A DNA stretch of 61,465 nt, the filler included, from Candidatus Desantisbacteria bacterium CG1_02_49_89 (GTDB lineage Bacteria > Desantisbacteria > UBA1551): the NCBI GenBank assembly GCA_001871075.1. It is 5 parts of 5 records of this genome, joined end to end, with 100 filler letters (N's around TTAATTAATTAA, not from the genome) between each part and the next. Parts side by side here need not be neighbours in the genome. Positions count along the whole stretch, not along the records: positions 1 to 19,665 come from MNUP01000129.1; 4 more parts are not named here. One strand, written 5' to 3'. Shown piece by piece: positions 1-61,465 of this stretch. Under the pieces are notes generated by a model. The model saw only the letters and a program-made list of their open reading frames with translations. It had not been told where the DNA came from and made no database searches. Position 1 is the stretch's first letter, and the number at the start of each line of letters is the position of its first letter. Both the position numbers and the translations under genes were made by a program.

Positions 1-240
1 GGCTTCCCCCATAAGATACGGGGTCGCCCTCCTCACCCTTTAATGTTTACGAAGCTACACCTGGATTCACTTTCGTTGCAACCCGTCTTTTGCATCGCCC
101 GCCCGAGGCGGACTTTGTCAAGCCGCTTAGAAAAGAAAGATTGCTCCTTCCTTTCTGGCTTCTTGCTACCAGACTGCCAAATCTTATCTGGGTCAGTTAT
201 TTGCAACTGACTGGATTAGCCACAGCTTAGCTTGGCGCTC
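1..240 (-). mobile_element. Group II intron, 5' end (domain I); remainder lies beyond the window edge
   Basis: The minus strand begins GAGCGCCAAG (variant of GUGYG). It continues with domain-I hallmarks in the expected order: hairpin GTCAGTT-GCAAAT-AACTGAC, a GCAA-loop stem followed by TAAGCG, AACGAAAGTGAATCC, GTAGCTTCGTAA, and GGCGACCCC...GGGGAAGCC. Confidence 0.8.
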
Positions 241-2302
241 ATCTTATCACCATGAATTTCCCTGTTTTTTTCTCACCCGCGGGATTCGTGATGCTGTAAA
301 TATAAACGCCGCCCGCGACGATCTCCTCTTCCGCATTCCTGCCGTCCCACTCCTTTGTCTCGCCAGTGCCGGTCTTATCGAGCCGGCGGACGAATTCGCC
401 TGCTATGCTGTAGATATTTATCGTCGCGTTATCCGTGAGAAACCCGAATGTCATGTTCCCGGTCGCGGGATTGTAAGGCACGGGATAGACTATTACGTTT
501 GAAATGCTGCGGCAATACTGGCAGCCGGATCTTGAAAAATTGAAGTATTCGTCCTGCGCCTGGACCCAGTATTCCGTGGTCTGGGAAGGAAGCGTTGCCC
601 AGATCCAGTCACCCGAAACCTCCATTTTTTTTACCGACCAGGTCCCTTCCGCCCTGTAAAACGCAAAAGCTGCCTTTACCCCGCCTGAGCTCGCCCTTAT
701 CCTGACCCCGCTGTTATCCCTGATCACCGTGGACATAGAAATCCCCGGCGGCGTGTAATCGGTGATATTAAGGCCCGCGGAATATGCGCCCCAGTCAGTG
801 CAGTGCTCGAAAATGTGCGTCATCTGGGAAATGTCATCGCCTTTTACCATGATCTTTGACGCGTCGTCAGTGCCGATGTAAAGAACCTGCTCGCCCGCGG
901 ATTTGTGGATGACCGGGATAAGCTTCCAGTCATAGCACATGACCCTTGACCCCACCGCGTCCACGGCTGCCGGGTCTTCTCCGGCGAGAACGCACTGCCT
1001 CCAGCAGGTCTTGCCAGGCCAGGCAAAATTATCGTATTCGCTCGCCTGCACAGCGTCCACTACGTTGAAATACCGCCTCTGCCTGGATGTCCGCAGGATC
1101 CCGTCCCTGTCCGCGTAAAGCACTATCTTGTTCATATCGGCTATGGAACGCCAGAAAATATCGTTCCCGAAGTAGATTTCGTTCCCGGAAGCCCCTGCTT
1201 TCGTATGCGGCAGTCTTGCATTGGTAAAACCGGTCCAGTTTGTTGTACTGGGCATAGTGCTGCCAACGTGGTTCTTTATGCAAAGCGTGTTTATCATTCC
1301 CTGGTGGCATTTCATCTTGGCAACATTTATTATCACGGGGACAGCGAGCTCATGATCGCTTACCGCGTACCAGGCCATAGCCTGGCCTTTGGGATTTACA
1401 CCGTAACAGTCAGTCTCAAAGAAATACGGGTTGTTGTAATTCGGCAGGTCTAAATTGGAGTAGCCGCTGCCCGCGAAAGAGCTGTATGAACCCATATATA
1501 TCCATCTCCAGTGGTTAAGGTCTCCCAGCCCTATCGTCCGCAGGATGATGCCCGGGTTCCTTACCTGCAGGACCTGCATCATTGTCTCGTATCCGGTCTT
1601 TCCCATTATATCATAGGCGCTGTCACAGCCGGTGCATCCCTGGCTTCCGTCGCCCACCAGGACGGCCGAAGCTCCGGCCGCAATGCACATATCAACAACA
1701 GGCCGGACAACAGCCGGATGCGTGTAGGTGACGGCGGTGCATGCCATCAGGTTCACTTTTATGAGCACGGTATCACCCGGGTTCACCAGGGCATCAAGCG
1801 GGTTTGAATGCGTGCCCAAACCAAGGTCCTCAACTGCCTGCCAAACAAGACCGTAAACCGGGTTATCGTTTTCATCGTAAGGCGGGGTCTCTCCGTAATA
1901 CGCGGAAGGTTCGTACCTGAAGCTCACCTCGGTAAACGCGCTTGCGGGCAAAGAAGACCGGGTGTGATCCATAGCGGGGATCGTCTGGCCGGCGCTGCCC
2001 GCGCTGCCCGCGTAAACGCTTCCGGGCCTGCCACGGAAACGCAGACCGAAAACAACCGCTAAAACCGCAAGGCAGGCGAAAACCGCCGTCCAGAAATGCC
2101 TGCTGAAGAAGATCTTTTTTATCTGTTTCCACAGCGAGATAAAAATAGGTATGATAAAAACGGTAATAAACCACCCGGATTGGGCTGCGGCAACCCTCTG
2201 GCACGGGTAAACGATCCTTGACGGTTTTACCCCTACCCTCAGGATAAACCATGCAAGACATGCCAGGCTGAACCAGAAGTAATTGCTCCATTTATTTTTC
2301 AT
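239..2302 (-). CDS. DUF362-domain membrane/secreted protein with C-terminal FlgD/T9SS-A-like Ig domain
   Basis: DUF362-like motifs GDTVLIKVN, THPAVV, INVAKMKCH and CIKNHVG; N-terminal hydrophobic segments; C-terminal YPVPYNP...IYSIAGE..VR...WDGRN...GVYIY. Confidence 0.7.
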   Translation of the reverse strand: MKNKWSNYFWFSLACLAWFILRVGVKPSRIVYPCQRVAAAQSGWFITVFIIPIFISLWKQIKKIFFSRHFWTAVFACLAVLAVVFGLRFRGRPGSVYAGSAGSAGQTIPAMDHTRSSLPASAFTEVSFRYEPSAYYGETPPYDENDNPVYGLVWQAVEDLGLGTHSNPLDALVNPGDTVLIKVNLMACTAVTYTHPAVVRPVVDMCIAAGASAVLVGDGSQGCTGCDSAYDIMGKTGYETMMQVLQVRNPGIILRTIGLGDLNHWRWIYMGSYSSFAGSGYSNLDLPNYNNPYFFETDCYGVNPKGQAMAWYAVSDHELAVPVIINVAKMKCHQGMINTLCIKNHVGSTMPSTTNWTGFTNARLPHTKAGASGNEIYFGNDIFWRSIADMNKIVLYADRDGILRTSRQRRYFNVVDAVQASEYDNFAWPGKTCWRQCVLAGEDPAAVDAVGSRVMCYDWKLIPVIHKSAGEQVLYIGTDDASKIMVKGDDISQMTHIFEHCTDWGAYSAGLNITDYTPPGISMSTVIRDNSGVRIRASSGGVKAAFAFYRAEGTWSVKKMEVSGDWIWATLPSQTTEYWVQAQDEYFNFSRSGCQYCRSISNVIVYPVPYNPATGNMTFGFLTDNATINIYSIAGEFVRRLDKTGTGETKEWDGRNAEEEIVAGGVYIYSITNPAGEKKTGKFMVIR

Positions 2303-2315
2303 ACAGGTCTATTAA

Positions 2316-2348
2316 AAATAAAAAATCCGTCATTTCCGACGGCATTTT
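2316..2348 (-). terminator. Probable intrinsic terminator downstream of the OmpA-family gene
   Basis: Minus strand reads CCGTC-GGAAAT-GACGG followed by ATTTTTTATTTT. Confidence 0.55.
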
Positions 2349-2400
2349 GTCCTTAAATTTGAAATTTAAAATTTGCAATTTGAAATTGTGCGTGGTTGGA

Positions 2401-4056
2401 TTATTCTTCCCCGTCCATTATTATAACTTCCACCCTGCGGTTCTGCGCCCGCCCTATCTTGGTATTGTTTACGGCGATCGGGTCTTTGGAGCCGCAGCCC
2501 TTCACGGTTATGCGCTCTTTTGAAACGCCTTTGTTAACAAGGTACTTGACAACCGATTCTCCCCTTTTTACCGAAAGCTTCAGGTTGTACTTACTGGGGC
2601 CAGTGGAATCAGAATGCCCTTCAAGGGATATTTTGTTCTCAACGAATATTTTTATTATTCCGGCAAGTTTATCCAGTGTCCTGCGCGCCGCAGGGGTAAG
2701 ATCCGCGTTCCCGAACTCAAAAAATATGTCCGCGCCCGTCTGGATGGGAAGCCTTGTTAAAGTTTCACCCCCGACAAAAACCTTCTCAGCCCTGGCACTC
2801 TCTAACTTGGCTTTTACGAGCTCCTCTATCCTCGCGTCCATCTCTTTAATGACCGATTCGGCTTTCAGCCTTGCTTGCTTCTCCTTCTCCGCGGAGGATT
2901 CTGCTTCCTTTCTCTTCTTCTCGGATTCATCCTGCATCTTTCTCAGCTTTTCCCCATCTGTTGTCTTCTTGGCAAGCTCAGCCTCCAGCTGCGCTATGCG
3001 CTTATCAAGCTCCTTAACAAGAGCTTCCGCTTTCAGTCTTGCTTCCTTCTCCTTTTTTACTTCTCCGGTTAATTTTACCTTTTCTGCTTCAGCCTGCTTG
3101 GCCTTTAATATAGCTGTTTCCTGATCTTTACTTTTGGCAGCCGAAGGTGGCACTGGCGAAGATGGCACAACGGCAGTTGTAACCGTCTTCTTTTCAGCCT
3201 CAAGTTTCGCCGCAGCGTCAGCGGTCACTTTTTTCTTTGCCTCTGCTTCCGCAGCTGCTTTCTTTTCAGCTTCGAGTTTTGCAGCGGCATCCTGAGCAGC
3301 CTTAAGTTCAGCCGCTTTCTTGGCTTCGGCTGCTGCATCCTGTGCCGCCTTCAATTCGGCGGCTTTCTTTGCCTCTGCTGCTGCTCCAGCTTTCGCAGCG
3401 GTTTCCTGCGCCGCTTTAAGCTCAGCAGCTTTCTTTTCAGCCTCAAGTTTCACCGCAGCGTCAGCGGTCACTTTTTTCTTTGCCTCTGCTTCCGCAGCTG
3501 CTTTCTTTTCAACTTCGAGTTTTGCAGCGGCATCCTGAGCAGCCTTAAGTTCAGCCGCTTTCTTGGCTTCGGCTTCCGCATCTGCTTTCTTTTTTGTTTC
3601 ATCTGTCGGAGGTACAACACTAGCCGGGGTAGAAGCAGGAACTGCCTCCTGTACCTCTACCTCCTGGCCAGAACCTGTTATAGTAACTATGATCGAATTG
3701 CCGGTCTTGCCCGCATTGATCTGCAGGGAAGAAACGTCCGAAGTCTCGATAAGAATACGCCCTATCATAACAGGTCTTACTGAAGCCTGTGTTACTGTTA
3801 TATACTTTAAAATGTCCTTCCCAACGTTCGTGGAACTTTCCTTGACCTTCAGGCCTCGGACCTCTATTAATACGCCGGAAGGAATCGTTGAAACTGACTG
3901 CTTGAACTGGGCGTCTCCGCTCATGACTATCTCAACAGTCGCGTTTCCGTCTGACTCGTTTGTCTTGACTTCCTTAAGCTCTGCGCAGTCAGCGGTTGCT
4001 GAGAAGAATGCTGCAGTCAGTGCCAGTAGTATTAAATGGACTATTCGCTTTTTCAT
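2401..4056 (-). CDS. OmpA-family peptidoglycan-binding protein with AMIN-like N-terminus and TolA-like Ala/Lys/Glu repeats
   Basis: Signal peptide; AEAKKAAELKAAQ repeats; C-terminal OmpA motifs FFEFG, EGHSDSTG, YNLKLS..RG.SV and GRAQNRRVEV. Confidence 0.85.
   Translation of the reverse strand: MKKRIVHLILLALTAAFFSATADCAELKEVKTNESDGNATVEIVMSGDAQFKQSVSTIPSGVLIEVRGLKVKESSTNVGKDILKYITVTQASVRPVMIGRILIETSDVSSLQINAGKTGNSIIVTITGSGQEVEVQEAVPASTPASVVPPTDETKKKADAEAEAKKAAELKAAQDAAAKLEVEKKAAAEAEAKKKVTADAAVKLEAEKKAAELKAAQETAAKAGAAAEAKKAAELKAAQDAAAEAKKAAELKAAQDAAAKLEAEKKAAAEAEAKKKVTADAAAKLEAEKKTVTTAVVPSSPVPPSAAKSKDQETAILKAKQAEAEKVKLTGEVKKEKEARLKAEALVKELDKRIAQLEAELAKKTTDGEKLRKMQDESEKKRKEAESSAEKEKQARLKAESVIKEMDARIEELVKAKLESARAEKVFVGGETLTRLPIQTGADIFFEFGNADLTPAARRTLDKLAGIIKIFVENKISLEGHSDSTGPSKYNLKLSVKRGESVVKYLVNKGVSKERITVKGCGSKDPIAVNNTKIGRAQNRRVEVIIMDGEE
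3188..3574. repeat. 144-nt internal direct repeat (3188-3331 and 3431-3574)
   Basis: The copies are 243 nt apart and differ at two positions by eye. Confidence 0.9.
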
Positions 4057-4109
4057 TTTGTTTATTGATATTAATTTATTAATTGATATTGAAAGTAATT
4101 TAGTATATT

Positions 4110-4137
4110 ATTATATATTAAATATAATAAAAGTCAA
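4110..4137 (-). promoter_or_regulatory. Sigma70-type promoter for the OmpA-family gene
   Basis: TTGACT-N16-TATAAT on the minus strand, about 55 nt upstream of the ATG. Confidence 0.6.
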
Positions 4138-4291
4138 GGAAAAAGAGCTTTTTTCATAATTCTACGCATTTTTATGTTTCTAATCCTTAAACTATGAGCT
4201 ACCATAGGCCCATTGCCTTAGCTCTGGGCCGAAGGTCCCTGCGTTACCCGCCAATATTCGTGGCGGGGCAGGGATATGCTATATACGGTTT

Positions 4292-5080
4292 TTAAGCCGT
4301 GGAAAGCTGCCCTGCCCTTTTCCACGCCGCCTTAACAGCCTTGTCCAATATGCTTCCCAGGCGGTATTTTTTTAAGACTTTAAGGGCTTCTGCCGTTGTA
4401 CCCTTCTTTGACGAAACCATATCGCGCAGTTCCGCAGGCTCTTTACCTGTTGTTTCCAGCAGCGCAACAGCACCCTTCGCGGTTTGGATCGCCAGATTCT
4501 TGCATGTTTGTTTGTCCAATCCAAGATCGCAGGCCGATCTGATCAGATGCCCGATCATCTCGAAGAAATAAGCCGGGCCGCTCCCGGAAAGCGCGGTCAC
4601 GGCATTAATATGTTTTTCAGCGACCGAAAAAACTTTCCCGGACCTGCGGAAAATTTCCTTCACTATAAACTCGTCTTTCCTGCTTGCACGCTTTCCCCTG
4701 CAGACCGCTGCCGCTCCCCGGCCGGCGATCAGGGCTATATTAGGCATAACCCTGACCACCCTTGCTTCACCTGCGGCTTTTTCAATAAAGCGGGTGCTTA
4801 TACCCGCAGCTATGGAAACAAACAGGTGCCTTGCCGTCACCGCGTCTTTTATGTTTACCAGCACTTCCTTCATCTCCTGCGGTTTTATCGCAAGTATCAC
4901 GATATTGCTTTTACTGACCAGTTCCAAGCTGTCTTTTGCAGGCGTTATCCCTGATCTTGAAGCGGCACGCTTTGCGGCAGGCCTTATGTCATAGCCCATG
5001 AGCGAAGATCCCTTCAGGCTTCTGCCGATAGCCATGCCCATTTTCCCCAGCCCTATTATACCGATCTTCCCCAGCTTCAT
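4292..5080 (-). CDS. proC: Pyrroline-5-carboxylate reductase
   Basis: GIIGLGKMG, AIKPQ, SIAAG, RVMPN, ALSGSGPAYF, VSSKKGTT. Start moved to ATG 5080 because the upstream extension is only a translated repeat. Confidence 0.95.
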   Translation of the reverse strand: MKLGKIGIIGLGKMGMAIGRSLKGSSLMGYDIRPAAKRAASRSGITPAKDSLELVSKSNIVILAIKPQEMKEVLVNIKDAVTARHLFVSIAAGISTRFIEKAAGEARVVRVMPNIALIAGRGAAAVCRGKRASRKDEFIVKEIFRRSGKVFSVAEKHINAVTALSGSGPAYFFEMIGHLIRSACDLGLDKQTCKNLAIQTAKGAVALLETTGKEPAELRDMVSSKKGTTAEALKVLKKYRLGSILDKAVKAAWKRAGQLSTA

Positions 5081-5093
5081 GTTAACCCCTATC

Positions 5094-5198
5094 GAATTAT
5101 GAATTATGAATGATGAGTTATGAATCAAAATCAAGGAGTTTTATTTAAATTCAATTCCATGTTGTTGACTCATAATTCATAACTCATAACTCATAATT
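5094..5198. repeat. ATGAATT-heptamer inverted-arm element, copy 1
   Basis: (GAATTAT)-like x4, a spacer, then (ATAATTC/ATAACTC) x4 inverted. Confidence 0.85.
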
Positions 5199-5214
5199 AA
5201 TTTCCTGTTTCTTT

Positions 5215-6360
5215 TTATATTATTTTGTTCCTAAGGAATGCCGGTATCTCCAGGTTGTTCACGGGATGCGGCCTTTTTTCCTCATCCAGCCTTGTCCCGA
5301 ATTTATCTATAAGGCTCCTGCGCTTGTATGCCGGTCTGTCATAATCCTGCGCGGCGGCATATGCCCCGGTGTCCACTTCCGCTCCCTGCTCCGTGTCCTG
5401 AGCGATCTTCTTTTCAAACCCGCTGGCAATTATCATGACCGTGGCCTCATCCCCCATGCTGTCATCCTCAACGGTCCCGAAAATGATATGCACGTCATCG
5501 CTTGCCATCTTCTGGATCAGGGTAGCTGCTTCCTGGACCTCGCCCATCTTAAGGTCCTTCCCCGAAATATTAAACAGGATCCTTTTCGCGCTATCTATGC
5601 AGCTTTCGTTCACAAGCGGGTTCGATATTGCCATTTTCACCGCGGCAACCGCCCTCCCCTCGCCGGACGCTGATCCCATTCCCATAAGCGTCTGCCCGGC
5701 GTCCCTCATTATGGTGCGCACGTCGGCAAAATCCAGGTTTATCAGGCCCGGGGTCGTGATCAGGTCAGAGATACCTTTGACCCCATGGTAAAGAACGTCA
5801 TCGGCCATCCTGAAGGCTTCGTTCAGTGAAGTCGCGTTATTGCACAGCCTCATCAGATTGTCGTTAGGGATCACTATCAGGGTGTCAACCTTGCCGTTGA
5901 GCTGCGCTATGCCCTGCTCTGCCTGCATGCGCCTTTTCCTGCCCTCGAACCCGAAGGGAAGCGTAACTATCGCAACAGTCAGTATTTCCATCTCCCTTGC
6001 AAGCTGGGCCACGACCGGGATCGCGCCTGTTCCTGTCCCGCCGCCCATCCCTGCCGTAAGGAAAACCATGTTTGAGCCGTCGATCGCCTGTTTTGCCAGG
6101 TCTATGTCCTCTTCAACGGCTTTCCTGCCCACATCCGGGTCTGAACCTGCGCCCAATCCCTCGGTAAGCTTGGACCCGATCTGTATCTTGTTGGTTGAAA
6201 GGGACGCTTTCAGGGCCTGGGCGTCAGTGTTTATGGCAATGAACTCGACGCCCCGGATCTCCGCCCTTATCATCCTGTCAACCGCGTTGCTGCCCCCGCC
6301 TCCTACCCCCACCACCTTCAGGTTCGCCCAGTAACCTCTTTCTTCCTCAAATCTGAACAT
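5215..6360 (-). CDS. ftsZ: Cell division protein FtsZ
   Basis: VGVGGGGSNAV, GMGGGTGTG, NLDFAD and C-terminal LEIPAFLR. Start ATG 6360 has an AGGAGG SD. Confidence 0.98.
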   Translation of the reverse strand: MFRFEEERGYWANLKVVGVGGGGSNAVDRMIRAEIRGVEFIAINTDAQALKASLSTNKIQIGSKLTEGLGAGSDPDVGRKAVEEDIDLAKQAIDGSNMVFLTAGMGGGTGTGAIPVVAQLAREMEILTVAIVTLPFGFEGRKRRMQAEQGIAQLNGKVDTLIVIPNDNLMRLCNNATSLNEAFRMADDVLYHGVKGISDLITTPGLINLDFADVRTIMRDAGQTLMGMGSASGEGRAVAAVKMAISNPLVNESCIDSAKRILFNISGKDLKMGEVQEAATLIQKMASDDVHIIFGTVEDDSMGDEATVMIIASGFEKKIAQDTEQGAEVDTGAYAAAQDYDRPAYKRRSLIDKFGTRLDEEKRPHPVNNLEIPAFLRNKII

Positions 6361-6384
6361 ATTCTCCCTCCTTTTTTGAAATTT

Positions 6385-6533
6385 GATTACGGTGATTTTC
6401 AACTGATGATTACGATGATTATTAAATAATGATTACGGTGATTATTAGAATAATGATCACAGCGATAAGTGCAACGATAGCAGTGATTTTAAAATTTATA
6501 ATCACTGTAATCATTCTTTAAATCACTGTAATC
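6385..6533. repeat. GATTACRGTGATT spaced array with inverted AATCACTGTAATC copies
   Basis: About five forward motifs at roughly 20-24-nt spacing, then two reverse-complement motifs. Confidence 0.85.
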
Positions 6534-6541
6534 GGTATTTA

Positions 6542-7762
6542 CTAAAAAAAATTCTGCCACCATTTCCTGAAGCCCTCGAAGACTCCGCCCTTGCCGAAAA
6601 TGGGAACGCCCCTCAGCTTTGACTGCATCAGAAGACCTGCTGCCACGGAAAAAGAAGGATCCGAAACCGCGGAACCTTCGGCTGCAGCTGTTATACCGCT
6701 TGCCTTCCCTATCCTCACGGGCATCCTCAGCATGTTCCCCGCGAGGTCAACAAGCCCGTCGGTATTCGCGACACCGCCTGTCAGCACAACACCGGCGGAA
6801 AGCATGTCCTCGTAACCAGTTTTCTTTATTTCCGCCCTTACCAGCTCGAATATCTCCTCGAGCCTTGCCTGTATGATCTCGCACAGCACCAGTTTTGAAA
6901 CCGTGTGGCCTCCCCTGCCGCCCAGGCCCGGAACATCCATCTCCCCCTCTTGTGCCATTGCCGATATCGCGCGCCCGTGTTCTTTTTTCAGTTTTTCCGC
7001 GACTTCGGGTGAACTGCGCACTCCCACGGCTATGTCTCCCGTAACCTGCTCGCCTCCCAGGCCCAGAACGCAGGTATGTATCACATAGCCTTTCACGAAA
7101 ACTGCTATGCTTGTCGTTCCGCCGCCCATATCAACCAGCGCGACCCCGCTGTTTATCTCGTCCTCGGCAAGCACTGCGAGGCTGGAAGCCAGAGGCCCCG
7201 GGACCGTGCTCCTGACCCTCAGGCCGGCCGAATTAATGCTTTTAATGATGTTCTGCATGGATGTTATCGCGCCCATGAAAAGCATGACCCTGATACCCAG
7301 GTTTTCCCCGATAAGGCCCAGAGGAGGTTCCTTCACGCCGTCGTGCCCGTCAACGATGTATTCCTGCGGCGATATGTAAAAGATCTCCTGGTCAAGCGGT
7401 ATGCTCAGCTCGCACGCCGCCTCTATAACGGCATTTATGTCCGCCTTCGTTATCTCTTTGTTTCCCCTGGAGATAGACCTGTGTCCGTCGCTGGGCATGC
7501 CCTTAAGGTAAATACCCCCGACGCTCGTAATGACATTTTTTATCCTCTGGCCGGACATCTTCTCTGCCTGCTCCACTGCGTCTTCGATCGCTCCAACGGT
7601 ATTATCAAGATGAATAATTACTCCCTTGCGCAGGCCCCCGGACGCCGGCCTTGAACCGTATCCCAGCACTTCCACCTCGCCTTCTTCGCTTACAGCGGAA
7701 ACAACCGCGCAGATCTTCGTCGTGCCGATATCAAGACTGCTCACGATCTCATCTTTAGCCAA
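6542..7762 (-). CDS. ftsA: Cell division protein FtsA
   Basis: LDIGTTKI, VDMGGGTT, GGEQVT.DI, VLTGGVA; lies upstream of ftsZ. Confidence 0.97.
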   Translation of the reverse strand: MAKDEIVSSLDIGTTKICAVVSAVSEEGEVEVLGYGSRPASGGLRKGVIIHLDNTVGAIEDAVEQAEKMSGQRIKNVITSVGGIYLKGMPSDGHRSISRGNKEITKADINAVIEAACELSIPLDQEIFYISPQEYIVDGHDGVKEPPLGLIGENLGIRVMLFMGAITSMQNIIKSINSAGLRVRSTVPGPLASSLAVLAEDEINSGVALVDMGGGTTSIAVFVKGYVIHTCVLGLGGEQVTGDIAVGVRSSPEVAEKLKKEHGRAISAMAQEGEMDVPGLGGRGGHTVSKLVLCEIIQARLEEIFELVRAEIKKTGYEDMLSAGVVLTGGVANTDGLVDLAGNMLRMPVRIGKASGITAAAEGSAVSDPSFSVAAGLLMQSKLRGVPIFGKGGVFEGFRKWWQNFF

Positions 7763-7939
7763 ATTCCCCTCCTTTTTTAAGATGACGATTACAGTGATTA
7801 TTTAAAAATGATTACGGTGATTATTAACTACTGACGATCTTTGCTTCGCAACATTCTTTGTGGGTCACGTCGATAAACGACGAATTACGGTGATTATACA
7901 ATGATTCTTTACTTCTCAGCATGCTTTATATTATTAAAA

Positions 7940-8716
7940 TCATGAGGAAGCTTTTGGTTTAAGGACCGCTTCACCGCCGAAACGCAGATCCACGTATTCT
8001 ATGCTCATCCCCCATGTTTTTATCTGCCCCATCAGCTTTTTTACCTTCCTGAGCTTGCCGGGAAAATCCCCGGTTCCCAGGTGGAATTCAATTCCGTCCC
8101 CGGTAACAAGAATAAGGTTCTGGGGATCCCTCATGTCAAGCTCAGAGATCTCTTTCACGGAAATACCCTCAGCTCCTGCCGCTTTTACGAAACCCGCGGC
8201 TTTTGGGAGCAATGCTTTCTGCTCATTGTCTGAAAGGCGGGCGGTTGTGACAAATGGTATGTCAAGTGAAAAGTTCCTGGACTGTCCTATCACGGACCCG
8301 CCCTCGTCCACATCGGAATATATATCGCTTCCCTCCTGCATGACCCTGAGGAAAGGCACCCTTTCGCCAGCTGTTATCACCAGTTTCCCCTCGCTGAAAT
8401 GCCTCTGTATCCTTACGTCTTTTATCTTGGGATGGCGAAGGAGTTCTTCCGCGATATCCTTCGGATCTATACGCAGCATGTTCATGCCGATACTTAGTTT
8501 CTTAAGCGCCTGGAACTGGCTGAAGTCTATCTCGCTCCTGCACTTGACCTCCATGCTTTTAAGCGGGTATGCCCGCCCGGCGAATTCAAAGAACTTAACA
8601 CCGAGTACTATTATAAGGAATACAGTGAGAAGCGCCAGCCATTCGCCGCGCGGGCCGTTGCCTTCTTTGTCCTTTCTTTTTTTTACGCCCTTGTTTTTTA
8701 AACGCGCGTCCCGCAT
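7940..8716 (-). CDS. ftsQ: Cell division protein FtsQ/DivIB
   Basis: Basic N-terminus, single TM helix, POTRA-like region, C-terminal YVDLRF; located between ddl and ftsA. Confidence 0.85.
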   Translation of the reverse strand: MRDARLKNKGVKKRKDKEGNGPRGEWLALLTVFLIIVLGVKFFEFAGRAYPLKSMEVKCRSEIDFSQFQALKKLSIGMNMLRIDPKDIAEELLRHPKIKDVRIQRHFSEGKLVITAGERVPFLRVMQEGSDIYSDVDEGGSVIGQSRNFSLDIPFVTTARLSDNEQKALLPKAAGFVKAAGAEGISVKEISELDMRDPQNLILVTGDGIEFHLGTGDFPGKLRKVKKLMGQIKTWGMSIEYVDLRFGGEAVLKPKASS

Positions 8717-9682
8717 TTATCTGCTCCTTGCCATCATGACGATCCTTGCCAGTAGTTCCTCGAACCCGATACCGGACGCTTTTGCCGATTCGGGGAAAAG
8801 CGAGAGTTCGGTCATGCCCGGAATCGTGTTAACTTCCAGGACATATATTCCGCTGCTGCCCATCCTGAAATCAACCCTTGAATAATCCCTGCAGCCCAGC
8901 GCCCTGTGGGCATGGAGGGCTAACTCCTGCACTTTCGCATAATCTCTTTCCCCGAGCGGCGCGGGAATAATATGCTCGCAGAATCCGGGGGTGTATTTTG
9001 CCTTAAAATCGTAGAAAGCCCTCCTGGGCTTCAGCTCTATGACCGCAAGCGCCTTGTTGCCCAGTATTCCCACAGAAAGCTCTTTCCCGCTTATATATTT
9101 TTCAACGATCACCTCGTTGCCGTATCTGAACGCGCTGCGCAAAATTGCTGCAAGTTCATTTTTGTTCCCGGCGATGCCTACCCCTATCGCCGACCCTTCC
9201 GAACTCGGTTTTACTACTACCGGAAAAGATAGTGAAACCGTGGACTGCCCGCCCTGCGCAAAGGCAGGGCGAGGTCTCGCCCCGATATTAATCGGGGCGG
9301 ATGGACCGTGGACTGTGGACTTATGCAGCACCTGGTACCGGGGAGTGGGGATGCCTTCGGAAACAAAGATCTTTTTTGCGAAAATTTTATCCATCGCAAG
9401 CGCTGAAGCAAGCACTCCCGAACCTGTATAAGGAATACCCATTCCCTCCAGGACCGCCTGTATGCCTCCGTCTTCACCGAACTTGCCGTGTATGCACAGG
9501 AATGCGACATCGAATTTTTTCCTGAAAAGCTCCTGGAAAGATCTTTTCCCTTTCAGGTCCAGGCAGGAAACCCTGAAACCCGCTTTTTTCAGCCCTTTCG
9601 CCACGGAAGATCCGCTCTTCAGCGAAATCGCCCTTTCACTCGACCATCCGCCCGAAAGCACCAGCACCCTTGTCTTCTTCAT
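8717..9682 (-). CDS. ddl: D-alanine--D-alanine ligase (with in-frame repeat insertion)
   Basis: GGWSSERAISLKSG, HGKFGEDG, VVKPSSEGS, YDFKAKY, LEVNTIPG. Confidence 0.96.
   Translation of the reverse strand: MKKTRVLVLSGGWSSERAISLKSGSSVAKGLKKAGFRVSCLDLKGKRSFQELFRKKFDVAFLCIHGKFGEDGGIQAVLEGMGIPYTGSGVLASALAMDKIFAKKIFVSEGIPTPRYQVLHKSTVHGPSAPINIGARPRPAFAQGGQSTVSLSFPVVVKPSSEGSAIGVGIAGNKNELAAILRSAFRYGNEVIVEKYISGKELSVGILGNKALAVIELKPRRAFYDFKAKYTPGFCEHIIPAPLGERDYAKVQELALHAHRALGCRDYSRVDFRMGSSGIYVLEVNTIPGMTELSLFPESAKASGIGFEELLARIVMMARSR
9247..9300 (-). repeat. 54-nt twin-hairpin element inside ddl; related copies at 28897-28949, 43147-43200 and 56138-56189
   Basis: CCGCCCCG-loop-CGGGGCGAGACCTCGCCC-loop-GGGCGGGC; the same architecture occurs at the other loci. 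Confidence 0.85.
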
Positions 9683-9691
9683 ACAACTCCT

Positions 9692-9803
9692 AATTATGAA
9701 TTATAAATTATGAATTATGAATCAACAACAAGGAGTTTTATCTTAATTCAGGGCAAAAGCCCTGATTCCTTCACTCATAATTCATAAATCATAATTCATA
9801 ATT
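9692..9803. repeat. ATGAATT-heptamer inverted-arm element, copy 2
   Basis: Same arms as copy 1 and a related spacer (CAAGGAGTTTTAT); extra hairpin TCAGGGC-AAAA-GCCCTGA at 9748-9765. Confidence 0.85.
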
Positions 9804-9807
9804 GAAT

Positions 9808-10725
9808 TTAAAATTCACCTAAAAGCTGCACTTCCAGCTCAAGCTTCACGCCGAAATGCTCGTAAACCCTTTTCTGCATTTTTTCAATAAGGCTCATGAC
9901 ATCAGCCGCACTGGCTTTCCCGCGGTTGAGGATGAAGTTCGCGTGTTTCTTCGAAACAACAGCCCCGCCGGCCTTCTCGCCCTTCAGCCCTGCCAGATCG
10001 ATCAGCAGGCCTGCAGAGCAACCGTTCGGGTTCTTGAAAATGCATCCCGCGGAAGGCTTATCCATAGGATGTATCTTTTTCCTTTTAGCCCACGCAGCCG
10101 ATATGCTCTTTTTCACCGCGTAAGGCGACGCTTTTTTAAGCCCTCCCAAAACCGCTCCGGTTACGATGCCTTTCATTTTCTTAAGACTGCTGTCCCTGTA
10201 TGAAAAAACCAGCCTGCCCGCGGGTATCCTTCTTGTCCTGCCGCTGTAATCCATGAAGTCCACTGATCTCACTGTTTTTCCTATTGCCATCCGCGGAGAA
10301 CCGGCATTTCCGATAAGCGCTCCTCCAAGGGTTCCCGGTATTCCTGCCATGAACTCAAGCCCGCTCAACCCCCTGCCTGCAAGAGCGCTCAGAAGCCCGG
10401 ACACTGAAATTGAAGCGCCCACTTCAACCGTGCTTCCCCTGATCTTCACCTGGTCCAGCGCCTTTCCGGCCTTTACAACAACGCCCCTTATGCCTTTGTC
10501 TCCGACCAGTATGTTCGTGCCGCTGCCGGCTATGTACAGCGGCAGTCCGGATCTTTTCGCGGCACTGAATATCCTGCGCAGCTCGTTAATATCTTCGGCT
10601 ATGATGAACACGTCTGCCGGCCCGCCTATCCTGAAGGACGTATGCTTTGACATAGGCTCGTTAAAAAGCACCCGGCTTTTTTTCAGGATCTTCCCGATAT
10701 CTTTAAAAACAAATTGCTTTTTCAT
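9808..10725 (-). CDS. murB: UDP-N-acetylenolpyruvoylglucosamine reductase
   Basis: HTSFRIGGPA, GSGTNILV, GLEFMAGIPGTLGG, PSAGCIFKNP, HANFI, LELEV. Confidence 0.97.
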   Translation of the reverse strand: MKKQFVFKDIGKILKKSRVLFNEPMSKHTSFRIGGPADVFIIAEDINELRRIFSAAKRSGLPLYIAGSGTNILVGDKGIRGVVVKAGKALDQVKIRGSTVEVGASISVSGLLSALAGRGLSGLEFMAGIPGTLGGALIGNAGSPRMAIGKTVRSVDFMDYSGRTRRIPAGRLVFSYRDSSLKKMKGIVTGAVLGGLKKASPYAVKKSISAAWAKRKKIHPMDKPSAGCIFKNPNGCSAGLLIDLAGLKGEKAGGAVVSKKHANFILNRGKASAADVMSLIEKMQKRVYEHFGVKLELEVQLLGEF

Positions 10726-10847
10726 TTTTCACCAAATAATAAAAATTACCACGGAGGCACTGTGATCATAGCTTTTACTTGACACTTGATACTTGACTCT
10801 TGATACTGAAACTCTGACACGCTGATACGCTGACACGTTGACACGCC

Positions 10848-12251
10848 TTACTTCTCTTTTAGCTTTCTAAGGATCTCTTCCCCTATCGTGTAAACGTCTC
10901 CGGCTCCCATCGTAAGCACAAGGTCGCCCGGCTTTGCTATCCCCGCAATGTAAGATGCCGCCTCTCCCTTGTCCTCAATGTATCTTTTTTCCCCGCAGGT
11001 CCTGATCCCCGAAAGTATCACGCTTTGGTCCACGCCCTTTATTTCCTTTTCGCCGGCGCTGTAGATCTTTGTCAGGATGACTATGTCGGTGCGCGAAAGC
11101 GACCTGCCCAGTTCCCTGCCCAGGAATCTTGTCCTGCTGTACCGGTGCGGCTGGAACACGACTATCATCCTTTTTCTCCCCAGCCTCCTGGCAACCCGCA
11201 TTGTCGCGTCTATCTCGCTGGGATGGTGCGCGTAATCGTCGATCACCAGCACCCCTTTTTCTTCGCCCTTGACCTCTATCCTGCGCTTCGCGCTCCTGAA
11301 ATCCGCGAGCGCTTCGCATGCCTTCGAAAAATCAACGCCAGCCTGCAGAGCGGCGCAGGCAGCGGCCAGGGCGTTTGAAACGTTATGCATTCCGGGCACA
11401 CCCAGCCTTATCCTGCCAAGCCTTCTGCCTTCACCCGTGACCTCGAATTCGCTGCCCCAGAGGTCCAGCCTGATCCCGGACGCGCAAAAATCAGCTTTCC
11501 CGGAGGTGCTATACGTAAGCACGCCGCACTTCAGCAGTCTTTTCCTTTTTATTATCTCCGAAACGTTCCTGTCGTCGGAATTCAGTATCATTATCCCGCC
11601 GGCTGGGGTCAGGCTGGCGAAATCCCAGAAAGCCTTCTTAAGATTTCGTAGATTCCCGTAATGATCCAGGTGTTCTTCTTCGATATTCGTAACGATACCT
11701 ATGTCCGGCGGCAGCTTCAGGAACGAACCGTCGCTTTCATCCGCTTCGGCAACAAAATATTCCCCTTTGCCCAGGCCGGCATTGACCCCGCCCAGCACCC
11801 CCACGTAACCCCCCACCGCGAAATCCGGTTCGAATCCCGCCCTGTGCAGTATATAAGCGATCATGGAGGTGGTTGTTGTTTTTCCGTGCGTGCCTGTTAT
11901 CACTATCCTCTTCCTGTCTTTCATGAGGGAAAAAAGCATGTCCGCCCGCCGTATGACGGGGATACCTTTTTCCTTTGCCTCTTTCAGCTCCGGGTTTGAA
12001 GGGGAAACCGCTGACGACACGACAAGAAGGCGCGCGTCCGCAACGTTCTGCGCCCGGTGGCCGGTGAAGATCTTTGCTCCTTTTTCCGCAAGCGTCCGTG
12101 TTGCCGCGGACTCTTTTATGTCAGACCCGCTCACGCTCTCGCCTTTTGCAAGCAGCATGAGCGCGAGACCGCTCATCCCCACACCGCCTATGCCCACGAA
12201 ATGCACAGCTTTATTCTCAGCCACGGATCTCCACGGATTTTTACTCTGCAA
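10848..12251 (-). CDS. murC: UDP-N-acetylmuramate--L-alanine ligase
   Basis: HFVGIGGVGMSG, GTHGKTTTT, EADESDGSF, DDYAHHP, FQPHRYSRT. True start may be GTG 12224. Confidence 0.97.
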   Translation of the reverse strand: MQSKNPWRSVAENKAVHFVGIGGVGMSGLALMLLAKGESVSGSDIKESAATRTLAEKGAKIFTGHRAQNVADARLLVVSSAVSPSNPELKEAKEKGIPVIRRADMLFSLMKDRKRIVITGTHGKTTTTSMIAYILHRAGFEPDFAVGGYVGVLGGVNAGLGKGEYFVAEADESDGSFLKLPPDIGIVTNIEEEHLDHYGNLRNLKKAFWDFASLTPAGGIMILNSDDRNVSEIIKRKRLLKCGVLTYSTSGKADFCASGIRLDLWGSEFEVTGEGRRLGRIRLGVPGMHNVSNALAAACAALQAGVDFSKACEALADFRSAKRRIEVKGEEKGVLVIDDYAHHPSEIDATMRVARRLGRKRMIVVFQPHRYSRTRFLGRELGRSLSRTDIVILTKIYSAGEKEIKGVDQSVILSGIRTCGEKRYIEDKGEAASYIAGIAKPGDLVLTMGAGDVYTIGEEILRKLKEK

Positions 12252-12319
12252 ACTCTGTAAACTTTATAAACTTTGTAAACTGCATCAGCAACCACGGATT
12301 AACACGGATTCCCACGGAT

Positions 12320-13456
12320 TTAACTTTTAACTTTTAACTTTAAACTCTGGGGCTTGAGTTTGGGGCGGTGCCTCCACACGCTTACCAGCACACCTGCGCA
12401 GGCCATCATGAAAACAAGCGATGAACCGCCGAAACTTATGAACGGCAGCGGCACGCCCTTAACGGGCAGGATCCCGCTTGCGACGCCCATGTTGAAAAAC
12501 GCCTGCAGCACTATTATGAACGTTATGCCGCCGGCAAGGAGCCGCCCGAATTTATCCTTCGCTTCCAGCATGATGGATGCGCCCAGCCACAGGAAACCCA
12601 TGAACAGAAGAACTACTGTCAGGGTGCCCGCGAACCCGAATTCCTCGCCTATGACGGATATTATAAAATCGGTATGCGGCGCCGGCAGGAAGAACAGTTT
12701 CTGCCTCCCTGCTCCCAGCCCCAGGCCCGCGGGCCCGCCTGAACCCAGCGCTATAAGCGACTGGATAGTGTGGTATCCCTTGCCCAGCGGGTCATTACCC
12801 GGGTGAAGGAATGCAAGGACCCTTGCCCTGCGGTAGGCTGAGCTGAAGATCAGCGCGTATATCACGGGCAGAGAGCACAGCGCTATCCCCACGAGATAAA
12901 ATATCCTTGCCCCCGCCAGGAAAAGCATGCCGACAAAGATAATTCCGAGAAGCACCACGGTCCCGAAATCCGGCTGCCTCAGGATAAGGACTACCAGCGC
13001 TCCGGTAACGATTATATACGGGAGTATGCCGTAGGTAAAGCTCTCCACTTTTTTCTGCTTTTTGCTCAGCGAGGAAGCGAGAAATACTATCAGGCAGAAT
13101 TTTGCCAGTTCAGACGGCTGGAATGAAACAGGGCCGAGCCTGAACCACCTTACAGCCCCGCCTGCCTCCTTCCCGAATTTCGGCGTTAGAACTAGAAAAA
13201 GCAGCGCAACCGTCAGGGCGAAAAGCGGGTACTTGAGTTTTTCAAGTATGTGGTAATCCAGGTACATGAAAACCAGCATCATCACGATCCCCAGCACCAT
13301 CCACACAAGCTGCTTCCTGAGGAAAAGCAAAGGGTCCATCCGGTATTTTTGGCTCTCGCCGGACATTATACCGCTTGAGCTGTATATCATTACAACCCCT
13401 GCCACGACCAGGACCAGCACTATCACAATTATCCCGATATCAGGCGACACTTTCAT
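12320..13456 (-). CDS. ftsW: SEDS peptidoglycan polymerase FtsW
   Basis: GAVRW, FQPSE.AK, QPDFG, LPAPHTDFI, GVPLPFISFGGSS; within the dcw cluster. Confidence 0.96.
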   Translation of the reverse strand: MKVSPDIGIIVIVLVLVVAGVVMIYSSSGIMSGESQKYRMDPLLFLRKQLVWMVLGIVMMLVFMYLDYHILEKLKYPLFALTVALLFLVLTPKFGKEAGGAVRWFRLGPVSFQPSELAKFCLIVFLASSLSKKQKKVESFTYGILPYIIVTGALVVLILRQPDFGTVVLLGIIFVGMLFLAGARIFYLVGIALCSLPVIYALIFSSAYRRARVLAFLHPGNDPLGKGYHTIQSLIALGSGGPAGLGLGAGRQKLFFLPAPHTDFIISVIGEEFGFAGTLTVVLLFMGFLWLGASIMLEAKDKFGRLLAGGITFIIVLQAFFNMGVASGILPVKGVPLPFISFGGSSLVFMMACAGVLVSVWRHRPKLKPQSLKLKVKS

Positions 13457-13482
13457 TTTAACCCCGATTTACCGCTGAAATC

Positions 13483-13580
13483 AATTATGAGTTATGAATT
13501 ATGAGTTATGAGTGAAGGAATTTTATTTAAATGAAAATCCATGCCGTTGATTCATAATTCATCATTCATAATTCATAATT
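13483..13580. repeat. ATGAATT-heptamer inverted-arm element, copy 3 (spacer opposite in orientation to copy 2)
   Basis: Arms as in copies 1 and 2; spacer GTGAAGGAAT is the reverse complement of ATTCCTTCAC in copy 2. Confidence 0.85.
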
Positions 13581-13589
13581 AGAAATTTT

Positions 13590-14966
13590 TTATAATTTAC
13601 TCACTTCGTCCTTGAAGATCCTGCCCCGCTCTTTGTAATCCCTGAACATATCGAAACTGCTGCATCCGGGAGACAGCACCACCTCATCCCCTGGCTCTGC
13701 TGATTCGGCCGCGGCCCTTACCGCTTCCCCCATGTCCGCTGCCTTCATTATAATGCCTCGCAGGGAGTTGCTGTAACCCAGGAGCATCTTCTCTATGGCG
13801 TCTTTCGCCTCTCCGATAAGGATTATTTTCTTTGCTTTCTCTTCCGCGGGTTTTCCGAGTATCCCGAAATCCCCGCCCTTATACCTGCCCCCTGCTATCA
13901 ATACAAGCGATTTTTTTCCCGGCGTCCCGAGGCTTTCAAGCGCTTTGAGCACGGCGTCGACCGTTGTTCCCTTCGAATCGTTTATGTACCTGACGCCTTT
14001 TTTATCCCCTGCCGGCTCCATCCTGTGTTCAAGCCCTGTGAATTCCCTGAGCGCTTTGGAGGCGGCGTCAGCATGTATCCCAAAAACCATTGCCATCGCG
14101 GTTGCCGCAAGCGCGTTCTCAAGGTTATGCTGGCCTATAAGCTTTATCTGCGAGATCTCGCAGACCGTCTGCTCCGTGCCGATCCTGCTTATTATCTTTC
14201 CGCCCCTTACGAACACGCCTGTCTGCGGTTCGCTCTTTCTTGAAAAAACAACCTTTCTTGCCTTTATGCCCTCTTCGACCAGTGCCGCGGTGGCGGGGCA
14301 GTCCCCGTTGATCACCGCGAAGTCGTCCGCATGCTGGTTCTCGAATATCCTCGCTTTCGCCTTAATGTATTCTTCCATGCCCGGATACCTGTCAAGATGG
14401 TTCGCGTTTATGTTCAGCAAAGCCGCGATCTTCGGCCTGAAATCTTTGATGGTCTCGAGCTGGAAACTGCTTATCTCCGCCACAACAGCTTCAGGCTGCG
14501 CCCCGGTGTATACCGGTCCCGCGAATTTGGTCAGCGGCTCACCGATATTACCCCCGACTATCACTTTCTTGCCGCCTGCCTTAAGCATTTCTCCTGTCAG
14601 GACCGTGGTTGTTGTCTTGCCGTTTGAACCTGTTATCGCTATTATAGGGCTTGATATGAACAAGAAGGCAAGCTCGATCTCTCCTATTACCGGGATCCCT
14701 TTTGCCGCTACTTCCTTCAGTATCGGTATACCGGAAGGTATTCCCGGGCTAATGACCACGGCGTCAGAATCAAGGACCTGGCGGCTGTGCCCCCCGAACT
14801 CTGTCCTGATACCCGCGGGGAGCCCGGCCGGCAGCTTCCCCAGTTCCTCCTTCTTCTTCGTATCGCTCAAAAGCACGTCTGCACCGGCCTTTACCAGAAG
14901 AACGGAAGAATAGATGCCGCTTATCCCCATGCCCAGAACGCTTATTTTTTTCCCTTTAAGATCCAT
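13590..14966 (-). CDS. murD: UDP-N-acetylmuramoyl-L-alanine--D-glutamate ligase
   Basis: SPGIP, ITGSNGKTTT, GGNIG, EISSFQL, HLDRY, NDSKGT, LSPGCSSFD. Confidence 0.97.
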   Translation of the reverse strand: MDLKGKKISVLGMGISGIYSSVLLVKAGADVLLSDTKKKEELGKLPAGLPAGIRTEFGGHSRQVLDSDAVVISPGIPSGIPILKEVAAKGIPVIGEIELAFLFISSPIIAITGSNGKTTTTVLTGEMLKAGGKKVIVGGNIGEPLTKFAGPVYTGAQPEAVVAEISSFQLETIKDFRPKIAALLNINANHLDRYPGMEEYIKAKARIFENQHADDFAVINGDCPATAALVEEGIKARKVVFSRKSEPQTGVFVRGGKIISRIGTEQTVCEISQIKLIGQHNLENALAATAMAMVFGIHADAASKALREFTGLEHRMEPAGDKKGVRYINDSKGTTVDAVLKALESLGTPGKKSLVLIAGGRYKGGDFGILGKPAEEKAKKIILIGEAKDAIEKMLLGYSNSLRGIIMKAADMGEAVRAAAESAEPGDEVVLSPGCSSFDMFRDYKERGRIFKDEVSKL

Positions 14967-15044
14967 TTTTTTAGAAATCAGATTAAGATTAAGAACTTTT
15001 TAACCACACGATTACACAGATTTCCACGAGATGACGGTTTGACC

Positions 15045-15110
15045 GTCATTGCGAGCGGAGCGAAGCAATCTTGTATTGGATTGCTTCGTCATTTCATTCC
15101 TCGCAATGAC
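15045..15110. repeat. GTCATTGCGAG...CTCGCAATGAC palindromic element; other copies at 45738-45804 and (partial) 53818-53887
   Basis: 11-nt terminal inverted repeats with an internal CGAAGCAATC/GATTGCTTCG stem. Confidence 0.9.
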
Positions 15111-15224
15111 ATTTCTTGTGGAATTCGTCAGTCTTTCGATATTACCCACAAAGAATGTTGCGAAGCAAACAATCGCGTGAAATCTCGTGGTTATATGTTT
15201 TGCATTAATCTCAATCTGCCTTTT

Positions 15225-16313
15225 TTATCTTAGCTTGAGCGTTGAAAAAGTCACAAGCGCAAGAATTATGTTAATGATCCAGAACCTGACAACGACCTTC
15301 GGTTCAGGCCAGCCCTTCAGTTCAAAATGGTGGTGCAGGGGTGTCATCTTAAAGATCCTTTTCCCGGTAAGCTTGAAACAGGTAACCTGCAGTATGACGG
15401 ATACTATCTCCACGAGGAATATTCCCCCGACGATCAGCAGGAGTATCTCCTTGCGGACAAGAAGCGCGACAAGCCCTATAGCTCCGCCGAGAGCCAGGGC
15501 TCCGGTGTCACCCATAAAAACCTGCGACGGGTATGAATTGAACCACAGGAACCCAAGGCCCGCGCCCATCATTGCTGAAAGGTAAACGGTCAGCTCGCTG
15601 CTCTGCTGCACGAAAGGTATCAGCAGGTACTGGCTGAACTTGAAATTTCCGGTGAAGTAGGCGAACAGCCCCATGGTCGCGGCTGTTATCACAACCCCTC
15701 CTATAGCCAGCCCGTCCAGCCCGTCTGTCAGGTTGACCGCGTTCGACGAGAACATTATCACCAGCGCGGCGAACGGGACATACAGGATCCCGAGCCTTAT
15801 GAGCGCGTCCTTAAAAAACGGCACTGTAACGTCGGAAAAGCCGGCTGTTTCCGGCGACATGTAAAGGAACACGCCTACCGCAGTGCCTATAAAAGCCTGG
15901 GCCGTGAGTTTCTGCCACGGCTTCAGACCCCCGGGCTTCCCTTTCTTAAGCTTCAGGTAATCGTCAAGGAAACCTACAAGGCCCAGGAACACCGTGCATA
16001 TGAGAGCCGCGTGTATGAAGGAATTGTCAAGCCTCGCCCACAGGGCGGTTGAGATAACGAGTGTCAAAACTATAAGCAATCCGCCCATTGTCGGCGTGCC
16101 CACCTTTGCCTTGTGCTGCTGCTCGAAGAGCGGGAACTCCCTGACCGTGTCACCCACCTTGGCCTGCTGCAGCCTTTTAATTATCCAGGGCCCCAGCGTT
16201 ATTGTGAGCACGAGGCTTAGCAGGGCCGCGCCGGCTGACCTGAACGTTATATACCGCAGAACGTTGAACCCGAAAAAGTGATCACGAAGAGGGAACAACA
16301 GATGATAAAACAT
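15225..16313 (-). CDS. mraY: Phospho-N-acetylmuramoyl-pentapeptide transferase
   Basis: GTPTMGG, GFLDD, NAVNLTDGLDGL, FMGDTG, PLHHHFE. Confidence 0.98.
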   Translation of the reverse strand: MFYHLLFPLRDHFFGFNVLRYITFRSAGAALLSLVLTITLGPWIIKRLQQAKVGDTVREFPLFEQQHKAKVGTPTMGGLLIVLTLVISTALWARLDNSFIHAALICTVFLGLVGFLDDYLKLKKGKPGGLKPWQKLTAQAFIGTAVGVFLYMSPETAGFSDVTVPFFKDALIRLGILYVPFAALVIMFSSNAVNLTDGLDGLAIGGVVITAATMGLFAYFTGNFKFSQYLLIPFVQQSSELTVYLSAMMGAGLGFLWFNSYPSQVFMGDTGALALGGAIGLVALLVRKEILLLIVGGIFLVEIVSVILQVTCFKLTGKRIFKMTPLHHHFELKGWPEPKVVVRFWIINIILALVTFSTLKLR

Positions 16314-17733
16314 CCAGCACCTCCTCCATTTTAGCTTTGCGGGAACCCTTTACAAGGAGCATATCGCCCTTTCTGGCCTCCCGCTTCAGTTCTTTTATAA
16401 GTTCTTTTTTATCGGTAAAAGCGCGGGCGCAGCCGCCTTTCAGGGCGAATTTTTTCGCGGTTACGCGCGCGAGGTTTCCCAGCGTGAAGAGGATATCCAC
16501 CCCCGCCTTTTTAATATCTTCTGAGATCTTCCTGTGCGCCGGGACCGCGAGCCTGCCAAGTTCCAGCATGTCCCCGAGTACAAGGATCTTTCTTTTCCCG
16601 GGGATCTCCCCGAGGAAGGAAACCGCCTGGCACACGGATGATGGGTTGGCGTTATACGCGTCGTTTATAATTGTGATGCCGCCGGATTTTTTTATCTCCA
16701 TCCTCATAGGCGGGCTTTCAGCGCTCTCGATTCCTTTTTTAATAAGTTCCGCCCGTATCCCCATGGCATATCCGGCTGCCGCGCCTGCGAGCGCGTTGTA
16801 TACGTTAAAAAGCCCCGGCATAGTAAGCTTTGTTTCAAGCGTTTTTGAACCCAGGCTCAGCCTGAAAGAACTTCTGCATCCCGATATTTTTATGTCAGAA
16901 GCGCAAACGTTCCTCCTGTTATTGAAGGCGTAGTTGCCTGAAATCCCGTATGTAACCAGCCTGACCGAGGGGGGTATGTTCCCGGACTTGATCCACCTGC
17001 GGGCCATAGCATCGTCAGCGTTAAGGACTGCCGTTCCCCCTGCACGCAATCCCTTTATAAGGGAGAACTTCTCCCTTGCGACGCCGCCTACGCTTTTCAG
17101 CCCTTCAATGTGGCTCATACCGATATTCGTAACCACTCCTGCCGTTGGTCTGGCTATCTCAACCAGCCTCCTGATCTCACCGTAAGCGTTCGTGCCCAAC
17201 TCAAGAACTGCGGCTTTATGCCTGCGGCCCAGCCCGAACAGCGTGAGCGGCACCCCGACCTCATTGTTGAAGTTCCCCTTATTTTTCAGGACGTGCCTGC
17301 GCCCGAATTTCATGCCCAGTATGCTCCAGATTATTTCCTTTGTGGTTGTTTTGCCGTTGCTGCCTGTCACGCATATCACCGGGATCCTTCGCCTCATCCT
17401 GCAGAAATTCGCTATGTCCTGCATCGCCCTCAAAGTATCCCCCACCGCAATAACTACCGGTTGAACGTTGAAAGTTGAACGTTGAAAGTTTTTAAACTTA
17501 CGACTTACGACGCACGACGCACGACGCACGAGCATTCCTGCCGCTCCTCCCGCCACTGCTTTGGCAAGGAAATCATGGGCGTCGAAATTTTTGCCTTTCA
17601 GCGCGATGAACAGGTCTCCTTTTTTAACACTGCGTGTATCGGTAGAAATGTTTTTAAAAGAAGCGCGTATGTCCCCGCTGATAAGCCTTCCTTTTGTCGC
17701 CTTTAATATTTCTCTAACGGTCATCTTTTCCAT
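16282..17733 (-). CDS. murF: UDP-MurNAc-tripeptide--D-Ala-D-Ala ligase (with in-frame heptamer tracts)
   Basis: STDTR, VTGSNGKTTTK, NFNNEVGVP, NDAYNANP, LGDMLELG, LVKGSR. Confidence 0.96.
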   Translation of the reverse strand: MEKMTVREILKATKGRLISGDIRASFKNISTDTRSVKKGDLFIALKGKNFDAHDFLAKAVAGGAAGMLVRRASCVVSRKFKNFQRSTFNVQPVVIAVGDTLRAMQDIANFCRMRRRIPVICVTGSNGKTTTKEIIWSILGMKFGRRHVLKNKGNFNNEVGVPLTLFGLGRRHKAAVLELGTNAYGEIRRLVEIARPTAGVVTNIGMSHIEGLKSVGGVAREKFSLIKGLRAGGTAVLNADDAMARRWIKSGNIPPSVRLVTYGISGNYAFNNRRNVCASDIKISGCRSSFRLSLGSKTLETKLTMPGLFNVYNALAGAAAGYAMGIRAELIKKGIESAESPPMRMEIKKSGGITIINDAYNANPSSVCQAVSFLGEIPGKRKILVLGDMLELGRLAVPAHRKISEDIKKAGVDILFTLGNLARVTAKKFALKGGCARAFTDKKELIKELKREARKGDMLLVKGSRKAKMEEVLDVLSSVVPSS

Positions 17734-17764
17734 GTTTTAACTTTCAACCTTTAACTTTTAACCT

Positions 17765-19273
17765 TTAACTGTTTTTAAGTATCTCCCTGACTACTTCCCT
17801 GTCGTCAAAATGTATGGTTTTATCCGCGAGTATCTGGTAATCCTCATGCCCTTTTCCGGCGATCACAACAAGGTCTCCCTGCCCCGCTGCCGAGCAGGCT
17901 TTTTCGATCGCCTCCCTGCGGTCAACGAAAGTGTAATATTCCCCCATGGGCTTTACTTTCTGTATCCCGGACTCTGTGTCCAGTATGATGCGCAGGGGAT
18001 CTTCCCTTCTCGGATTATCCGAAGTGAGTATGCACAAGTCGCTGCATGAAGCCGCTATCTCGCCCATGATAGGCCGCTTGCTCCTGTCCCTTTCGCCCCC
18101 GCACCCGAAAACCACTATGAGCTTCTTCTTTGCTAGCTCCCTTGCAGCTATGAGCAGGTCTTTAAGCGCCTCCGGCGTATGGGCGTAATCCACTATCACG
18201 TAAAAACCCCTGCCCTTTATTTTTTCAAACCTTCCGGGAACGTTTGCGACAGACTCTATGCCTTCCTTTATTTCCTCTATCGGGATCCCTTCGGCGATCG
18301 CGCTTGCCGCGGCAGCCAGCGCGTTGTATATGTTGAACTTGCCGGTCATTTTCAGGTTCACGTCTGTCTTGCCCGCTGGTGTTACCATCTCGAACGATAT
18401 TTTCTCCATGTCCATGTGCAGGGGGACAGCGCTGACCTGGGCTGCCGGGGAAAAACCGTATGTTATTTTTCTTGCCTTTGTAGAATCCATGATCTCCCTG
18501 GCGCAGGCGTCATCAAGGTTCACGACCGCGATCTTGTCCTTCTTGGCCCCGGGCCTGTCAAGGCCCTGGAACAGCTTCATTTTCGCCTTAAGATATTCTT
18601 CCTTGGTCTGGTGAAAATCCAGGTGGTCAAGGCCAAGGTTGGTGAATATTGCCTGGTCAAACTCTATGGCATCCACGCGGTGCAGCATAAGTGAGTGGGA
18701 AGAAACCTCTATAACAGCGTATTCCTCTCCCGCGTCCGCTGAATGCCTGAACATGAACTCAATGTCCGACGCTTCGGGTGTTGTCCTGCCTGCGGGGAAA
18801 GAATCCCCGCCCGCCTCGTAAACTATGGTACCTATAAGCCCGGCTTTTTTGCCGTGCCTTTCAAGTATCGACCGGAGTATGTAGGTCGTTGTGGTCTTGC
18901 CGTTCGTGCCTGTAACGCCTATAACGCGAAGGCTTCTGTCGGGATGATCATAGAATTCCGCCGCGAGCTTTCCCAGGCTTACCCTCGTATCACCGACCTT
19001 GACAAGCACGCTGCCCGCGGGAACGTCAGGCTTCCCGTTGCTTATGACCGCGCCCGCGCCTTTTTTAAGCGCGTCCGGCACGAATTCGTTCCCGTCCATA
19101 TTGAATCCGGGCATGCACGCAAAAATAAAATCTTTTTTCACCTTTCTTGAATCGTATGTTATTCCTTCCACAGGGATGTCGTTTATCATGAGATCATCCG
19201 GGCTTATCTGCGCGCCGCCCCTGAATAGCTGGGCTTTGTCCAGAACTCCGATCAGCTGCGATAATTTTTTCAT
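17765..19273 (-). CDS. murE: UDP-MurNAc-dipeptide--meso-DAP ligase
   Basis: GVTGTNGKTT, EVSSH, DHLDFH, DYAHTP, DNPR (meso-DAP-type motif), GKGHE. Confidence 0.97.
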   Translation of the reverse strand: MKKLSQLIGVLDKAQLFRGGAQISPDDLMINDIPVEGITYDSRKVKKDFIFACMPGFNMDGNEFVPDALKKGAGAVISNGKPDVPAGSVLVKVGDTRVSLGKLAAEFYDHPDRSLRVIGVTGTNGKTTTTYILRSILERHGKKAGLIGTIVYEAGGDSFPAGRTTPEASDIEFMFRHSADAGEEYAVIEVSSHSLMLHRVDAIEFDQAIFTNLGLDHLDFHQTKEEYLKAKMKLFQGLDRPGAKKDKIAVVNLDDACAREIMDSTKARKITYGFSPAAQVSAVPLHMDMEKISFEMVTPAGKTDVNLKMTGKFNIYNALAAAASAIAEGIPIEEIKEGIESVANVPGRFEKIKGRGFYVIVDYAHTPEALKDLLIAARELAKKKLIVVFGCGGERDRSKRPIMGEIAASCSDLCILTSDNPRREDPLRIILDTESGIQKVKPMGEYYTFVDRREAIEKACSAAGQGDLVVIAGKGHEDYQILADKTIHFDDREVVREILKNS

Positions 19274-19665
19274 CCCCTTTCCTTTCCCTTTTCAGATTAT
19301 ATTGTAGATTGCAGATTTAAGATTGTAGATTGAAAAATCCGTGTTTATATTTTGTTTTGCTCCGATAGAGTCCGAAGACTCATGCGGAGTCCTTCAGACC
19401 GGTTTAGCCTGTTTTGCTGGTTGAACTTTTGCTTTTTGTTTTTTTACCTGAAAAACGCATAAAACATCCTATATTTTTATCACTTCTCGTCGGATCTCTC
19501 ATTAAGAGACTTTGCAAATTGTTTAGAATGTTATAAGATAATAAACATTTCTAAGGTTGTTTCCCGAGTATAACAAAAGAAAGCTCTCTTTATTGATTTG
19601 CAAATTATTGAAGAAAAAGTAACTCTCTAAAGTAAAAAAATCTGTTCTTTCGAGGGGAATTTGTA

Positions 19666-19765
19666 NNNNNNNNNNNNNNNNNNNNNNNNNNNNNNNNNNN
19701 NNNNNNNNNTTAATTAATTAANNNNNNNNNNNNNNNNNNNNNNNNNNNNNNNNNNNNNNNNNNNN
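19666..19765. other. Artificial contig spacer
   Basis: N-run with central TTAATTAATTAA. Confidence 0.99.
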
Positions 19766-20356
19766 CAGTATGCCGTATTTGCCGTGCTTCATCTGGTGCC
19801 TGGGGCCGTACGAGTTGTTGATGCGCAGGCTGCAGACCTTCAGCCCGTACGAATTGGCGTAAAGGAAATGGTATTTTTCGCCCGCGGTCTTGTTGACGCC
19901 GTAAACGTCGGTCGGGTTCAGGGGATGCTCTTCGTCAACGGGAACGTATTTCACCCTCCCGTACTGGCCCCTTGTTCCGGCATAAATTATTTTTACTGAC
20001 GGATTTAGCCTGCGGCATGCTTCGAGGAAGATTATGTTGCCCCTGCAGTTAATGTCCACGTCCAGGAGGGGGTCTGTCATGCTGTCTATGTGGCTGGTCT
20101 GGGCCGCTATATGGAATATTATTTCTTTATCTTTTACCGCCTTTCCCAGGACGGCTTCATCCCTTAAATCCCCTATTATTACATCTACTTTATCATTTAT
20201 ATCTTTTATATTAAATAGGCTGCCGCCGTACAGCGGAAGCATAGCGTCAAACACAGACACCTTTGCCCCGCGGCTAACCAGACTTACGGCAAGGTTGCTT
20301 CCCAGGAACCCCAGCCCTCCGGTTATCAAAATGTTCTTTTTATCATAAAATTCCAT
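19766..20356 (-). CDS. NAD-dependent epimerase/dehydratase (3'-truncated by contig end)
   Basis: ITGGLGFLGS, HIAAQ, YGVNK (YxxxK), NSYGP. Confidence 0.9.
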
Positions 20357-20411
20357 AAAATCATTATCCTGTGATCATTGTTCTGTATTCAATACCATCC
20401 AAATTTATTCT

Positions 20412-20440
20412 ATTATATCATATTATATTTAAAATGTCAA
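20412..20440 (-). promoter_or_regulatory. Consensus sigma70 promoter for the epimerase
   Basis: TTGACA-N17-TATAAT with a TGn extended -10. Confidence 0.75.
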
Positions 20441-20453
20441 ACTTTGCGGGATT

Positions 20454-21218
20454 TCATTCTGAAAACCTGTATTTTATCAGGGTCCATATGGCTTCCAGCC
20501 CGTCCTTCCAGCTTATCTTCTTGCCCTCTTCCATCGAACGGGGCTCGTAGCTTATGGGGATTTCCAATATCCTGTGGCCCCTGCGGCTTATCTTCGCGGT
20601 CACTTCAGGGCAGAACTCAAAACGCCTGCATTTCAGGTCTATGCCCTTTATGACATCGGCCCTGAAGGCCTTGTAGCAGGTCGGCTCGTCCGTGATCCTG
20701 GTCCCGTAAAGCAGGTTCGTCAGGAAAGAAAGGAACTTGCCGCCCAGGTAAAAACTCCAGTAGGATTTCCTGCCGGAACCCGTTATCCTGGAACCGTAAA
20801 CAACGACGGCTTCCCCTTTTATTATCGGCTCGATCAGTTTCAGGTAATCGTTAGGGTCATATTCAAGGTCCGCGTCCTGTATGATGACCGCTTCTCCGGT
20901 CACTGCCTTAAGCCCGGTCCTTATCGCCATTCCCTTCCCCTGGTTCTTTTCATGAAAAATCACCTTAATCTCGTCGTGCGTCGTACGTCTTACGTCGTAC
21001 GTTTTAAGCATATCGCGCATGCAGTCACCAGAATCAACATCTACTTGACTCTTGATACTTGACTCTTGATACTGTTTAAGGAGCTCCCGCGTGCCGTCGG
21101 TTGAGCCGTCGTCAACGATTATGATCTCCTTATCGACCCTGACAGCCCTGACCTTCTCAAGCAGGCTTAAGATCGTGTTCTTCTCGTTATAAACCGGGAT
21201 TATCACCGACAGTTTCAT
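20454..21218 (-). CDS. GT2 glycosyltransferase (DPM-synthase-like) with repeat-encoded insert
   Basis: SVIIPVYNE, VDDGSTDGT, NQGKG, QDADLEYDP. Confidence 0.92.
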   Translation of the reverse strand: MKLSVIIPVYNEKNTILSLLEKVRAVRVDKEIIIVDDGSTDGTRELLKQYQESSIKSQVDVDSGDCMRDMLKTYDVRRTTHDEIKVIFHEKNQGKGMAIRTGLKAVTGEAVIIQDADLEYDPNDYLKLIEPIIKGEAVVVYGSRITGSGRKSYWSFYLGGKFLSFLTNLLYGTRITDEPTCYKAFRADVIKGIDLKCRRFEFCPEVTAKISRRGHRILEIPISYEPRSMEEGKKISWKDGLEAIWTLIKYRFSE

Positions 21219-22411
21219 TTCTTACCCCTGTAGACAGAACTGATGGTATAGCTGGCGAATATGATAAGGTACGGCTCTATGGGAAGCCTGTACCTCAGCG
21301 ACGACACAAAAGCAAGGTTTACGAGCATGGTGTAGAGTATCAGGTAATAAATGAACATCAGGTTTTTTCTGTTCCAGTAAGTCAGCATCAAGCCGGGTAT
21401 GAAAAGGAGAAGCACCGGGCCGAAACTCAGCATGCTTATCATATTGTTCCTTTTTGAAAAATACCGCGGGTCTTCGGTATTGAGGCCGATGTTCCAGAAC
21501 CTCTTAAACTTGCTCAGGCACAACAACGCGAACCTGCCCGGGTCCTGCCTGATAACCTTCAGGGTCTCGTTTCGAAGATATTTGTCCCTCTGCACCTCGT
21601 CCATGCCTGTTGTGTCGGGAAAATATGAGCACGGGCCGCCGGTTGTGTTCCGGGGATTGTTCCCCTCCCAGAAGGTCCACCCGCCCATTGTTGAAAGCGG
21701 CACAAACCTGCCGAAGGCCATATAGTTCCTGGCAGCCCAGGGAGACAGGACCGCGCATACGAGCGCCAGGACCACGACAAACGTTCCCAGCGCGTCCCGC
21801 GCCTTCATCAGGACGAACAACCCGACCAGGATAAAAATAAGGAAGCCCGCGATCTCCGCCCTGCACATGATCACTCCGCCGAACACCAGTGACGCCCACG
21901 CGTATTTCCTCGTTATTAAAAGCCACATGAAAAGGCATAGCAGGAATATGTACAGCGTTTCGGTCAGCACCGCCCCGCTGTAATACACGAAGAACGGGTA
22001 AAAAGCGGATATGATCGCCGCGATCCTCCCGACCCTGTGCGCGTGCTCGTCTTCCGCAAAAACAGTGATCGTGATCAGGTACACGAAAAAGCAGGTCAGC
22101 GCCGAGATCACTGCCTGGATGACCCTTACCGCGAAAAGATTGCCGGCCCCGAAGACCTTGTAGATCCCCGCCAGGAAAAATGAATACAGCGGCATCCTGT
22201 ACGCGGTCGGGGCGGTATCGATGATCACGCCCTTGCCGGCGATGATATTGAGCGCCATCTGGTTCCACTGAAGCGAATCGTCAAAATAGAACAGGCCTGA
22301 CTCGAGAGTAAAAATGTAAAGCAGGCGCCCTATGAACGCAATGATCGTCAGCAGCAGTACGAACTGCCAGTCAATGCTTATCTCGATTTCCCGTAAGTCT
22401 TTCATAGACAC
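21215..22411 (-). CDS. ArnT/PMT-like (GT-C) multi-TM glycosyltransferase
   Basis: Many TM helices; AYRMPLY, LTETLY, PW..RNY, GNNP, RYRLP.EP. Confidence 0.8.
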   Translation of the reverse strand: MSMKDLREIEISIDWQFVLLLTIIAFIGRLLYIFTLESGLFYFDDSLQWNQMALNIIAGKGVIIDTAPTAYRMPLYSFFLAGIYKVFGAGNLFAVRVIQAVISALTCFFVYLITITVFAEDEHAHRVGRIAAIISAFYPFFVYYSGAVLTETLYIFLLCLFMWLLITRKYAWASLVFGGVIMCRAEIAGFLIFILVGLFVLMKARDALGTFVVVLALVCAVLSPWAARNYMAFGRFVPLSTMGGWTFWEGNNPRNTTGGPCSYFPDTTGMDEVQRDKYLRNETLKVIRQDPGRFALLCLSKFKRFWNIGLNTEDPRYFSKRNNMISMLSFGPVLLLFIPGLMLTYWNRKNLMFIYYLILYTMLVNLAFVSSLRYRLPIEPYLIIFASYTISSVYRGKK

Positions 22412-23510
22412 CCTCCGTTTTACTTATCATTTTTTCTATGCCGAACTCAGACCCGGCTTTTTTTCTGCCCGCCTCGCCCATTTTTTTCGCAAGTTCCGGG
22501 GAACCCGCAAGCGCTTCGATCGCTTTTTCAAGTGCGGGCACGTCCCCCGGAGGCACGAGCAAACCGGTCTCCCCCTCAACAACAGCCTCCGGTATTCCCC
22601 CGGCCCTGCTCGCTATCACGGGCTTTCCTGACGCCATCGCCTCGATCACGGAAACCGGAAAACCCTCCCACAGCGACGGCAGAACGAATATGTCTATGGC
22701 GGCAAGCACCCGCGGTATCTCGTCCCTGAACCCGGCGAATACGGTGTCGTTGCTCACGCCAAGCTTATCCGCCAGGTCCTTCAGCTCCCCCTCAAGTTTT
22801 CCTTCTCCGACCACCAGAAGCTTCAGTCGTACGTCGGGCGTCGTACGTCGGACGTTTTGAAATGCCTTAAGGAGAAACTTGTGGCCTTTGACCGCGCGCA
22901 GGTTCGCTATAATGCCTAACACCGTATCGCCAGGCGCAAACCCGAAGGCTTTTCTGGCAGCACCCGCATCAGCACCGCAGGCGGCGGCGGCGAATTTTTC
23001 CGCGTTAATGCCGTTGTGTATCGTGATGACCCTTGCCGGATCGATCTTTTCCCTTTCGATGAGCGCCTTTCTTCCTGCCTCGGAATTTGAGATTATAAGG
23101 TTACACAGGCCTGATGTCCATTTGTCTAGAGCCGAATGCCAGGGCTTCCTCCATTTGTCAACACTCCTCTGGCTGGAAATTATGACCGGAACCCCGCACA
23201 TCCTGCCGGCTATCCTGCCTGCTATGTTCGCGTGGAAAAGGAACGTGTGAAGTATACCGGGTTTTTCCTTCCTCAGCATCGGGATAATGCCGCAGAGCGC
23301 GGGCAGGTCGGTCCTGGATCCCGCGTTAAGGGTTACCGCCTTAACGCCCAGCTTTTCCGCCTCGGGGAGCAGCGCTCCGCCGGGTTTTATGGCGCACAGA
23401 AAAGGCTCGTATTTATTCCTGTCCAGGCCTTCCAGGAGGGCCAGTATCATGCGCTCGGTACCGCCTATTTTTGAATCAGTCGTGAAATAAAAGATCTTCG
23501 TCCTGCTCAT
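22371..23510 (-). CDS. GT4 glycosyltransferase
   Basis: GGTER, IHNGI, KGH, FVLPSLWEGFP..VIEAMASG.PV. Confidence 0.93.
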   Translation of the reverse strand: MSRTKIFYFTTDSKIGGTERMILALLEGLDRNKYEPFLCAIKPGGALLPEAEKLGVKAVTLNAGSRTDLPALCGIIPMLRKEKPGILHTFLFHANIAGRIAGRMCGVPVIISSQRSVDKWRKPWHSALDKWTSGLCNLIISNSEAGRKALIEREKIDPARVITIHNGINAEKFAAAACGADAGAARKAFGFAPGDTVLGIIANLRAVKGHKFLLKAFQNVRRTTPDVRLKLLVVGEGKLEGELKDLADKLGVSNDTVFAGFRDEIPRVLAAIDIFVLPSLWEGFPVSVIEAMASGKPVIASRAGGIPEAVVEGETGLLVPPGDVPALEKAIEALAGSPELAKKMGEAGRKKAGSEFGIEKMISKTEGVYERLTGNRDKH

Positions 23511-24739
23511 GTTTTGGGTTTATCCTTTAATTTCGTCCACAGCATCCATAGCCCGTAAGAGGCAAAAAGGATCAGGTACGGCTCCACAGGCATCCGGTAA
23601 CGGATCGTAGCCCTGACAAGCACATGGGTCCCGCAGTAATAAATCATAAAAAAATATAAAAGAGAAAGTTTTTTCCAGTTCTTAAGCGACATAAAAAAAC
23701 CGGCAAGCGCAAGCGCGAAAAGCGGTATGGTGTAAGCCGCGCTGGCCGCGACATGCATTGCCGAATAAGGCTGGCCCGGGCCGGAAATGCGGTGCGGGAA
23801 AGGCCTCCAGAAATTCAGGAGCCTGCGCCCCACATACTTAATGTAAGTAACCGGGTTTTTCTTTATGAATTCGATTGCCCTGCCCGCGAGCGTGCGGTTC
23901 GTTTCCAGTTCGCCCATATTGCTGAATTCTTCGGGCTTGTAATAATAAGCGACGCCGCTGGGGTCATCTTTGAAAGAATCGGGATTGTTGTTTATGTAGA
24001 GCGCCTGACCGCTGTCCGTTGAATTCAGGAGGAACGCATGGTGTATCCGGTAATTCCTTATTATCCAGGGAGAAACAACAGCCGCCATGACCAGGACCAT
24101 AACCGCAAATTTTACGGCGATCTCCTTTTTCCCGCGGTAGTTCAGGAGCATCCAGGCAAGTATAAAAACAAAGAAGAGGCTCAAGATCGTCCTGCACAGG
24201 ACTGCCAGGCCGAGGAACAAACCGCAGAACGCGTAATTGGAAACGGATGGCTTTTCCGTGTCCCTTGCCAGGAAAAATAAAAAGGATAAGATCAGGAAAA
24301 GTGTGAGGCTCTCGGGAGCGAGGTAACCGGAGAAAAATATAAATGTCGGGTACAGCGCCGTGGCAGCGCACGCGAGAGTTCCCGCCGGCCTGCCGAAAAA
24401 TCTTTTGCCCGTGTAATAAACCAGCACCGCGGAAACCGAGCTGATCAGGGCGACGGATATTTTTGCCGCAAGGTAGTTACGCCCGAAAAAGAAGAACGGC
24501 ACCGAGAGGAACAGCGGGAAAGCGGGCGGGCGCCAGGAATAAAAAAGACCTGACGTGAAAGCGATAGGGTTTGCCACCGCGTATCCTTTCCCGCTGATAA
24601 GGTTAAGCGCGAGCTGGTCCCACCAGTCATCCCACACGTTCACCGTGTTGTCCAGGCTCAGGATCCACGCCAGCCTTATCAGAAAAGCTGCCGCCACCGC
24701 CGCCAGAAGAAACAATCTTTCCTTTTTATCAGATCCCAA
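23507..24739 (-). CDS. ArnT/PMT-like (GT-C) multi-TM glycosyltransferase
   Basis: Paralog of 21215-22411; RPP, PWIIRNY, RYRMPVEPY. Confidence 0.8.
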   Translation of the reverse strand: MGSDKKERLFLLAAVAAAFLIRLAWILSLDNTVNVWDDWWDQLALNLISGKGYAVANPIAFTSGLFYSWRPPAFPLFLSVPFFFFGRNYLAAKISVALISSVSAVLVYYTGKRFFGRPAGTLACAATALYPTFIFFSGYLAPESLTLFLILSFLFFLARDTEKPSVSNYAFCGLFLGLAVLCRTILSLFFVFILAWMLLNYRGKKEIAVKFAVMVLVMAAVVSPWIIRNYRIHHAFLLNSTDSGQALYINNNPDSFKDDPSGVAYYYKPEEFSNMGELETNRTLAGRAIEFIKKNPVTYIKYVGRRLLNFWRPFPHRISGPGQPYSAMHVAASAAYTIPLFALALAGFFMSLKNWKKLSLLYFFMIYYCGTHVLVRATIRYRMPVEPYLILFASYGLWMLWTKLKDKPKT

Positions 24740-25484
24740 TCCCGGCCTCCGTGCCTTTTTTTCTGTATTTCAGGTTCCCGTCCCTGTATTTTTTCCAGAA
24801 ATCAGCCATGCTCTTCATTGTGCCCCGGATAAGGCTCCATTTCGCCCCGGAACCCGTTCCCTCCGCGCGCCTGTAATGGGTCACGCCTGTTTCGGCGATC
24901 CTGTACCCGGCGAGCGCGGCTTTTATCACAAGCTCCGAATCGATAAATACCGAGGGGAATTCAATATCGATATGCTCGAGCACTTCCCTTTTGAACAGCT
25001 TGAAAGAACAGTTGAAATCGCGGAAACGCAGGCCTGTCATGGCGCGGGTAAGCGAATTATAGACCCATGACTGGAATTTTCTGCGCCAGTCCTCAACACG
25101 GTTGGCCCTGTAGCCGATGACGACATCGTTATCTTTCATCATGGGCAGCAGCTTTTTCAGCTCGCCGATGTCGAATTGCCCGTCACCGTCCGTGTAGAAA
25201 ACCAGGTCATATCCGGAACGCCCGGGATCCGTAAAACCGGTCTTGAGGGCCTCGCCGTACCCGCGGTTGACCGGATGGTGTATGACCCTGACGTTTTTGT
25301 GTTTTCCGGCCAGCCTGTCAGCCAGTTCTCCGGTTTTGTCCGGGCTCCCGTCCTCCACGATAGTGATCCTGAAATCGCCTGCTACCTCGGACAGGATGGC
25401 TATTGCCGCGGAAACCACCCCTTCAAGATTGCCCTCATCCTTATACGCGGGGCAGAAAAAATATATAGAAGGTTTTTTATCCAT
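24729..25484 (-). CDS. GT2 glycosyltransferase
   Basis: PAYKDE, EDGSPD, NRGYG, TDGDGQFD, DFNCSFKL. Confidence 0.9.
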   Translation of the reverse strand: MDKKPSIYFFCPAYKDEGNLEGVVSAAIAILSEVAGDFRITIVEDGSPDKTGELADRLAGKHKNVRVIHHPVNRGYGEALKTGFTDPGRSGYDLVFYTDGDGQFDIGELKKLLPMMKDNDVVIGYRANRVEDWRRKFQSWVYNSLTRAMTGLRFRDFNCSFKLFKREVLEHIDIEFPSVFIDSELVIKAALAGYRIAETGVTHYRRAEGTGSGAKWSLIRGTMKSMADFWKKYRDGNLKYRKKGTEAGIGI

Positions 25485-25644
25485 TTTAAAATTATCCCCT
25501 CACCCCCCGAACCAGTCGCTACGCTCCGGTTCAGGGCAAGCCCATTCTCTCTATCTACCCACCCTCACCTCAATCCTCCCCCGTCCCACCCAGAAAGATT
25601 GGCGGGTCTTCGACAAGGGGGAGGAAGACTAATGAAGGTATTTT

Positions 25645-26487
25645 TTACTGCAGCCAGTTTTTCAGATATTCGCTAAGGGCTTCCTGCCACGGCCTCATTT
25701 TGTGCACGCCCAGCAGTTCAAGCTTGTAATTCCTCATCGCTTCCGAATCCGCCCTGGGCGCCGGGAGCGGGAAAACCGATGAAGGCACCGGCTCCACCGG
25801 AGTTTTTTTGCCCAGGATCTTCCCTATCTCCACGGCAACGTCATACCTGCTGCACACGCCGGTGTTCGCCATGTGGTAAAGGCCGAAATAACCGGTCGTG
25901 ATCAATTTTTTAATACCTTCCAGAAGATCGCGCGCGTACGTGGGGGTGCCTGTCTTGTCGTTCACGGCAAGGATCTTGTCCTTTTCGCCGAACTGCCTTA
26001 CTATCTTACCGACAAACTTTTTGTCTTTTTCCCTGCCGCCGATCATCCATCCGGCCCTGACGATATAGTACCTGTCCAGCAAAAACCGGACTATTTTCTC
26101 GCCTTCCCATTTTGCGCGCCCGTAGATATTCGCGGGATCCGGCTGGTCAAATTCCGTATACGGCTCGGATTTCCCGCCCCCAAAAACTCCCGCAGTGCTG
26201 ATGTAGATCATTACCGCTCCGGCTTCCTGGCAGGCAAGCGCGACATTCTGCGTCCCCAGCGCGTTGGTCAGATACGCGTGGTCCGCTTCTTTTTCGCACC
26301 TGTCCACATCTGTCTCCGCGGCAAGGTGCAGAACGAATTCAGGCTTCCTTTTTTTGATCTCGTTCCTGACTTTCACGGGATCCGTTACGTCAAGGGTGTC
26401 TATGTCCGTAAGAACGAGCTTCCCGCCGCTGAAAACCTCTTCCAGGTAACTGCCCACCATTCCGTTAGCGCCGGTCACGAATATCAT
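25645..26487 (-). CDS. rmlD: dTDP-4-dehydrorhamnose reductase (paralog 1)
   Basis: VTGANGMVG, AA.TDVD.CE, YGRAKWEGE, GTPTY, APR. Confidence 0.85.
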   Translation of the reverse strand: MIFVTGANGMVGSYLEEVFSGGKLVLTDIDTLDVTDPVKVRNEIKKRKPEFVLHLAAETDVDRCEKEADHAYLTNALGTQNVALACQEAGAVMIYISTAGVFGGGKSEPYTEFDQPDPANIYGRAKWEGEKIVRFLLDRYYIVRAGWMIGGREKDKKFVGKIVRQFGEKDKILAVNDKTGTPTYARDLLEGIKKLITTGYFGLYHMANTGVCSRYDVAVEIGKILGKKTPVEPVPSSVFPLPAPRADSEAMRNYKLELLGVHKMRPWQEALSEYLKNWLQ

Positions 26488-26633
26488 GCCTTCTCCTTAT
26501 AAAATGATTACGGTGATTTCAAAAGAGATTACGGTGATTATATTAAGTGTCAAGTGTCAAGTATCAAGTGTCAAGCTTGAAACTAAAATAATATTTCGTG
26601 CTTTCGTGACACTTTCGTGATTTCGTGGAAATT

Positions 26634-27590
26634 TCAGAGTTTCCAGGTCGAAAGATAATCTTTCAGCGCGTCCTGCCAGGTTCCCATTTTCGCCATCCCA
26701 AGCAGTTTTAACTTGTAGCTTTCCAGCGCTTCAGAGCGCGCCCTGGGAGCGGGCGACGGGAAACGGGACGAATCAACGGGCCTGACAGGGATGTTCTTCC
26801 CCAGTATCCTGCCTATCTCCACGGCAACGTCATACCTGCTGCACACGCCGGTGTTCGCCATGTGATAAAGCCCGTAATAACCGGTCTTCATCAGATCCCT
26901 TATCCCCTCTACCAGCTGCGGAGCGTATGTAAGGGTCCCGTGCTTGTCGTTCACCGCGAGGATCTCGGGCCCGGGCGTCCCAGCTTGCCGGGCGTCACGG
27001 GGCGCCCGAACTTGTTCGGGGTCACGGGGTGCCCGAACTTGTTCGGGGTCACGGGGCGCCCGAACTTGTTCGGGGATTTCTATTTCCCTGAACTGCCTTA
27101 CTATTTTCCCCACGAACTTCTTGTCCTTTTCCTGGCCGCCGCCTATCATCCATCCGGCCCTGACTATGTAATATTTCTTCAGGAGGCCCTGCACCGCCTT
27201 CTCGCCTTCCAGCTTTGTCCGGCCGTAGGTATTGGCGGGGCTGGGCCCGTCGAATTCCGTGTACGGCCCCTCTTTTTTTCCGTCGAAAACACCCGAAGTG
27301 CTGACGTACACCATGACTGCGCCGGTTTCCTGGCAGGCAAGCGCCACGTTCTGCGTGCCGATGGTGTTTGAAAGGAAGGCGTCATCCGGCTCGATCTGGC
27401 ACCTGTCCACGTCGGTCTTCGCCGCAAGATGGATAACAAAATCAGGCTTTGCCTTTTTAACCGCCTTCATTACCCCGGCGGGATCCTTTATATCCAGCGT
27501 GTCTATGTCGGTAGCGATCAGCTCTTTTTCTTTAAAGAATTTGCTGACATAGCTGCCCACCATGCCGTTGGCGCCTGTAACGAAAATCAT
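26634..27590 (-). CDS. rmlD: dTDP-4-dehydrorhamnose reductase (paralog 2, with 3x PEQVRAPRD insertion)
   Basis: Same motifs as paralog 1. Start ATG 27590 has an AGGAG SD. Confidence 0.85.
   Translation of the reverse strand: MIFVTGANGMVGSYVSKFFKEKELIATDIDTLDIKDPAGVMKAVKKAKPDFVIHLAAKTDVDRCQIEPDDAFLSNTIGTQNVALACQETGAVMVYVSTSGVFDGKKEGPYTEFDGPSPANTYGRTKLEGEKAVQGLLKKYYIVRAGWMIGGGQEKDKKFVGKIVRQFREIEIPEQVRAPRDPEQVRAPRDPEQVRAPRDARQAGTPGPEILAVNDKHGTLTYAPQLVEGIRDLMKTGYYGLYHMANTGVCSRYDVAVEIGRILGKNIPVRPVDSSRFPSPAPRARSEALESYKLKLLGMAKMGTWQDALKDYLSTWKL
26994..27074. repeat. 3 x 27-nt tandem repeat GTCACGGGGCGCCCGAACTTGTTCGGG
   Basis: Three units with a single C/T difference; each contains the hairpin CCCGAAC-TT-GTTCGGG. 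Confidence 0.95.
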
Positions 27591-27700
27591 CTGTTCTCCT
27601 TTGATAAAATTCCTCAAGGTATCTTTTGACACAGATTTACACAGATTGGCACAGATCTTACTTTTTCGGTTAATAATATTACAAAAAACAAAATTCCTGT

Positions 27701-27800
27701 NNNNNNNNNNNNNNNNNNNNNNNNNNNNNNNNNNNNNNNNNNNNTTAATTAATTAANNNNNNNNNNNNNNNNNNNNNNNNNNNNNNNNNNNNNNNNNNNN
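27701..27800. other. Artificial contig spacer
   Basis: N-run with central TTAATTAATTAA. Confidence 0.99.
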
Positions 27801-28054
27801 TGGAGCCGTTTGGAACCATTCAAAAAATTCGCCCAGATGATTGAGCGCCACTGGGATGACATCGTCAGTTACTGTCATCCCGACAACAAAGTATCACTCG
27901 GATTTATGGAAGGACTGAATAACAAAATCCGTGTAATGCAGCGCCGGGCATATGGTATCACAGATACAGAGTACCTGATGCTTAAAGTATTAACTTCGTT
28001 TATAAAGGAACCCTAAAATGACCAATTTTTACGCACAAGAAACCCAGAAGACCC
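27801..28054 (+). mobile_element. ISL3-family insertion sequence, right end (transposase C-terminus 27801-28016)
   Basis: HWDDIVSY...GFMEGLNNKIRVMQRRAYG is the ISL3 C-terminal motif; the end ...GAAACCCAGAAGACCC resembles ISL3 inverted repeats. Confidence 0.88.
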
Positions 28055-28608
28055 TGATTTATATTGTCAACCCATCCGTAACCGAGAGGTCCGTCAGAAG
28101 AAAAAATGCTTTTATAGGTTCTTCTAAATTTTATGGATATCCCAGGAGTAGGAATATTTAGGTCTTCTATAGAAAATATAAGCCCGCCAAGTCCTGGATT
28201 GACAGGATCACCCTCTGGTTTATCTGTCTCCTGTTTATTTTCTTGGTTATCACATTGATCGGGACCCGTAACTACTACAATAGTTTTACCATCTGCAGCA
28301 ACCCACCATTCTCCAGTTTTTCCAGTACCGTTTACTTGCTCATCAAATGTATAATCTATTTCGTTAAACCTCCAATTTTCACCGTGATCTTTTATTGAGT
28401 TGAGTACATTTTCATCCTTGTCTTTATATATATAAATAATAAAATCTCCTCTTATATTTTCTTTCCATGCATAAGTTACAGCTTTATCTTTCAATATAGA
28501 AATATTTTTGATGGGAATCCTAGCATTTTCTTTTGCATGGACCGAAAGGGTGAAGAAAAGAATTATAAAAATAAATTTGATTAAGTGTCGCTTTTTTTGA
28601 AATACCAT
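28055..28608 (-). pseudogene. RHS/YD-repeat protein N-terminus (DUF6531-like), truncated by ISL3
   Basis: Signal peptide, then GDPVNP..G......DL.IP.PG..I.FRRTY.S....GPLGYGW; the frame runs directly into the IS end. Confidence 0.75.
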
Positions 28609-29111
28609 TTGAACTCCATTAATTAATAAAAAAGGCGCTCGTCCGCCACCAATGCTTTGACGGATTCAGCGCCTTGTGTTTATTCCATAAATCCCGCTAT
28701 TCTCCCTGCCCGAAGCATTATCCCGATTGGCATATATCAGGATCTTCGGACAGCAATAGCCTAATTCTTCTATTTTTTTACTTAAAAACAAAAATCCCCC
28801 GAGCGTTTACAATTTCTGCCCTGTTCGGCGCTCCTTTCTGGCTCTTCGGGTTCAATCCTCCACCAAGATTGGCGGACAGGTGAATTGAACCCCTATCCGC
28901 CCCGACTAAATCGGGGCGAGACCTCGCTCCGATGGACATCGGAGCGGGCAAAATCCCCCTCAATCCCCCTTTAATAAAGGGGGAATTAACAAACGCAAGC
29001 CTCCCATCAAGGCGGGCAAGCCCGCCCCTACGCGTAGGCTGAAACCTTGTCCTACGAAATACGATATAGAATGGGCATCAATCCTCATCTGCCGGCTATC
29101 TACTGGTAAAA

Positions 29112-30137
29112 CTACCATTTTAACAAGATCCTTTTGCCTTTATTAGATGACTCGTAAATGGCAAGGGCGACTTTGAGGGCGTCCTTAGCCTCTTCAGGCT
29201 TAACTTCGCATTCTTTTCCGGTAATGATGCAGTCTACGAAGTGATTCACTGCGCACATAAGGGAATACGAGTGCGGGTGGACATCAACAGGCTGCTCGGT
29301 CGGTATGACTTTCGGCTGGTTCGCTTTTATCAGCGTAAGCTGGTCAGTCGAAGTGTCTTTTATGTGTATCGAACCGTCTGTCCCGTATATGTTCCTTGTC
29401 TCCATCCAGCCTTCTGAAGTAACCGTATATGAAAGCGCTGCCGAACCGAGAACGTTGTTCTCAAACTCAAAAATAACTGCTGTGTTGTCGTCCGCCTTGT
29501 TCGCGGGCTTGACAAGCAGCTTCCTCGCGGTCCCGGTGACAGCAATGGGCCTGCCGAAGAAATGCAGCATGGTATAGATCACGTGGTATCCGGTGTCTAT
29601 CATTACCCCGCCGCCTGCCTTTTCCCACGAGGCTTTCCAGTAGTTTGGATCGTTCATTTCGTTGATGCAGTTCCCGGTCACGCAGTAAACAACCAGGAAA
29701 GGCTTTCCTATCGCTCCGCTGTCAAGAAGTTTTTTCGTTTCCTTATGATAGGGCATGAACCTCTGGTTCATTTCGATAAAAAGGCGCCTGCCTAATTTTT
29801 TTGCAGTACCGATCATATCGTCCGCTTCTTTCAGGGTCATGGCTATGGGCTTTTCGCAGATCACGTCCTTGCCTGCCTTTAATGAATCGATAGCCAGGCG
29901 GTGGTGGAGCCAGTGCGGGACGCAGATATCCACGGCTTTTATCGACAGATCCTTAAGCATTTCCCTGTAATCAGCATACGCTTTCTTCGCTTTCGGAAAA
30001 GCCTGCTGGGCTCTTTTGATCGCGGCTTCGTTTGTGTCAGCAATGCTTATTTCGTCAACATTCTTGTTCTGCTGCAGGGCGTTAAGATGCCCCTGCGCAA
30101 TACTCCCAGCCCCGATAAGACCGACCTTGATCCCCAT
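29112..30137 (-). CDS. Gfo/Idh/MocA-family oxidoreductase
   Basis: GLIGAGSIA, CEKPIA, GGGVMIDTGYH. Confidence 0.92.
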   Translation of the reverse strand: MGIKVGLIGAGSIAQGHLNALQQNKNVDEISIADTNEAAIKRAQQAFPKAKKAYADYREMLKDLSIKAVDICVPHWLHHRLAIDSLKAGKDVICEKPIAMTLKEADDMIGTAKKLGRRLFIEMNQRFMPYHKETKKLLDSGAIGKPFLVVYCVTGNCINEMNDPNYWKASWEKAGGGVMIDTGYHVIYTMLHFFGRPIAVTGTARKLLVKPANKADDNTAVIFEFENNVLGSAALSYTVTSEGWMETRNIYGTDGSIHIKDTSTDQLTLIKANQPKVIPTEQPVDVHPHSYSLMCAVNHFVDCIITGKECEVKPEEAKDALKVALAIYESSNKGKRILLKW

Positions 30138-30274
30138 TCATTCCCCCTTTTTTTTAGTATCAAGTATCAAGAGTCAAGAGTCAAGTTTAATAATACCGCT
30201 ATTTATAAATTAAATCGAACCAGATAGTTTTTTGAATATGAATTTACTTGATACTTGACTCTTGACACTGTTTT

Positions 30275-31336
30275 CTAAACAACGCCTACCTGGCTGCTGT
30301 CCCCCAGCATAAATCTGTATGCCGCCGGCTTGTGCGGGTACTTCGAAACAACAACGCTTTTTCCGATAAGGCTGTCCTCGATACGCGAAATGTTCTCGAT
30401 CTTTGAATTCTCCAGCACCATGCTGTGCTCTATCTCGCTGTTCTCTATGACAGCATTGCTGGAAACTGAAGTAAACGGCCCTATGTAGGAATTGGTTATT
30501 TTCGCCCCTGACCCGATTATAGCCGGCCCCCTGATCACGCTTTTTGAAACTATAGCTCCTTTTTCCACCACGACCTTGCCGTAAAGCTTGGATTCGCTGT
30601 CGACCCTGCCTTTCCTCGAAGGCTCAAGCCCGTCGAGGATTATGCGGTTTGCCTCAAGAAGGTCTTCCAGCTTGCCTGTGTCCTTCCACCAGCCGGTTAT
30701 GATATGCGACTGCACGCTGAACTTTTTGTTTATAAGGTAGGAAATGGCGTCTGTTATTTCAAGCTCGTTCCGCCTGGAAGGCTTTATGTGCCTTATTGCC
30801 TTGAATATGTTGTGGTCGAAAAGGTACACCCCGACCAGGGCAAGGTCGGTCTTCGGTTTCCCGGGCTTTTCCTCAAGGCGCACCACCTTCCCGTTCTTCA
30901 GCTCAGCAACCCCGAATTCCTGCGGATTTTTAACGTGTGCCAGAAGTATCATGGCATTGGGTTTCGATTTCTTGAACTCGTCTATGAAAGAATTCACGCC
31001 GTCCTTCACTATGTTATCCCCGAGGTACATTACAAACGGGTCCTTCTTCAGGAATTTCTCGGAGATCTTTACCGCGTGCGCCAGACCCAGGGGAGCCTCC
31101 TGCTCTATGTAAGTCAGTTTCACCCCCCACTTTTTCCCGTCGCCCAGGGCAGTTTTTATTTCATTCTTTGTCTCACCCACGACGATCCCGATATCCGTTA
31201 TGCCGGCATCCCTTATCGCTTCAAGCCCGTAATAAATAATGGGCTTGTTCGCGATCGGTATAAGCTGTTTTGCAGAAGTATGCGTTATAGGGCGCAGCCT
31301 TGTGCCCTTTCCACCGCTCAGTATCAAAGCCTTCAT
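30275..31336 (-). CDS. rmlA: Glucose-1-phosphate thymidylyltransferase (long form with LbH tail)
   Basis: LSGGKGTRLRP, KQLIP, GLAHAV, YLGDN, EEKP, ELEITD, WKDTG. Confidence 0.93.
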   Translation of the reverse strand: MKALILSGGKGTRLRPITHTSAKQLIPIANKPIIYYGLEAIRDAGITDIGIVVGETKNEIKTALGDGKKWGVKLTYIEQEAPLGLAHAVKISEKFLKKDPFVMYLGDNIVKDGVNSFIDEFKKSKPNAMILLAHVKNPQEFGVAELKNGKVVRLEEKPGKPKTDLALVGVYLFDHNIFKAIRHIKPSRRNELEITDAISYLINKKFSVQSHIITGWWKDTGKLEDLLEANRIILDGLEPSRKGRVDSESKLYGKVVVEKGAIVSKSVIRGPAIIGSGAKITNSYIGPFTSVSSNAVIENSEIEHSMVLENSKIENISRIEDSLIGKSVVVSKYPHKPAAYRFMLGDSSQVGVV

Positions 31337-31422
31337 TTTTTCCTCCGATAAATACCGTTGCCGGTTGTCAGTTGTGAGCTATGGATTAACTGACAACTCT
31401 CAACTCACAACTGATAACTATC

Positions 31423-33360
31423 TTAAAAAATACTCGGATGGAACTGGACGCTCATGCCCGGGAATGCCTTTAATCCGGCCTGCAGCCAGATCTCCTGCGA
31501 CAAAGCGCGGTACGTCAGCGAAACATCCCAGCAGTGAAGGTCCCTTGCAATAATGAGATCAACGACATCAAACCTGTTGTTCATAAGATCAAAACTGCTG
31601 GAAACCGTCAACTGGTATTTCCCAAGGAATGTTTTAATGCCGGGAAAATTCAGCTCCGAAGTAAGGCTCAACTGCATATAGTTGCCGTAATAATACTGCG
31701 TTCCGAGCTTTACGTTCATAATATCATTTATCCATTCGATATAAGAAATATTCTGCGACGTGTTTTTATATACGTGGTATTTAGTGCTGGAGAAGAACCT
31801 CAACCTTCCAGCCGGGTTGACCATTATGTCCAGCCGCGCTCTCTTGAACCTGTCCCAGATATATTCCTGCGAAAGCAGATCATAGTTTCCGCTGAGTTCG
31901 ATGCTTGTGATCCTGTCTGTATAAATTATAAATCCGCGTACATACTGCGACGCCGCCGGGGAAACCACCGAAGTATCACCTTCAACTATGGACTCTATAT
32001 TATACGTCGCTTCTGTAAGGAAGTAACCTTTCCGCATTCTGTAACGCGGCCCGATTTTCGCCCTGTATCCGGGTAGAAACCTGTCTCTGTTATGGTATGC
32101 GCCCTGAACTCCTACCCCCGAAACCAATCCCAGGCTGTCCGTCAGCTTCAGCTGTTCAGGAGTCACATTCAGCCAGTTGTCTGAAAAAACATAATTGTCG
32201 TAATTTGTATAGTAATTGCCGGTTTTTGTGGAAAAATCGGCGTACAAGGGCATGCTCCAAAGCCTTACCGGAGACGAATATAAACCCAGCACCGGCAGGG
32301 AAGTCTGCACGGCTTCTTTGCTGTCCTCCCTTTTAATATCCATCTGGAAATTTAAATACCTACCCAGGGGAGTATTGTAACAAACGTAGGCCGTGGACTT
32401 ACGTCTTACCCAGTTCAAAGGCGGGCCGAAATAGGGCCCGAACTCCCTGTCAAAACCCATGTCGCTGAGAAGGTATACGTAAATAAAAGAACTGCCTTTT
32501 TCAGGCCTTAGTTTAAGATCCGCCTTGTACCGGTCCGTATCCCTGTCCCTTACATAATAAATTGATGACGCACCCTCATACCTGTTTGCGCTGTATTCAA
32601 ACTCTGACCCCAAACCGAAACCTTTCTTTTCCATGTATTCGCCGAACACGTTGCCATACAGGGCTGACCTGATTGAATAATTGTAACCTGCCTGCACATA
32701 CCATCCTTTATCGGCGCTGTATCCCACAGTGGGGATAAGCCAGGATATCCTTCCTTTTTTGAGGGGAAACGTAAAAACAGGAATGTAAAAAACCGGGACG
32801 GACCCCAGGAAAAGCCCTACGTTGAAAGCGACTATGCTGTCTTCCGGATATATACTGATGCGGCTTGCCCGGAGACTGTAATGCGGCTCAGGCAGATCGC
32901 ACGTTGTGCAAAGCCCGTTGCTTACCGTCAGTTCCTTATCGCTGAGCTTCTCGATCTTTTTGCCGCGGTAGAAGAGTGGCTGAAAAGAAGTGGAAGCATT
33001 CTGAACTATTCCCCTTTCGGATTTTATGCCGTACGCGACTGAATCCCCCTCGATCTTACCGGACCTGGACATAAAAGATATATTGCCGCTTGCCAGTATC
33101 TCTTCAGATTCCACATTAACGCGCAGGTAATCGGAATATATCTCAACATCCTTGTAACGGACGCCTACCTTGCCCCAGCCTTCAACAATGCCTTTTCCCT
33201 TATTATATTCCAGGTAGTCTGACTCGCAGTATATAGGAGTGGTTCCGGTATCTCCCGGCGCTGGCCCTGTTTCAACGGCTGCAAAGAGGAATTCCGCGGG
33301 GATAAAAAAAATAAGGCTGAATGCCGTAAAAAGAAGATGGGATATTTTGGATGGATGCAT
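31423..33360 (-). CDS. lptD: LptD/OstA-like outer-membrane protein
   Basis: OstA-like N-terminus, CTTCDLPEPHY, PVFYIP, C-terminal RDLHCW. Start moved to ATG 33360, since the upstream extension overlaps the pilB fragment. Confidence 0.75.
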   Translation of the reverse strand: MHPSKISHLLFTAFSLIFFIPAEFLFAAVETGPAPGDTGTTPIYCESDYLEYNKGKGIVEGWGKVGVRYKDVEIYSDYLRVNVESEEILASGNISFMSRSGKIEGDSVAYGIKSERGIVQNASTSFQPLFYRGKKIEKLSDKELTVSNGLCTTCDLPEPHYSLRASRISIYPEDSIVAFNVGLFLGSVPVFYIPVFTFPLKKGRISWLIPTVGYSADKGWYVQAGYNYSIRSALYGNVFGEYMEKKGFGLGSEFEYSANRYEGASSIYYVRDRDTDRYKADLKLRPEKGSSFIYVYLLSDMGFDREFGPYFGPPLNWVRRKSTAYVCYNTPLGRYLNFQMDIKREDSKEAVQTSLPVLGLYSSPVRLWSMPLYADFSTKTGNYYTNYDNYVFSDNWLNVTPEQLKLTDSLGLVSGVGVQGAYHNRDRFLPGYRAKIGPRYRMRKGYFLTEATYNIESIVEGDTSVVSPAASQYVRGFIIYTDRITSIELSGNYDLLSQEYIWDRFKRARLDIMVNPAGRLRFFSSTKYHVYKNTSQNISYIEWINDIMNVKLGTQYYYGNYMQLSLTSELNFPGIKTFLGKYQLTVSSSFDLMNNRFDVVDLIIARDLHCWDVSLTYRALSQEIWLQAGLKAFPGMSVQFHPSIF

Positions 33361-33379
33361 TATTATTCCGGACCCGCCC

Positions 33380-33592
33380 TCAGGCTTCTTCTTGCATAGT
33401 GATGCCTGCTGCTTCTTCAACGGTGGTTATGCCGTTCCTGACTTTCAGCATCGCTGATTCTCTCAGCGTTCGCATCCCCTCTTCTTTCCTTGCTATTTCC
33501 TGCAGGACCATTACATTCGCCCTTTTTACGACCAGCTCCCTGAGGTGTTGGTTAAGGGTAAGTATTTCATAAACCGCAAGCCTTCCCTTATA
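33380..33592 (-). CDS. PilB/GspE secretion ATPase, C-terminal fragment (not in ORF track)
   Basis: Hand translation gives YKGRLAVYEIL...GMRTLRESAMLKVRNGITTVEEA...stop; open at the contig edge. Confidence 0.9.
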   Translation of the reverse strand, partial: YKGRLAVYEILTLNQHLRELVVKRANVMVLQEIARKEEGMRTLRESAMLKVRNGITTVEEAAGITMQEEA

Positions 33593-33593
33593 A

Positions 33594-33693
33594 NNNNNNN
33601 NNNNNNNNNNNNNNNNNNNNNNNNNNNNNNNNNNNNNTTAATTAATTAANNNNNNNNNNNNNNNNNNNNNNNNNNNNNNNNNNNNNNNNNNNN
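33594..33693. other. Artificial contig spacer
   Basis: N-run with central TTAATTAATTAA. Confidence 0.99.
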
Positions 33694-34443
33694 GAGGAGC
33701 AGAACGCGATCTATGTTTCAGGCGGAGAAGATGTCGTGAGAAAAACAGAGGATTATATTTCTGTTATAGATGTTTCTCCTCCCCAGGTCATGATGGAAAT
33801 ACTTGTTATTGAAGCGACGCGCACCGCGGGAGAGGATTTTCAGTTCGGTTTTGCAGGCAAGCAGGATAACATCACTGCCAGCGCCCAGTCCGCGAGCTAT
33901 ACCCAGCTTGACATACGTTCCGTGGATTTCCTGCCCAAAGAGTTTTCAATAATGCTGAAAGCGTCCATAAGCAAAGGCAAGACCAAAGTGAAGGCGAACC
34001 CGAGGATCGTGACTGTCAGCGGCAAAGAGGCAATTATCAAAACCGGAACAGGCGGTTATTACAAGGACGGAGCTACATATCCCTGGCAGATAAAAATGTT
34101 CGATTACGGCATTATCTTGCGCGCAAGGCCGTGGGTAACCGCTTCGGGAGAGATCATACTGGAGCTGCATCCCGAAGTGAATACGGTTACCGGGAAAACC
34201 GCGGACAACCTTCCGGAAATGAACCGCAGGACTGTTGATACCACGGTCCGCGTTAAGAACGGGCAGACTGTCACGATAGGCGGGCTTATCCAGGAGGATG
34301 AAATCCTTACTTCGAAGAAAGTGCCTTTTCTCGGGGACATTCCTTTCCTCGGTGCGCTTTTTACAAGCAAAACCCTTTCCACAACGCAGAAAGAAGTCGT
34401 TATTTATGTGACCCCAACCATACTTACTAATACCAATAGATAA
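33694..34443 (+). CDS. Secretin (GspD/PilQ family), C-terminal part
   Basis: QVMMEILVIE, ANPRIVT, TVRVKNGQTVTIGGLI, KVPFLGDIPFLGALF, YVTP; open at the contig start. Confidence 0.92.
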   Translation, partial: EEQNAIYVSGGEDVVRKTEDYISVIDVSPPQVMMEILVIEATRTAGEDFQFGFAGKQDNITASAQSASYTQLDIRSVDFLPKEFSIMLKASISKGKTKVKANPRIVTVSGKEAIIKTGTGGYYKDGATYPWQIKMFDYGIILRARPWVTASGEIILELHPEVNTVTGKTADNLPEMNRRTVDTTVRVKNGQTVTIGGLIQEDEILTSKKVPFLGDIPFLGALFTSKTLSTTQKEVVIYVTPTILTNTNR

Positions 34444-34642
34444 AACCCGTCGATAATTATTAAATTTTTACCTTAAATCCCTCTTACTCCCCCTTTAGAA
34501 AAGGGGGAAGGCAGGGGGATTTGTTTTTTGGATGCATCTGTGCATCTTGTATTTAAAACAGGAAAATGGTTAATCGGTGTAATCATTTTTCGAAATCCGT
34601 GTAATCATCGAAAACGTTTTCGTGCTATTTATATATATTAGC

Positions 34643-34699
34643 TTGACAATTACTATAATACATGTTATAATATGTAGGTAATTAAGGTTAATTATAACA
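34643..34699 (+). promoter_or_regulatory. Consensus sigma70 promoter with overlapping inverted repeat (candidate operator)
   Basis: TTGACA(34643)-N17-TATAAT(34666) with TGn; inverted repeat TGTTATAAT-N19-ATTATAACA at 34663-34699. Confidence 0.75.
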
Positions 34700-34732
34700 A
34701 TTTTAATAAATAATAGATCGGAGGTAGATTAT

Positions 34733-34888
34733 ATGAAAGAGACTATTTCGAGACAAAGAGCATGGCAAATTGAAAAGAAAAAAAAAGGATTATGTGTAAT
34801 ATGTGGCAAGAAAAAAGTAAGAACATTTCTTCGTTGCAGATCTTGTAGAGAAAAAATTAGGAATTATAATAATAGGAAAAAGGATTAA
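34733..34888 (+). CDS. 51-aa basic CxxC...CxxC zinc-finger protein (below ORF-track cutoff)
   Basis: GGAGGT SD; MKETISRQRAWQIEKKKKGLCVICGKKKVRTFLRCRSCREKIRNYNNRKKD; its stop is 1 nt before the MTase ATG. Confidence 0.75.
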   Translation: MKETISRQRAWQIEKKKKGLCVICGKKKVRTFLRCRSCREKIRNYNNRKKD

Positions 34889-34889
34889 G

Positions 34890-36368
34890 ATGATGGAAAA
34901 TTTAGAATTTAATAATATTTATAATATAGATTGTATAGAAGGGATGAAATTAATACCTGATGCCACAATAGATCTTGTTGTAACAGATCCTCCTTTTGCT
35001 ATAGATTTTAAGGCAAAGAGAAGCAATTACAACAGGACAGCTTCTAGAGTTTTAGAAGGTTATAAAGAAATTCCAGCGAACGAATATTATTCATTTACTT
35101 TTAACTGGATGAAAGAAGCTTATAGAGCATTAAAAGAATCAGGTAGTATGTATGTATTTTCGGGCTGGAATAATTTGAAAGACATTTTAGTTGCTCTTGA
35201 TAAGATTGGTTTTATTACTATTAATCATATAATATGGAAATATCAATTTGGCGTTGTTACAAAAAGAAAGTATGTTTCTTCACATTATCATTGTTTATTT
35301 GTATGTAAAAATGATAAACAAAGAAAATTTTTTCCATTTACAAGATATAAGAAAGAAGATAGGGGAAAGGATAATGGCAGTTTACATTATGCAGATAAAG
35401 AAGACGTTTGGGTAATAAATAGGGAGTATTGGAATGGAGATGTTAAAACTCCCACCAAGCTTCCATTGGATCTTATAAAAAAGATTTTAGAATATTCAAG
35501 TGAAAAGAATGATGTTGTTCTAGATCCATTTTTAGGTTCAGGCCAAGTGGCTGTAGTAAGTAAAATGTTCGGTAGGCAATATATTGGATTTGAGCTTGTT
35601 AAAGAATATTACGATTTTGCATATGAAAGGTTAGAGAAAAATATGTATAGAATCAAAGAAGAAGATGCCAGTGTTCAACCTTCTTTATTTGATTCAAGCG
35701 ATGGGAGGTGGAATAAAATGAGTTTTTTATCAAATGCAAAAGAAATCGCAGAACATTTAAAGAAAATTCCGAAATTATGGGATGGGAGAGATGCTATTTT
35801 AGAAATGAAGAAAAATAGTTATCAACATTGGAAACAAATGGAATGGATGGGTTTTTATTTTCAATTTCTATGTGAGAAATATTTAGCAGATTTAATTAAA
35901 ATTCCTGGACCTAAATATGGAAATGTTAGCTTTGATGGTTTGAAAGATATTCCTTGGGATTTTAAAGCACACGCTATGAATACGAGTAGCAATCAAATAA
36001 TAGTTAATGATAGTCAAGCGACTGCAAAAGGGATTAAAAACTACAAAGCTGTAGGTCTTATTCTAGCTATCGGAGAAGTTTTATATAATGATGAAGATAG
36101 AACATTTCAAAAATGGCATCAAAAATTAAAAGGAGGAAAATCAGTATATGAGAAAGAAAGAATAAAAAGAGGCGCTTGGTCTAGATTAAGAAAAGTATCT
36201 TTTGATTTGAAACAAATTTCTTTTATCAAAATTACAGATGATACATTAATTAAATGTGGTTCTTTTCAAAGTGATTTTAGAAATTCAAATGGAAAACCAA
36301 GAAGAGCAAAAGTATTAATAGATTTGGAAAAAAATCAAAAGGAATTGGAATATTATATTGAATTCTAA
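34890..36368 (+). CDS. Beta-class N6A/N4C DNA methyltransferase fused to a putative PD-(D/E)xK endonuclease
   Basis: DPPF precedes DPFLGSG (beta order); the C-terminal 216 aa carry FDG.....WDFKAH. Confidence 0.8.
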   Translation: MMENLEFNNIYNIDCIEGMKLIPDATIDLVVTDPPFAIDFKAKRSNYNRTASRVLEGYKEIPANEYYSFTFNWMKEAYRALKESGSMYVFSGWNNLKDILVALDKIGFITINHIIWKYQFGVVTKRKYVSSHYHCLFVCKNDKQRKFFPFTRYKKEDRGKDNGSLHYADKEDVWVINREYWNGDVKTPTKLPLDLIKKILEYSSEKNDVVLDPFLGSGQVAVVSKMFGRQYIGFELVKEYYDFAYERLEKNMYRIKEEDASVQPSLFDSSDGRWNKMSFLSNAKEIAEHLKKIPKLWDGRDAILEMKKNSYQHWKQMEWMGFYFQFLCEKYLADLIKIPGPKYGNVSFDGLKDIPWDFKAHAMNTSSNQIIVNDSQATAKGIKNYKAVGLILAIGEVLYNDEDRTFQKWHQKLKGGKSVYEKERIKRGAWSRLRKVSFDLKQISFIKITDDTLIKCGSFQSDFRNSNGKPRRAKVLIDLEKNQKELEYYIEF

Positions 36369-36434
36369 CTATAATGGAAATAGTTGTTATTCTTTAATTA
36401 ATATTATTCAAATTATTTTAATCGATAATTAAAT

Positions 36435-36920
36435 ATGAGGAATAAGATAATAGGATTAAAGCCCATTGTTGATCAAGACACTAAATTACTAATATTAGGA
36501 TCTATACCAGGTAATTCTTCATTAAAAAACAAAGAATATTATTCTTGTAAAAATAACCATTTTTGGAAAATTATTTTTAAGACATTTAGTAAAAAAGACC
36601 CAATTGATTATAAAGAACGAATAAACTTTTTAAAATTAGAAAATATTGGTATTTGGAATATTATTAGGTCATGTCAAAGACAGGGAAGTTGTGATGATAA
36701 AATAATTGGTCCCAAACTAAATAATTTGGGGAAGCTGTTATATAAATACCCAAATATTAGTCGAATATTTTTAAATGGTAGGAAGGCATATGATCTTTTT
36801 CAAAGTTTTTTTCCTAATTTAAATATTTCTAATAAGTATCTTCCATCTACGAGTTCCAGAAATACAAAAAGTTATAAATATATTATCCGTAAATGGGAAA
36901 AATATTTGAAAAGGAGTTAA
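36435..36920 (+). CDS. UDG-superfamily DNA glycosylase (hypoxanthine/deoxyinosine, Mug-like)
   Basis: LILGSIPG..SL...EYY....NHFW, FLNG, LPSTS. Confidence 0.85.
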   Translation: MRNKIIGLKPIVDQDTKLLILGSIPGNSSLKNKEYYSCKNNHFWKIIFKTFSKKDPIDYKERINFLKLENIGIWNIIRSCQRQGSCDDKIIGPKLNNLGKLLYKYPNISRIFLNGRKAYDLFQSFFPNLNISNKYLPSTSSRNTKSYKYIIRKWEKYLKRS

Positions 36921-37047
36921 AAGTCAAAATATAATTAATAAATTAGATTTACCACATTAAATTTCCTATAAATGATGGGTTATCAATTATAATAATAGGA
37001 AAAATCACTTCTGCAAAGGTCATTAGAAATACTATTTTTACTATTTC

Positions 37048-37075
37048 TTGACTTTTTGGCAAAAATAGCTATAAT
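37048..37075 (+). promoter_or_regulatory. Sigma70-type promoter for tsaC
   Basis: TTGACT-N16-TATAAT. Confidence 0.6.
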
Positions 37076-37142
37076 ATTTAAGAATACGATTTCAGCGATA
37101 AAAAACCGATTTCAGCGATTACCATATAATAAATACTCTTAT

Positions 37143-37796
37143 ATGAATATATTATATATAAATTCAAAAAATCCCGAAAAGAAAAAAGTCGGGAAAGCGG
37201 CAGGCATAATAAGGAAAGGCGGCGTTGTTATTTTCCCAACGGATACCGTATACGGGATAGGCGCGCGCGCTGACCGCAAGGTATCTGTCGGCAGGATATT
37301 CAGGATAAAGGGGAGGGCCGGAAATAAACCCCTTATATTATTTATTAATAAAAGAGACTTAAATATATATATCAAATGCATTCCCGCAGGCGCGAAAAAA
37401 ATTATCGCAAGATTCTGGCCCGGCGCCCTTACTATGGTATTTAAGGCGGGCCGGGGCATCAGGTTCCCGGTAAAAGACAGGCGCGGCACCGTAGGGATAA
37501 GGATGCCTGATCACAGGTTCCTTCTCGCGGTCCTGAAAAAAGCAGGGGTGCCGTTCGCCACTACAAGCGCTAACATATCCGGGCAGAAAAGCCCAACAAG
37601 CGTGAAAGATATACCGGAAACCATGCTGAATAAAGCGGACCTGGTCATAGATGGCGGCAGGACATCCAAAGGGAAGGCATCCACTGTTCTTGACCTGACC
37701 GCTGAGCCGTTCAGGGTCCTGCGCGAGGGAGCGGTTTCCTTAAAGCAACTGCAAAAGGCTGTTCGTGCATCGTGCTTCGTTCATCGTGTGTCGTAA
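37143..37796 (+). CDS. tsaC: Threonylcarbamoyl-AMP synthase (Sua5/YrdC)
   Basis: FPTDTVYG, KGR..NKPL, FWPGALT, GIRMPDH, TSANISG, STVLD. Confidence 0.93.
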   Translation: MNILYINSKNPEKKKVGKAAGIIRKGGVVIFPTDTVYGIGARADRKVSVGRIFRIKGRAGNKPLILFINKRDLNIYIKCIPAGAKKIIARFWPGALTMVFKAGRGIRFPVKDRRGTVGIRMPDHRFLLAVLKKAGVPFATTSANISGQKSPTSVKDIPETMLNKADLVIDGGRTSKGKASTVLDLTAEPFRVLREGAVSLKQLQKAVRASCFVHRVS

Positions 37797-37866
37797 ATAA
37801 ATTGACAGAAGTAATTATAAATAAATAATAAGTGTCAAATCGCTGAAATCAGATAAAAGGAAAAAC

Positions 37867-38340
37867 ATGAGAGTGGCTATAGGGAATGATCACGCGGGAT
37901 GCGGGCTGAAATCCGCGATCGCGGGTTACCTGGAAAAAAAGGGGATCGCGTACAGGAATTTCGGGACTGACAGCGGGGAACCCGTGGATTACCCGGATAT
38001 CGCGGCTCCTGTCGCGGAAGCCGTCAGCAAAGGCAGGTATGACAGGGGGATCCTGATATGCGGTACCGGGATAGGGATGTCCATGGTAGTCAATAAATTC
38101 CCGGGAATAAGGGGCGCCGTATGCCATAATATTTTCACGGCGAAGGTGAGCCGATCTCATAACGACGCCAACATGCTTCTCCTGGGAGCGCGGGTCCTGA
38201 CAAGAAAGAAAGCGATGGGGATCGTAAAGGTATGGCTGGGAACGGAAGCGGAAGGCGGAAGGCACGCGCGCCGTGTGCGCAAGATAACCGAGATCGAGAG
38301 AAGGCTATGCAAGAGTCAAAGAGTCATAGAGTCAAAGTAG
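37867..38340 (+). CDS. rpiB: Ribose-5-phosphate isomerase B
   Basis: GNDHAG, VDYPD, CGTGIGMS, HNDAN, GGRH.RRV. Confidence 0.96.
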   Translation: MRVAIGNDHAGCGLKSAIAGYLEKKGIAYRNFGTDSGEPVDYPDIAAPVAEAVSKGRYDRGILICGTGIGMSMVVNKFPGIRGAVCHNIFTAKVSRSHNDANMLLLGARVLTRKKAMGIVKVWLGTEAEGGRHARRVRKITEIERRLCKSQRVIESK

Positions 38341-38424
38341 CTGCAGGGCTTGCCCTGCCATTGCCAGCCGTATTTTTTAACACTGTAATCTCTTTGATAA
38401 TCACTGTAATCGCAGAAAAAAATC

Positions 38425-38456
38425 CCGCCCCTTCGGCGGGTCGCCGTAGTGGCGAC
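38425..38456 (+). repeat. 32-nt double-hairpin element; second copy at 60272-60303 on the minus strand
   Basis: CCGCCCCTTCGGCGGGTCGCCG(TAGT/CAGG)GGCGAC; 30 of 32 positions identical. Confidence 0.9.
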
Positions 38457-38487
38457 ACCGTAATCATCTTTTAAAAAGGAGCAAAAC

Positions 38488-38805
38488 ATGTACGCGATAG
38501 TTGAAATAGGAGGGAAGCAGTACAGGGTAAGCCCCAATAAAAACCTGAATGTGGAGTATCTGGAAAAGGAAAAGGGGGACACGGTTGAGTTTGACAGGGT
38601 CCTTTTCCTTGCTGAAGACGGCAAGTACCAGGCAGGCAGGCCTTATCTTCAGGGAGCCAAGGTAACGGCGCAGGTTGTCACCCAGGGCAAGGGCAAGAAG
38701 ATACTTGTTTTTAAGTACAAGGCCAAGAAAGGCTACAGGCGCAGGATGGGCCACAGGCAGCTGTTCACGCAGCTCCTCATCAAAGAAATTAACGCAGGAA
38801 AATAA
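38488..38805 (+). CDS. rplU: 50S ribosomal protein L21
   Basis: MYAIVEIGGKQYRV...GHRQ. Confidence 0.98.
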   Translation: MYAIVEIGGKQYRVSPNKNLNVEYLEKEKGDTVEFDRVLFLAEDGKYQAGRPYLQGAKVTAQVVTQGKGKKILVFKYKAKKGYRRRMGHRQLFTQLLIKEINAGK

Positions 38806-38922
38806 AATACCGGATGCTGGATACTGGATCCTAGATCCTAGATTGAGGAATTTATTTAGATATAATTTCCTTTATCCAGGATCCAGGATCAAGGATCTAG
38901 GATCTGATTTCGGAGGGAAAGA

Positions 38923-39177
38923 ATGGCTCACGTAAAAGGACAAGGAAGTTCCAGGAACGGAAGGGACAGCGCAGGGCAAAGGCTGGGCTTGAAGGCTTCC
39001 GGCGGACAGCTGGTGAACGCCGGAGCTATTATAATCAGGCAGCATGGCACGGTTTTCATGCCGGGATTTAACGTAAAAAAGGCAAAGGACAACAGCCTTT
39101 TCGCGACAGCGCCAGGGATAGTCAGGTTTGAGAGGATCACAAGGGATAAGAAAAAGATAAGCGTCCGTCCCCAATAA
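38923..39177 (+). CDS. rpmA: 50S ribosomal protein L27
   Basis: [22 protein letters not shown]. Confidence 0.98.
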
Positions 39178-39268
39178 AGAATGATTACAGTGATTTTAAA
39201 TTAGATTACAGTGATTAAAGCTTTATCACCGTAATCATTTTTAAATAATCACCGTAATCGGATTTTAA

Positions 39269-40309
39269 ATGTTTATTGATGAAGCTAAGATATTTTTGAA
39301 AGCCGGGGATGGCGGCAATGGCTGCGTCAGTTTCAGGCGCGAGAAAAACATACCTAAGGGAGGTCCTGACGGGGGCAACGGGGGCAACGGCGGTGATATA
39401 ATCATTGAATCCAGCCTTGACCTTGCGACCCTGATAGATTTTCAGTTCAGGTCCCATTTTAAGTCGAAGCCCGGTGAATACGGAAGGGGAAGCAATGAAT
39501 TCGGGAAGAACGGGGAACATCTGGTCATAAAGGTGCCTGTCGGCACTGTTGTAAGAAAGATCGCAAGCGGCCACTGGCCGGTTCCCAGTTCAGAAATAAC
39601 GAACGAGATAATAGCGGATCTGACAAAGGCGGGAGAAAGGATAATCGTTGCGAAGGGAGGGCAGGGGGGCAGGGGCAACACTATTTTCAAGAGCTCGACA
39701 AACCAGACGCCCAGAACCGCCGAGGAGGGAACACCGGGCGAAGAAATAACCCTTAAACTGGAACTGAAGCTGATAGCGGACGTTGGCCTTGTGGGTTACC
39801 CGAACGCGGGCAAGTCCACGCTTATTTCAAAGCTCTCAAACGCAAGGCCCAAAATAGCGCCTTACCCGTTCACTACGCTGGAGCCGTACCTTGGTATCGT
39901 AAGGCGGGAAAACGAAAGCTTTGTGCTTGCGGACCTGCCGGGGCTCATTGAGGGCGCGCACAAGGGCAAAGGCCTGGGAGACAAGTTCCTGAAGCACGCT
40001 GAACGGACAAGAATAATACTGCATGTTGTTGATATGTGCGGTTATGAGGGGAAAGACCCCGCATCAAGCTTCCGCACCATAAACGGGGAAATGGAATCAT
40101 ACAATCCTGATTTTATGAAAAAACCGCAGATAGTGGCCGCGAACAAGACTGACCTTGAAGACGCGCGCGGGAACCTGGATGCTTTCACGAAAGAAGTCTC
40201 AGGAAAGGGATATAAGGTCATACCCATATCAGGCATTACCGGAGAAGGCCTGGACACGCTTAAACACGAATTATTTAAGCTGCTTAGCCAGGAGAAGGTG
40301 AAAGTTTAA
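39269..40309 (+). CDS. obgE: GTPase Obg/CgtA
   Basis: GGPDGGNGG, GYPNAGKST, YPFTT, DLPG, NKTD. Confidence 0.97.
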   Translation: MFIDEAKIFLKAGDGGNGCVSFRREKNIPKGGPDGGNGGNGGDIIIESSLDLATLIDFQFRSHFKSKPGEYGRGSNEFGKNGEHLVIKVPVGTVVRKIASGHWPVPSSEITNEIIADLTKAGERIIVAKGGQGGRGNTIFKSSTNQTPRTAEEGTPGEEITLKLELKLIADVGLVGYPNAGKSTLISKLSNARPKIAPYPFTTLEPYLGIVRRENESFVLADLPGLIEGAHKGKGLGDKFLKHAERTRIILHVVDMCGYEGKDPASSFRTINGEMESYNPDFMKKPQIVAANKTDLEDARGNLDAFTKEVSGKGYKVIPISGITGEGLDTLKHELFKLLSQEKVKV

Positions 40310-40389
40310 AACGTGTCAACGTGTCAGCGTGTCAGAGTGTCAACGTTTAAACTTTAATCTAAATCTAAATCTTAATCTGAGTTACTGAA

Positions 40390-41502
40390 ATGACGGATAA
40401 TATAAAAAGGATCGTGATAAAACTGGGAAGCTCCGTGATCTTGAAAGAGAACGGGGAGCCGAATTCCGCCTGCCTGAAGGCGCTTGTCCAGGAGATGGCT
40501 GAACTGCGCAGGAACAAGGAACTGATAATAGTCACGTCAGGCGCTATAGGGATCGGTAAAACGCTGCTTGGGGTCAGCAGGCCGAAGGACCTATCGGAGA
40601 AACAGGCGCTTGCCGCTGTCGGGCAGGCGCACCTGATACAGATCTATGAAAACCTTTTTTCCCAATACGGCATAAAGGTGGGCCAGGTCCTGCTTACCAG
40701 GGAAGACCTTCAGGGAAGGCACAGGTACCTTAACGCGCGCAATACGTTTCTGAGCCTGCTTGAGCACGGCGTGGTGCCGGTTATCAACGAAAACGACACC
40801 GTCGCGGTAGATGAGATAAAATTCGGCGACAACGACACCCTCTCAGCCATCGTCGCTTCCAAGATGGACGCGGACCTGCTGGTGATACTGTCGGACATTG
40901 AGGGGGTTTACAGGGACCCGGATAAAAGAGAAAAGGGCGTTATCAGGGAAGTGGTTGATGACGTCGCGAACATAGAGGAGTCTGCGACGGGTTCAAGCGG
41001 GAAATCCAGGTTCGGGACAGGCGGAATTACCACAAAGATCGAGGCGGCTAAGATCATGATGTCAAGCGGGGTCCCGATGGTCGTTGCCAGGGGAGACCAT
41101 CCGCACATACTCGCAAGGATCATAACCGAGTTTTCCGGAGCTAAAACGACAGGCACGTGGTTTATTTCCTCAAAAAAAATGGCGTCCCGCAAGCGCTGGA
41201 TCGCTTTTAACGCTGAGATAAAGGGCAGCGTGACTATTGACGAAGGAGCCGCAAAAGCGCTGAAGGAGGACGGAAAGAGCCTTCTGCCTTCAGGAATAAA
41301 GGATGTACAGGGGAGTTTCGAGCAGGGAGATGCGGTGAGTGTCAAGGACAGCGCCGGCAGAGAGATCGCGAAAGGCGTGGTGAACTATGCGGCCGATGAA
41401 GTGAAAAAAATTGCCGGTAAAAAAACCGCGGATATAGAGCAGGCGCTGGGCCGCAAGGATTACGACGAAGTGATCCATCGGGACAACCTGGTTATACTAT
41501 GA
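40390..41502 (+). CDS. proB: Glutamate 5-kinase
   Basis: IKLGSS, QALAAVGQ, INENDTV, FGDND, GTGG; C-terminal PUA domain ending IHRDNL. Confidence 0.97.
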   Translation: MTDNIKRIVIKLGSSVILKENGEPNSACLKALVQEMAELRRNKELIIVTSGAIGIGKTLLGVSRPKDLSEKQALAAVGQAHLIQIYENLFSQYGIKVGQVLLTREDLQGRHRYLNARNTFLSLLEHGVVPVINENDTVAVDEIKFGDNDTLSAIVASKMDADLLVILSDIEGVYRDPDKREKGVIREVVDDVANIEESATGSSGKSRFGTGGITTKIEAAKIMMSSGVPMVVARGDHPHILARIITEFSGAKTTGTWFISSKKMASRKRWIAFNAEIKGSVTIDEGAAKALKEDGKSLLPSGIKDVQGSFEQGDAVSVKDSAGREIAKGVVNYAADEVKKIAGKKTADIEQALGRKDYDEVIHRDNLVIL

Positions 41503-41598
41503 TTACAGTGATTTTGAGAAGATGATTACAATGATTATTCAAATTTAAATAATCACCGTAATCTCAGTTATAATCACCGTAATCCCAAAAGGTATTTT

Positions 41599-42798
41599 AT
41601 GGACAAAAAAATATATACTGTTTCTGAGCTCACCACAAAAATAAAGCTCCTTATTGAGATGAACCTTTCGGACATATGGGTGGAAGGCGAGATCTCGAAT
41701 TTTAAATCATATCCCTCCGGCCACCTTTATTTTGACCTGAAGGATGAGGGCGGGGTCCTTCCCGCAGTTATGTTCAACGGCAGAGACAGGCTTAAATTCA
41801 AGCCCGAAGACGGGATGAAGGTGATAGCCAACGGCCGGGCAAGCGCTTACCAGAAATCCGGAAAATACCAGCTTATCGTTGAAGCACTTGAGCCGGCAGG
41901 CCTCGGGGCTTTGTACCAGGCTTTTGAACAGCTGAAGGTAAAACTCAAGGCAGAGGGGCTTTTCGACCAAGAGCATAAAAGGCCCATACCGCCTTTCCCG
42001 GATTGCATAGGTATAATAACTTCAATAAAAGGCGCGGCTATAAGGGATATGCTGCGCACCATAACCGAAAGGTTCCCCGTGCCCCGCATTATCATATACC
42101 CGGCCCAGGTGCAGGGAGAGGGCGCGGCTGAGGATATAGCGGAAGCCATACGGGAGCTCAACGGGCTTGACGAAGAGATAAGGCCTGACGTCATAATAGC
42201 AGGCAGGGGAGGCGGGTCGATCGAGGACCTCTGGGCGTTCAACGAAGAGCCGGTCGCAAGGGCTATTTACGGCTCTGAGATACCGGTGATAAGCGCGGTA
42301 GGCCATGAGACGGATTACACCATAGCGGATTTTGTCGCGGATGTCCGCGCTCTCACTCCGACAGACGCGGGCAAGCGGGTTGTGGCAAAAAGTAAAAGGG
42401 AGTTGAAAGACGACCTGGAAAAGGGCTGGGTTGTAAGGCTGCAGACGTCCATGGAACATTCAATAGAGACGGAAAAAGCCAGGCTGGACAGCCTGTGTTC
42501 GATGCTGCGCACGCTCCATCCCAAGAACCGCATGGAATTCTACCAGCAGCAGCTTGACTCGCTTGACTCGGAACTGAATGATATCATTGGCCATTACATG
42601 AGCGTGACGAAAGAAGAGGTAAAAAATTTATACGGCAAGCTTATGGTGCTGAACCCAGAGGCGATACTTGAGCGCGGATACAGCATCACGTTCCTTTTGC
42701 CTGAACACGGAATAGTCATGGACGCGGGGAAGGTAAATAAAGAAGACGAGATCGAGATAAAGGTCAAAAAGGGAATAATAAGGGCAAGGGTTGAATGA
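41599..42798 (+). CDS. xseA: Exodeoxyribonuclease VII large subunit
   Basis: GEISN, GHLYF.LKD, GRGGGSIEDLW.FN, SAVGHETD, LERGYS. Confidence 0.97.
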   Translation: MDKKIYTVSELTTKIKLLIEMNLSDIWVEGEISNFKSYPSGHLYFDLKDEGGVLPAVMFNGRDRLKFKPEDGMKVIANGRASAYQKSGKYQLIVEALEPAGLGALYQAFEQLKVKLKAEGLFDQEHKRPIPPFPDCIGIITSIKGAAIRDMLRTITERFPVPRIIIYPAQVQGEGAAEDIAEAIRELNGLDEEIRPDVIIAGRGGGSIEDLWAFNEEPVARAIYGSEIPVISAVGHETDYTIADFVADVRALTPTDAGKRVVAKSKRELKDDLEKGWVVRLQTSMEHSIETEKARLDSLCSMLRTLHPKNRMEFYQQQLDSLDSELNDIIGHYMSVTKEEVKNLYGKLMVLNPEAILERGYSITFLLPEHGIVMDAGKVNKEDEIEIKVKKGIIRARVE

Positions 42799-42865
42799 AA
42801 TTCACCCTCACCTCAATCCTCTCCCCTCGAGGGAGAGGACAAAGGTGAGGGGGGGCGGGGTTAAC

Positions 42866-43138
42866 ATGAAAGAATTCAAGTTTGAAGAAGCCATGAAAAG
42901 GCTTGAGGAAATAGTCCAGAAACTGGAAGAAGGCAACCTGACGCTTGAAAAATCGCTTGAACTTTTCGAGGAAGGCGTCAAGCTTTCAAGGTTCTGCACC
43001 AAGAAGCTCGAAGAAGCGCATACCAAGATCGACCTGCTTACGAAAAATCCCGCGGGGAAGGCGGAGTTAAAGCCCTTTAAGGGAAAAGAAGAAGACGGCG
43101 GGAACGGGGAGAAAGAGGGCGGCGATAAACTGCTTTAG
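42866..43138 (+). CDS. xseB: Exodeoxyribonuclease VII small subunit
   Basis: FEEAMKRLEEIV..LE.G.L.LE.SL..FEEG. The upstream ORF extension is a translated hairpin repeat. Confidence 0.95.
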   Translation: MKEFKFEEAMKRLEEIVQKLEEGNLTLEKSLELFEEGVKLSRFCTKKLEEAHTKIDLLTKNPAGKAELKPFKGKEEDGGNGEKEGGDKLL

Positions 43139-43256
43139 ATAACTGTCCGCCCCGAGTAAAACTGGGGCGAGACCTCGCCCGATTTATAAAATCGGGTGGG
43201 GATAATTGGACGATTGTCCCTAAGGGATCCCTTTAGGGGGATAACTGGCTAAACCT

Positions 43257-45146
43257 ATGCTGGAAAAAATAAATGACCCCAAAGACCTTAAAAAACTTGA
43301 TATTAAAGACCTGAGTATCCTCGCCGGAGAAATAAGAAGTGAGATAGTGAAAGTTGTGTCCGTGACCGGCGGCCATCTTTCCTCAAACCTTGGCGCGGTT
43401 GACCTGACCCTTGCCCTGCATTATGTGTTTGACGCGCCGAGGGATAAAATAGTGTGGGATGTGGGGCACCAGACATACGCGCACAAGTTGATCACGGGCA
43501 GGCGGGGAAGGTTTCACACACTGCGCAAACACAAGGGCCTGAGCGGTTTCCCGAAGAGGGAGGAAAGTGTTTACGATGTTTTTGATTCGGGCCATTCCAG
43601 CACCTCGATCTCCGTGGCGCTGGGGATCGCATGCGCGAGGGATTTACAAGGAGAAGATTACAAAGTGGTTGCCGTAATAGGGGACGGCTCCATGACAAGC
43701 GGGGTTGCGTTCGAAGGCCTGAACCAGGCAGGCGGGCTCAAGAAAAATATTATAGTCATACTTAACGATAACGAAATGTCCATATCCAAGAACGTGGGGG
43801 CTCTTTCAAAATATCTGACCAAGCTGATAACTAATCCAGATTACAACAAGCTCTACCAGAATCTAAAGGACCTGCTTCAGGACATACCCGTGATAGGCGA
43901 CAGGATCGTTGACCTGGGCAAGAAAATGACAGAGGGCCTGAAGGGCGTGTTTGTCCCCGGAGCTCTTTTCGAAGAAATGGGTTTCAGGTATTTCGGCCCG
44001 GTGGACGGCCATAACATCCCGGAAATGGCTGATGTCATGAAAAAAGTCAGCAACCTTGAAGGGCCCAGGCTCATACACGTGGTGACAAAGAAGGGCAGGG
44101 GGTTCAAGCCCGCGGAGGACAACCCGGATGTTTTTCACAGCTCGCCGCCTTTCGATCTTGAAACCGGGATCCTCAAGACCCAGCCCGCGGCGCCTCCTTC
44201 TTTTGCCAGAGTTTTTTCGCGGACCCTTATTGAACTTGCAGAACGGGATGAAAAGATAGTCGCGATAACAGCTGCGATGTCGCTGGGCACAGGCCTTGAG
44301 GATTTTTCTAAAAAATATCCCCAGAGATTTTTCGACGTGGGGATAGCGGAGGAACACGCGATGGTTTTCGCCGCAGGCCTCGCGCTTGAGGGTATGAAGC
44401 CTGTAGTCGCAATATATTCAACGTTCCTGCAGAGGGCGTACGACCAGGTGCTCCACGACATATGCCTGCAGAACCTTAGCGTTGTGATCATCTCAGCGCA
44501 TTCGGGGATAGTAGGGGAAGACGGCCCAACGCATCACGGCGTTTTCGACCTGTCATACCTGCGCCACCTTCCCGGCATCACGGTAATGGCACCGAAGGAC
44601 GAAGCGGAACTAAGGCACATGCTGAAGACAGCATGTAACCATAAAGGCCCGGTTGCCATAAGGTATCCGAAAGACAGAGGCGTGGGAGCCGATATATCGG
44701 TTCCCCTCAAAATGATCGATATCGGCTTGGCAGAGGTCCTGAAAAAGGGCGGTGATATAGCGGTTTTGGGCATAGGTTCCATGGTTTATCCGTGCCTGAA
44801 AGCTTCCGAGATCCTTGAAAAGGAGGGAATAAAACCGTGTGTGGTTAACGCGCGTTTTATCAAGCCTCTTGACAGGGACCTGCTGGTTGAGCTGGCAGGC
44901 ACCTTCGGCAAATTCGTTACAGTCGAGGAAAACACGCTTGAGGGCGGATTCGGTTCAGCGGTAATGGAATTATTTGAGAAGGAAAACCTGGCAGGAAAGA
45001 TCGCCATTAAGCGCATCGGGCTTCCGGACAGGTTTATAGAACACGGCCCAAGGCCTGTTCTTTTGAAAGAGTGCGGCCTGGACGCGGAATCCATAGCGGC
45101 GACAATAGAGGTCTGGTTTAAAAGACAATTAAAAATTAAAAATTAA
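43257..45146 (+). CDS. dxs: 1-deoxy-D-xylulose-5-phosphate synthase
   Basis: GGHLSSNLG, WDVGHQ, GDGSMT, DVGIAEEH, YSTFLQRAYDQ, GEDGPTHHG. Confidence 0.98.
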   Translation: MLEKINDPKDLKKLDIKDLSILAGEIRSEIVKVVSVTGGHLSSNLGAVDLTLALHYVFDAPRDKIVWDVGHQTYAHKLITGRRGRFHTLRKHKGLSGFPKREESVYDVFDSGHSSTSISVALGIACARDLQGEDYKVVAVIGDGSMTSGVAFEGLNQAGGLKKNIIVILNDNEMSISKNVGALSKYLTKLITNPDYNKLYQNLKDLLQDIPVIGDRIVDLGKKMTEGLKGVFVPGALFEEMGFRYFGPVDGHNIPEMADVMKKVSNLEGPRLIHVVTKKGRGFKPAEDNPDVFHSSPPFDLETGILKTQPAAPPSFARVFSRTLIELAERDEKIVAITAAMSLGTGLEDFSKKYPQRFFDVGIAEEHAMVFAAGLALEGMKPVVAIYSTFLQRAYDQVLHDICLQNLSVVIISAHSGIVGEDGPTHHGVFDLSYLRHLPGITVMAPKDEAELRHMLKTACNHKGPVAIRYPKDRGVGADISVPLKMIDIGLAEVLKKGGDIAVLGIGSMVYPCLKASEILEKEGIKPCVVNARFIKPLDRDLLVELAGTFGKFVTVEENTLEGGFGSAVMELFEKENLAGKIAIKRIGLPDRFIEHGPRPVLLKECGLDAESIAATIEVWFKRQLKIKN

Positions 45147-45211
45147 AAATGCAAAATTAAAGGAATGGTTTTCAATTTTGAATTTTACATTTTGCATTTT
45201 GCATTGGTGAA

Positions 45212-45679
45212 ATGCGGATATTTTTAAACTACCTGTTATTCTTCCTGCTTTACGTTGTAGGGAGCCGGATACTGTTCATCCCGGCTGGTATATCGCTGGG
45301 GATGGGGAAATACGTTGTTTTGTCCGTCGTATTCATTTTTGATATACTTCAGATACCGTTATATTTTTATATTTACGATAAAGGCACTTCCAGGATAAAG
45401 TTTCTGTCTTTCTTATATTCAAAGATGCCCTCTAAGGAAAGGATGCTGAACTCTCCGCTCCTGAAATTCGCCGAAAGACTCGGGGCGTTCGGGGTGGTAT
45501 TTGTGGCAGCGATGCCCGCGTTCGGAGGGGGCATGTGGACTTCGATACTTATGGCTTATTTCCTTAAAATAGACCGCAGGAAGAGCGTTCTTCTCCTGGC
45601 GCTGGGCAGCCTGATCGGCTGTCTTATTGTGGTATTCGGTTTTGACGGGCTTATCCATCTGTTTAAATTTAAAATTTAG
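45212..45679 (+). CDS. Small membrane protein (small multidrug export-like)
   Basis: About four TM helices; IP.GI..G and FVA.P..GGG.WT pattern. Confidence 0.6.
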   Translation: MRIFLNYLLFFLLYVVGSRILFIPAGISLGMGKYVVLSVVFIFDILQIPLYFYIYDKGTSRIKFLSFLYSKMPSKERMLNSPLLKFAERLGAFGVVFVAAMPAFGGGMWTSILMAYFLKIDRRKSVLLLALGSLIGCLIVVFGFDGLIHLFKFKI

Positions 45680-45876
45680 CCACTGAAGCCACTGAAAAAG
45701 TTTTTAACCACGAGATTTCACAGATTTCTATCTGGCAGTCATTGCGAGCGAAAGCGAAGCAATCTTGTATTAGATTGCTTCGTCGCTACGCTTCTCGCAA
45801 TGACATATCGTGTGAAAATCTAGTGTAATCGTGTGGTTTGAATTATCTCAGTGCCCTCTGTGGCAGAATGAAGTAT

Positions 45877-48800
45877 ATGAAAAAATATTACGCAGGTCTG
45901 GATATCGGGTCGGTCAGCGTCAAACTTGTAATCCTCGATGCAGAAAAGAAGATCCTTAAAGATTATTACGTCCGCATAGAAGGCGAAGCGCTGCGCAGGA
46001 CCGCTAAGGTCCTCAGGGATGCTTTCGCGCTTTTCAGGCAGGAAGATATAGCGGGCATGGCTGTTACGGGTTCAGGCGGCAAGCTTGTATCGGAAATACT
46101 CGGTGTCCCGTTCATCAACGAGATCATATCACAGTCAAAAAGCACCGGGTTCCTGTACCCCGGGGTTAAAACGATCATTGAGATAGGCGGCGAGGATTCA
46201 AAGTTCATACTTCTGGATGCGGGCAGAGGGACCGGCGCGGGTCTTATCAGGGATTTTTCAATGAACACGATATGCGCGGCAGGCACCGGTTCCTTCCTGG
46301 ACCAGCAGGCTTCCAGGATGGGGTATACCATCGAGGAGTTCTCGGAGATCTCCCTTAAGTCTGTGACGCCGCCCAGGATCGCGGGCAGGTGCAGTGTTTT
46401 CGCCAAGACCGATATGATACACCTCCAGCAGGAGGCGACCCCTGATTACGATATAATAGCGGGCCTATGCCACGCGCTGGCACGCAATTTCAGGAGCACG
46501 ATAGCAAAGAACAAGGATTTTGAAAAACCTATCTCTTTCCAGGGCGGGGTCGCGGCAAACAAAGGCATGGCAAGGGCTTTCAGCGAGGTCCTTGGGCTTG
46601 CCGGGAACGAGCTTGTTATCCCGGAATATTTCGTTTCGATGGGGGCTATAGGAGCGGCTCTCGCTCTCATTGAAAACCCGCTGAGCCAGGCCGGATTCAG
46701 GGACATAAGCGAGCTTGAAAAATACAGGATGGATCCCGCAGGCGCGCGGCTTGACCGGCTGACCGTGTCCGCAGGCGTGAATATCTTCGACTCGCTTGAT
46801 GAAAAACCGATCGCCGAAGGTGGTATCACGGATGTTTTTCTGGGTGTGGACGTAGGTTCTGTCAGCACCAACGTTGTTGCCATAGACGGCAATAAAAGGC
46901 TCCTTTCAAGGCAGTACCTGCCTACCGCCGGAAGGCCGATAGAAGCTGTAAGGAAGGGAATAGATGAGACGGGCAAGGAAATAGGCGGCAGGGTCAGGGT
47001 CAGGGGCGCAGGCACAACGGGTTCAGGCAGGTACATGACCGGTGACCTGATAGGGGCGGATGTCGTAAAGAACGAGATCACTGCCCAGGCAAGGGCTTCT
47101 ATCGAGATCGATAAAAGCGTAGATACGGTTTTTGAGATAGGCGGGCAGGATTCAAAATTCATCAGCCTTAAGAACGGCGTTGTCACAGATTTTGAAATGA
47201 ACAAGGTGTGCGCGGCCGGCACAGGTTCGTTCCTTGAGGAGCAGGCGGAAAGGCTGGGGATAAGCATCAAGGGTGAATTCGGCGATTGCGCGCTGCGGTC
47301 TCAGGCACCTTTGCGGCTCGGAGAAAGGTGCACGGTGTTCATGGAAACCGATGTCGTGAACCACCAGCAGAGGGGGGCGGGGAAAGAAGACATCGCTTCA
47401 GGGCTTTCATACTCAATAGTGCAGAACTACCTCAACCGCGTGGTAGGGGATAAAAAGATCGGCGGCAATATTTTTTTTCAGGGCGCGGTCGCTTTCAACA
47501 GGGGAGTTGTTTCGGCTTTCGAAAAAGTTACAGGCAAAAAGATCACCGTCCCTCCCAATAACGACGTGACCGGCGCGATAGGCGTTGCGCTCATCGCGAT
47601 GGAATACATGAAAAAGAACGGGCTGAAGGAAAGCAGGTTCAAGGGATTTGACCTGTCGAAGAAGAAATACAGCATTTCAGCTTTTGAATGCAAAGGCTGC
47701 GCCAACAGGTGCGAGGTAAAGAAGGTCGAAGTTGAAGGGGACAGCCCGCTTTATTACGGTTCAAGGTGTGAGAAATATGAGGTCGGCAGGAAAAAAGCCA
47801 AAGTTGAGCTGCCGGACCTTTTCGCGGAGCGCGAAGAACTGCTGATGAAACCGCTGAAGGATGCGCTTAAGAGCGCAACCGCTACAAAAAAAGCGCGCTT
47901 TTCAATAGGCATACCGAGAGTGCTGTATTTTTACGAGCTGATGCCGCTGTGGATAACGCTTTTCAGGGAACTTGGATTTGACGTGGTGCTCTCGGACGCG
48001 ACCAACAAGTCAATAATCCACAACGGGGTCGAATCAGTTGTTTCAGAGCACTGTTTCCCCATCAAGGTCGCGCACGGCCACATCCAGAACCTGCTTGAGA
48101 AGAAATGCAGTCATATATTTTTCCCGGTGCTGGTGAACCTGTACGGCGAATACCACGGGATAGAAAAGAGCTATGAGTGCCCTTTTGTGCAGGCGTGCCC
48201 TGACATAATAAAGTCCGCGCTCGAGCTTGGCAAAGAAACAGAATTGCTCAGCCCGGTTGTGTACCTGCGCAGGGGTAAAGAACACCTGGTCGACGTGATG
48301 TTCCGGATGCTGGACAGGTTCGGGATAAAGAAGGCGGAGGTCAGGAAAGCCGCGGGAAAAGCGGTAAAAGCGCAAACGGAATTTTACGGCGCTGTCAGGA
48401 AAAGAGGCAGCGAAATACTCGGTTCTTTGAAAGAAAGGGCGGTGGTCGTTGTAGGCAGGCCTTATAACACGTGCGATCCGGGCCTGAACCTTGAGATACC
48501 CAAGAAACTCAGGGAAATGGGGATCCTCGCGATCCCTATGGACTACCTTACGCTTGAAAAGGTCGAGCTCGGGGTTGAATGGCCGAACATGTACTGGAAA
48601 TACGGGCAGCAGATACTCGCCGCCCTCAGGATCATAAAGGCGCATCCCAAGCTTTACCCTCTTTACATCACGAATTTCGGGTGCGGGCCGGATTCCTTCA
48701 TACTGAAATACTTCGGCAAGGAAGCCGGAAGAAAACCATACCTGAGCATTGAGGTGGACGAGCACAGCGCCGGGGCGGGCGTTATTACGAGGTGCGAGGC

Positions 48801-50115
48801 GTTCCTGGACAGCCTGGAAAACCTGGGCGACATCATCGAGCCGCATCTTCCGGGCCAGAGCATAATATCGTATTCCCCTTCGCAGGACGATCTTGCGGGG
48901 CGAAGGCTTTACGTCCCCTACATGGGCAACAGCGCTTACATTGTGGCGGCCGCGTTCCGCGCCTGCGGCCTGGATTCCGAGGTCATGCAGGTAGCTGACT
49001 CAAGATCGGTTGAGCTCGGAAGGCGGCATACTTCAGGCAAAGAATGTTTTCCCTGCATTATCACGACCGGCGACATAGTGAAAATGCTGCAGTCGCCGGG
49101 TTTTGACAGAAGGAAGGCCGCGTTCTTTATGCCTTCGGCAAGCGGCCCGTGCAGGTTCGGGCAATACAGCAAATGGCAGAGGCTTGTGCTTGACGACCTC
49201 GGTTTCCCCGATATCCCGGTGCTCGCCCCCAACCAGTCGTCTGATTTTTACAAAAGCCTTTCCGGGTACGGCAGGGATTTTGACCGCAGGGCGTGGCTGG
49301 GCGTGTGCGCTGTTGACGCCATTGACAAGCTCGTCAGGGAAACCAGGCCTTATGAGAAAAACAGGGGGGAGTCAGACCGCCTCTACGGGGAATGCCTGAA
49401 GATGCTGGAGAAAGCTATCGAGGACGGAAGCATATTCGATTACAGGCGCATGCTTGAAAGCATCAGGGGCAGGTTTGAAACGGTCAAGGCTGGCCGGAGA
49501 TCACCTGCCAGGCCGGTCATAGGCATTGTGGGGGAGATATATATCCGCTCGCATCACTTCGCGAACAACGGCATAGTGAACGCAGTCGAGGAACTCGGGG
49601 GCGAAACCAGGGTTTCTTCAATGGCGGAATGGTTTTTCTACACGAATAAAAACAGGCTTGACGGCTGGGCCCTTGAAAAAAATTATATCAGATATCTTAT
49701 TGACAGCGTGAAGGATGCCTGGCAAAGGCAGAAAGAGCATATTACCGAGGAAGTTTTCTGCGGCCTGCTTTCCGACGGCAGGGAGCCGGGCGTTGAAGAG
49801 ATGCTGAACAGCAGTAACCCCTACCTGAACAGGAGCATTGAGGGTGAGGCGGTGCTCAGCGTAGGCAAGGCAATTGATTACATCAGGAAGGGCGCAAGCG
49901 GGATAATAAACGTAATGCCGTTCACCTGCATGCCGGGCACCAATGTCAGCGCTGTCCTGACAAGGGTGAAAAAGGATTTCGGGGATATACCGGTGCTGAA
50001 CATGTCCTACGACGGCCTTGAGCAGACCACGGCGAGAACAAGGCTTGAGGCGTTCATGTTCCAGGCGGCACAGTTCAAAAATAGTGTCCAGCGGCCAGTG
50101 TCCAGTGGTCAGTAA
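45877..50115 (+). CDS. Acyl-CoA dehydratase activase-like fusion (2x BadF/BcrA ASKHA domains plus DUF2229-like)
   Basis: Two GxDxGS...EIGGxDSK...CAAGTGSFL...RCxVF modules; CFPIK, FGCGPD and PFTCMP. Confidence 0.9.
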   Translation: MKKYYAGLDIGSVSVKLVILDAEKKILKDYYVRIEGEALRRTAKVLRDAFALFRQEDIAGMAVTGSGGKLVSEILGVPFINEIISQSKSTGFLYPGVKTIIEIGGEDSKFILLDAGRGTGAGLIRDFSMNTICAAGTGSFLDQQASRMGYTIEEFSEISLKSVTPPRIAGRCSVFAKTDMIHLQQEATPDYDIIAGLCHALARNFRSTIAKNKDFEKPISFQGGVAANKGMARAFSEVLGLAGNELVIPEYFVSMGAIGAALALIENPLSQAGFRDISELEKYRMDPAGARLDRLTVSAGVNIFDSLDEKPIAEGGITDVFLGVDVGSVSTNVVAIDGNKRLLSRQYLPTAGRPIEAVRKGIDETGKEIGGRVRVRGAGTTGSGRYMTGDLIGADVVKNEITAQARASIEIDKSVDTVFEIGGQDSKFISLKNGVVTDFEMNKVCAAGTGSFLEEQAERLGISIKGEFGDCALRSQAPLRLGERCTVFMETDVVNHQQRGAGKEDIASGLSYSIVQNYLNRVVGDKKIGGNIFFQGAVAFNRGVVSAFEKVTGKKITVPPNNDVTGAIGVALIAMEYMKKNGLKESRFKGFDLSKKKYSISAFECKGCANRCEVKKVEVEGDSPLYYGSRCEKYEVGRKKAKVELPDLFAEREELLMKPLKDALKSATATKKARFSIGIPRVLYFYELMPLWITLFRELGFDVVLSDATNKSIIHNGVESVVSEHCFPIKVAHGHIQNLLEKKCSHIFFPVLVNLYGEYHGIEKSYECPFVQACPDIIKSALELGKETELLSPVVYLRRGKEHLVDVMFRMLDRFGIKKAEVRKAAGKAVKAQTEFYGAVRKRGSEILGSLKERAVVVVGRPYNTCDPGLNLEIPKKLREMGILAIPMDYLTLEKVELGVEWPNMYWKYGQQILAALRIIKAHPKLYPLYITNFGCGPDSFILKYFGKEAGRKPYLSIEVDEHSAGAGVITRCEAFLDSLENLGDIIEPHLPGQSIISYSPSQDDLAGRRLYVPYMGNSAYIVAAAFRACGLDSEVMQVADSRSVELGRRHTSGKECFPCIITTGDIVKMLQSPGFDRRKAAFFMPSASGPCRFGQYSKWQRLVLDDLGFPDIPVLAPNQSSDFYKSLSGYGRDFDRRAWLGVCAVDAIDKLVRETRPYEKNRGESDRLYGECLKMLEKAIEDGSIFDYRRMLESIRGRFETVKAGRRSPARPVIGIVGEIYIRSHHFANNGIVNAVEELGGETRVSSMAEWFFYTNKNRLDGWALEKNYIRYLIDSVKDAWQRQKEHITEEVFCGLLSDGREPGVEEMLNSSNPYLNRSIEGEAVLSVGKAIDYIRKGASGIINVMPFTCMPGTNVSAVLTRVKKDFGDIPVLNMSYDGLEQTTARTRLEAFMFQAAQFKNSVQRPVSSGQ

Positions 50116-50228
50116 CAGCAGTTTATAGAGTTTATAAAGTTTACACAGTTTACAAAGGTCAAAAGTAACTCAGGGCTTCTCGAAGACCCGCCAATTTTTA
50201 AGGAGGGAGTCCTGATACTGCGGAACAT

Positions 50229-51017
50229 ATGATTAAAAAGATAGGGTTGATTTATAATCCTGAAAAAAAGAAGGCTGCGAGGGCGGCGAAAGCAGTTGCG
50301 GGCATGTTTGCCAGGCAAGGCGCGGAAATATTGGAAGGAGCGGACCTGGGCAAATGCCAGCTGGTCATTGCGCTCGGAGGAGACGGTATGCTCCTGCGCG
50401 CTGCAAGGCTTGTAAAACCCGGCATACCGGTGCTTCCCGTTTCCCTGGGGAGCCTTAATTTTCTTTCAGGCGCAAGCATAAGCCGGCTGAAAAACAGCTG
50501 TAAAGCGGTTATCCGCGGGCAATTCACAACGGAAAAACGGCTGATGCTTTCTGCTGAAGCCGGGGAGCGCAGGTTCAGGGCCCTGAACGATTTCGTGGTG
50601 GAACGCGGGACGCACAGAGCGGTTGTGCTCAGGGTAAAGATAAACGATGAAATATTCGCTTCATATCTCTGCGACGGGCTGATACTTTCAACCCCGACAG
50701 GTTCAACCGCGTATTCACTTGCGGCAGGAGGGCCTGTCGCAAGCCCTGGCCTGAACGGGTTCATGATTACGCCGATCGCGCCGCACACGCTGGCAGGCAG
50801 GACTTTCGTGCTGTCCGGCAATGAGACTGTAAGCGTTATTCCGGAAAGCGAGTGCTTTTTAACAGTGGACGGGCAGGAGAAGATACCTGTTCCCGCCCGT
50901 ATGTGTATAAACGTGCGCAGGTCCCCTTATTCCTTTGTCCTGGCAAGGCTCGGGAACGGAGGTTTTTACAGAACTGTTAACAGCAGGCTGGGCAGGATTC
51001 TTTCAGGGAGAAAATAG
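50229..51017 (+). CDS. nadK: NAD kinase
   Basis: LGGDG, ALND, DGLILSTPTGSTAYSLAAGG. Confidence 0.95.
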   Translation: MIKKIGLIYNPEKKKAARAAKAVAGMFARQGAEILEGADLGKCQLVIALGGDGMLLRAARLVKPGIPVLPVSLGSLNFLSGASISRLKNSCKAVIRGQFTTEKRLMLSAEAGERRFRALNDFVVERGTHRAVVLRVKINDEIFASYLCDGLILSTPTGSTAYSLAAGGPVASPGLNGFMITPIAPHTLAGRTFVLSGNETVSVIPESECFLTVDGQEKIPVPARMCINVRRSPYSFVLARLGNGGFYRTVNSRLGRILSGRK

Positions 51018-52697
51018 GTGCTGAAAGGCATTGAGGTAGAGAATTTCGCCATCATAGATAACCTGAAGCTGCAGTTCCACAAGGGCCTGAATGTTTTTAC
51101 CGGGGAAACCGGGGCAGGCAAGACGATAATCATAGAGGCGCTTTCAGCGGCCCTGGGCGAGAAAACCGGGCAGGAGGTTGTGAGGACCGGCGAGGAAAAA
51201 GCAAGGGTTGCCGCGCTTTTTGACATCACGGATGTTGAAGGGATCACCGGCATTAAGGGGGAAGAACTGCTTTTCCAGAGGGAGGTAGGCCCGGGAAAGA
51301 GCGCTTGTTCTCTTAACGGCAGGATGGCGCCGGTTTCTTCGGTAAGGGAAGCCGGGAACGCGCTGGTGGACATTCACGGCCAGCATGAGCACCAGGCAAT
51401 ACTGAACACATCGCGCCATATAGACCTGCTGGACAGGTTCGGCGGCCTATACGGCGAGCAGAAAGAGGTCGCGAAGAAATACATTGAGCTGAAGCAGAAA
51501 GAAAAAAGGCTTGAGGAGCTTACCGGCCTTGAAAAAACCGAAGAGAGCGTGAGGGAGCTCCTCCAGTTCCAGGTCGAGGAGATAAAAAGGGCGAAGCTTA
51601 GTGAGGTGGAGGAGCCGGAGATAGAAAAGGAGCGCCTGCTTCTCGCTAACGCCCAGAAGCTCAATGAAGCGCTGAGCCTTGCGTACCAGGGCCTTTACGA
51701 AGAGGAAGGCGCGGTGGCTGAACGCGTCAGGAAGATCAGCGCGCAGCTTGAGGCGCTTGGGTCAATTGACGCGGAGCTGTCAGAGATCGCAAGAATGCTT
51801 GAAGAAGCTCGCGTGTCCATTTCTGACATCGCTTCCAGGATAAGGGTCCGCAGGGATGGGATCCAGTATGACCCCGGCAAACTTGAGGAACTCACTGAAA
51901 GGCTGGATTTCATAGGAAAACTCAAGCGCAAATACGGCCCTGCTGTTGCGGATGTCCTGAAGTTCGGCGCAGAGACGGAAAAAAAGCTCAAAGAGATCTC
52001 CTCGCACAAAGAGGAGATAGAAAAGCTTGGCGGGGAAATAGTAAAACTGGAGAACGAGGCGTTGAAACAGGCAAAGGAGCTGTCGCGGAAAAGAAAAACC
52101 GCCGCGGCCAGGCTTGAGAAGAAAATGGTGGAAGAGCTGGCAGGGCTGGAGATGAAGAAAACGCAGTTCAGGGTTGACATTAAGCCGCGAAAACCAAGTG
52201 CGCAGTTTACAAGTTTACAAGTTTACAAGTTTATAAGTGAGGAGCTGGGACCGAAGGGCATAGATGACGTTGAATTCCTGATCTCCCCAAACCCCGGGGA
52301 GGATCTACGACCGTTATCAAAGATCGCTTCAGGCGGGGAGACTTCCCGGATAATGCTCGCTTTGAAATCCATACTTGCCGACGCGGACGAGATACCGGTC
52401 CTTGTATTTGACGAGATCGACATAGGGATCGGCGGAAAGACAGCGTCAAGCGTGGGAGAGAAGCTCAGGAAGCTTGCCGGGAAGAAGCAGATACTGTGCG
52501 TAACGCATCTCCCGCAGATAGCCGCGTTTGCGGATGTCCATTTTAAAGTGGAGAAAGTGGTAGAGAAAGGCAGGACCAAGACATCTGTCCGCAAGCTTGA
52601 TGACAATGAAAAGGTGGAGGAAATAGCGAGGATGATAAGTGGCGAAAAAATTACTTCCACTTCTTTGAAACACGCTCAGGAACTGCTGAGAAAATAA
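51018..52697 (+). CDS. recN: DNA repair protein RecN
   Basis: TGETGAGK, IHGQH, ASGGE.SR, FDEID.GIGG, VTHLPQ. Confidence 0.97.
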   Translation: MLKGIEVENFAIIDNLKLQFHKGLNVFTGETGAGKTIIIEALSAALGEKTGQEVVRTGEEKARVAALFDITDVEGITGIKGEELLFQREVGPGKSACSLNGRMAPVSSVREAGNALVDIHGQHEHQAILNTSRHIDLLDRFGGLYGEQKEVAKKYIELKQKEKRLEELTGLEKTEESVRELLQFQVEEIKRAKLSEVEEPEIEKERLLLANAQKLNEALSLAYQGLYEEEGAVAERVRKISAQLEALGSIDAELSEIARMLEEARVSISDIASRIRVRRDGIQYDPGKLEELTERLDFIGKLKRKYGPAVADVLKFGAETEKKLKEISSHKEEIEKLGGEIVKLENEALKQAKELSRKRKTAAARLEKKMVEELAGLEMKKTQFRVDIKPRKPSAQFTSLQVYKFISEELGPKGIDDVEFLISPNPGEDLRPLSKIASGGETSRIMLALKSILADADEIPVLVFDEIDIGIGGKTASSVGEKLRKLAGKKQILCVTHLPQIAAFADVHFKVEKVVEKGRTKTSVRKLDDNEKVEEIARMISGEKITSTSLKHAQELLRK

Positions 52698-52714
52698 ATG
52701 CCGCCGGGGTAGTC

Positions 52715-52972
52715 ATGACGCAATATAAAAAACTTTTGGCTAAGATTTTACAGGGCAGTTCCGATGCAAATATTGCTTTCACAGAAATACGTCAGTTGCT
52801 AATCAGTCTGGATTTTGATGAGCGCATTCGTGGCAGTCATCACATTTTTACAAAAGATGATATTGTGGAGATTTTGAATTTACAGACTAAAGGTGCAAAA
52901 GCAAAGCCATATCAGGTTAAGCAGATTCGAAATATAATCTTGAAGTATAAACTCGGAGGTGGAGATGTTTAA
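52715..52972 (+). CDS. hicA: HicA-family toxin
   Basis: GSHHIF, LNLQ...KAKPYQVKQ; overlaps hicB. Confidence 0.88.
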   Translation: MTQYKKLLAKILQGSSDANIAFTEIRQLLISLDFDERIRGSHHIFTKDDIVEILNLQTKGAKAKPYQVKQIRNIILKYKLGGGDV

Positions 52973-53174
52973 GTATGAAGTAATTATCTATTGGAGCGAT
53001 GAGGACAAAGCGTTTATCGCTGATGTTCCCGAATTGCCCGGCTGTATGGCTGACGGAAAAACTTATCAGGAAGCCCTGGATAACGCAAAGGGGGTAATCC
53101 ATGAGTGGATCGAAACCGCCAAAGAATTGGGGAGGGCAATTCCTGAACCAAAAGGGCGGTTGGTATTTGCATAA
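52965..53174 (+). CDS. hicB: HicB-family antitoxin (short form)
   Basis: ADVPELPGCMADG.T..EAL......I..W...IPEP. Confidence 0.9.
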   Translation: MFKYEVIIYWSDEDKAFIADVPELPGCMADGKTYQEALDNAKGVIHEWIETAKELGRAIPEPKGRLVFA

Positions 53175-53273
53175 AAGAGGTGTAAAAAATCGCCCCTGAT
53201 TTGATAGTTGTCCGTAGGGAACTTGATCACTGTAGGTTTTTATTTTAGATTGAATAAATCAAGAGGTAGTTTA

Positions 53274-53798
53274 ATGAAAGCAGCCGGAATTTTTATCACA
53301 ATCTTTTTATTATTTTTCACAAGCCCTGCATTTTCGCAAGAACAGAAGACTACTGCTGCCGTAATGGATCTGCAGGCAGAAGAAGGGATTTCGCAAGGTG
53401 TTGTCCGCACGCTTTCCGATTATCTTCGCACCCAGTTGGTGAATACAAACGAATATGCTATTGTTACTCGAGAGAATATGGAAGAAATTCTCAAAGAGCA
53501 GCAATTTCAACTTACAAACTGTACAAGTCAGGAATGTATTGTGCAAGTAGGAAAATTGCTCGGTGCCCGTAAAATGTTTGCAGGTTCTATTGGGAAAGTT
53601 GGAAGCACTTATCTTATTACCCTCAGAATTATTGATGTAGAATTTGGCAAGATTGAAAAAGCAGAAACTGAAAAATGCACAAAATGTGAAGAAGACGCTT
53701 TAATAAAATCTATAAAAAATATTGTAGACAAAATAATTCAGCTAGAACCAAATACTTCGAAAGACCCGCTCTTTGATATCCTAGTGTGGTGTCTCTAA
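53274..53798 (+). CDS. Exported CsgG/TolB-N-like domain protein, possibly truncated
   Basis: Signal peptide; RENMEEILKEQ.FQ..CT..ECIV.VGKLLGA.....GSIGK.G....ITLR.IDVE. Confidence 0.65.
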   Translation: MKAAGIFITIFLLFFTSPAFSQEQKTTAAVMDLQAEEGISQGVVRTLSDYLRTQLVNTNEYAIVTRENMEEILKEQQFQLTNCTSQECIVQVGKLLGARKMFAGSIGKVGSTYLITLRIIDVEFGKIEKAETEKCTKCEEDALIKSIKNIVDKIIQLEPNTSKDPLFDILVWCL

Positions 53799-53887
53799 CA
53801 GATCTTTACATTTGGGCTTTGCGAGGAGTGTTAACGACGAAGCAATCTCGACCTAAAAATCGAGATTGCCACGCTCCCTTTGGTCGC

Positions 53888-53987
53888 NNNNNNNNNNNNN
53901 NNNNNNNNNNNNNNNNNNNNNNNNNNNNNNNTTAATTAATTAANNNNNNNNNNNNNNNNNNNNNNNNNNNNNNNNNNNNNNNNNNNN
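53888..53987. other. Artificial contig spacer
   Basis: N-run with central TTAATTAATTAA. Confidence 0.99.
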
Positions 53988-54589
53988 GGGTAGGAAGAAG
54001 AGGATGTTTCCAGGTAAATATTCTTATACCTGCTCGCGCCAAGTATGGCTTGTTCTGTTGCGCCCTGGTCATACCAGCCCATGTGGGACATGATAAAATT
54101 CACTTTCGGGAATTCCGCGGCAAGGCTTATCATATGCAGGGGGTTACCGTATATTTCCGGGCCTGTGTGCGATGCCATCGGAAGGTTATATTTCTGCGCG
54201 ATCTCACAGACCTTAAAAGCCGCATCGCAGTAAAGCTGGAACCTGCAGTTTAGCGGCAGGATCTCTCCTATGCCCCTAATGCCTTTTTTGGCGAAATACT
54301 CAACGTCTTCAGCCGCGTCAGGCATCAGCAAATTAAGCCACATAAACGGGATGAACCTGCCAGGGTATTTTCGCGCGGCTTCAAGGGTTTTTTCGTTGGT
54401 ATATTTGAAATTAGAGCATCTCAGGCTCTGCGCGCCAGCCTCATCCCTTCCGCCCCAGTCAGCCCCGTAGATCCCGCCCATCAGCACGCCCTTGTCCACG
54501 CCGAAGGCGTCATAGCGTTTTATCTTTTCTTCGGCGCTGATAGCCCATATGCCCCAGTCACCCAGGTGGCAGTGAGAATCTATGACCAC
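53988..54589 (-). CDS. Amidohydrolase_2 TIM-barrel metallohydrolase (truncated by contig end)
   Basis: IDSHCH, GIGE, HTG, SHMG, YLETS. Confidence 0.85.
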
Positions 54590-54590
54590 G

Positions 54591-55316
54591 TTATTCTCCC
54601 AGTATCTTAAGCATGCTGTTGCCGCACACTTTTTTATGGTCTTCCGCGGTTAACCCGGCAAGTTCTATTCTTTTCAAAGCAAATCCCATATCTCCAACGG
54701 GAAAATTACTTCCTAAAACAACCCTGTCAGCCCCCAGGGCTTTTACAGCCCCGCCTATATACGCCTTCGGCATTATGATCCGCGAGCATTCCATATAGAT
54801 ATTATTGTGTTTCTTTGCTATATCCCAGACCGCAGGCGGCCATCCTGCCATGTGCGCGAAGATGATCTTCACCTGGGGGAAATCACAGGCCATTTTTTCA
54901 AGGATCTCGGAACTGCTGTGCAGGAATACGGGCAGTCCGTGATCTTCGATCTCCTGCAGGCACTGCCCGAGAAGCGGCGAATAGCACCACTGCTCGTCCT
55001 CGCTGTGCAGTTTTATCCCTTTGAACCCAAGGTCAACGCTTTTTTTAAGCACCTCCGGACAGTTTTTCAATGCCGGGTTTATCCTGGCAAAACCTATCAG
55101 CCTGTCCTGAAAAGGTTTGATCGCTTCCGCGAGCCACTGGTTCTGTTCTGAATAATCTCCGGGCACAACGTTGTACTGCGGGAAAACAACGGCTTTATTT
55201 ATACCTGAGGAGTCCATTTCCGCAAGAAGCTCTTTTGTGGTAGCACTCCATTTCGGATAAGTTGCTTTCCCAAGATGCGCGTGCGCGTCGATTATCATTC
55301 CTTTTCCTGACCCCAT
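54591..55316 (-). CDS. Amidohydrolase_2 TIM-barrel metallohydrolase
   Basis: IDAHAH, GIKLH, AHMAG, GADRVVLGSNFP. Confidence 0.88.
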   Translation of the reverse strand: MGSGKGMIIDAHAHLGKATYPKWSATTKELLAEMDSSGINKAVVFPQYNVVPGDYSEQNQWLAEAIKPFQDRLIGFARINPALKNCPEVLKKSVDLGFKGIKLHSEDEQWCYSPLLGQCLQEIEDHGLPVFLHSSSEILEKMACDFPQVKIIFAHMAGWPPAVWDIAKKHNNIYMECSRIIMPKAYIGGAVKALGADRVVLGSNFPVGDMGFALKRIELAGLTAEDHKKVCGNSMLKILGE

Positions 55317-55415
55317 GTTTTAGAGAATCGTTGTAACATCGTTAAGTAAGGTCCCGATGTTCAGGGAATCTTTCGTGTCTTCGTGATACTTTCATGTCTT
55401 CGTGGAAATCTTTTA

Positions 55416-56099
55416 TTATTTGAATAGTATCTTGCCGAAATTCTCAGGCTCGTGGAATGAAGTATACATTTGCGCCCAGCTTGTGTTGATCGACGGGGCG
55501 CCTGAGCAGATATTCCTGCAGACATTAAAACTCCACATGGCGCCTTTCTTCGGGTTTGCCTTCAATGTCTTAAAAGGGATCCTGATCTCAGCTGACCACA
55601 TTTTATTGCCGGTCACGGTCTTTACTTCCCAGCCGGATGCTTCTGTCTGGGTCCTTGCTATGCCGTTGTACCGCGAACCGATGGCATTCACTATGAACTG
55701 GTTGTATTCAGCCTCAAGCCCTGGCTGGCCTATAAACACCTCGACGCTGTCCTCGGTCCACAATTCGCCGTTGTCCTTCATGGCCGCGGATATATATTTC
55801 GTATCCGGCTCATCGCATTCCACGGCGATAAATAAGGCGTCGGCGTTATAGCCTGTCCTGAAATACGTCTTTTTCTGGCTTATTTCCCCTTCTGTTCCGA
55901 ACACGAAGAATTTCCCGTCTGTCGCCGGGATATTTTTCCACGCCTTGTCGCCTTCCACCTTGCCGTCCATCACGGGAGCCGCTGAAAGGGAATAGCAGGT
56001 AACCTCTTTTGCTGGTTCTGCCGCGAAGCTCGTGTAACACGTAACGTGTAACGTGTAAAGCATGCCCAGGAATAAAACTGCCATTAATAACTTTTTCAT
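55416..56099 (-). CDS. Exported CBM9/DOMON-like sugar-binding protein
   Basis: PVMDG....W, DSVEVFI, W.AE.RIPF, FN.CRN, FHEP..FG. Confidence 0.75.
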   Translation of the reverse strand: MKKLLMAVLFLGMLYTLHVTCYTSFAAEPAKEVTCYSLSAAPVMDGKVEGDKAWKNIPATDGKFFVFGTEGEISQKKTYFRTGYNADALFIAVECDEPDTKYISAAMKDNGELWTEDSVEVFIGQPGLEAEYNQFIVNAIGSRYNGIARTQTEASGWEVKTVTGNKMWSAEIRIPFKTLKANPKKGAMWSFNVCRNICSGAPSINTSWAQMYTSFHEPENFGKILFK

Positions 56100-56284
56100 A
56101 TTACCTCCGTTAAACTATTATTTACCACGAAAGCACTCCGCCCGTCTTTCAGCGGGCGAGACTTCGCCCACCTGTAAGGATGGGCGAGGAAAGTACGAAG
56201 AAATACATTTTGCTCCCGAAGACACTGAGAAATCCCCCTCACCCAACCCCTCTCCCTCCAGGGGAGAGGATAAAATGGAATAAT

Positions 56285-56812
56285 TTAAAGGGAGACTCCG
56301 AGATCGTGTGCCTTTTTAAGTTCCTTAGCGTTCTTCGCGACTTCTCCCTTTTCGTATGCCGTTGCAAGGATCTTTCCTGCCAGCTTCATTCCCAGGTAAT
56401 CGAAGGACTGCTCGAACATTTCAACAATGGCTTTGCAGGCTTTCGGGCCTTCTGCCGCAGGCACCACGATGACCGCTTTTTTGCCTTTTAGTTTTTTGCT
56501 TGCGATGAACGGGCGAAGCCTGTCAATGAGAAGCTTCATCTGCCCCGTGGGCGCGTACCAGTATAAGGGCGTGCCGAAAATTATCAGGTCCGCCTTTTGG
56601 ATCCTGGGATAAATTTCCTTCATTCCGTCATTCTTCCTGCAGGAATGGTTTCCTTTCTGACAAGCGCGGCAATCCATACAGGGCGAAATCTTATGATCAT
56701 AAACATAGATCTTTTCTGTTTTGTGCCTTCGGCATGCGCACAGGATCGTATCAATAAGTATATCGGTATTGCCCTTTTTCCTCGGGCTTCCGACCAGCGC
56801 CAGTATTTTCAT
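56285..56812 (-). CDS. Flavodoxin-like iron-sulfur flavoprotein / NADPH-dependent FMN reductase
   Basis: GSPRKKGNT, CMDCRAC......C, GTPLYW, K..IDR. Confidence 0.9.
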   Translation of the reverse strand: MKILALVGSPRKKGNTDILIDTILCACRRHKTEKIYVYDHKISPCMDCRACQKGNHSCRKNDGMKEIYPRIQKADLIIFGTPLYWYAPTGQMKLLIDRLRPFIASKKLKGKKAVIVVPAAEGPKACKAIVEMFEQSFDYLGMKLAGKILATAYEKGEVAKNAKELKKAHDLGVSL

Positions 56813-57003
56813 GTGGTTCACCCTCAAATAATAAATTTACCACGGAGGCACGGAGACACAGAGAAGTATAACTCAAAGGTCAAAGGTCAAATCGCAAAAG
56901 TCAAATGTGAAATTCCTTAATCCAGGATCTAGGATCCAGGATCTAGGATCTAAATTGTGCTGACCACTCGCCACTGACAACTATTTTCACAGTTCGGTCA
57001 TTG

Positions 57004-58194
57004 CTAGTTCGCCATAAACTTCAGGATCCGCACGGCAGTGCCAATGCTCTTTGTGTTCTTGTTTGCACTCACCCTCAGGACAAGCGTATGCCTTCCCTCA
57101 GGAAGATTACTGTCGAATATAAGATAACAAGGCCGGTGGAACTGATCGCAATACACGTCAAACTGGTCCTTGGTCCTGAACGGGTTCCCGTCTATGGAAT
57201 ATTCTATTTTACCCGCGTCAAAACCAACGATCGTGTATATTCCCACGGCTGTGCCCCGGAAATCAAGTGACAGCTCGCTGCCTGGCTCTGTGGCTTCCAG
57301 CACATCCACAGGCGGGGCAAAATTACATGTTTTTCCGGGACGCCAGTTATCCAGAGAAGCAAAACCGCTTTTAACTTTGGCGGAGTTGATATCTATATAC
57401 CGCCCGTTCTCATAGCACGAAGACTTAAGTTTTTCCGGCAATCTGGTATCCGGTGCCGGGACCGCAAGCTTCGGGTCGCTCCAGGCCTGTTTCAGGAAAT
57501 CAATAATGCAGCCAGAGTATATCTTGCAGCCCATGGATGTAGGATGCACCGAGTCGGTGCTGAATTCCTCCCAGGTCAATGCATCAGCTTTGATGTGCTC
57601 TGCCACTTCACGGTAGAGAAAAAGGACAGGGATGCCGTAATACTCGGCGACTTTATCGTGTTGCCGGATCCATGAAGGTACCCGCCCGGCATTGAAATCC
57701 TGCATATACCCGGTGCACGCAAAATACATAATAACGATATCGATATCCGGGTTCAGGCGTTTTGCCTGGCGTATAATTCCCTCGGTGGCTTTAACGTCGC
57801 CGCCGTTCACGGCGAACTCCAGGAAAAAGAGGTCCACTTTCCCGCTACCAAAAACATCGGAAGGCAGGCGGAAAGCACCCAGGTTCGCGTCTGTGCCCCC
57901 GATACCCGCCATGATAAAATCAAACCTGGTCCCGGGAAATTTTTTCTTAAGAAAATCCATTACCGCGTTGCGCCATTCCCTGGTGGTCACAGAACCGCCC
58001 ATGAACGCCACGCGCGCTTCCCCGCCTTTGCGGAACACTTCATAACTGCGCATCAGGCTGTCGCGCATGGTAAAATTGACGAATTTTTCTGTCATGGGCT
58101 CATTCCCTTCTCCGGCAACCGCGTAGAAACCGAAGGCAGCAGCCAGAATTGCAGCCGCTGCCACTATCGCAGATATTCTGGCACTTATTTTCAT
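57004..58194 (-). CDS. SGNH/GDSL-family hydrolase, exported
   Basis: FMGGSVT, AGIGGT, EFAVN, DSVHP. Confidence 0.85.
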   Translation of the reverse strand: MKISARISAIVAAAAILAAAFGFYAVAGEGNEPMTEKFVNFTMRDSLMRSYEVFRKGGEARVAFMGGSVTTREWRNAVMDFLKKKFPGTRFDFIMAGIGGTDANLGAFRLPSDVFGSGKVDLFFLEFAVNGGDVKATEGIIRQAKRLNPDIDIVIMYFACTGYMQDFNAGRVPSWIRQHDKVAEYYGIPVLFLYREVAEHIKADALTWEEFSTDSVHPTSMGCKIYSGCIIDFLKQAWSDPKLAVPAPDTRLPEKLKSSCYENGRYIDINSAKVKSGFASLDNWRPGKTCNFAPPVDVLEATEPGSELSLDFRGTAVGIYTIVGFDAGKIEYSIDGNPFRTKDQFDVYCDQFHRPCYLIFDSNLPEGRHTLVLRVSANKNTKSIGTAVRILKFMAN

Positions 58195-58370
58195 TTAAAT
58201 CTCCAAGCAAATATTAACCACACGATTGCACAAGATTAGCCCCTGCAGCCCGCCAATAATCGTGGCGGGCTACGGCACGGATTTTAAACTTTGTAAACTT
58301 CATAAACTCTGTAAACTATGTCGAAGATCCCTCTGGGACTTTCGTAAGAAAGTAGAGGGATAAACTGTGT

Positions 58371-60188
58371 TTATCCGCTTTCGCTTTGGAACCTGTATCT
58401 AAACCGCCCTGCCGGAGCAACGTCCCCCGAAACATAGAAATCCATTATGTCACCGGGCTTTTGTATGTTATCCGCCCACTTGAAATCAAAAATTAAAGGG
58501 TCTGTGGCCAACCCTAATATTTTCCTCGGAACGGCAAGATGCATCTTGTTCCCCTGAAATTTGAAATTGACGGTTCCTGCCTTTTTCCAGTTCCAGCCCT
58601 TTTCGGATTTTTCCAGGACTGCGTTATTACCGTCCAGAGGCAACCTATTAATTATAAAATCATAACCTTCCCACCCCTTGCCCTGAACCTGTCGAAGACC
58701 TCGCCCTGAAGTTTGGGCGGGTCGAAGATCTCGCCCATCATTCTGGGTGGAAGCCTGCGAATGGTTTTTCAACTTTGAGCTTTCAGCTTTCAGCTTTGAG
58801 CTTATCAGCAGCCACATCCAGTTATTGCCCGGAGGTGAAATATCGTTTTTGGTTTCAGCGTAAAAATAAATGTTTTCTTTGTCAAAGGAAACTTTAGCGC
58901 GAAGTATGTTATTCCTCAGCGTGTCGTTCTTATACCGCAGGTTCCCGTACCCGGAATGGTCCCTGCGGACATTTCCCATATCGTGGTTTAAAAACTCCGG
59001 CTGGACCGCGTCCCACTGGTCGAAGACCCCCTTGATATCAATTGTCTTCGGCTTCTCAGGAACAGGCAGATCTTGGACGCCCTTGAATTTCCGCACGCCC
59101 GAAACCATCTGGTAATAATAATTATCCGCGTGCCCGCCCTTCATCGGTTCTGTGTCCCTGCTGTATTCCTGGGAGAACTGGTCCATGAACTGCACGGGCC
59201 TGTCAGGTATTACTTCCTCCTTCCCCCTGCCTGCCGTCCACTCGTTCCACCCGGTCACAAACAGGAATTCGGGGTCAAGCTCTAAAGCGCGGCTCCACTG
59301 TTCCTCAGCGTTCATCCCGTAATTTATTATTTCCGGGTAAGGAGGCAATAAGGGCGCGTGCTCTTTACCGTGGTGGAACGACCTACCCCTGCAATCGCCC
59401 CTGCTCATGGACGAGGCGTTTGTAGGCACTTTTATTGTAAGGTTCTGCGCAACTGAAACAACCACCTGCTCCGCAACCTTCTCGTTATCCTCGTAGGAAT
59501 AGGGCTGCGGGTACGCGGCTTCCCAGTGCCAGGCATTGTGCGTATTCTGCATAACAAATGGCCAGTATGCTTTTCTTAGAGTGAAGAAATCCCTGAGTTC
59601 CTGTGTTACTTCTTCAGGCGGGGCAAGCAGGAGCGGCTTGCCTTTCCATTGGAACCACAGGTCTTTGTATAACCCCGGCTTGTAAAGGTTGTTGTATATT
59701 TCAAGCGCTGTTTCCCCCGCCTTTGTGTTTGTCATGAAAGCGATCTGCGGCGTGCATTCGCCTGCCTTTCGAACATCCTCAAAAACTTCGCACAGCTTCA
59801 TATAAGCTTCCGGATAAGTAACGGCGTTCGTGGTGTCGAAGATCAGGGTGTCTATACCCGCGTCAGCCAGAAGATGACAGTGCTTCCTGAGCACCCAGGG
59901 GTCATCAACCAGGTAATAGCCAAAAAGCGGTTCTCCCCAGTGATGGGATGACCAGGGGGGTCCCCAGATGGATTCATCCCCGAGGGGATTTTCCCTGTGC
60001 TCAAGCAGGATCTTTGTTACGTCATACGGGCCGTTCGCGCCTGCTTCTTTCAAATGCGTGAGAAAATAAAATATGCCCGTGAATTTTTCCTTCCTGAGAA
60101 CGCGGGCTTCGTTCTGCACAGGCACTGCGCGGCCAAGCCCGTCAACAGCCGGCCAGGCAACTCCGGGAACCGCTGAAAACTGCTTCAT
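58371..60188 (-). CDS. Putative glycoside hydrolase (GH99/GH71-like) with repeat-derived insertion
   Basis: WGEP.FGYY, AGID..IFD.TN, GWNEW, EYSRD.EP. Confidence 0.65.
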   Translation of the reverse strand: MKQFSAVPGVAWPAVDGLGRAVPVQNEARVLRKEKFTGIFYFLTHLKEAGANGPYDVTKILLEHRENPLGDESIWGPPWSSHHWGEPLFGYYLVDDPWVLRKHCHLLADAGIDTLIFDTTNAVTYPEAYMKLCEVFEDVRKAGECTPQIAFMTNTKAGETALEIYNNLYKPGLYKDLWFQWKGKPLLLAPPEEVTQELRDFFTLRKAYWPFVMQNTHNAWHWEAAYPQPYSYEDNEKVAEQVVVSVAQNLTIKVPTNASSMSRGDCRGRSFHHGKEHAPLLPPYPEIINYGMNAEEQWSRALELDPEFLFVTGWNEWTAGRGKEEVIPDRPVQFMDQFSQEYSRDTEPMKGGHADNYYYQMVSGVRKFKGVQDLPVPEKPKTIDIKGVFDQWDAVQPEFLNHDMGNVRRDHSGYGNLRYKNDTLRNNILRAKVSFDKENIYFYAETKNDISPPGNNWMWLLISSKLKAESSKLKNHSQASTQNDGRDLRPAQTSGRGLRQVQGKGWEGYDFIINRLPLDGNNAVLEKSEKGWNWKKAGTVNFKFQGNKMHLAVPRKILGLATDPLIFDFKWADNIQKPGDIMDFYVSGDVAPAGRFRYRFQSESG

Positions 60189-60583
60189 ACAAACCTCCAT
60201 GAAATCGCATATGGCTTATGGCGTATAGCATACGCAATCAATACTTCTCTTCCTTGAACCTCGGAACCACGGTCGCCCCTGCGGCGACCCGCCGAAGGGG
60301 CGGGAACTTCGGAACTGTTTTTTTGCTGACTGCTGGACACTGACTATTGGCCACTGAATTAAACAGAACCGCCCCTGCCTATAAAGAACCTTTTGCTTTT
60401 AAGAACGTTTCTTCCTTTGAACCTTTTAATTAAATGAACCCGTCCCTGCCTACAAGGCAGACCCCCGTATAGGTCTGCGAACAGACCTGGGGGTCCAAGT
60501 TCTTTTTTTTATCCCCAGAAGCACAGAGTAAATTATCCAGAATTCGCCTTGTTTTTCAATATCTTTATAAATAGTGCCTGTCC

Positions 60584-61033
60584 CTATTTGCTCGGTTCCA
60601 GCAATTCAAATCCTGTCCCGGCATCTTTTTTCCGCAATGCTTTTGTTTCAAGTATTTCAAATATTATTACTTCTCCTATATGCCAAACCTTTACTCCGCG
60701 CCGGATGCACCCGGTGCACGTTTTATCTTTTCTGCCGCAGGCAGCGTGCAGGTGGAGGATCGGTTTGCCGCTTTCGTCCGGAAAAATTGTACCGGTGCCC
60801 GTAATTTCATAAACATCGTCCAATATAAGCTCCATGGGCTCGATCACGGCGCTCCTTCCCGTTCTTGGGCCCACGACCAGCCTGCTGTCCTTATCTGCTC
60901 CTCCGAGAATCATAACCCCCGCGGCCCTGATATTTTCTTTTATTGCCAGCTCTTCAATACACTTGTGTATAATTTCGCCGTCTTCCAGCCTTACAATAAA
61001 TATTCTTCCTGTCTTTCCCTGCGAATACTTCAC
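60584..61033 (-). CDS. PPC/DUF296-domain protein
   Basis: RLEDGE, E..GTGTI, LHLH. Confidence 0.85.
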   Translation of the reverse strand: MKYSQGKTGRIFIVRLEDGEIIHKCIEELAIKENIRAAGVMILGGADKDSRLVVGPRTGRSAVIEPMELILDDVYEITGTGTIFPDESGKPILHLHAACGRKDKTCTGCIRRGVKVWHIGEVIIFEILETKALRKKDAGTGFELLEPSK

Positions 61034-61225
61034 TTTAACTCGCTCCTTTCGTAAACCCCCGCGTTTACGTTAGCCCCCGCGTCTAGCCCCGACCGCAGAG
61101 TCATTAGCTTTGTTCTGACTCGCAGGTCCCTGTGTTAAGCCCCGGTTTATCGGGGCTACAGGGATCGGGGCTGTAGGGACAGCTAAAAATTGGGTATTAT
61201 CCCAATTTTTATGATATGTCACATG

Positions 61226-61435
61226 TCAAGACCAGGCACCTTTTTTATCCACTGAGGACGACAGGCTGGAAGCTGAAAGCTGCTTTGAACCAGGCACGTT
61301 GACCGGCAGGGCCAGGATAATATCGTCTATCGCTGCAGGGCAGTATATTTCCCGGATCTCTTCAAGTGTCTGGGCGCGCGCCGCGCAGGCGCCCAGTATC
61401 GCCAACGCAAAAACCAGCATAATTTTCTTGCGCAT
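61226..61435 (-). CDS. Short signal-peptide ORF, probably a truncated exported protein
   Basis: MRKK plus hydrophobic core plus ARA cleavage motif and AAGGA SD; ends shortly after a heptamer tract. Confidence 0.4.
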   Translation of the reverse strand: MRKKIMLVFALAILGACAARAQTLEEIREIYCPAAIDDIILALPVNVPGSKQLSASSLSSSVDKKGAWS

Positions 61436-61465
61436 ATTTCGTTTCCTTATAAAATCTCCCCTGGC

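What the first reader, a model, noticed from the sequence alone, without database searches (positions are those of the whole stretch)
1..247. Group II intron with non-canonical GAGCG 5' end inserted inside a stop codon
Seen: on the minus strand the gene ends ...ATAAGA-T|GA, and the GA is also the start of GAGCGCCAAG, followed by domain-I motifs. The intron therefore completes the TGA and leaves the protein intact even unspliced. The last 7 exon nt (ATAAGAT, 247-241) are exactly complementary to a hairpin loop in the intron (ATCTTAT, 17-11), and an exon-identical GATAAGAT also occurs at 188-181. Known: group II introns normally start GUGYG and recognise targets through EBS1/IBS1. Inference: a GA-starting intron that targets T of stop codons would insert silently. 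The loop may not be the true EBS1, which could lie beyond the window.
Basis: partly seen in the sequence, partly recalled or inferred. Interest (0 to 1): 0.7.

Follow-up and report, generated by a model that had tools for sequence, protein, structure and literature searches.

The report
Mini group II intron splitting stop codons
The window's first 240 bases are the start of a small, multi-copy self-splicing intron with no enzyme gene of its own, which sits inside the stop codon of a secreted-protein gene and rebuilds that stop with its own first two bases; it is a new variation on a strategy already described for other bacterial introns.

Summary
On the minus strand a 687-aa DUF362 + T9SS-sorting-domain ORF ends AGA-T|GA. 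From G240 onward the sequence is group II intron domain I (Rfam RF02003, 66 bits).

Public contigs and read graphs fix the 5' end at the G of GAGCG. Five contigs at four further or identical sites share 100% identical intron sequence that begins there.

One contig (L003) holds the whole element. It is 717 nt, has domains I-VI including domain V/VI (RF00029), and has no RT ORF. The shared 718th base (A) is the first 3'-exon base (calibrated), so the target is T^A of a TAA/TAG stop and the intron's GA regenerates TGA.

The loop AUCUUAT (window 17-11) is the true EBS1, shown by comparison with 7 unrelated introns of the same structural class.

Three of five loci are stop codons of diverged homologous genes (...GK[FI]MVI[RK]). 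Two are ectopic sites with C at -1. So it homes to one gene-family end, not to stop codons in general.

The closest precedent is the proteobacterial IIB1 groEL stop-codon introns (PMC12584367). This element lacks their defining features, so it is a new variant of a known kind.

The parts
1..240 (-). First 240 nt (most of domain I) of a 717-nt ORF-less group II intron; the contig ends inside the repeat
   Evidence: Identical to nt 1-240 of the complete copy in L003. The read-graph unitig at 25-28x depth covers exactly 1-240 and branches at 241.
236..240 (-). Intron 5' terminus GAGCG (A in place of the consensus U at position 2)
   Evidence: First base shared by all five public contigs and the window. 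One other GAGCG among 16 readable 5' ends of the same Rfam class.
239..241 (-). Composite stop codon TGA: T is the last exon base, GA are the first two intron bases
241..247 (-). IBS1 (AUAAGAU), the last 7 exon nt
   Evidence: 7/7 Watson-Crick pairs with EBS1.
11..17 (-). EBS1 (AUCUUAU), intron nt 224-230, in the 9-nt loop GUAUCUUAU of the hairpin at window 23-7
   Evidence: Coincides with the 4-bp-stem/9-nt-loop hairpin of RF02005. The homologous loop pairs with the exon from -1 in 6 of 7 unrelated introns, in the same register.
71..209 (-). Rfam group-II-D1D4-4 (RF02003) full-model match
   Evidence: 66.3 bits. In the complete copy RF02005 scores 72.2 bits over the wider region.
40..45 (-). 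Candidate EBS2 (CAUUAA, intron nt 196-201) in the internal loop 5' of the EBS1 hairpin; weak
   Evidence: Pairs 4-6 bp with U-N-A-U-G in all four distinct sites (and reading of the flanks). By eye, the equivalent internal loop complements the exon in 3 of 7 sample introns.
251..255 (-). Candidate IBS2 (UCAUG, exon -15..-11); weak
   Evidence: 4 of 5 pairs with the candidate EBS2.
181..188 (-). Internal copy of the exon-end 8-mer GAUAAGAU in the first domain I hairpin loop; probably coincidental
   Evidence: It overlaps the class-conserved loop motif.
242..2302 (-). Host gene: 687-aa protein with DUF362 and a C-terminal T9SS-type sorting domain, ending ...GKFMVIR
   Evidence: Homologues.

Best explanation
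Window 240..1 (minus strand) is the 5' third of a 717-nt ORF-less group II intron. The element has domains I-VI and no reverse transcriptase gene. It is present in several identical copies in a groundwater bacterial lineage.

Its preferred DNA target is the 3' end of a family of DUF362 + T9SS-sorting-domain genes, which encode ...G-K-[F/I]-M-V-I-[R/K]-stop. The target is recognised mainly by a 7-nt EBS1 loop pairing with the last exon bases AUAAGAU, and possibly by an upstream EBS2/IBS2 pair.

The intron lies between the first and second base of a TA(A/G) stop codon. Because it starts with GA rather than GU, it rebuilds a TGA stop. The host protein is therefore unchanged whether or not the intron splices.

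What is shown: identity as a group II intron, both boundaries, the lack of an ORF, EBS1, the multiple sites, and the regenerated stop.

What is inferred: that it spread recently by reverse splicing (retrohoming plus occasional ectopic insertion), that this used an RT supplied in trans by a related intron, that the original stop was TAA or TAG, and that A at position 2 is advantageous.
For: Group II identity:
- RF02003 in the window.
- In the complete copy L003: RF02005 at 72 bits plus a full-model RF00029 domain V/VI hit at 50 bits.
- Domain V hairpin and domain VI with a bulged A.
- Fold z-score -5.5.

5' boundary:
- Five metagenome contigs share 100% identical sequence from the G of GAGCG and differ upstream.
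- In three DNA runs the 25-28x unitig ends exactly at window 240, and the next base branches. In run X8 the branch with T has depth 35 and the other has depth 20.

3' boundary:
- L003 and the X18 unitig both stop after 718 nt.
- RF00029 ends at nt 717.
- In a calibration intron with an independently known boundary (G134, with an empty site in L041), RF00029 ends on the last intron base and the copies share one further exon base.

No ORF:
- The longest ORF is 63 aa, with no Pfam or NCBIfam hit and no longer homologue.

EBS1:
- 7/7 pairs with the window exon, 6/7 with L004 and L006, and 5/7 with L002 and L003.
- Same loop and register in 6 of 7 unrelated class members, against 0 of 54 non-self pairs reaching 6 bp.

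Target family:
- The window (= L005), L004 and L006 genes are homologues, 53-55% aa identity to the window's, and all have DUF362 + CTD.
- L004 and L006 are 84% nt identical in the exon but 100% in the intron.
- All three end T|GA.
- The consensus of three further Logan flanks reads ...GNIMIIR-T|GA on the intron strand (agreement only 0.71).

Natural C-terminus.

Multi-copy: intron depth 25-28x against about 5-8x for the host gene.
Against: - No 3' exon was recovered anywhere. The TA(A/G) stop and the spliced product are therefore inferred from a single shared base (A) and from the protein's natural end.
- No RT was found in the window or in L002-L006 (tblastn with 7 queries), and no full-length parent was found, so mobilisation in trans is unproven.
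- Splicing was not observed. The only RNA-library contig covers intron nt 15-215 and could be DNA carry-over.
- Two of five loci (L002, L003) have C at -1, which mismatches EBS1, and are not at stop codons.
- The three stop-codon sites are one homologous gene family, so they are effectively one homing site rather than independent evidence for stop-codon preference.
- A canonical GU start would add only four residues (C-A-P-S) before an in-frame TAA, so selection for A2 is not compelling.
- The EBS2 assignment is weak.
Confidence: 0.82

Rival explanations
1. The stop-codon position is incidental. The intron has one ordinary sequence-specific homing site that happens to span the end of this gene family. 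It persists there because insertions outside coding sequence are harmless. A at position 2 is a neutral variant with no role in keeping the stop.
For: - All three stop-codon sites are homologous genes.
- 2 of 5 loci are not at stops.
- GAGCG also occurs in an unrelated intron (L008) that is not at an obvious stop.
- With GU the ORF would run on only four codons (the frame read in L002).
Against: A2 is rare: 1 of 16 in the class sample. Yet it is exactly the base needed to rebuild a stop at this site. The same logic, with the intron's first base regenerating the stop, is documented for the groEL introns (PMC12584367, passages read).
Confidence: 0.45
2. The copies are immobile relics spread by segmental duplication or recombination, or inherited vertically at an orthologous site, rather than by retromobility.
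For: No RT was found. L002 carries about 30 nt of CTD-end-like sequence upstream of the intron in an otherwise unrelated intergenic context, which could reflect a carried-over flank.
Against: - Intron sequence is 100% identical, while the host genes are 84% (L004 vs L006) and about 65% identical in nucleotides.
- Similarity stops sharply at G1 in every copy.
- The Rhs site shares only the IBS-like bases.
- All sites are in the sense orientation of the upstream gene.
Confidence: 0.1
3. The real 5' splice site is elsewhere, for example a canonical GUGYG further in or upstream, and GAGCG is exon or part of a conserved target.
For: GUGYG is the consensus: 15 of 16 readable 5' ends in the class sample are GTGCG or GTGTG.
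Against: - All copies become identical exactly at the G of GAGCG, with T or C before it.
- GAGCG lies 38 nt before the RF02005 model start. In the sample introns this distance is 32-37 nt.
- EBS1 pairs with the 7 nt immediately upstream, in the class-typical register.
Confidence: 0.03

Closest known systems
Specialised subgroup IIB1 introns at start/stop codons, e.g. Avi.groEL and EcKTE56.groEL (Gomes et al. 2025, PMC12584367: abstract and passages read. Michel et al. 2007 Biochimie and Ferat et al. 2003 Mol Microbiol were seen only as cited there.)
   Same: A group II intron inserted inside a termination codon, in the sense strand at the very end of a gene. The intron's own first base(s) regenerate a stop, so the protein is unchanged. 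The target site is specific and conserved across diverged hosts.
   Different: - The groEL introns sit between stop positions 2 and 3 (UAA to UAG, using G1). This one sits between positions 1 and 2 and needs both G1 and the non-consensus A2.
[quoted passage not shown] This element has neither.
- No sequence similarity to E. coli genomes.
- A different best Rfam domain I model from the pO157 E. coli intron.
- The host gene is a secreted DUF362/T9SS-CTD protein in an uncultivated groundwater lineage, not a proteobacterial housekeeping gene.
- Ectopic copies exist, whereas EcKTE56.groEL gave none in the reported assays.
ORF-less bacterial group II introns (Simon et al. 2008 RNA, and the Trichodesmium dnaN introns served by the RIR intron's RT; both seen only as cited or summarised in PMC12584367)
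   Same: A complete ribozyme (domains I-VI) without an RT gene, present in several closely related copies. Presumably dependent on a related intron's RT/maturase in trans.
   Different: The helper intron has not been found here. The copies lie at gene ends or stop codons rather than inside housekeeping ORFs.
Ordinary RF02005/RF02003-class bacterial group II introns (sample from 151 genomes of an unrelated phylum)
   Same: Same domain I architecture, the same EBS1 hairpin and register, one shared 3'-exon base among copies (IBS3-like), and multi-copy behaviour.
   Different: Most start GTGCG and carry an RT ORF (about 2 kb). This one is 717 nt, starts GAGCG, and scores only 66-72 bits against these models, so it is a distant member.

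Membership tests
Group II intron (ribozyme) | Domain I architecture recognised by a covariance model | tested here: met
   RF02003 at 66.3 bits in the window. RF02005 at 72.2 bits, full model, in the complete copy.
Group II intron (ribozyme) | Domain V hairpin and domain VI with a bulged branch-point A near the 3' end | tested here: met
   RF00029 full model, 50 bits, L003 8925-9020. The local fold shows D5 and a D6 helix with A711 bulged, 6 nt before the end.
Group II intron (ribozyme) | 5' GUGYG and 3' AY termini | tested here: inconclusive
   The 3' end is ...CUAU (AY met). The 5' end is GAGCG: 4 of 5 consensus positions, with A for U at position 2. The same variant was seen in 1 of 16 class members. 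From memory, unverified here (searches found nothing), yeast aI5-gamma also begins GAGCG.
Group II intron (ribozyme) | EBS1 loop in domain I complementary to the last bases of the 5' exon | tested here: met
   7/7 pairs. Loop and register validated in 6 of 7 unrelated class members.
Group II intron (ribozyme) | Self-splicing or maturase-assisted splicing | not testable with these tools
   No exon-exon or lariat junction could be examined, because no 3' exon was recovered.
Mobile (autonomous) group II intron | Intron-encoded reverse transcriptase/maturase in domain IV | tested here: not met
   717 nt in total. The longest ORF is 63 aa, with no Pfam or NCBIfam hit and no longer homologue.
Specialised IIB1 start/stop-codon clade (groEL introns) | Insertion within or next to a termination codon, with a stop regenerated | tested here: met
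   T|GA at three homologous gene ends. The position within the codon differs (1|2 rather than 2|3).
Specialised IIB1 start/stop-codon clade (groEL introns) | Large (300-700 nt) 5'-subterminal insertion, subdomain Ia, at the base of domain I (PMC12584367) | tested here: not met
   Only 38 nt lie between G1 and the start of the domain I model, as in ordinary introns (32-37 nt). The whole of domain I is about 330 nt.
Specialised IIB1 start/stop-codon clade (groEL introns) | CL1-lineage RT with an endonuclease domain | tested here: not met
   No RT ORF.
Specialised IIB1 start/stop-codon clade (groEL introns) | IIB1 ribozyme close to EcI5-type introns | tested here: inconclusive
   No blastn match in 5,426 E. 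coli genomes. The RT-bearing intron of pO157 (which I recall, unverified, to be EcI5) matches RF02012, whereas this element matches RF02005/RF02003. Only the best model per clan is reported, so a weaker RF02012 match cannot be excluded.
ORF-less bacterial group II introns | Full ribozyme without an ORF, plus a related ORF-bearing intron in the same genome to supply the RT | tested here: inconclusive
   The first half is met. No RT was found in 61 kb of window plus about 29 kb of related contigs. A diverged relative of the intron's 5' end exists in the same runs (3 mismatches over window 195-244, contigs up to 2041 nt) but could not be read.
Group IIC (terminator-targeting) introns | Insertion just after a terminator or attC-like stem-loop, with a very short IBS1 | tested here: not met
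   The upstream flank is coding sequence with a 7-bp IBS1. The sites share primary sequence, not a hairpin.

The most novel reading that the evidence does not exclude
This may be an independent lineage of tiny, RT-less group II introns that has converged on the groEL-intron strategy of hiding inside a stop codon, but by a different route. It splits UA(A/G) after the U. It has fixed the otherwise rare A at intron position 2, so that G1-A2 rebuilds UGA. It uses the conserved last beta-strand coding sequence of a T9SS-sorted protein family (...GK[FI]MVI[RK]-stop) as a dispersed landing pad across diverged genes and genomes, while being mobilised in trans by an unseen helper.
Probability: 0.3. Interest if true: 0.65.

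Novelty: new variant of a known kind. Interest (0 to 1): 0.5.

Why it matters
Group II introns that hide in stop codons were known from one proteobacterial IIB1 clade with a peculiar extra subdomain, and how they colonise such sites is an open question (PMC12584367).

A second, structurally different example is informative in three ways:
- It lacks that subdomain and the RT.
- It cuts the codon at another position.
- It relies on a non-consensus base in the catalytically important 5' pentamer.

This would show that the strategy evolved more than once. It also gives a compact 717-nt ribozyme in which the cost or benefit of A2 versus U2 can be tested directly.

In practical terms, it explains a contig break and warns annotators that the TGA of this gene is a chimera of exon and intron.

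Tried and rejected
- **Own genome.** None is held for this window.
- **Genome-contig scan.** The 20-mer gave only L001, a chance match with no intron homology and no Rfam hit.
- **Plasmids.** The 247-nt fragment gave nothing. The full element gave only about 90 nt of D5/D6-level similarity to Bacillus and other plasmid introns.
- **E. coli genomes.** No match.
- **Viral contigs.** Neither the 5' nor the 3' end pattern was found.
- **3' exon.** No contig end in the window or in L002-L006 starts with the intron's 3' end, so no 3' exon was obtained.
- **RT remnant.** I suspected that the 63-aa ORF in domain IV was the stump of an RT gene. Pfam and NCBIfam gave nothing and the search for longer proteins gave nothing, so I dropped the idea. 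The 35-aa frame with CEGKPHAQFDE is only the translation of domain V.
- **The ...TGAGCGCCA 9-mer at window ~27842.** It lies at the end of a transposase-like ORF with no RNA hit, so it is chance.
- **Literature on GAGCG.** Searches for GAGCG with 'group II intron' (passages were primers or unrelated) and for the recalled aI5-gamma 5' sequence gave nothing usable.
- **RNA run X24.** One 202-nt contig covers only intron nt 15-215. This is not evidence of transcription or splicing.
- **Intron-less allele.** No contig bridging an intron-less allele of the host gene was seen in the four runs laid. Absence there proves nothing.
- **Host taxonomy.** Not determined.
- **Supplements.** The supplementary files of PMC12584367 (its Figure S1 alignment of groEL introns) were not seen. 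They might show 5' ends and domain I features relevant to the comparison.
Full report
**What is in the window**

Read on the minus strand, a 687-aa ORF (2302..239) ends GTG ATA AGA TGA. It encodes a DUF362 domain followed by a T9SS-type C-terminal sorting domain. The sorting-domain profiles align to the very last residue: PorZ model 669-757 of 757 against residues 599-687, and TIGR04183 1-71 of 72. A homologue from another 28-kb contig (P0002, 56% identity) ends ...GKIAVIK at the same aligned position. The ORF therefore stops at its natural end.

From window 240 downward the sequence is group II intron domain I: RF02003 at 209-71, full model, 66.3 bits, E 2.4e-12. The window is a scaffold of five contigs joined by N/TTAATTAATTAA linkers, so position 1 is a true contig end inside the intron.

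**Boundaries and copy number**

No genome is held for the window. Twenty-three groundwater or aquifer DNA runs hold the stretch. I laid the contigs of three DNA runs and one RNA run on window 1-900.
- In each DNA run a single unitig of depth 25-28 covers 1-240 and stops exactly at 240. The host gene has depth of about 5-8.
- After 240 the graph branches. In X8, a 31-mer with the window's base at 241 has depth 35, and one with another base has depth 20.
- In each DNA run, three other contigs match only 211/212-244 or 195-244 and then diverge.

A metagenome scan with the first 22 intron bases returned five contigs. All are 100% identical to each other and to the window over whatever intron sequence they hold (114-718 nt). 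All diverge upstream of the G of GAGCG. The intron therefore begins GAGCG.

**The whole element**

L003 carries 718 nt after the junction and then ends.
- RF02005 (group-II-D1D4-6) matches at 72.2 bits, full model.
- RF00029 (domains V/VI) matches at 50 bits, full model, ending one base before the contig end.
- The X18 unitig is also 718 nt.
- The RNA folds far better than shuffles (z = -5.5).
- Domain V and a domain VI helix with a bulged A are visible.
- There is no room for an RT. The longest ORF is 63 aa, with no Pfam or NCBIfam match and no longer homologue in the 5.8-billion-protein set.
- A second frame that looks RT-like is merely domain V translated.

To decide whether base 718 is intron or exon, I calibrated on a multi-copy intron of genome G134.
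- Its copies share 1991 nt.
- An unoccupied target in L041 shows that the intron is 1990 nt (ending ...CUAC) and that the shared extra base is the first exon base.
- RF00029 ends exactly on nt 1990.

By the same reading my element is 717 nt (ending ...CUAU, which fits the AY rule), and the shared A is exon +1. The insertion point is therefore T^A. At the end of an ORF that must stop there, this means a TAA or TAG stop split after its first base, with the intron's G1-A2 restoring TGA. The 3' exon itself was never recovered, so this step is inferred.

**Target recognition**

I sampled RF02005-class introns from 151 genomes of an unrelated phylum and read their alignments. In 6 of 7 with a recognisable hairpin, the loop pairs, from its third base, with the exon from -1 for 5-6 bp. 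Among 54 non-self loop/exon pairs, none reached 6 and three reached 5. The exception was L008, with 3 bp. L015 was dropped because no hairpin was found by my pattern.

My loop GU|AUCUUAU uses the same register. It pairs 7/7 with the window exon, 6/7 with L004 and L006, and 5/7 with L002 and L003. It is the true EBS1.

A candidate EBS2 (CAUUAA, nt 196-201) can pair with U-N-A-U-G 3-5 nt upstream of IBS1 in all four distinct sites. By eye, the homologous internal loop complements the exon in only 3 of 7 sample introns, so I rate this as weak.

**Where the copies sit**

There are five loci.
- **Window (= L005).** ...GKFMVIR-T|GA.
- **L004 and L006.** ...GKIMVIK-T|GA. Their genes are DUF362 + CTD homologues of the window's gene, at 53-55% aa identity to it. 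They are 84% nt identical to each other while carrying identical intron sequence.
- **L002.** C|GA, in an intergenic spot 63 nt after a nucleotidyltransferase/HEPN-like gene pair. About 30 nt resemble a CTD gene end (...ATGKIMVIR) but no ORF lies behind them.
- **L003.** C|GA, inside the C-terminal tip of an Rhs-repeat protein, about 40 codons after the Rhs core motif.

So 3 of 5 loci are stop codons, and all three belong to one gene family. The other 2 of 5 are ectopic. The consensus of the three extra flanks, read on the intron strand, gives ...EKKLGNIMIIR-T|GA. This suggests more sites of the same kind, but agreement among those contigs was only 0.71.

L002 and L003 share this genome's odd short intergenic repeats with the window, so the ectopic copies lie in the same or a close lineage. 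In every locus the intron is in the sense orientation of the upstream gene.

**How unusual GAGCG is**

19 loci of the class sample matched from model position 1. Of these, 16 had a readable pentamer at the expected distance: 14 GTGCG, 1 GTGTG and 1 GAGCG (L008). Three were unreadable. A2 is therefore rare but natural.

I recall that yeast aI5-gamma also starts GAGCG, but could not verify this.

**Comparison with what is known**

I read the abstract and passages of Gomes et al. 2025 (PMC12584367). They describe a monophyletic IIB1 clade inserted in or beside start or stop codons of proteobacterial housekeeping genes.
- The groEL introns sit between stop positions 2 and 3, turning UAA into UAG with the intron's G.
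- All members carry a 300-700-nt subdomain Ia.
- All members encode CL1 RTs with an endonuclease domain.

My element shares the strategy but fails those defining features.
- G1 is 38 nt from the domain I model start, as in ordinary introns.
- It has no ORF.
- It has no similarity to E. coli genomes.
- It matches a different best domain I model from the pO157 intron (RF02012).

I therefore do not file it in that clade. It works like those introns but is a separate, ORF-less variant.

No helper RT was found in the sequence I hold. A diverged relative of the intron's 5' end exists in the same runs and is the obvious candidate, but I could not read it.

**Verdict**

The corrections are that the element is a complete 717-nt RT-less intron, and that its target is one gene-family end rather than stop codons in general. 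Insertion into a stop codon with regeneration of the stop has a published precedent. Whether A2 is adaptive remains open.

Noticed in passing
window 19666-19765, 27701-27800, 33594-33693, 53888-53987: The window is not one contiguous piece. Five contigs are joined by N runs around TTAATTAATTAA linkers, so adjacency across these points is not biological.
   Followed up: partly
window ~5076-5204, 9685-9808, 13477-13599; also 6373-6541, 7775-7826, 39175-39270, 41489-41585: Families of short AT-rich intergenic repeats built from 7-8-nt periodic units (e.g. ...ATTATGAATTATGAAT... and ...GATTACGGTGATTAT...). They recur in direct and inverted orientation and are shared with contigs L002 and L003. Their function is unknown.
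   Followed up: partly
window 2401-4056 (minus): A 551-aa protein with a long Ala/Lys/Glu-rich internally repeated middle (AEAKKAAELKAAQDAAAKLEAEKK...) and an OmpA-like C-terminal end, by eye. It gives the tandem DNA repeats at 3188-3582.
   Followed up: no
window 27801-28015 (plus): This contig piece starts inside the C-terminal end of a transposase-like ORF (...FAQMIERHWDDIVSYCH...), so another repeat probably broke the assembly here. Its TGAGCGCCA 9-mer resembling the intron junction is chance.
   Followed up: yes
L003 5745-8303: An Rhs/YD-repeat protein whose C-terminal tip, just after the Rhs-associated core motif, is interrupted by a copy of the same intron. Unspliced, the ORF runs 15 codons into the intron.
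   Followed up: partly
L002 12565-13577: A MntA-like nucleotidyltransferase (weak NCBIfam hit) followed by a 131-aa HEPN-like ORF lies just upstream of an intergenic intron copy. That copy is preceded by a roughly 30-nt relic resembling a sorting-domain gene end.
   Followed up: partly
L002 and L003 junctions (-5 and -1): Both ectopic sites deviate from the EBS1 complement at the same two positions (U at -5, C at -1: AUUAG[G/A]C). This might point to a variant EBS1 in a past donor copy, although L003's resident intron has the standard loop.
   Followed up: no
L008 (G042:C280), about 35 nt upstream of the RF02005 match: An intron in an unrelated phylum that also starts GAGCG. Its near-identical relatives in L007 start GTGCG. 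Its EBS1 loop pairs only 3 bp with its exon.
   Followed up: partly
L007 1444-1666 and 2315-2534; L038 206-2195 and 2230 onward: Closely spaced or tandem group II introns in sample genomes. In L007 two domain I matches lie 871 nt apart. In G134 two 1990-nt copies are separated by a 33-nt duplicated target, and L041 holds an empty target copy right after an occupied one.
   Followed up: partly
window 195-244, runs X8/X18/X22: A diverged relative of the intron's first 46 nt (3 mismatches over 50 nt). It has an AGAT-like flank and then unrelated downstream sequence, on contigs up to 2041 nt. It may be the RT-bearing parent, but it could not be read.
   Followed up: no

Follow-up and report, generated by a model that had tools for sequence, protein, structure and literature searches.

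Short tandem-repeat arrays in hairpin, solo and in-frame forms in a Desantisbacteria-like genome, and their possible relation to IVS-like cassettes

Introduction

Short arrays of heptamer repeats have been known in cyanobacteria for decades, and the STRR heptamers of heterocystous cyanobacteria were reportedly described by Mazel et al. in 1990. Rickettsia palindromic elements and MITEs are small, non-coding, multi-copy elements with inverted ends, and they are tolerated both between genes and in frame inside them.

Long simple-sequence repeats (Mrazek et al., 2007, as cited in PMC4679880) and the TAACTGA repeats of marine Beggiatoaceae (PMC4679880) belong to the same descriptive class. As remarked by MacGregor (2015; PMC4679880), heptamer repeats are bound by CspB, each heptamer by one protein. 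The intervening sequence (IVS) in the 23S rRNA of Coxiella burnetii is described as having a 28-bp terminal stem that RNase III cuts mid-stem in vitro, and two to three tandem GACAGAT heptamers, their number depending on the strain, ahead of the S23p ORF (PMC4990558). The Avd proteins of DGRs are PF05635 four-helix-bundle proteins that form a pentameric barrel, according to PMC6182149 and PMC10053308. In the literature searched we found no paper giving heptamer repeat arrays a mechanism or function, and none reporting a function of PF05635 or PF13366 proteins in repeat binding or mobility.

Repeat arrays in the window

The window is the whole stretch of DNA that was analysed, 61,465 nucleotides including filler, and consists of five contigs joined by N + TTAATTAA linkers. 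The host is an uncultured groundwater bacterium of a candidate phylum (Desantisbacteria-like).

TRF finds 46 arrays of at least three copies, compared with a mean of 2.14 in 50 block-wise dinucleotide shuffles; for period 7 the figures are 29 and 0.18. Per 100 kb the window has 47 period-7 arrays; the corresponding density for other bacteria is 4.0, measured in 160 dcw loci with a total length of 2.39 Mb. Ungapped inverted repeats with arms of at least 20 nt occur at 13 loci (shuffle mean 1.05, maximum 3), and those with arms of at least 24 nt at six (0.05 in shuffles). Both the 7-nt periodicity and the inverted pairing pointed out in the original prediction are thus enriched beyond composition-matched shuffles, and each site that it named carries a TRF array, at the start given or a few bases off. 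The period is 7 nt in 29 of 43 arrays, 8 nt in six and 9 nt in five, and the copy number has a median of 4.4 and a range of 3.3-6.3.

The repeat arrays in spacers are confirmed as a genuine observation. They cover 17% of the non-coding and 0.8% of the coding bases, at distances of 0-28 nt from stops and starts. To say that most spacers carry them was generous, as by TRF criteria the share is 20 of the 40 spacers of at least 30 nt, with related word families in about six more. The inverted pairs, described as many, do exist; they are limited to about ten spacers, and 12 or more arrays or groups of arrays are solo. The AT-rich R-M island lacks arrays as predicted, a weak AT-rich 9-mer row at 34900 being the sole exception, but it holds only about 0.65 kb of spacer, so by our estimate the absence is not significant.

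The window is a concatenation of five contigs, and some contig ends lie near repeats (27629-27661 is 40 nt from one end), as would be expected if the arrays were an assembly or binning artefact of a repeat-rich metagenome. However, contigs from runs X9, X12, X20 and X24 (four of 24 listed runs) cross arrays without gaps at 100% identity, for instance X12 record 5 (11468-12854), X20 record 16 (17684-19473) and X24 record 23 (17461-18430). Protein clusters identical or 99% identical to the MurF, RecN and FtsZ of the window are also known from independent sources. An artefact is therefore extremely improbable. Contigs of the four runs also break at arrays, where depth adds up to 10 to 40 times the value for the flanking genes. 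Arrays in the contigs of the four runs display no unit-number variant (insertion or deletion of more than one base), so they do not show the variation of unit number within populations that marks phase-variable contingency loci; contigs drop rare variants, and low-frequency unit-number variation may thus occur.

The arrays are of three classes, namely inverted-arm hairpins, solo arrays that are unstructured as RNA, and arrays lying in frame within genes such as murF, recN and a GT2 gene. Eight of ten paired spacers fold at z -4.4 or lower, with 0 of 200 shuffles as good, while all eight solo tracts have z between -1.5 and +2.2. Eight arrays lie inside genes and five make gene C-termini. At least 12 unit families are present in the 61 kb.

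Hairpin elements

The paired arrays and their relatives are the following.

5094..5196, minus strand: ATTATGA-armed hairpin in the ftsZ-proC spacer, arms 5094-5125 and 5168-5196 (TRF period 7, 4.6 and 4.1 copies)
9692..9803, minus strand: ATTATGA-armed hairpin in the murB-ddl spacer (TRF period 7, 4.4 and 4.1 copies; alignment A3)
13483..13580, minus strand: ATTATGA-armed hairpin in the murD-ftsW spacer (TRF; alignment A3)
30156..30269, minus strand: ACTTGAY-armed hairpin in the spacer between a nucleotidyltransferase and a GFO-family oxidoreductase gene (TRF period 7, 4.4 and 3.4 copies)
31364..31418, minus strand: CAACTSA-type hairpin (inverted arms 20 nt; fold z -4.78)
38807..38904, plus strand: CTRGATC / ATCYAGG hairpin immediately past the rplU stop, ahead of rpmA (TRF; fold -49.1 kcal/mol, z -5.42)
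45127..45205, plus strand: AATTAAA / ATTTTGC pair, a weak hairpin (TRF; fold z -1.27, not beyond shuffles)
6384..6541, minus strand: hairpin in the ftsA-ftsZ spacer, arms made of 23-nt tandem units with GATTACNGTGATT words (TRF period 23, 3.2 copies; z -6.56)
39178-39268 (z -6.36) and 41503-41598 (z -4.91): hairpins related to the 23-nt-unit element
7763-7939, 26500-26545 and 38390-38480: direct copies of the 23-nt GATTACNGTGATT-word family (spacer listing)
14998..15200, unstranded: inverted CACGATT / CACAGATT arms round a structured core of about 140 nt (spacer listing)
45700-45837: second copy of the CACGATT / CACAGATT element

The three ATTATGA-armed elements are homologous end to end, the columns of their alignment (A3) averaging 75% identity over about 105 nt; like MITEs they thus occur as several homologous copies with terminal inverted repeats. 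Their flanks in the same alignment display no clear target-site duplication, the borders being ambiguous because the arm ends are AT-rich repeats, and no transposase gene is found beside any of the three copies. The murB-ddl copy starts 4 nt past the murB stop and ends 9 nt ahead of the ddl start, and has the strongest z of the three (-47.1 kcal/mol, z -8.64; 0 of 200 shuffles as good). The ftsZ-proC copy (5084-5214 folded as RNA) gives -36.8 kcal/mol and z -5.41, and the murD-ftsW copy is the weakest with z -2.52.

The ACTTGAY hairpin has inverted arms of 27 nt and folds at z -4.48. The final codons and stop of dxs, which ends ...QLKIKN*, are provided by the left array of the pair at 45127..45205. 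The 23-nt-unit family shows the same arm design as the heptamer arrays. The CACGATT / CACAGATT element matches CCAC..CAC..CAC at 15004-15027, and in the four runs its depth is high and loose ends are numerous at 15079 and 15111.

Solo arrays

The arrays with no inverted partner are these.

2355..2387, minus strand: AAATTTG array, 4.7 copies, between an ompA-like stop and a terminator hairpin at 2342-2327 (TRF; terminator scan; spanned by X20 record 10)
10777..10846, minus strand: adjacent arrays of ACTTGAY (six copies) and CTGACACG (five copies) immediately past the murC stop (TRF; fold z +0.47, unstructured)
12222..12346, minus strand: spacer between the ftsW stop and the murC start, filled with arrays (TRF)
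17735..17770, minus strand: TTTTAAC / TTTCAAC array filling the murE-murF junction (TRF period 7, 5.1 copies; MFE 0; spanned by X20 record 16)
26545..26633, minus strand: GTCAAGT (4.4 copies) and TTTCGTG (3.9 copies) between two rmlD-like genes (TRF; fold z -0.40)
56841..56952, minus strand: CACGGAGR (three copies), TCAAAGG (2.7) and ATCYAGG (4.7) (TRF)
58285..58321, minus strand: TAAACTYTG array, 4.1 copies, with one CACGGATT word ahead (TRF; sequences)

The ftsW-murC spacer is composed of CACGGAT (two copies), AAACTYTGT (4.3), CACGGATT (2.8) and TTTAACT (four), the last of which supplies the C-terminus ...SLKLKVKS* of FtsW. It folds at z +1.66, with 196 of 200 shuffles folding at least as well, and its arrays agree with X12 record 5 without gaps. 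The same units recur elsewhere: the adjacency of CACGGATT and TAAACTYTG at 58285..58321 is also found at 12230, and the CGTGTCA array on the 3' side of murC recurs past the obg stop at 40310-40346 (sense-strand sequences).

The arrays end 4-28 nt from start codons or lie immediately past stops, and the solo arrays are no more structured than shuffles. These features would suit selected cis-acting RNA elements, the hairpins being intercistronic processing or stabilising stems and the solo arrays platforms for single-strand RNA-binding proteins (S1, Csp or Csr type) that tune translation of the next gene, with dispersal as a by-product. A proposal along such lines was put forward for the TAACTGA repeats (MacGregor, 2015; PMC4679880). 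On the other hand, binding more than 12 unrelated unit sequences would take many specificities, and the arrays occur in both orientations relative to transcription, also within coding sequence and 3' of last genes. The variants between hairpin arms (9692 and 9775 arms read) are not compensatory, and Rfam holds no family matching the arrays. We consider this explanation unlikely.

Arrays within genes

Arrays in coding sequence are found at these positions.

17460..17531, minus strand: GTTGAAM (4.4 copies) followed by ACTTACG / ACGACGC, in frame in murF (translation LVRRASCVVSRKFKNFQRSTFNVQP)
20972..21073, minus strand: in-frame pair of CGTCGTR (4.4 copies) and TACTTGA (4.6 copies) with a 39-nt linker, in a GT2 glycosyltransferase gene
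22826..22855, minus strand: in-frame GTCGKAC array in a GT1 glycosyltransferase gene (TRF period 7 and 14; translation NVRRTTPDVRL)
50083..50157, plus strand: AGTGTCC array forming the C-terminus of a BcrAD/BadFG-type ATPase gene, followed by AGTTTAYAR, 4.2 copies (TRF; translation)
52204..52238, plus strand: in-frame AGTTTACA array, 4.4 copies, in recN (gap relative to D. radiodurans RecN)
58767..58809, minus strand: in-frame TTTCAGC array, six copies, in a hypothetical gene of 609 aa (TRF; translation LLISSKLKAESSKLK)

All eight arrays inside genes are open in the frame of the gene, and in four cases none of the three antisense frames is open. The three that were compared with solved structures are all located at insertion points relative to the solved homologues. 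The murF array, which X24 record 23 spans, corresponds to a 15-residue gap in the alignment with E. coli MurF (1gg4), and residues 50-82 of the GT2 protein are unaligned with 5mlz and 9hwj, which have five residues there. The recN array is missing from all eight aligned relatives except the 100% cluster representative. Relatives vary in array content at the same protein loops. The MurF relatives P0123 and P0125 have other repeat-like inserts in the loop, and the peptide pattern of the 609-aa protein is also found, as SSKLKAQSSKLK, in the MurF loop of P0125. In-frame arrays are a route by which essential enzymes such as MurF and RecN gain loop insertions and new C-termini.

Each array could in principle have arisen in situ as a simple-sequence repeat by local heptamer slippage, without being copied from site to site or having any link to cassettes. 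The units are imperfect, and several arrays are cleaner at 14 nt than at 7 nt, as two-unit slippage steps would give; those at 17460, 21042, 22826 and 56920 have shift identities of 0.94-1.00 at 14 nt and 0.68-0.88 at 7 nt. The number of DxVR units in MurF, three in P0122, one in P0123 and none in the window, fits such steps as well. However, slippage makes no inverted partners, which are found at 13 loci against 1.05 in shuffles, and no whole elements with homologous loops like the ATTATGA copies. Neither does it give recurrent unit families, while 45 of 406 pairs of heptamer arrays are within one mismatch, compared with 7.9 (maximum 17) for random heptamers. Highly slippery tracts should also range more widely in copy number and show unit-number variants in the contigs of the four runs, which the arrays do not. 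Given these shared unit families, slippage did not produce the arrays independently of one another. The original prediction had said as much, and the homologous ATTATGA elements, the contig breaks and depth, and the array differences among relatives speak for it too. Slippage as the sole origin is decidedly unlikely.

Relation to cassette genes

It had been suggested that such tracts lie beside genes for four-helix-bundle (PF05635) and GxxExxY (PF13366) proteins. This holds in other genomes, where inverted arrays bracket both, in a survey of 36 PF05635 and 34 PF13366 loci. The window encodes neither protein, as had been noted: in 1068 six-frame segments the best E was 4.7 for a PF05635 profile built from 36 cassette proteins and 6.4 for a PF13366 profile built from 30 proteins, and no gene or fragment of either family was found.

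Flanking arrays are present at 7/7 PF05635 loci of three genomes. Of another 29 loci, seven lack an array within 250 nt and 22 have one, nine of them on both sides; the periods are 7 nt in 25 arrays, 8 nt in five and 9 nt in eight, with a median of 4.1 copies. Upstream and downstream flanks are inverted complements at 13/28 loci, compared with 0/20 control pairs. For PF13366, inverted arms of 8-10-nt units were seen at 5/5 loci, and the strict CACRRA-pair motif at only 6/29. Mean protein identity is 64.5% between loci with matching arms and 33.6% in the remaining pairs, a result equalled in 0 of 1000 permutations. Gene and arm thus pass on together, which may reflect no more than common descent of entire loci in related genomes.

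The sequence match between window arrays and cassette arms is weak. Within one mismatch of a cassette-arm unit are 17 of 42 window units, and letter-shuffled arm units give a mean of 17. BLAST of the window arrays gives two pairs of at least 30 bits with PF05635 flanks (17.3 kb) and three with PF13366 flanks (16.4 kb), which on such tiny counts is only some 5 to 30 times the control rates. Between the AGTTTAYAR array and the left arms of PF05635 cassettes L178, L183 and L184 there is a resemblance of 29.5 bits only. The CCAC..CAC..CAC arm motif, present at 10/34 PF13366 loci, occurs four times in the window, within the shuffle range (mean 1.06, maximum 5). Arrays of ACCAC/CAC design (two to three units of 8-10 nt) are found at 12292, 15004 and 56840, and at 56840-56859 the design ACCAC..CAC..CAC is that of PF13366 cassette arms.

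That the system is lineage-specific does not stand. The same design is found in unrelated metagenome contigs (L127, L137, L138, L081 and L096) and around cassette genes in other phyla. The window has no gene for an enzyme that would move or make the arrays.

A model for the arrays

The reading that we prefer, with a probability of roughly 55%, is that the arrays are dispersed gene-less repeat modules, non-autonomous relatives of IVS-like cassettes that are co-transcribed with the operons, their hairpins probably being cut by RNase III. The module would be an arm made up of some four or five imperfect units, each 7-9 nt long, of the class of heptamer repeats (STRR or long simple-sequence repeats). 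Two inverted arms with a short loop would make a hairpin element, and a single arm, or two different arms adjoining, an unstructured tract. The modules appear to be placed exactly at operon gene boundaries and would be transcribed along with the operons. Arms of like build bracket PF05635 (Avd/S23p-like) or PF13366 genes elsewhere, as in ORF-bearing 23S rRNA IVSs, and the window elements are most likely non-autonomous relatives of these cassettes.

In mRNA the hairpin forms would have stems of 25-35 bp and be RNase III substrates like the IVS stem; if the stem is cut, the element would separate cistrons harmlessly. Solo arms might be tolerated as unstructured spacers and, where open in frame, as loop insertions or C-terminal tails. 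The modules may have spread by copying, either by transposition-like insertion or by recombination between like arrays, and later have been remodelled by local slippage in steps of 7 or 14 nt.

A bolder extension, which we regard as speculative and improbable, is that pentameric Avd-like four-helix-bundle proteins have their cognate nucleic-acid sites in heptamer arrays of some four to five units, each protomer taking one unit. Along with the GxxExxY nuclease cassettes they would form a cross-phylum selfish cassette family with RNase III-cleavable insulating stems, of which the 23S rRNA IVS would be a special case. The orphan arrays of the window would then be non-autonomous copies kept or moved in trans, and STRRs would have the same origin.

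The arm design is tied to two small gene families, one of them homologous to the pentameric Avd protein of DGRs. This connects an old, so far descriptive repeat puzzle with a gene cassette that can be tested.

Comparison with known systems

The window elements share with Rickettsia palindromic elements and MITEs that they are small, non-coding and multi-copy, have inverted ends, and lie both between genes and in frame. They differ from MITEs in that the arms are internally tandem-repetitive and no clear target duplication is seen. We know of no cognate transposase for them. As described for Borg tandem repeats (PMC9879509), they are pervasive between genes and also in frame, adding disordered protein segments there; the Borg repeats are reported as perfect, with longer units and of local origin, whereas the units of the window are short and imperfect, recur across sites and are often inverted.

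Inverted terminal arms, a stem of about 28 bp, heptamers in the arm region and, presumably, a position within a host transcript are shared with the Coxiella IVS as described in PMC4990558, where heptamer number varies by strain and the stem is an RNase III substrate in vitro. The window elements have no ORF, are 70-110 nt rather than 428 nt long, and are placed in mRNA spacers instead of rRNA helices; the window contains no rRNA in which helix 25 or 45 of 23S could be interrupted, and the elements lie between protein genes. The PF05635 and PF13366 cassettes of other genomes have the same spectrum of array periods and the same copy number, while the window encodes neither protein.

The heptamer-repeat class itself is already known from cyanobacterial STRRs, long simple-sequence repeats and TAACTGA repeats. 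Like these, as far as PMC4679880 describes them, the arrays are few-copy tandem 7-nt units, mostly intergenic, often a few bases from a start codon, and sporadic across phyla. The arrays of the window also have features of the STRR class, with units of 5-11 nt, 7 being commonest, that are dispersed, mostly intergenic and far above chance. They differ in having at least 12 unit families and not one to three, in that the design extends to periods of 8, 9 and 23 nt, and in that arrays are also found in frame inside essential genes, in a candidate-phylum host (Desantisbacteria-like). About ten spacers have inverted pairs, compared with the one inverted set among 170 given for BOGUAY (PMC4679880). 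In this candidate phylum the class thus reaches a very high density within the window and takes hairpin, solo and in-frame forms.

Genomic Context of the Arrays

According to Pfam scans, the window carries a dcw cell-wall and division cluster (proC, ftsZ, ftsA, ftsQ, ddl, murB, murC, ftsW, murD, mraY, murF, and murE), a block of polysaccharide genes, a small AT-rich methylase island, and other housekeeping operons. It is a pseudomolecule in which five contigs follow one another, as four pairs of N runs with TTAATTAA linkers show, so that gene order across the linkers is not real:

19666-19765, paired N runs around TTAATTAA(TTAA)
27701-27800, the same
33594-33693, the same
53888-53987, the same

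For both FtsZ (66% identity) and RecN (57%), the best named relative is Candidatus Desantisbacteria bacterium CG1_02_38_46. When it comes to DNA of close relatives, an FtsW search of genome contigs gave only distant homologues (at most 46% identity), a MurF clade alignment compared with metagenome contigs using generic patterns gave homologues of at most 43% identity among the matches listed, and there is no close relative among genomes G001-G005 (FtsZ identity 47-55%). The comparison with relatives is at the protein level only.

Some features of other kinds were also found:

71-209 (-), Rfam group II intron D1-D4-4 (RF02003), 66.3 bits over the full model length, at the extreme start of the window upstream of a DUF362 gene
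3287-3384, a 48-nt unit repeated twice inside an OmpA-family gene (82% matches)
26989-27075, a 27-nt unit in 3.2 copies (95% matches, score 158) within the second rmlD-like gene
27810-28016 (+), a 68-aa ORF opening the third contig, by eye resembling the C-terminus of an IS transposase
52715-53174 (+), a pair of small ORFs (85 and 71 aa) that overlap each other, situated between recN and a CsgG-like gene, by eye of HicA/HicB toxin-antitoxin type

The second rmlD-like protein is matched by Pfam in two stretches, and its repeat resembles an insertion of in-frame 9-residue units that differs in kind from the arrays.

Abundance and Regularity of the Arrays

Tandem Repeats Finder (TRF) returned 102 rows for the window, and every site named in the original prediction is among its arrays. 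With overlaps removed there are 46 arrays of at least three copies, 29 of them of period 7, while 50 block-wise dinucleotide shuffles gave means of 2.14 and 0.18. Inverted repeats with arms of at least 20 nt are found at 13 loci versus 1.05 (maximum 3) in 40 shuffles, and those with arms of at least 24 nt at six versus 0.05; the predicted excess of period-7 arrays and inverted pairs is thus present. Half of the spacers of at least 30 nt (20 of 40) contain arrays, which cover 17% of the non-coding versus 0.8% of the coding bases and adjoin the ends of genes, with 0-28 nt between array and stop or start. Five genes (ftsW, sua5, rpiB, dxs, and a BcrAD-type ATPase gene) have ends inside arrays.

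The period is 7 in 29 of 43 arrays, 8 in six and 9 in five, and the heptamer arrays have a median of 4.4 copies (range 3.3-6.3). Their units recur: 45 of 406 pairs of heptamer arrays lie within one mismatch of each other, compared with 7.9 (maximum 17) for random heptamers and 4.1% of pairs for control arrays of different loci. Several arrays (17460, 21042, 22826, and 56920) show a cleaner 14-nt than 7-nt repeat, which fits later slippage by two-unit steps. A loose criterion for such a superperiod flags 15 of 29 arrays, but is trivially met by a single variant unit, and clear two-unit alternation is seen in only about 5-8. Slippage may thus have remodeled some arrays; set against the recurrence of units and the excess of inverted arms, it is quite unlikely to have made them by itself.

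Period-7 arrays reach 47 per 100 kb in the window versus 4.0 per 100 kb in a 2.39-Mb set of 160 dcw loci from other bacteria. These control loci are uneven, however, and five from unrelated sources (L127, L137, L138, L081, and L096) have like arrays with other units, so the original description of the system as lineage-specific was wrong. L137, a metagenome contig full of heptamer arrays, has a perfect (AAACCCT) array of 6.1 copies at 2195-2237; this is the plant-type telomere repeat unit, probably by coincidence.

Hairpins, Solo Arrays, and In-Frame Arrays

The arrays fall into three classes. In the first, inverted arms form hairpins. Folded as RNA in the gene sense, eight of ten paired spacers reach a z-score of -4.4 or lower, a level that none of 200 shuffles attains; 9683-9807 folds best (-47.1 kcal/mol, z -8.64), and the two weaker ones are 13457-13589 (z -2.52) and 45120-45211 (z -1.27). 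Three elements with ATTATGA arms (5094, 9692, and 13483) show homology in both arms and loop, with 75% mean column identity, and represent copies of a single element. As read from the sequence, variants in one arm of a hairpin are not compensated in the other. A family of 23-nt units with GATTACNGTGATT words shares the arm-loop-arm design of the heptamer hairpins:

6384-6541, 23-nt-unit element
39178-39268, 23-nt-unit element
41503-41598, 23-nt-unit element

A GC-rich hairpin module (GTCATTGCGAGCG...GAAGCAATC...) recurs inside or beside CAC-unit arms at 15040-15130, 45740-45810, and 53830-53880. Another dispersed repeat family consists of small GC-rich hairpins (CCCGCCAATAWTCGTGGCGGG) located in two spacers, at 4230-4275 and 58240-58265.

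The second class consists of solo arrays, often two or three unlike ones adjoining:

10777 and 10806, adjoining solo arrays
12222-12346, solo arrays
40310 and 40356, adjoining solo arrays
50083 and 50120, adjoining solo arrays
56841-56952, solo arrays

All eight solo tracts that were folded have z-scores between -1.5 and +2.2, and 12252-12346 (z +1.66) and 19274-19340 (z +2.16) have less structure than nearly all shuffles.

The third class lies in frame within genes:

17460-17531, murF, encoding 24 residues where the alignment with E. coli MurF has a 15-residue gap
20972-21073, GT2 gene, encoding 33 residues versus 5 in solved homologues
52204-52238, recN, where the alignment with its D. radiodurans counterpart has a gap
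Others in a GT1 gene, a gene for a 609-aa hypothetical protein, and a signal peptide

All eight gene-internal arrays are open in the frame of the gene, while the antisense strand is closed in all three frames for four of them; of the intergenic arrays, nine of 28 lack any open sense frame. Such a pattern would be expected from purifying selection on the places and forms in which arrays survive.

No Rfam family matches the arrays. A terminator role was rejected for the hairpin elements, which have no T-tails; the only terminator-like hairpin is 2342-2327, after the ompA-like gene. A promoter role was rejected as well, as the promoter-like matches in the arrays have spacers set by the 7-nt period and mostly point away from genes.

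Array Content in Related Proteins

MurF was compared using 13 of 120 listed matches. The relative P0122 (85% identical) has the same loop insert as the window protein; P0123 (79%) has a longer and unlike insert in the array loop, and P0125 (48%) has SSKLKAQSSKLK there, the peptide pattern of the TTTCAGC array family found in another gene of the window. A second MurF loop contains three DxVR units in P0122, one in P0123, and none in the window. In the RecN alignment (nine of 120 listed matches) the array-encoded segment is found only in the window's own cluster, and five Desantisbacteria-like relatives have a 19-column gap at this position. Between close lineages there is thus turnover of arrays at permissive loops, with differences both in presence/absence and in unit number.

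The Arrays in Other Sequencing Runs

A 10-kb test stretch is contained in 24 public groundwater or aquifer runs, none of them recorded as RNA, and contigs of four of these were compared with window positions 1-19665. Arrays are crossed without gaps by X20 record 10 (1543-3208), X9 record 26 (5169-7816), X12 record 5 (11468-12854), X20 record 16 (17684-19473), and X24 record 23 (17461-18430). In all four runs arrays are also the end points of most other contigs; an assembly or binning artefact is nevertheless practically out of the question, given the gapless crossings. At the arrays, these contigs show no insertions or deletions of more than one base. In the four runs, bins with arrays have a summed depth 10 to 40 times as high as the gene bins next to them, depth being a sum over all contigs and organisms and no measure of copy number, and 48 to 114 records per run match two places of the stretch. 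Contig ends and raised depth at the arrays are the behaviour of multi-copy repeats. The interval 15079-15111 has among the highest depths of the stretch in four runs, with many distinct loose ends.

Cassette Genes in Other Genomes

The original prediction mentioned similar tracts beside four-helix-bundle (PF05635, Avd/S23p-like) and GxxExxY (PF13366) genes elsewhere, with no such gene in the window. Both statements hold. Profiles from 36 PF05635 and 30 PF13366 cassette proteins, a cassette being such a gene bracketed by arrays, found neither gene in 1068 six-frame segments of the window (best E-values 4.7 and 6.4).

All seven PF05635 matches in three genomes have short-unit arrays alongside, mostly as inverted pairs. 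Among 29 further loci, the best match per genome from 61 genomes searched, 22 have an array within 250 nt (nine on both sides, 13 on one) and seven have none. The flanking arrays have periods of 7 (25 arrays), 8 (five), and 9 (eight), with a median of 4.1 copies, and array density close to the genes is 6.8 times that farther out. Upstream and downstream flanks are inverted complements at 13 of 28 loci, compared with none of 20 control pairs 1 kb off. For PF13366, eight matches gave five loci, since two pairs were halves of one gene and a weak match was dropped; all five have inverted arms with 2-3 units of 8-10 nt. A strict CACRRA-pair motif is found at six of 29 PF13366 loci (three on both sides) versus none of 52 control segments, and the ACCAC..CAC..CAC design at ten of 34. 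The 160 control dcw loci contain three candidate ORFs bracketed by arrays, none with a Pfam match. Of the 61 genomes G005-G065, all sampled from one phylum, 38 have PF05635 genes, with as many as 11 matches in a single genome, and 24 have PF13366 genes; both are multi-copy where present.

Loci with matching arm units encode more similar proteins (mean identity 64.5%, n = 15, versus 33.6%, n = 391), a difference reached by none of 1000 label permutations. For instance, L163 and L165, from different genomes, have AAGGATG arms in common and 57% identity. Arm and gene are passed on together, and since whole loci are common to related genomes, the match reflects co-inheritance, not recognition.

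Relation of the Window to the Cassettes

The tie between window and cassettes is one of design, not sequence. Of 42 window units, 17 match an arm unit, which is not significant as letter-shuffled arm units give a mean of 17, and the four ACCAC..CAC..CAC motifs in the window are inside the shuffle range. BLAST with 27 array segments (at least 30 bits) gave two pairs in 17.3 kb of PF05635 flanks and three in 16.4 kb of PF13366 flanks, against control rates per 10 kb of 0.06 for dcw loci and 0.13-0.39 for more distant parts of the same cassette loci. Three individual cases are the most persuasive: the 9-mer array at 50120, which resembles the left arms of L178, L183, and L184 including a common AAGGTCWAAA end, the ACACAGATTT array at 27629, which matches both arms of L168, and the CACGGAGR array at 56840, which resembles arms of L171 and L213. 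The cassette link is real elsewhere; for the window it is only indirect.

We consider it somewhat probable (roughly 0.55) that the window elements are gene-less relatives of IVS-like cassettes with cut stems, spread by copying. This explanation rests on recurring dispersed arm modules at gene boundaries, survival within genes only with an open frame, predicted strong stems in paired but not in solo modules, like arm design around two cassette gene families elsewhere, and one published IVS heptamer stem cut experimentally. The elements would be co-transcribed with the operons, RNase III would cut the stems and so make the insert harmless to flanking cistrons, and the modules would spread by copying, with slippage remodeling them afterwards. 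The mobile system originally proposed is supported in part, by the recurring families, homologous elements, and multi-copy behaviour. That the arrays are primarily selected regulatory elements is doubtful. A cassette protein matches PDB 2rld, a five-chain entry, and, speculatively, copy numbers close to five would mirror the binding of a pentameric protein of the Avd type.

Comparison with Known Systems

STRR repeats are the subject of papers from the 1990s. PF05635 proteins resemble the DGR protein Avd, and Xcc0516 is described as five four-helix bundles assembled (PMC10053308). Avd is a positively charged pentameric barrel and a partner of reverse transcriptase (PMC6182149). A literature search found no paper tying dispersed heptamer arrays to the PF05635 or PF13366 families, the Coxiella case apart. 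In Coxiella, two or three tandem GACAGAT heptamers, the number depending on the strain, precede the S23p ORF of the IVS; in vitro, RNase III cleaves the 28-bp terminal stem of this IVS midway along its length (Warrier et al., 2016; PMC4990558). MacGregor (2015; PMC4679880) describes 169 TAACTGA sets in one Beggiatoaceae genome, mostly just upstream of start codons, surveys cyanobacteria and Bacteroidetes, and cites Mrazek et al. (2007) for long simple-sequence repeats; binding of S1, Csp, or Csr is proposed there, while the mechanism of spread was not evident to the author. The class of element is already known, and what is new here is the host and the added features.
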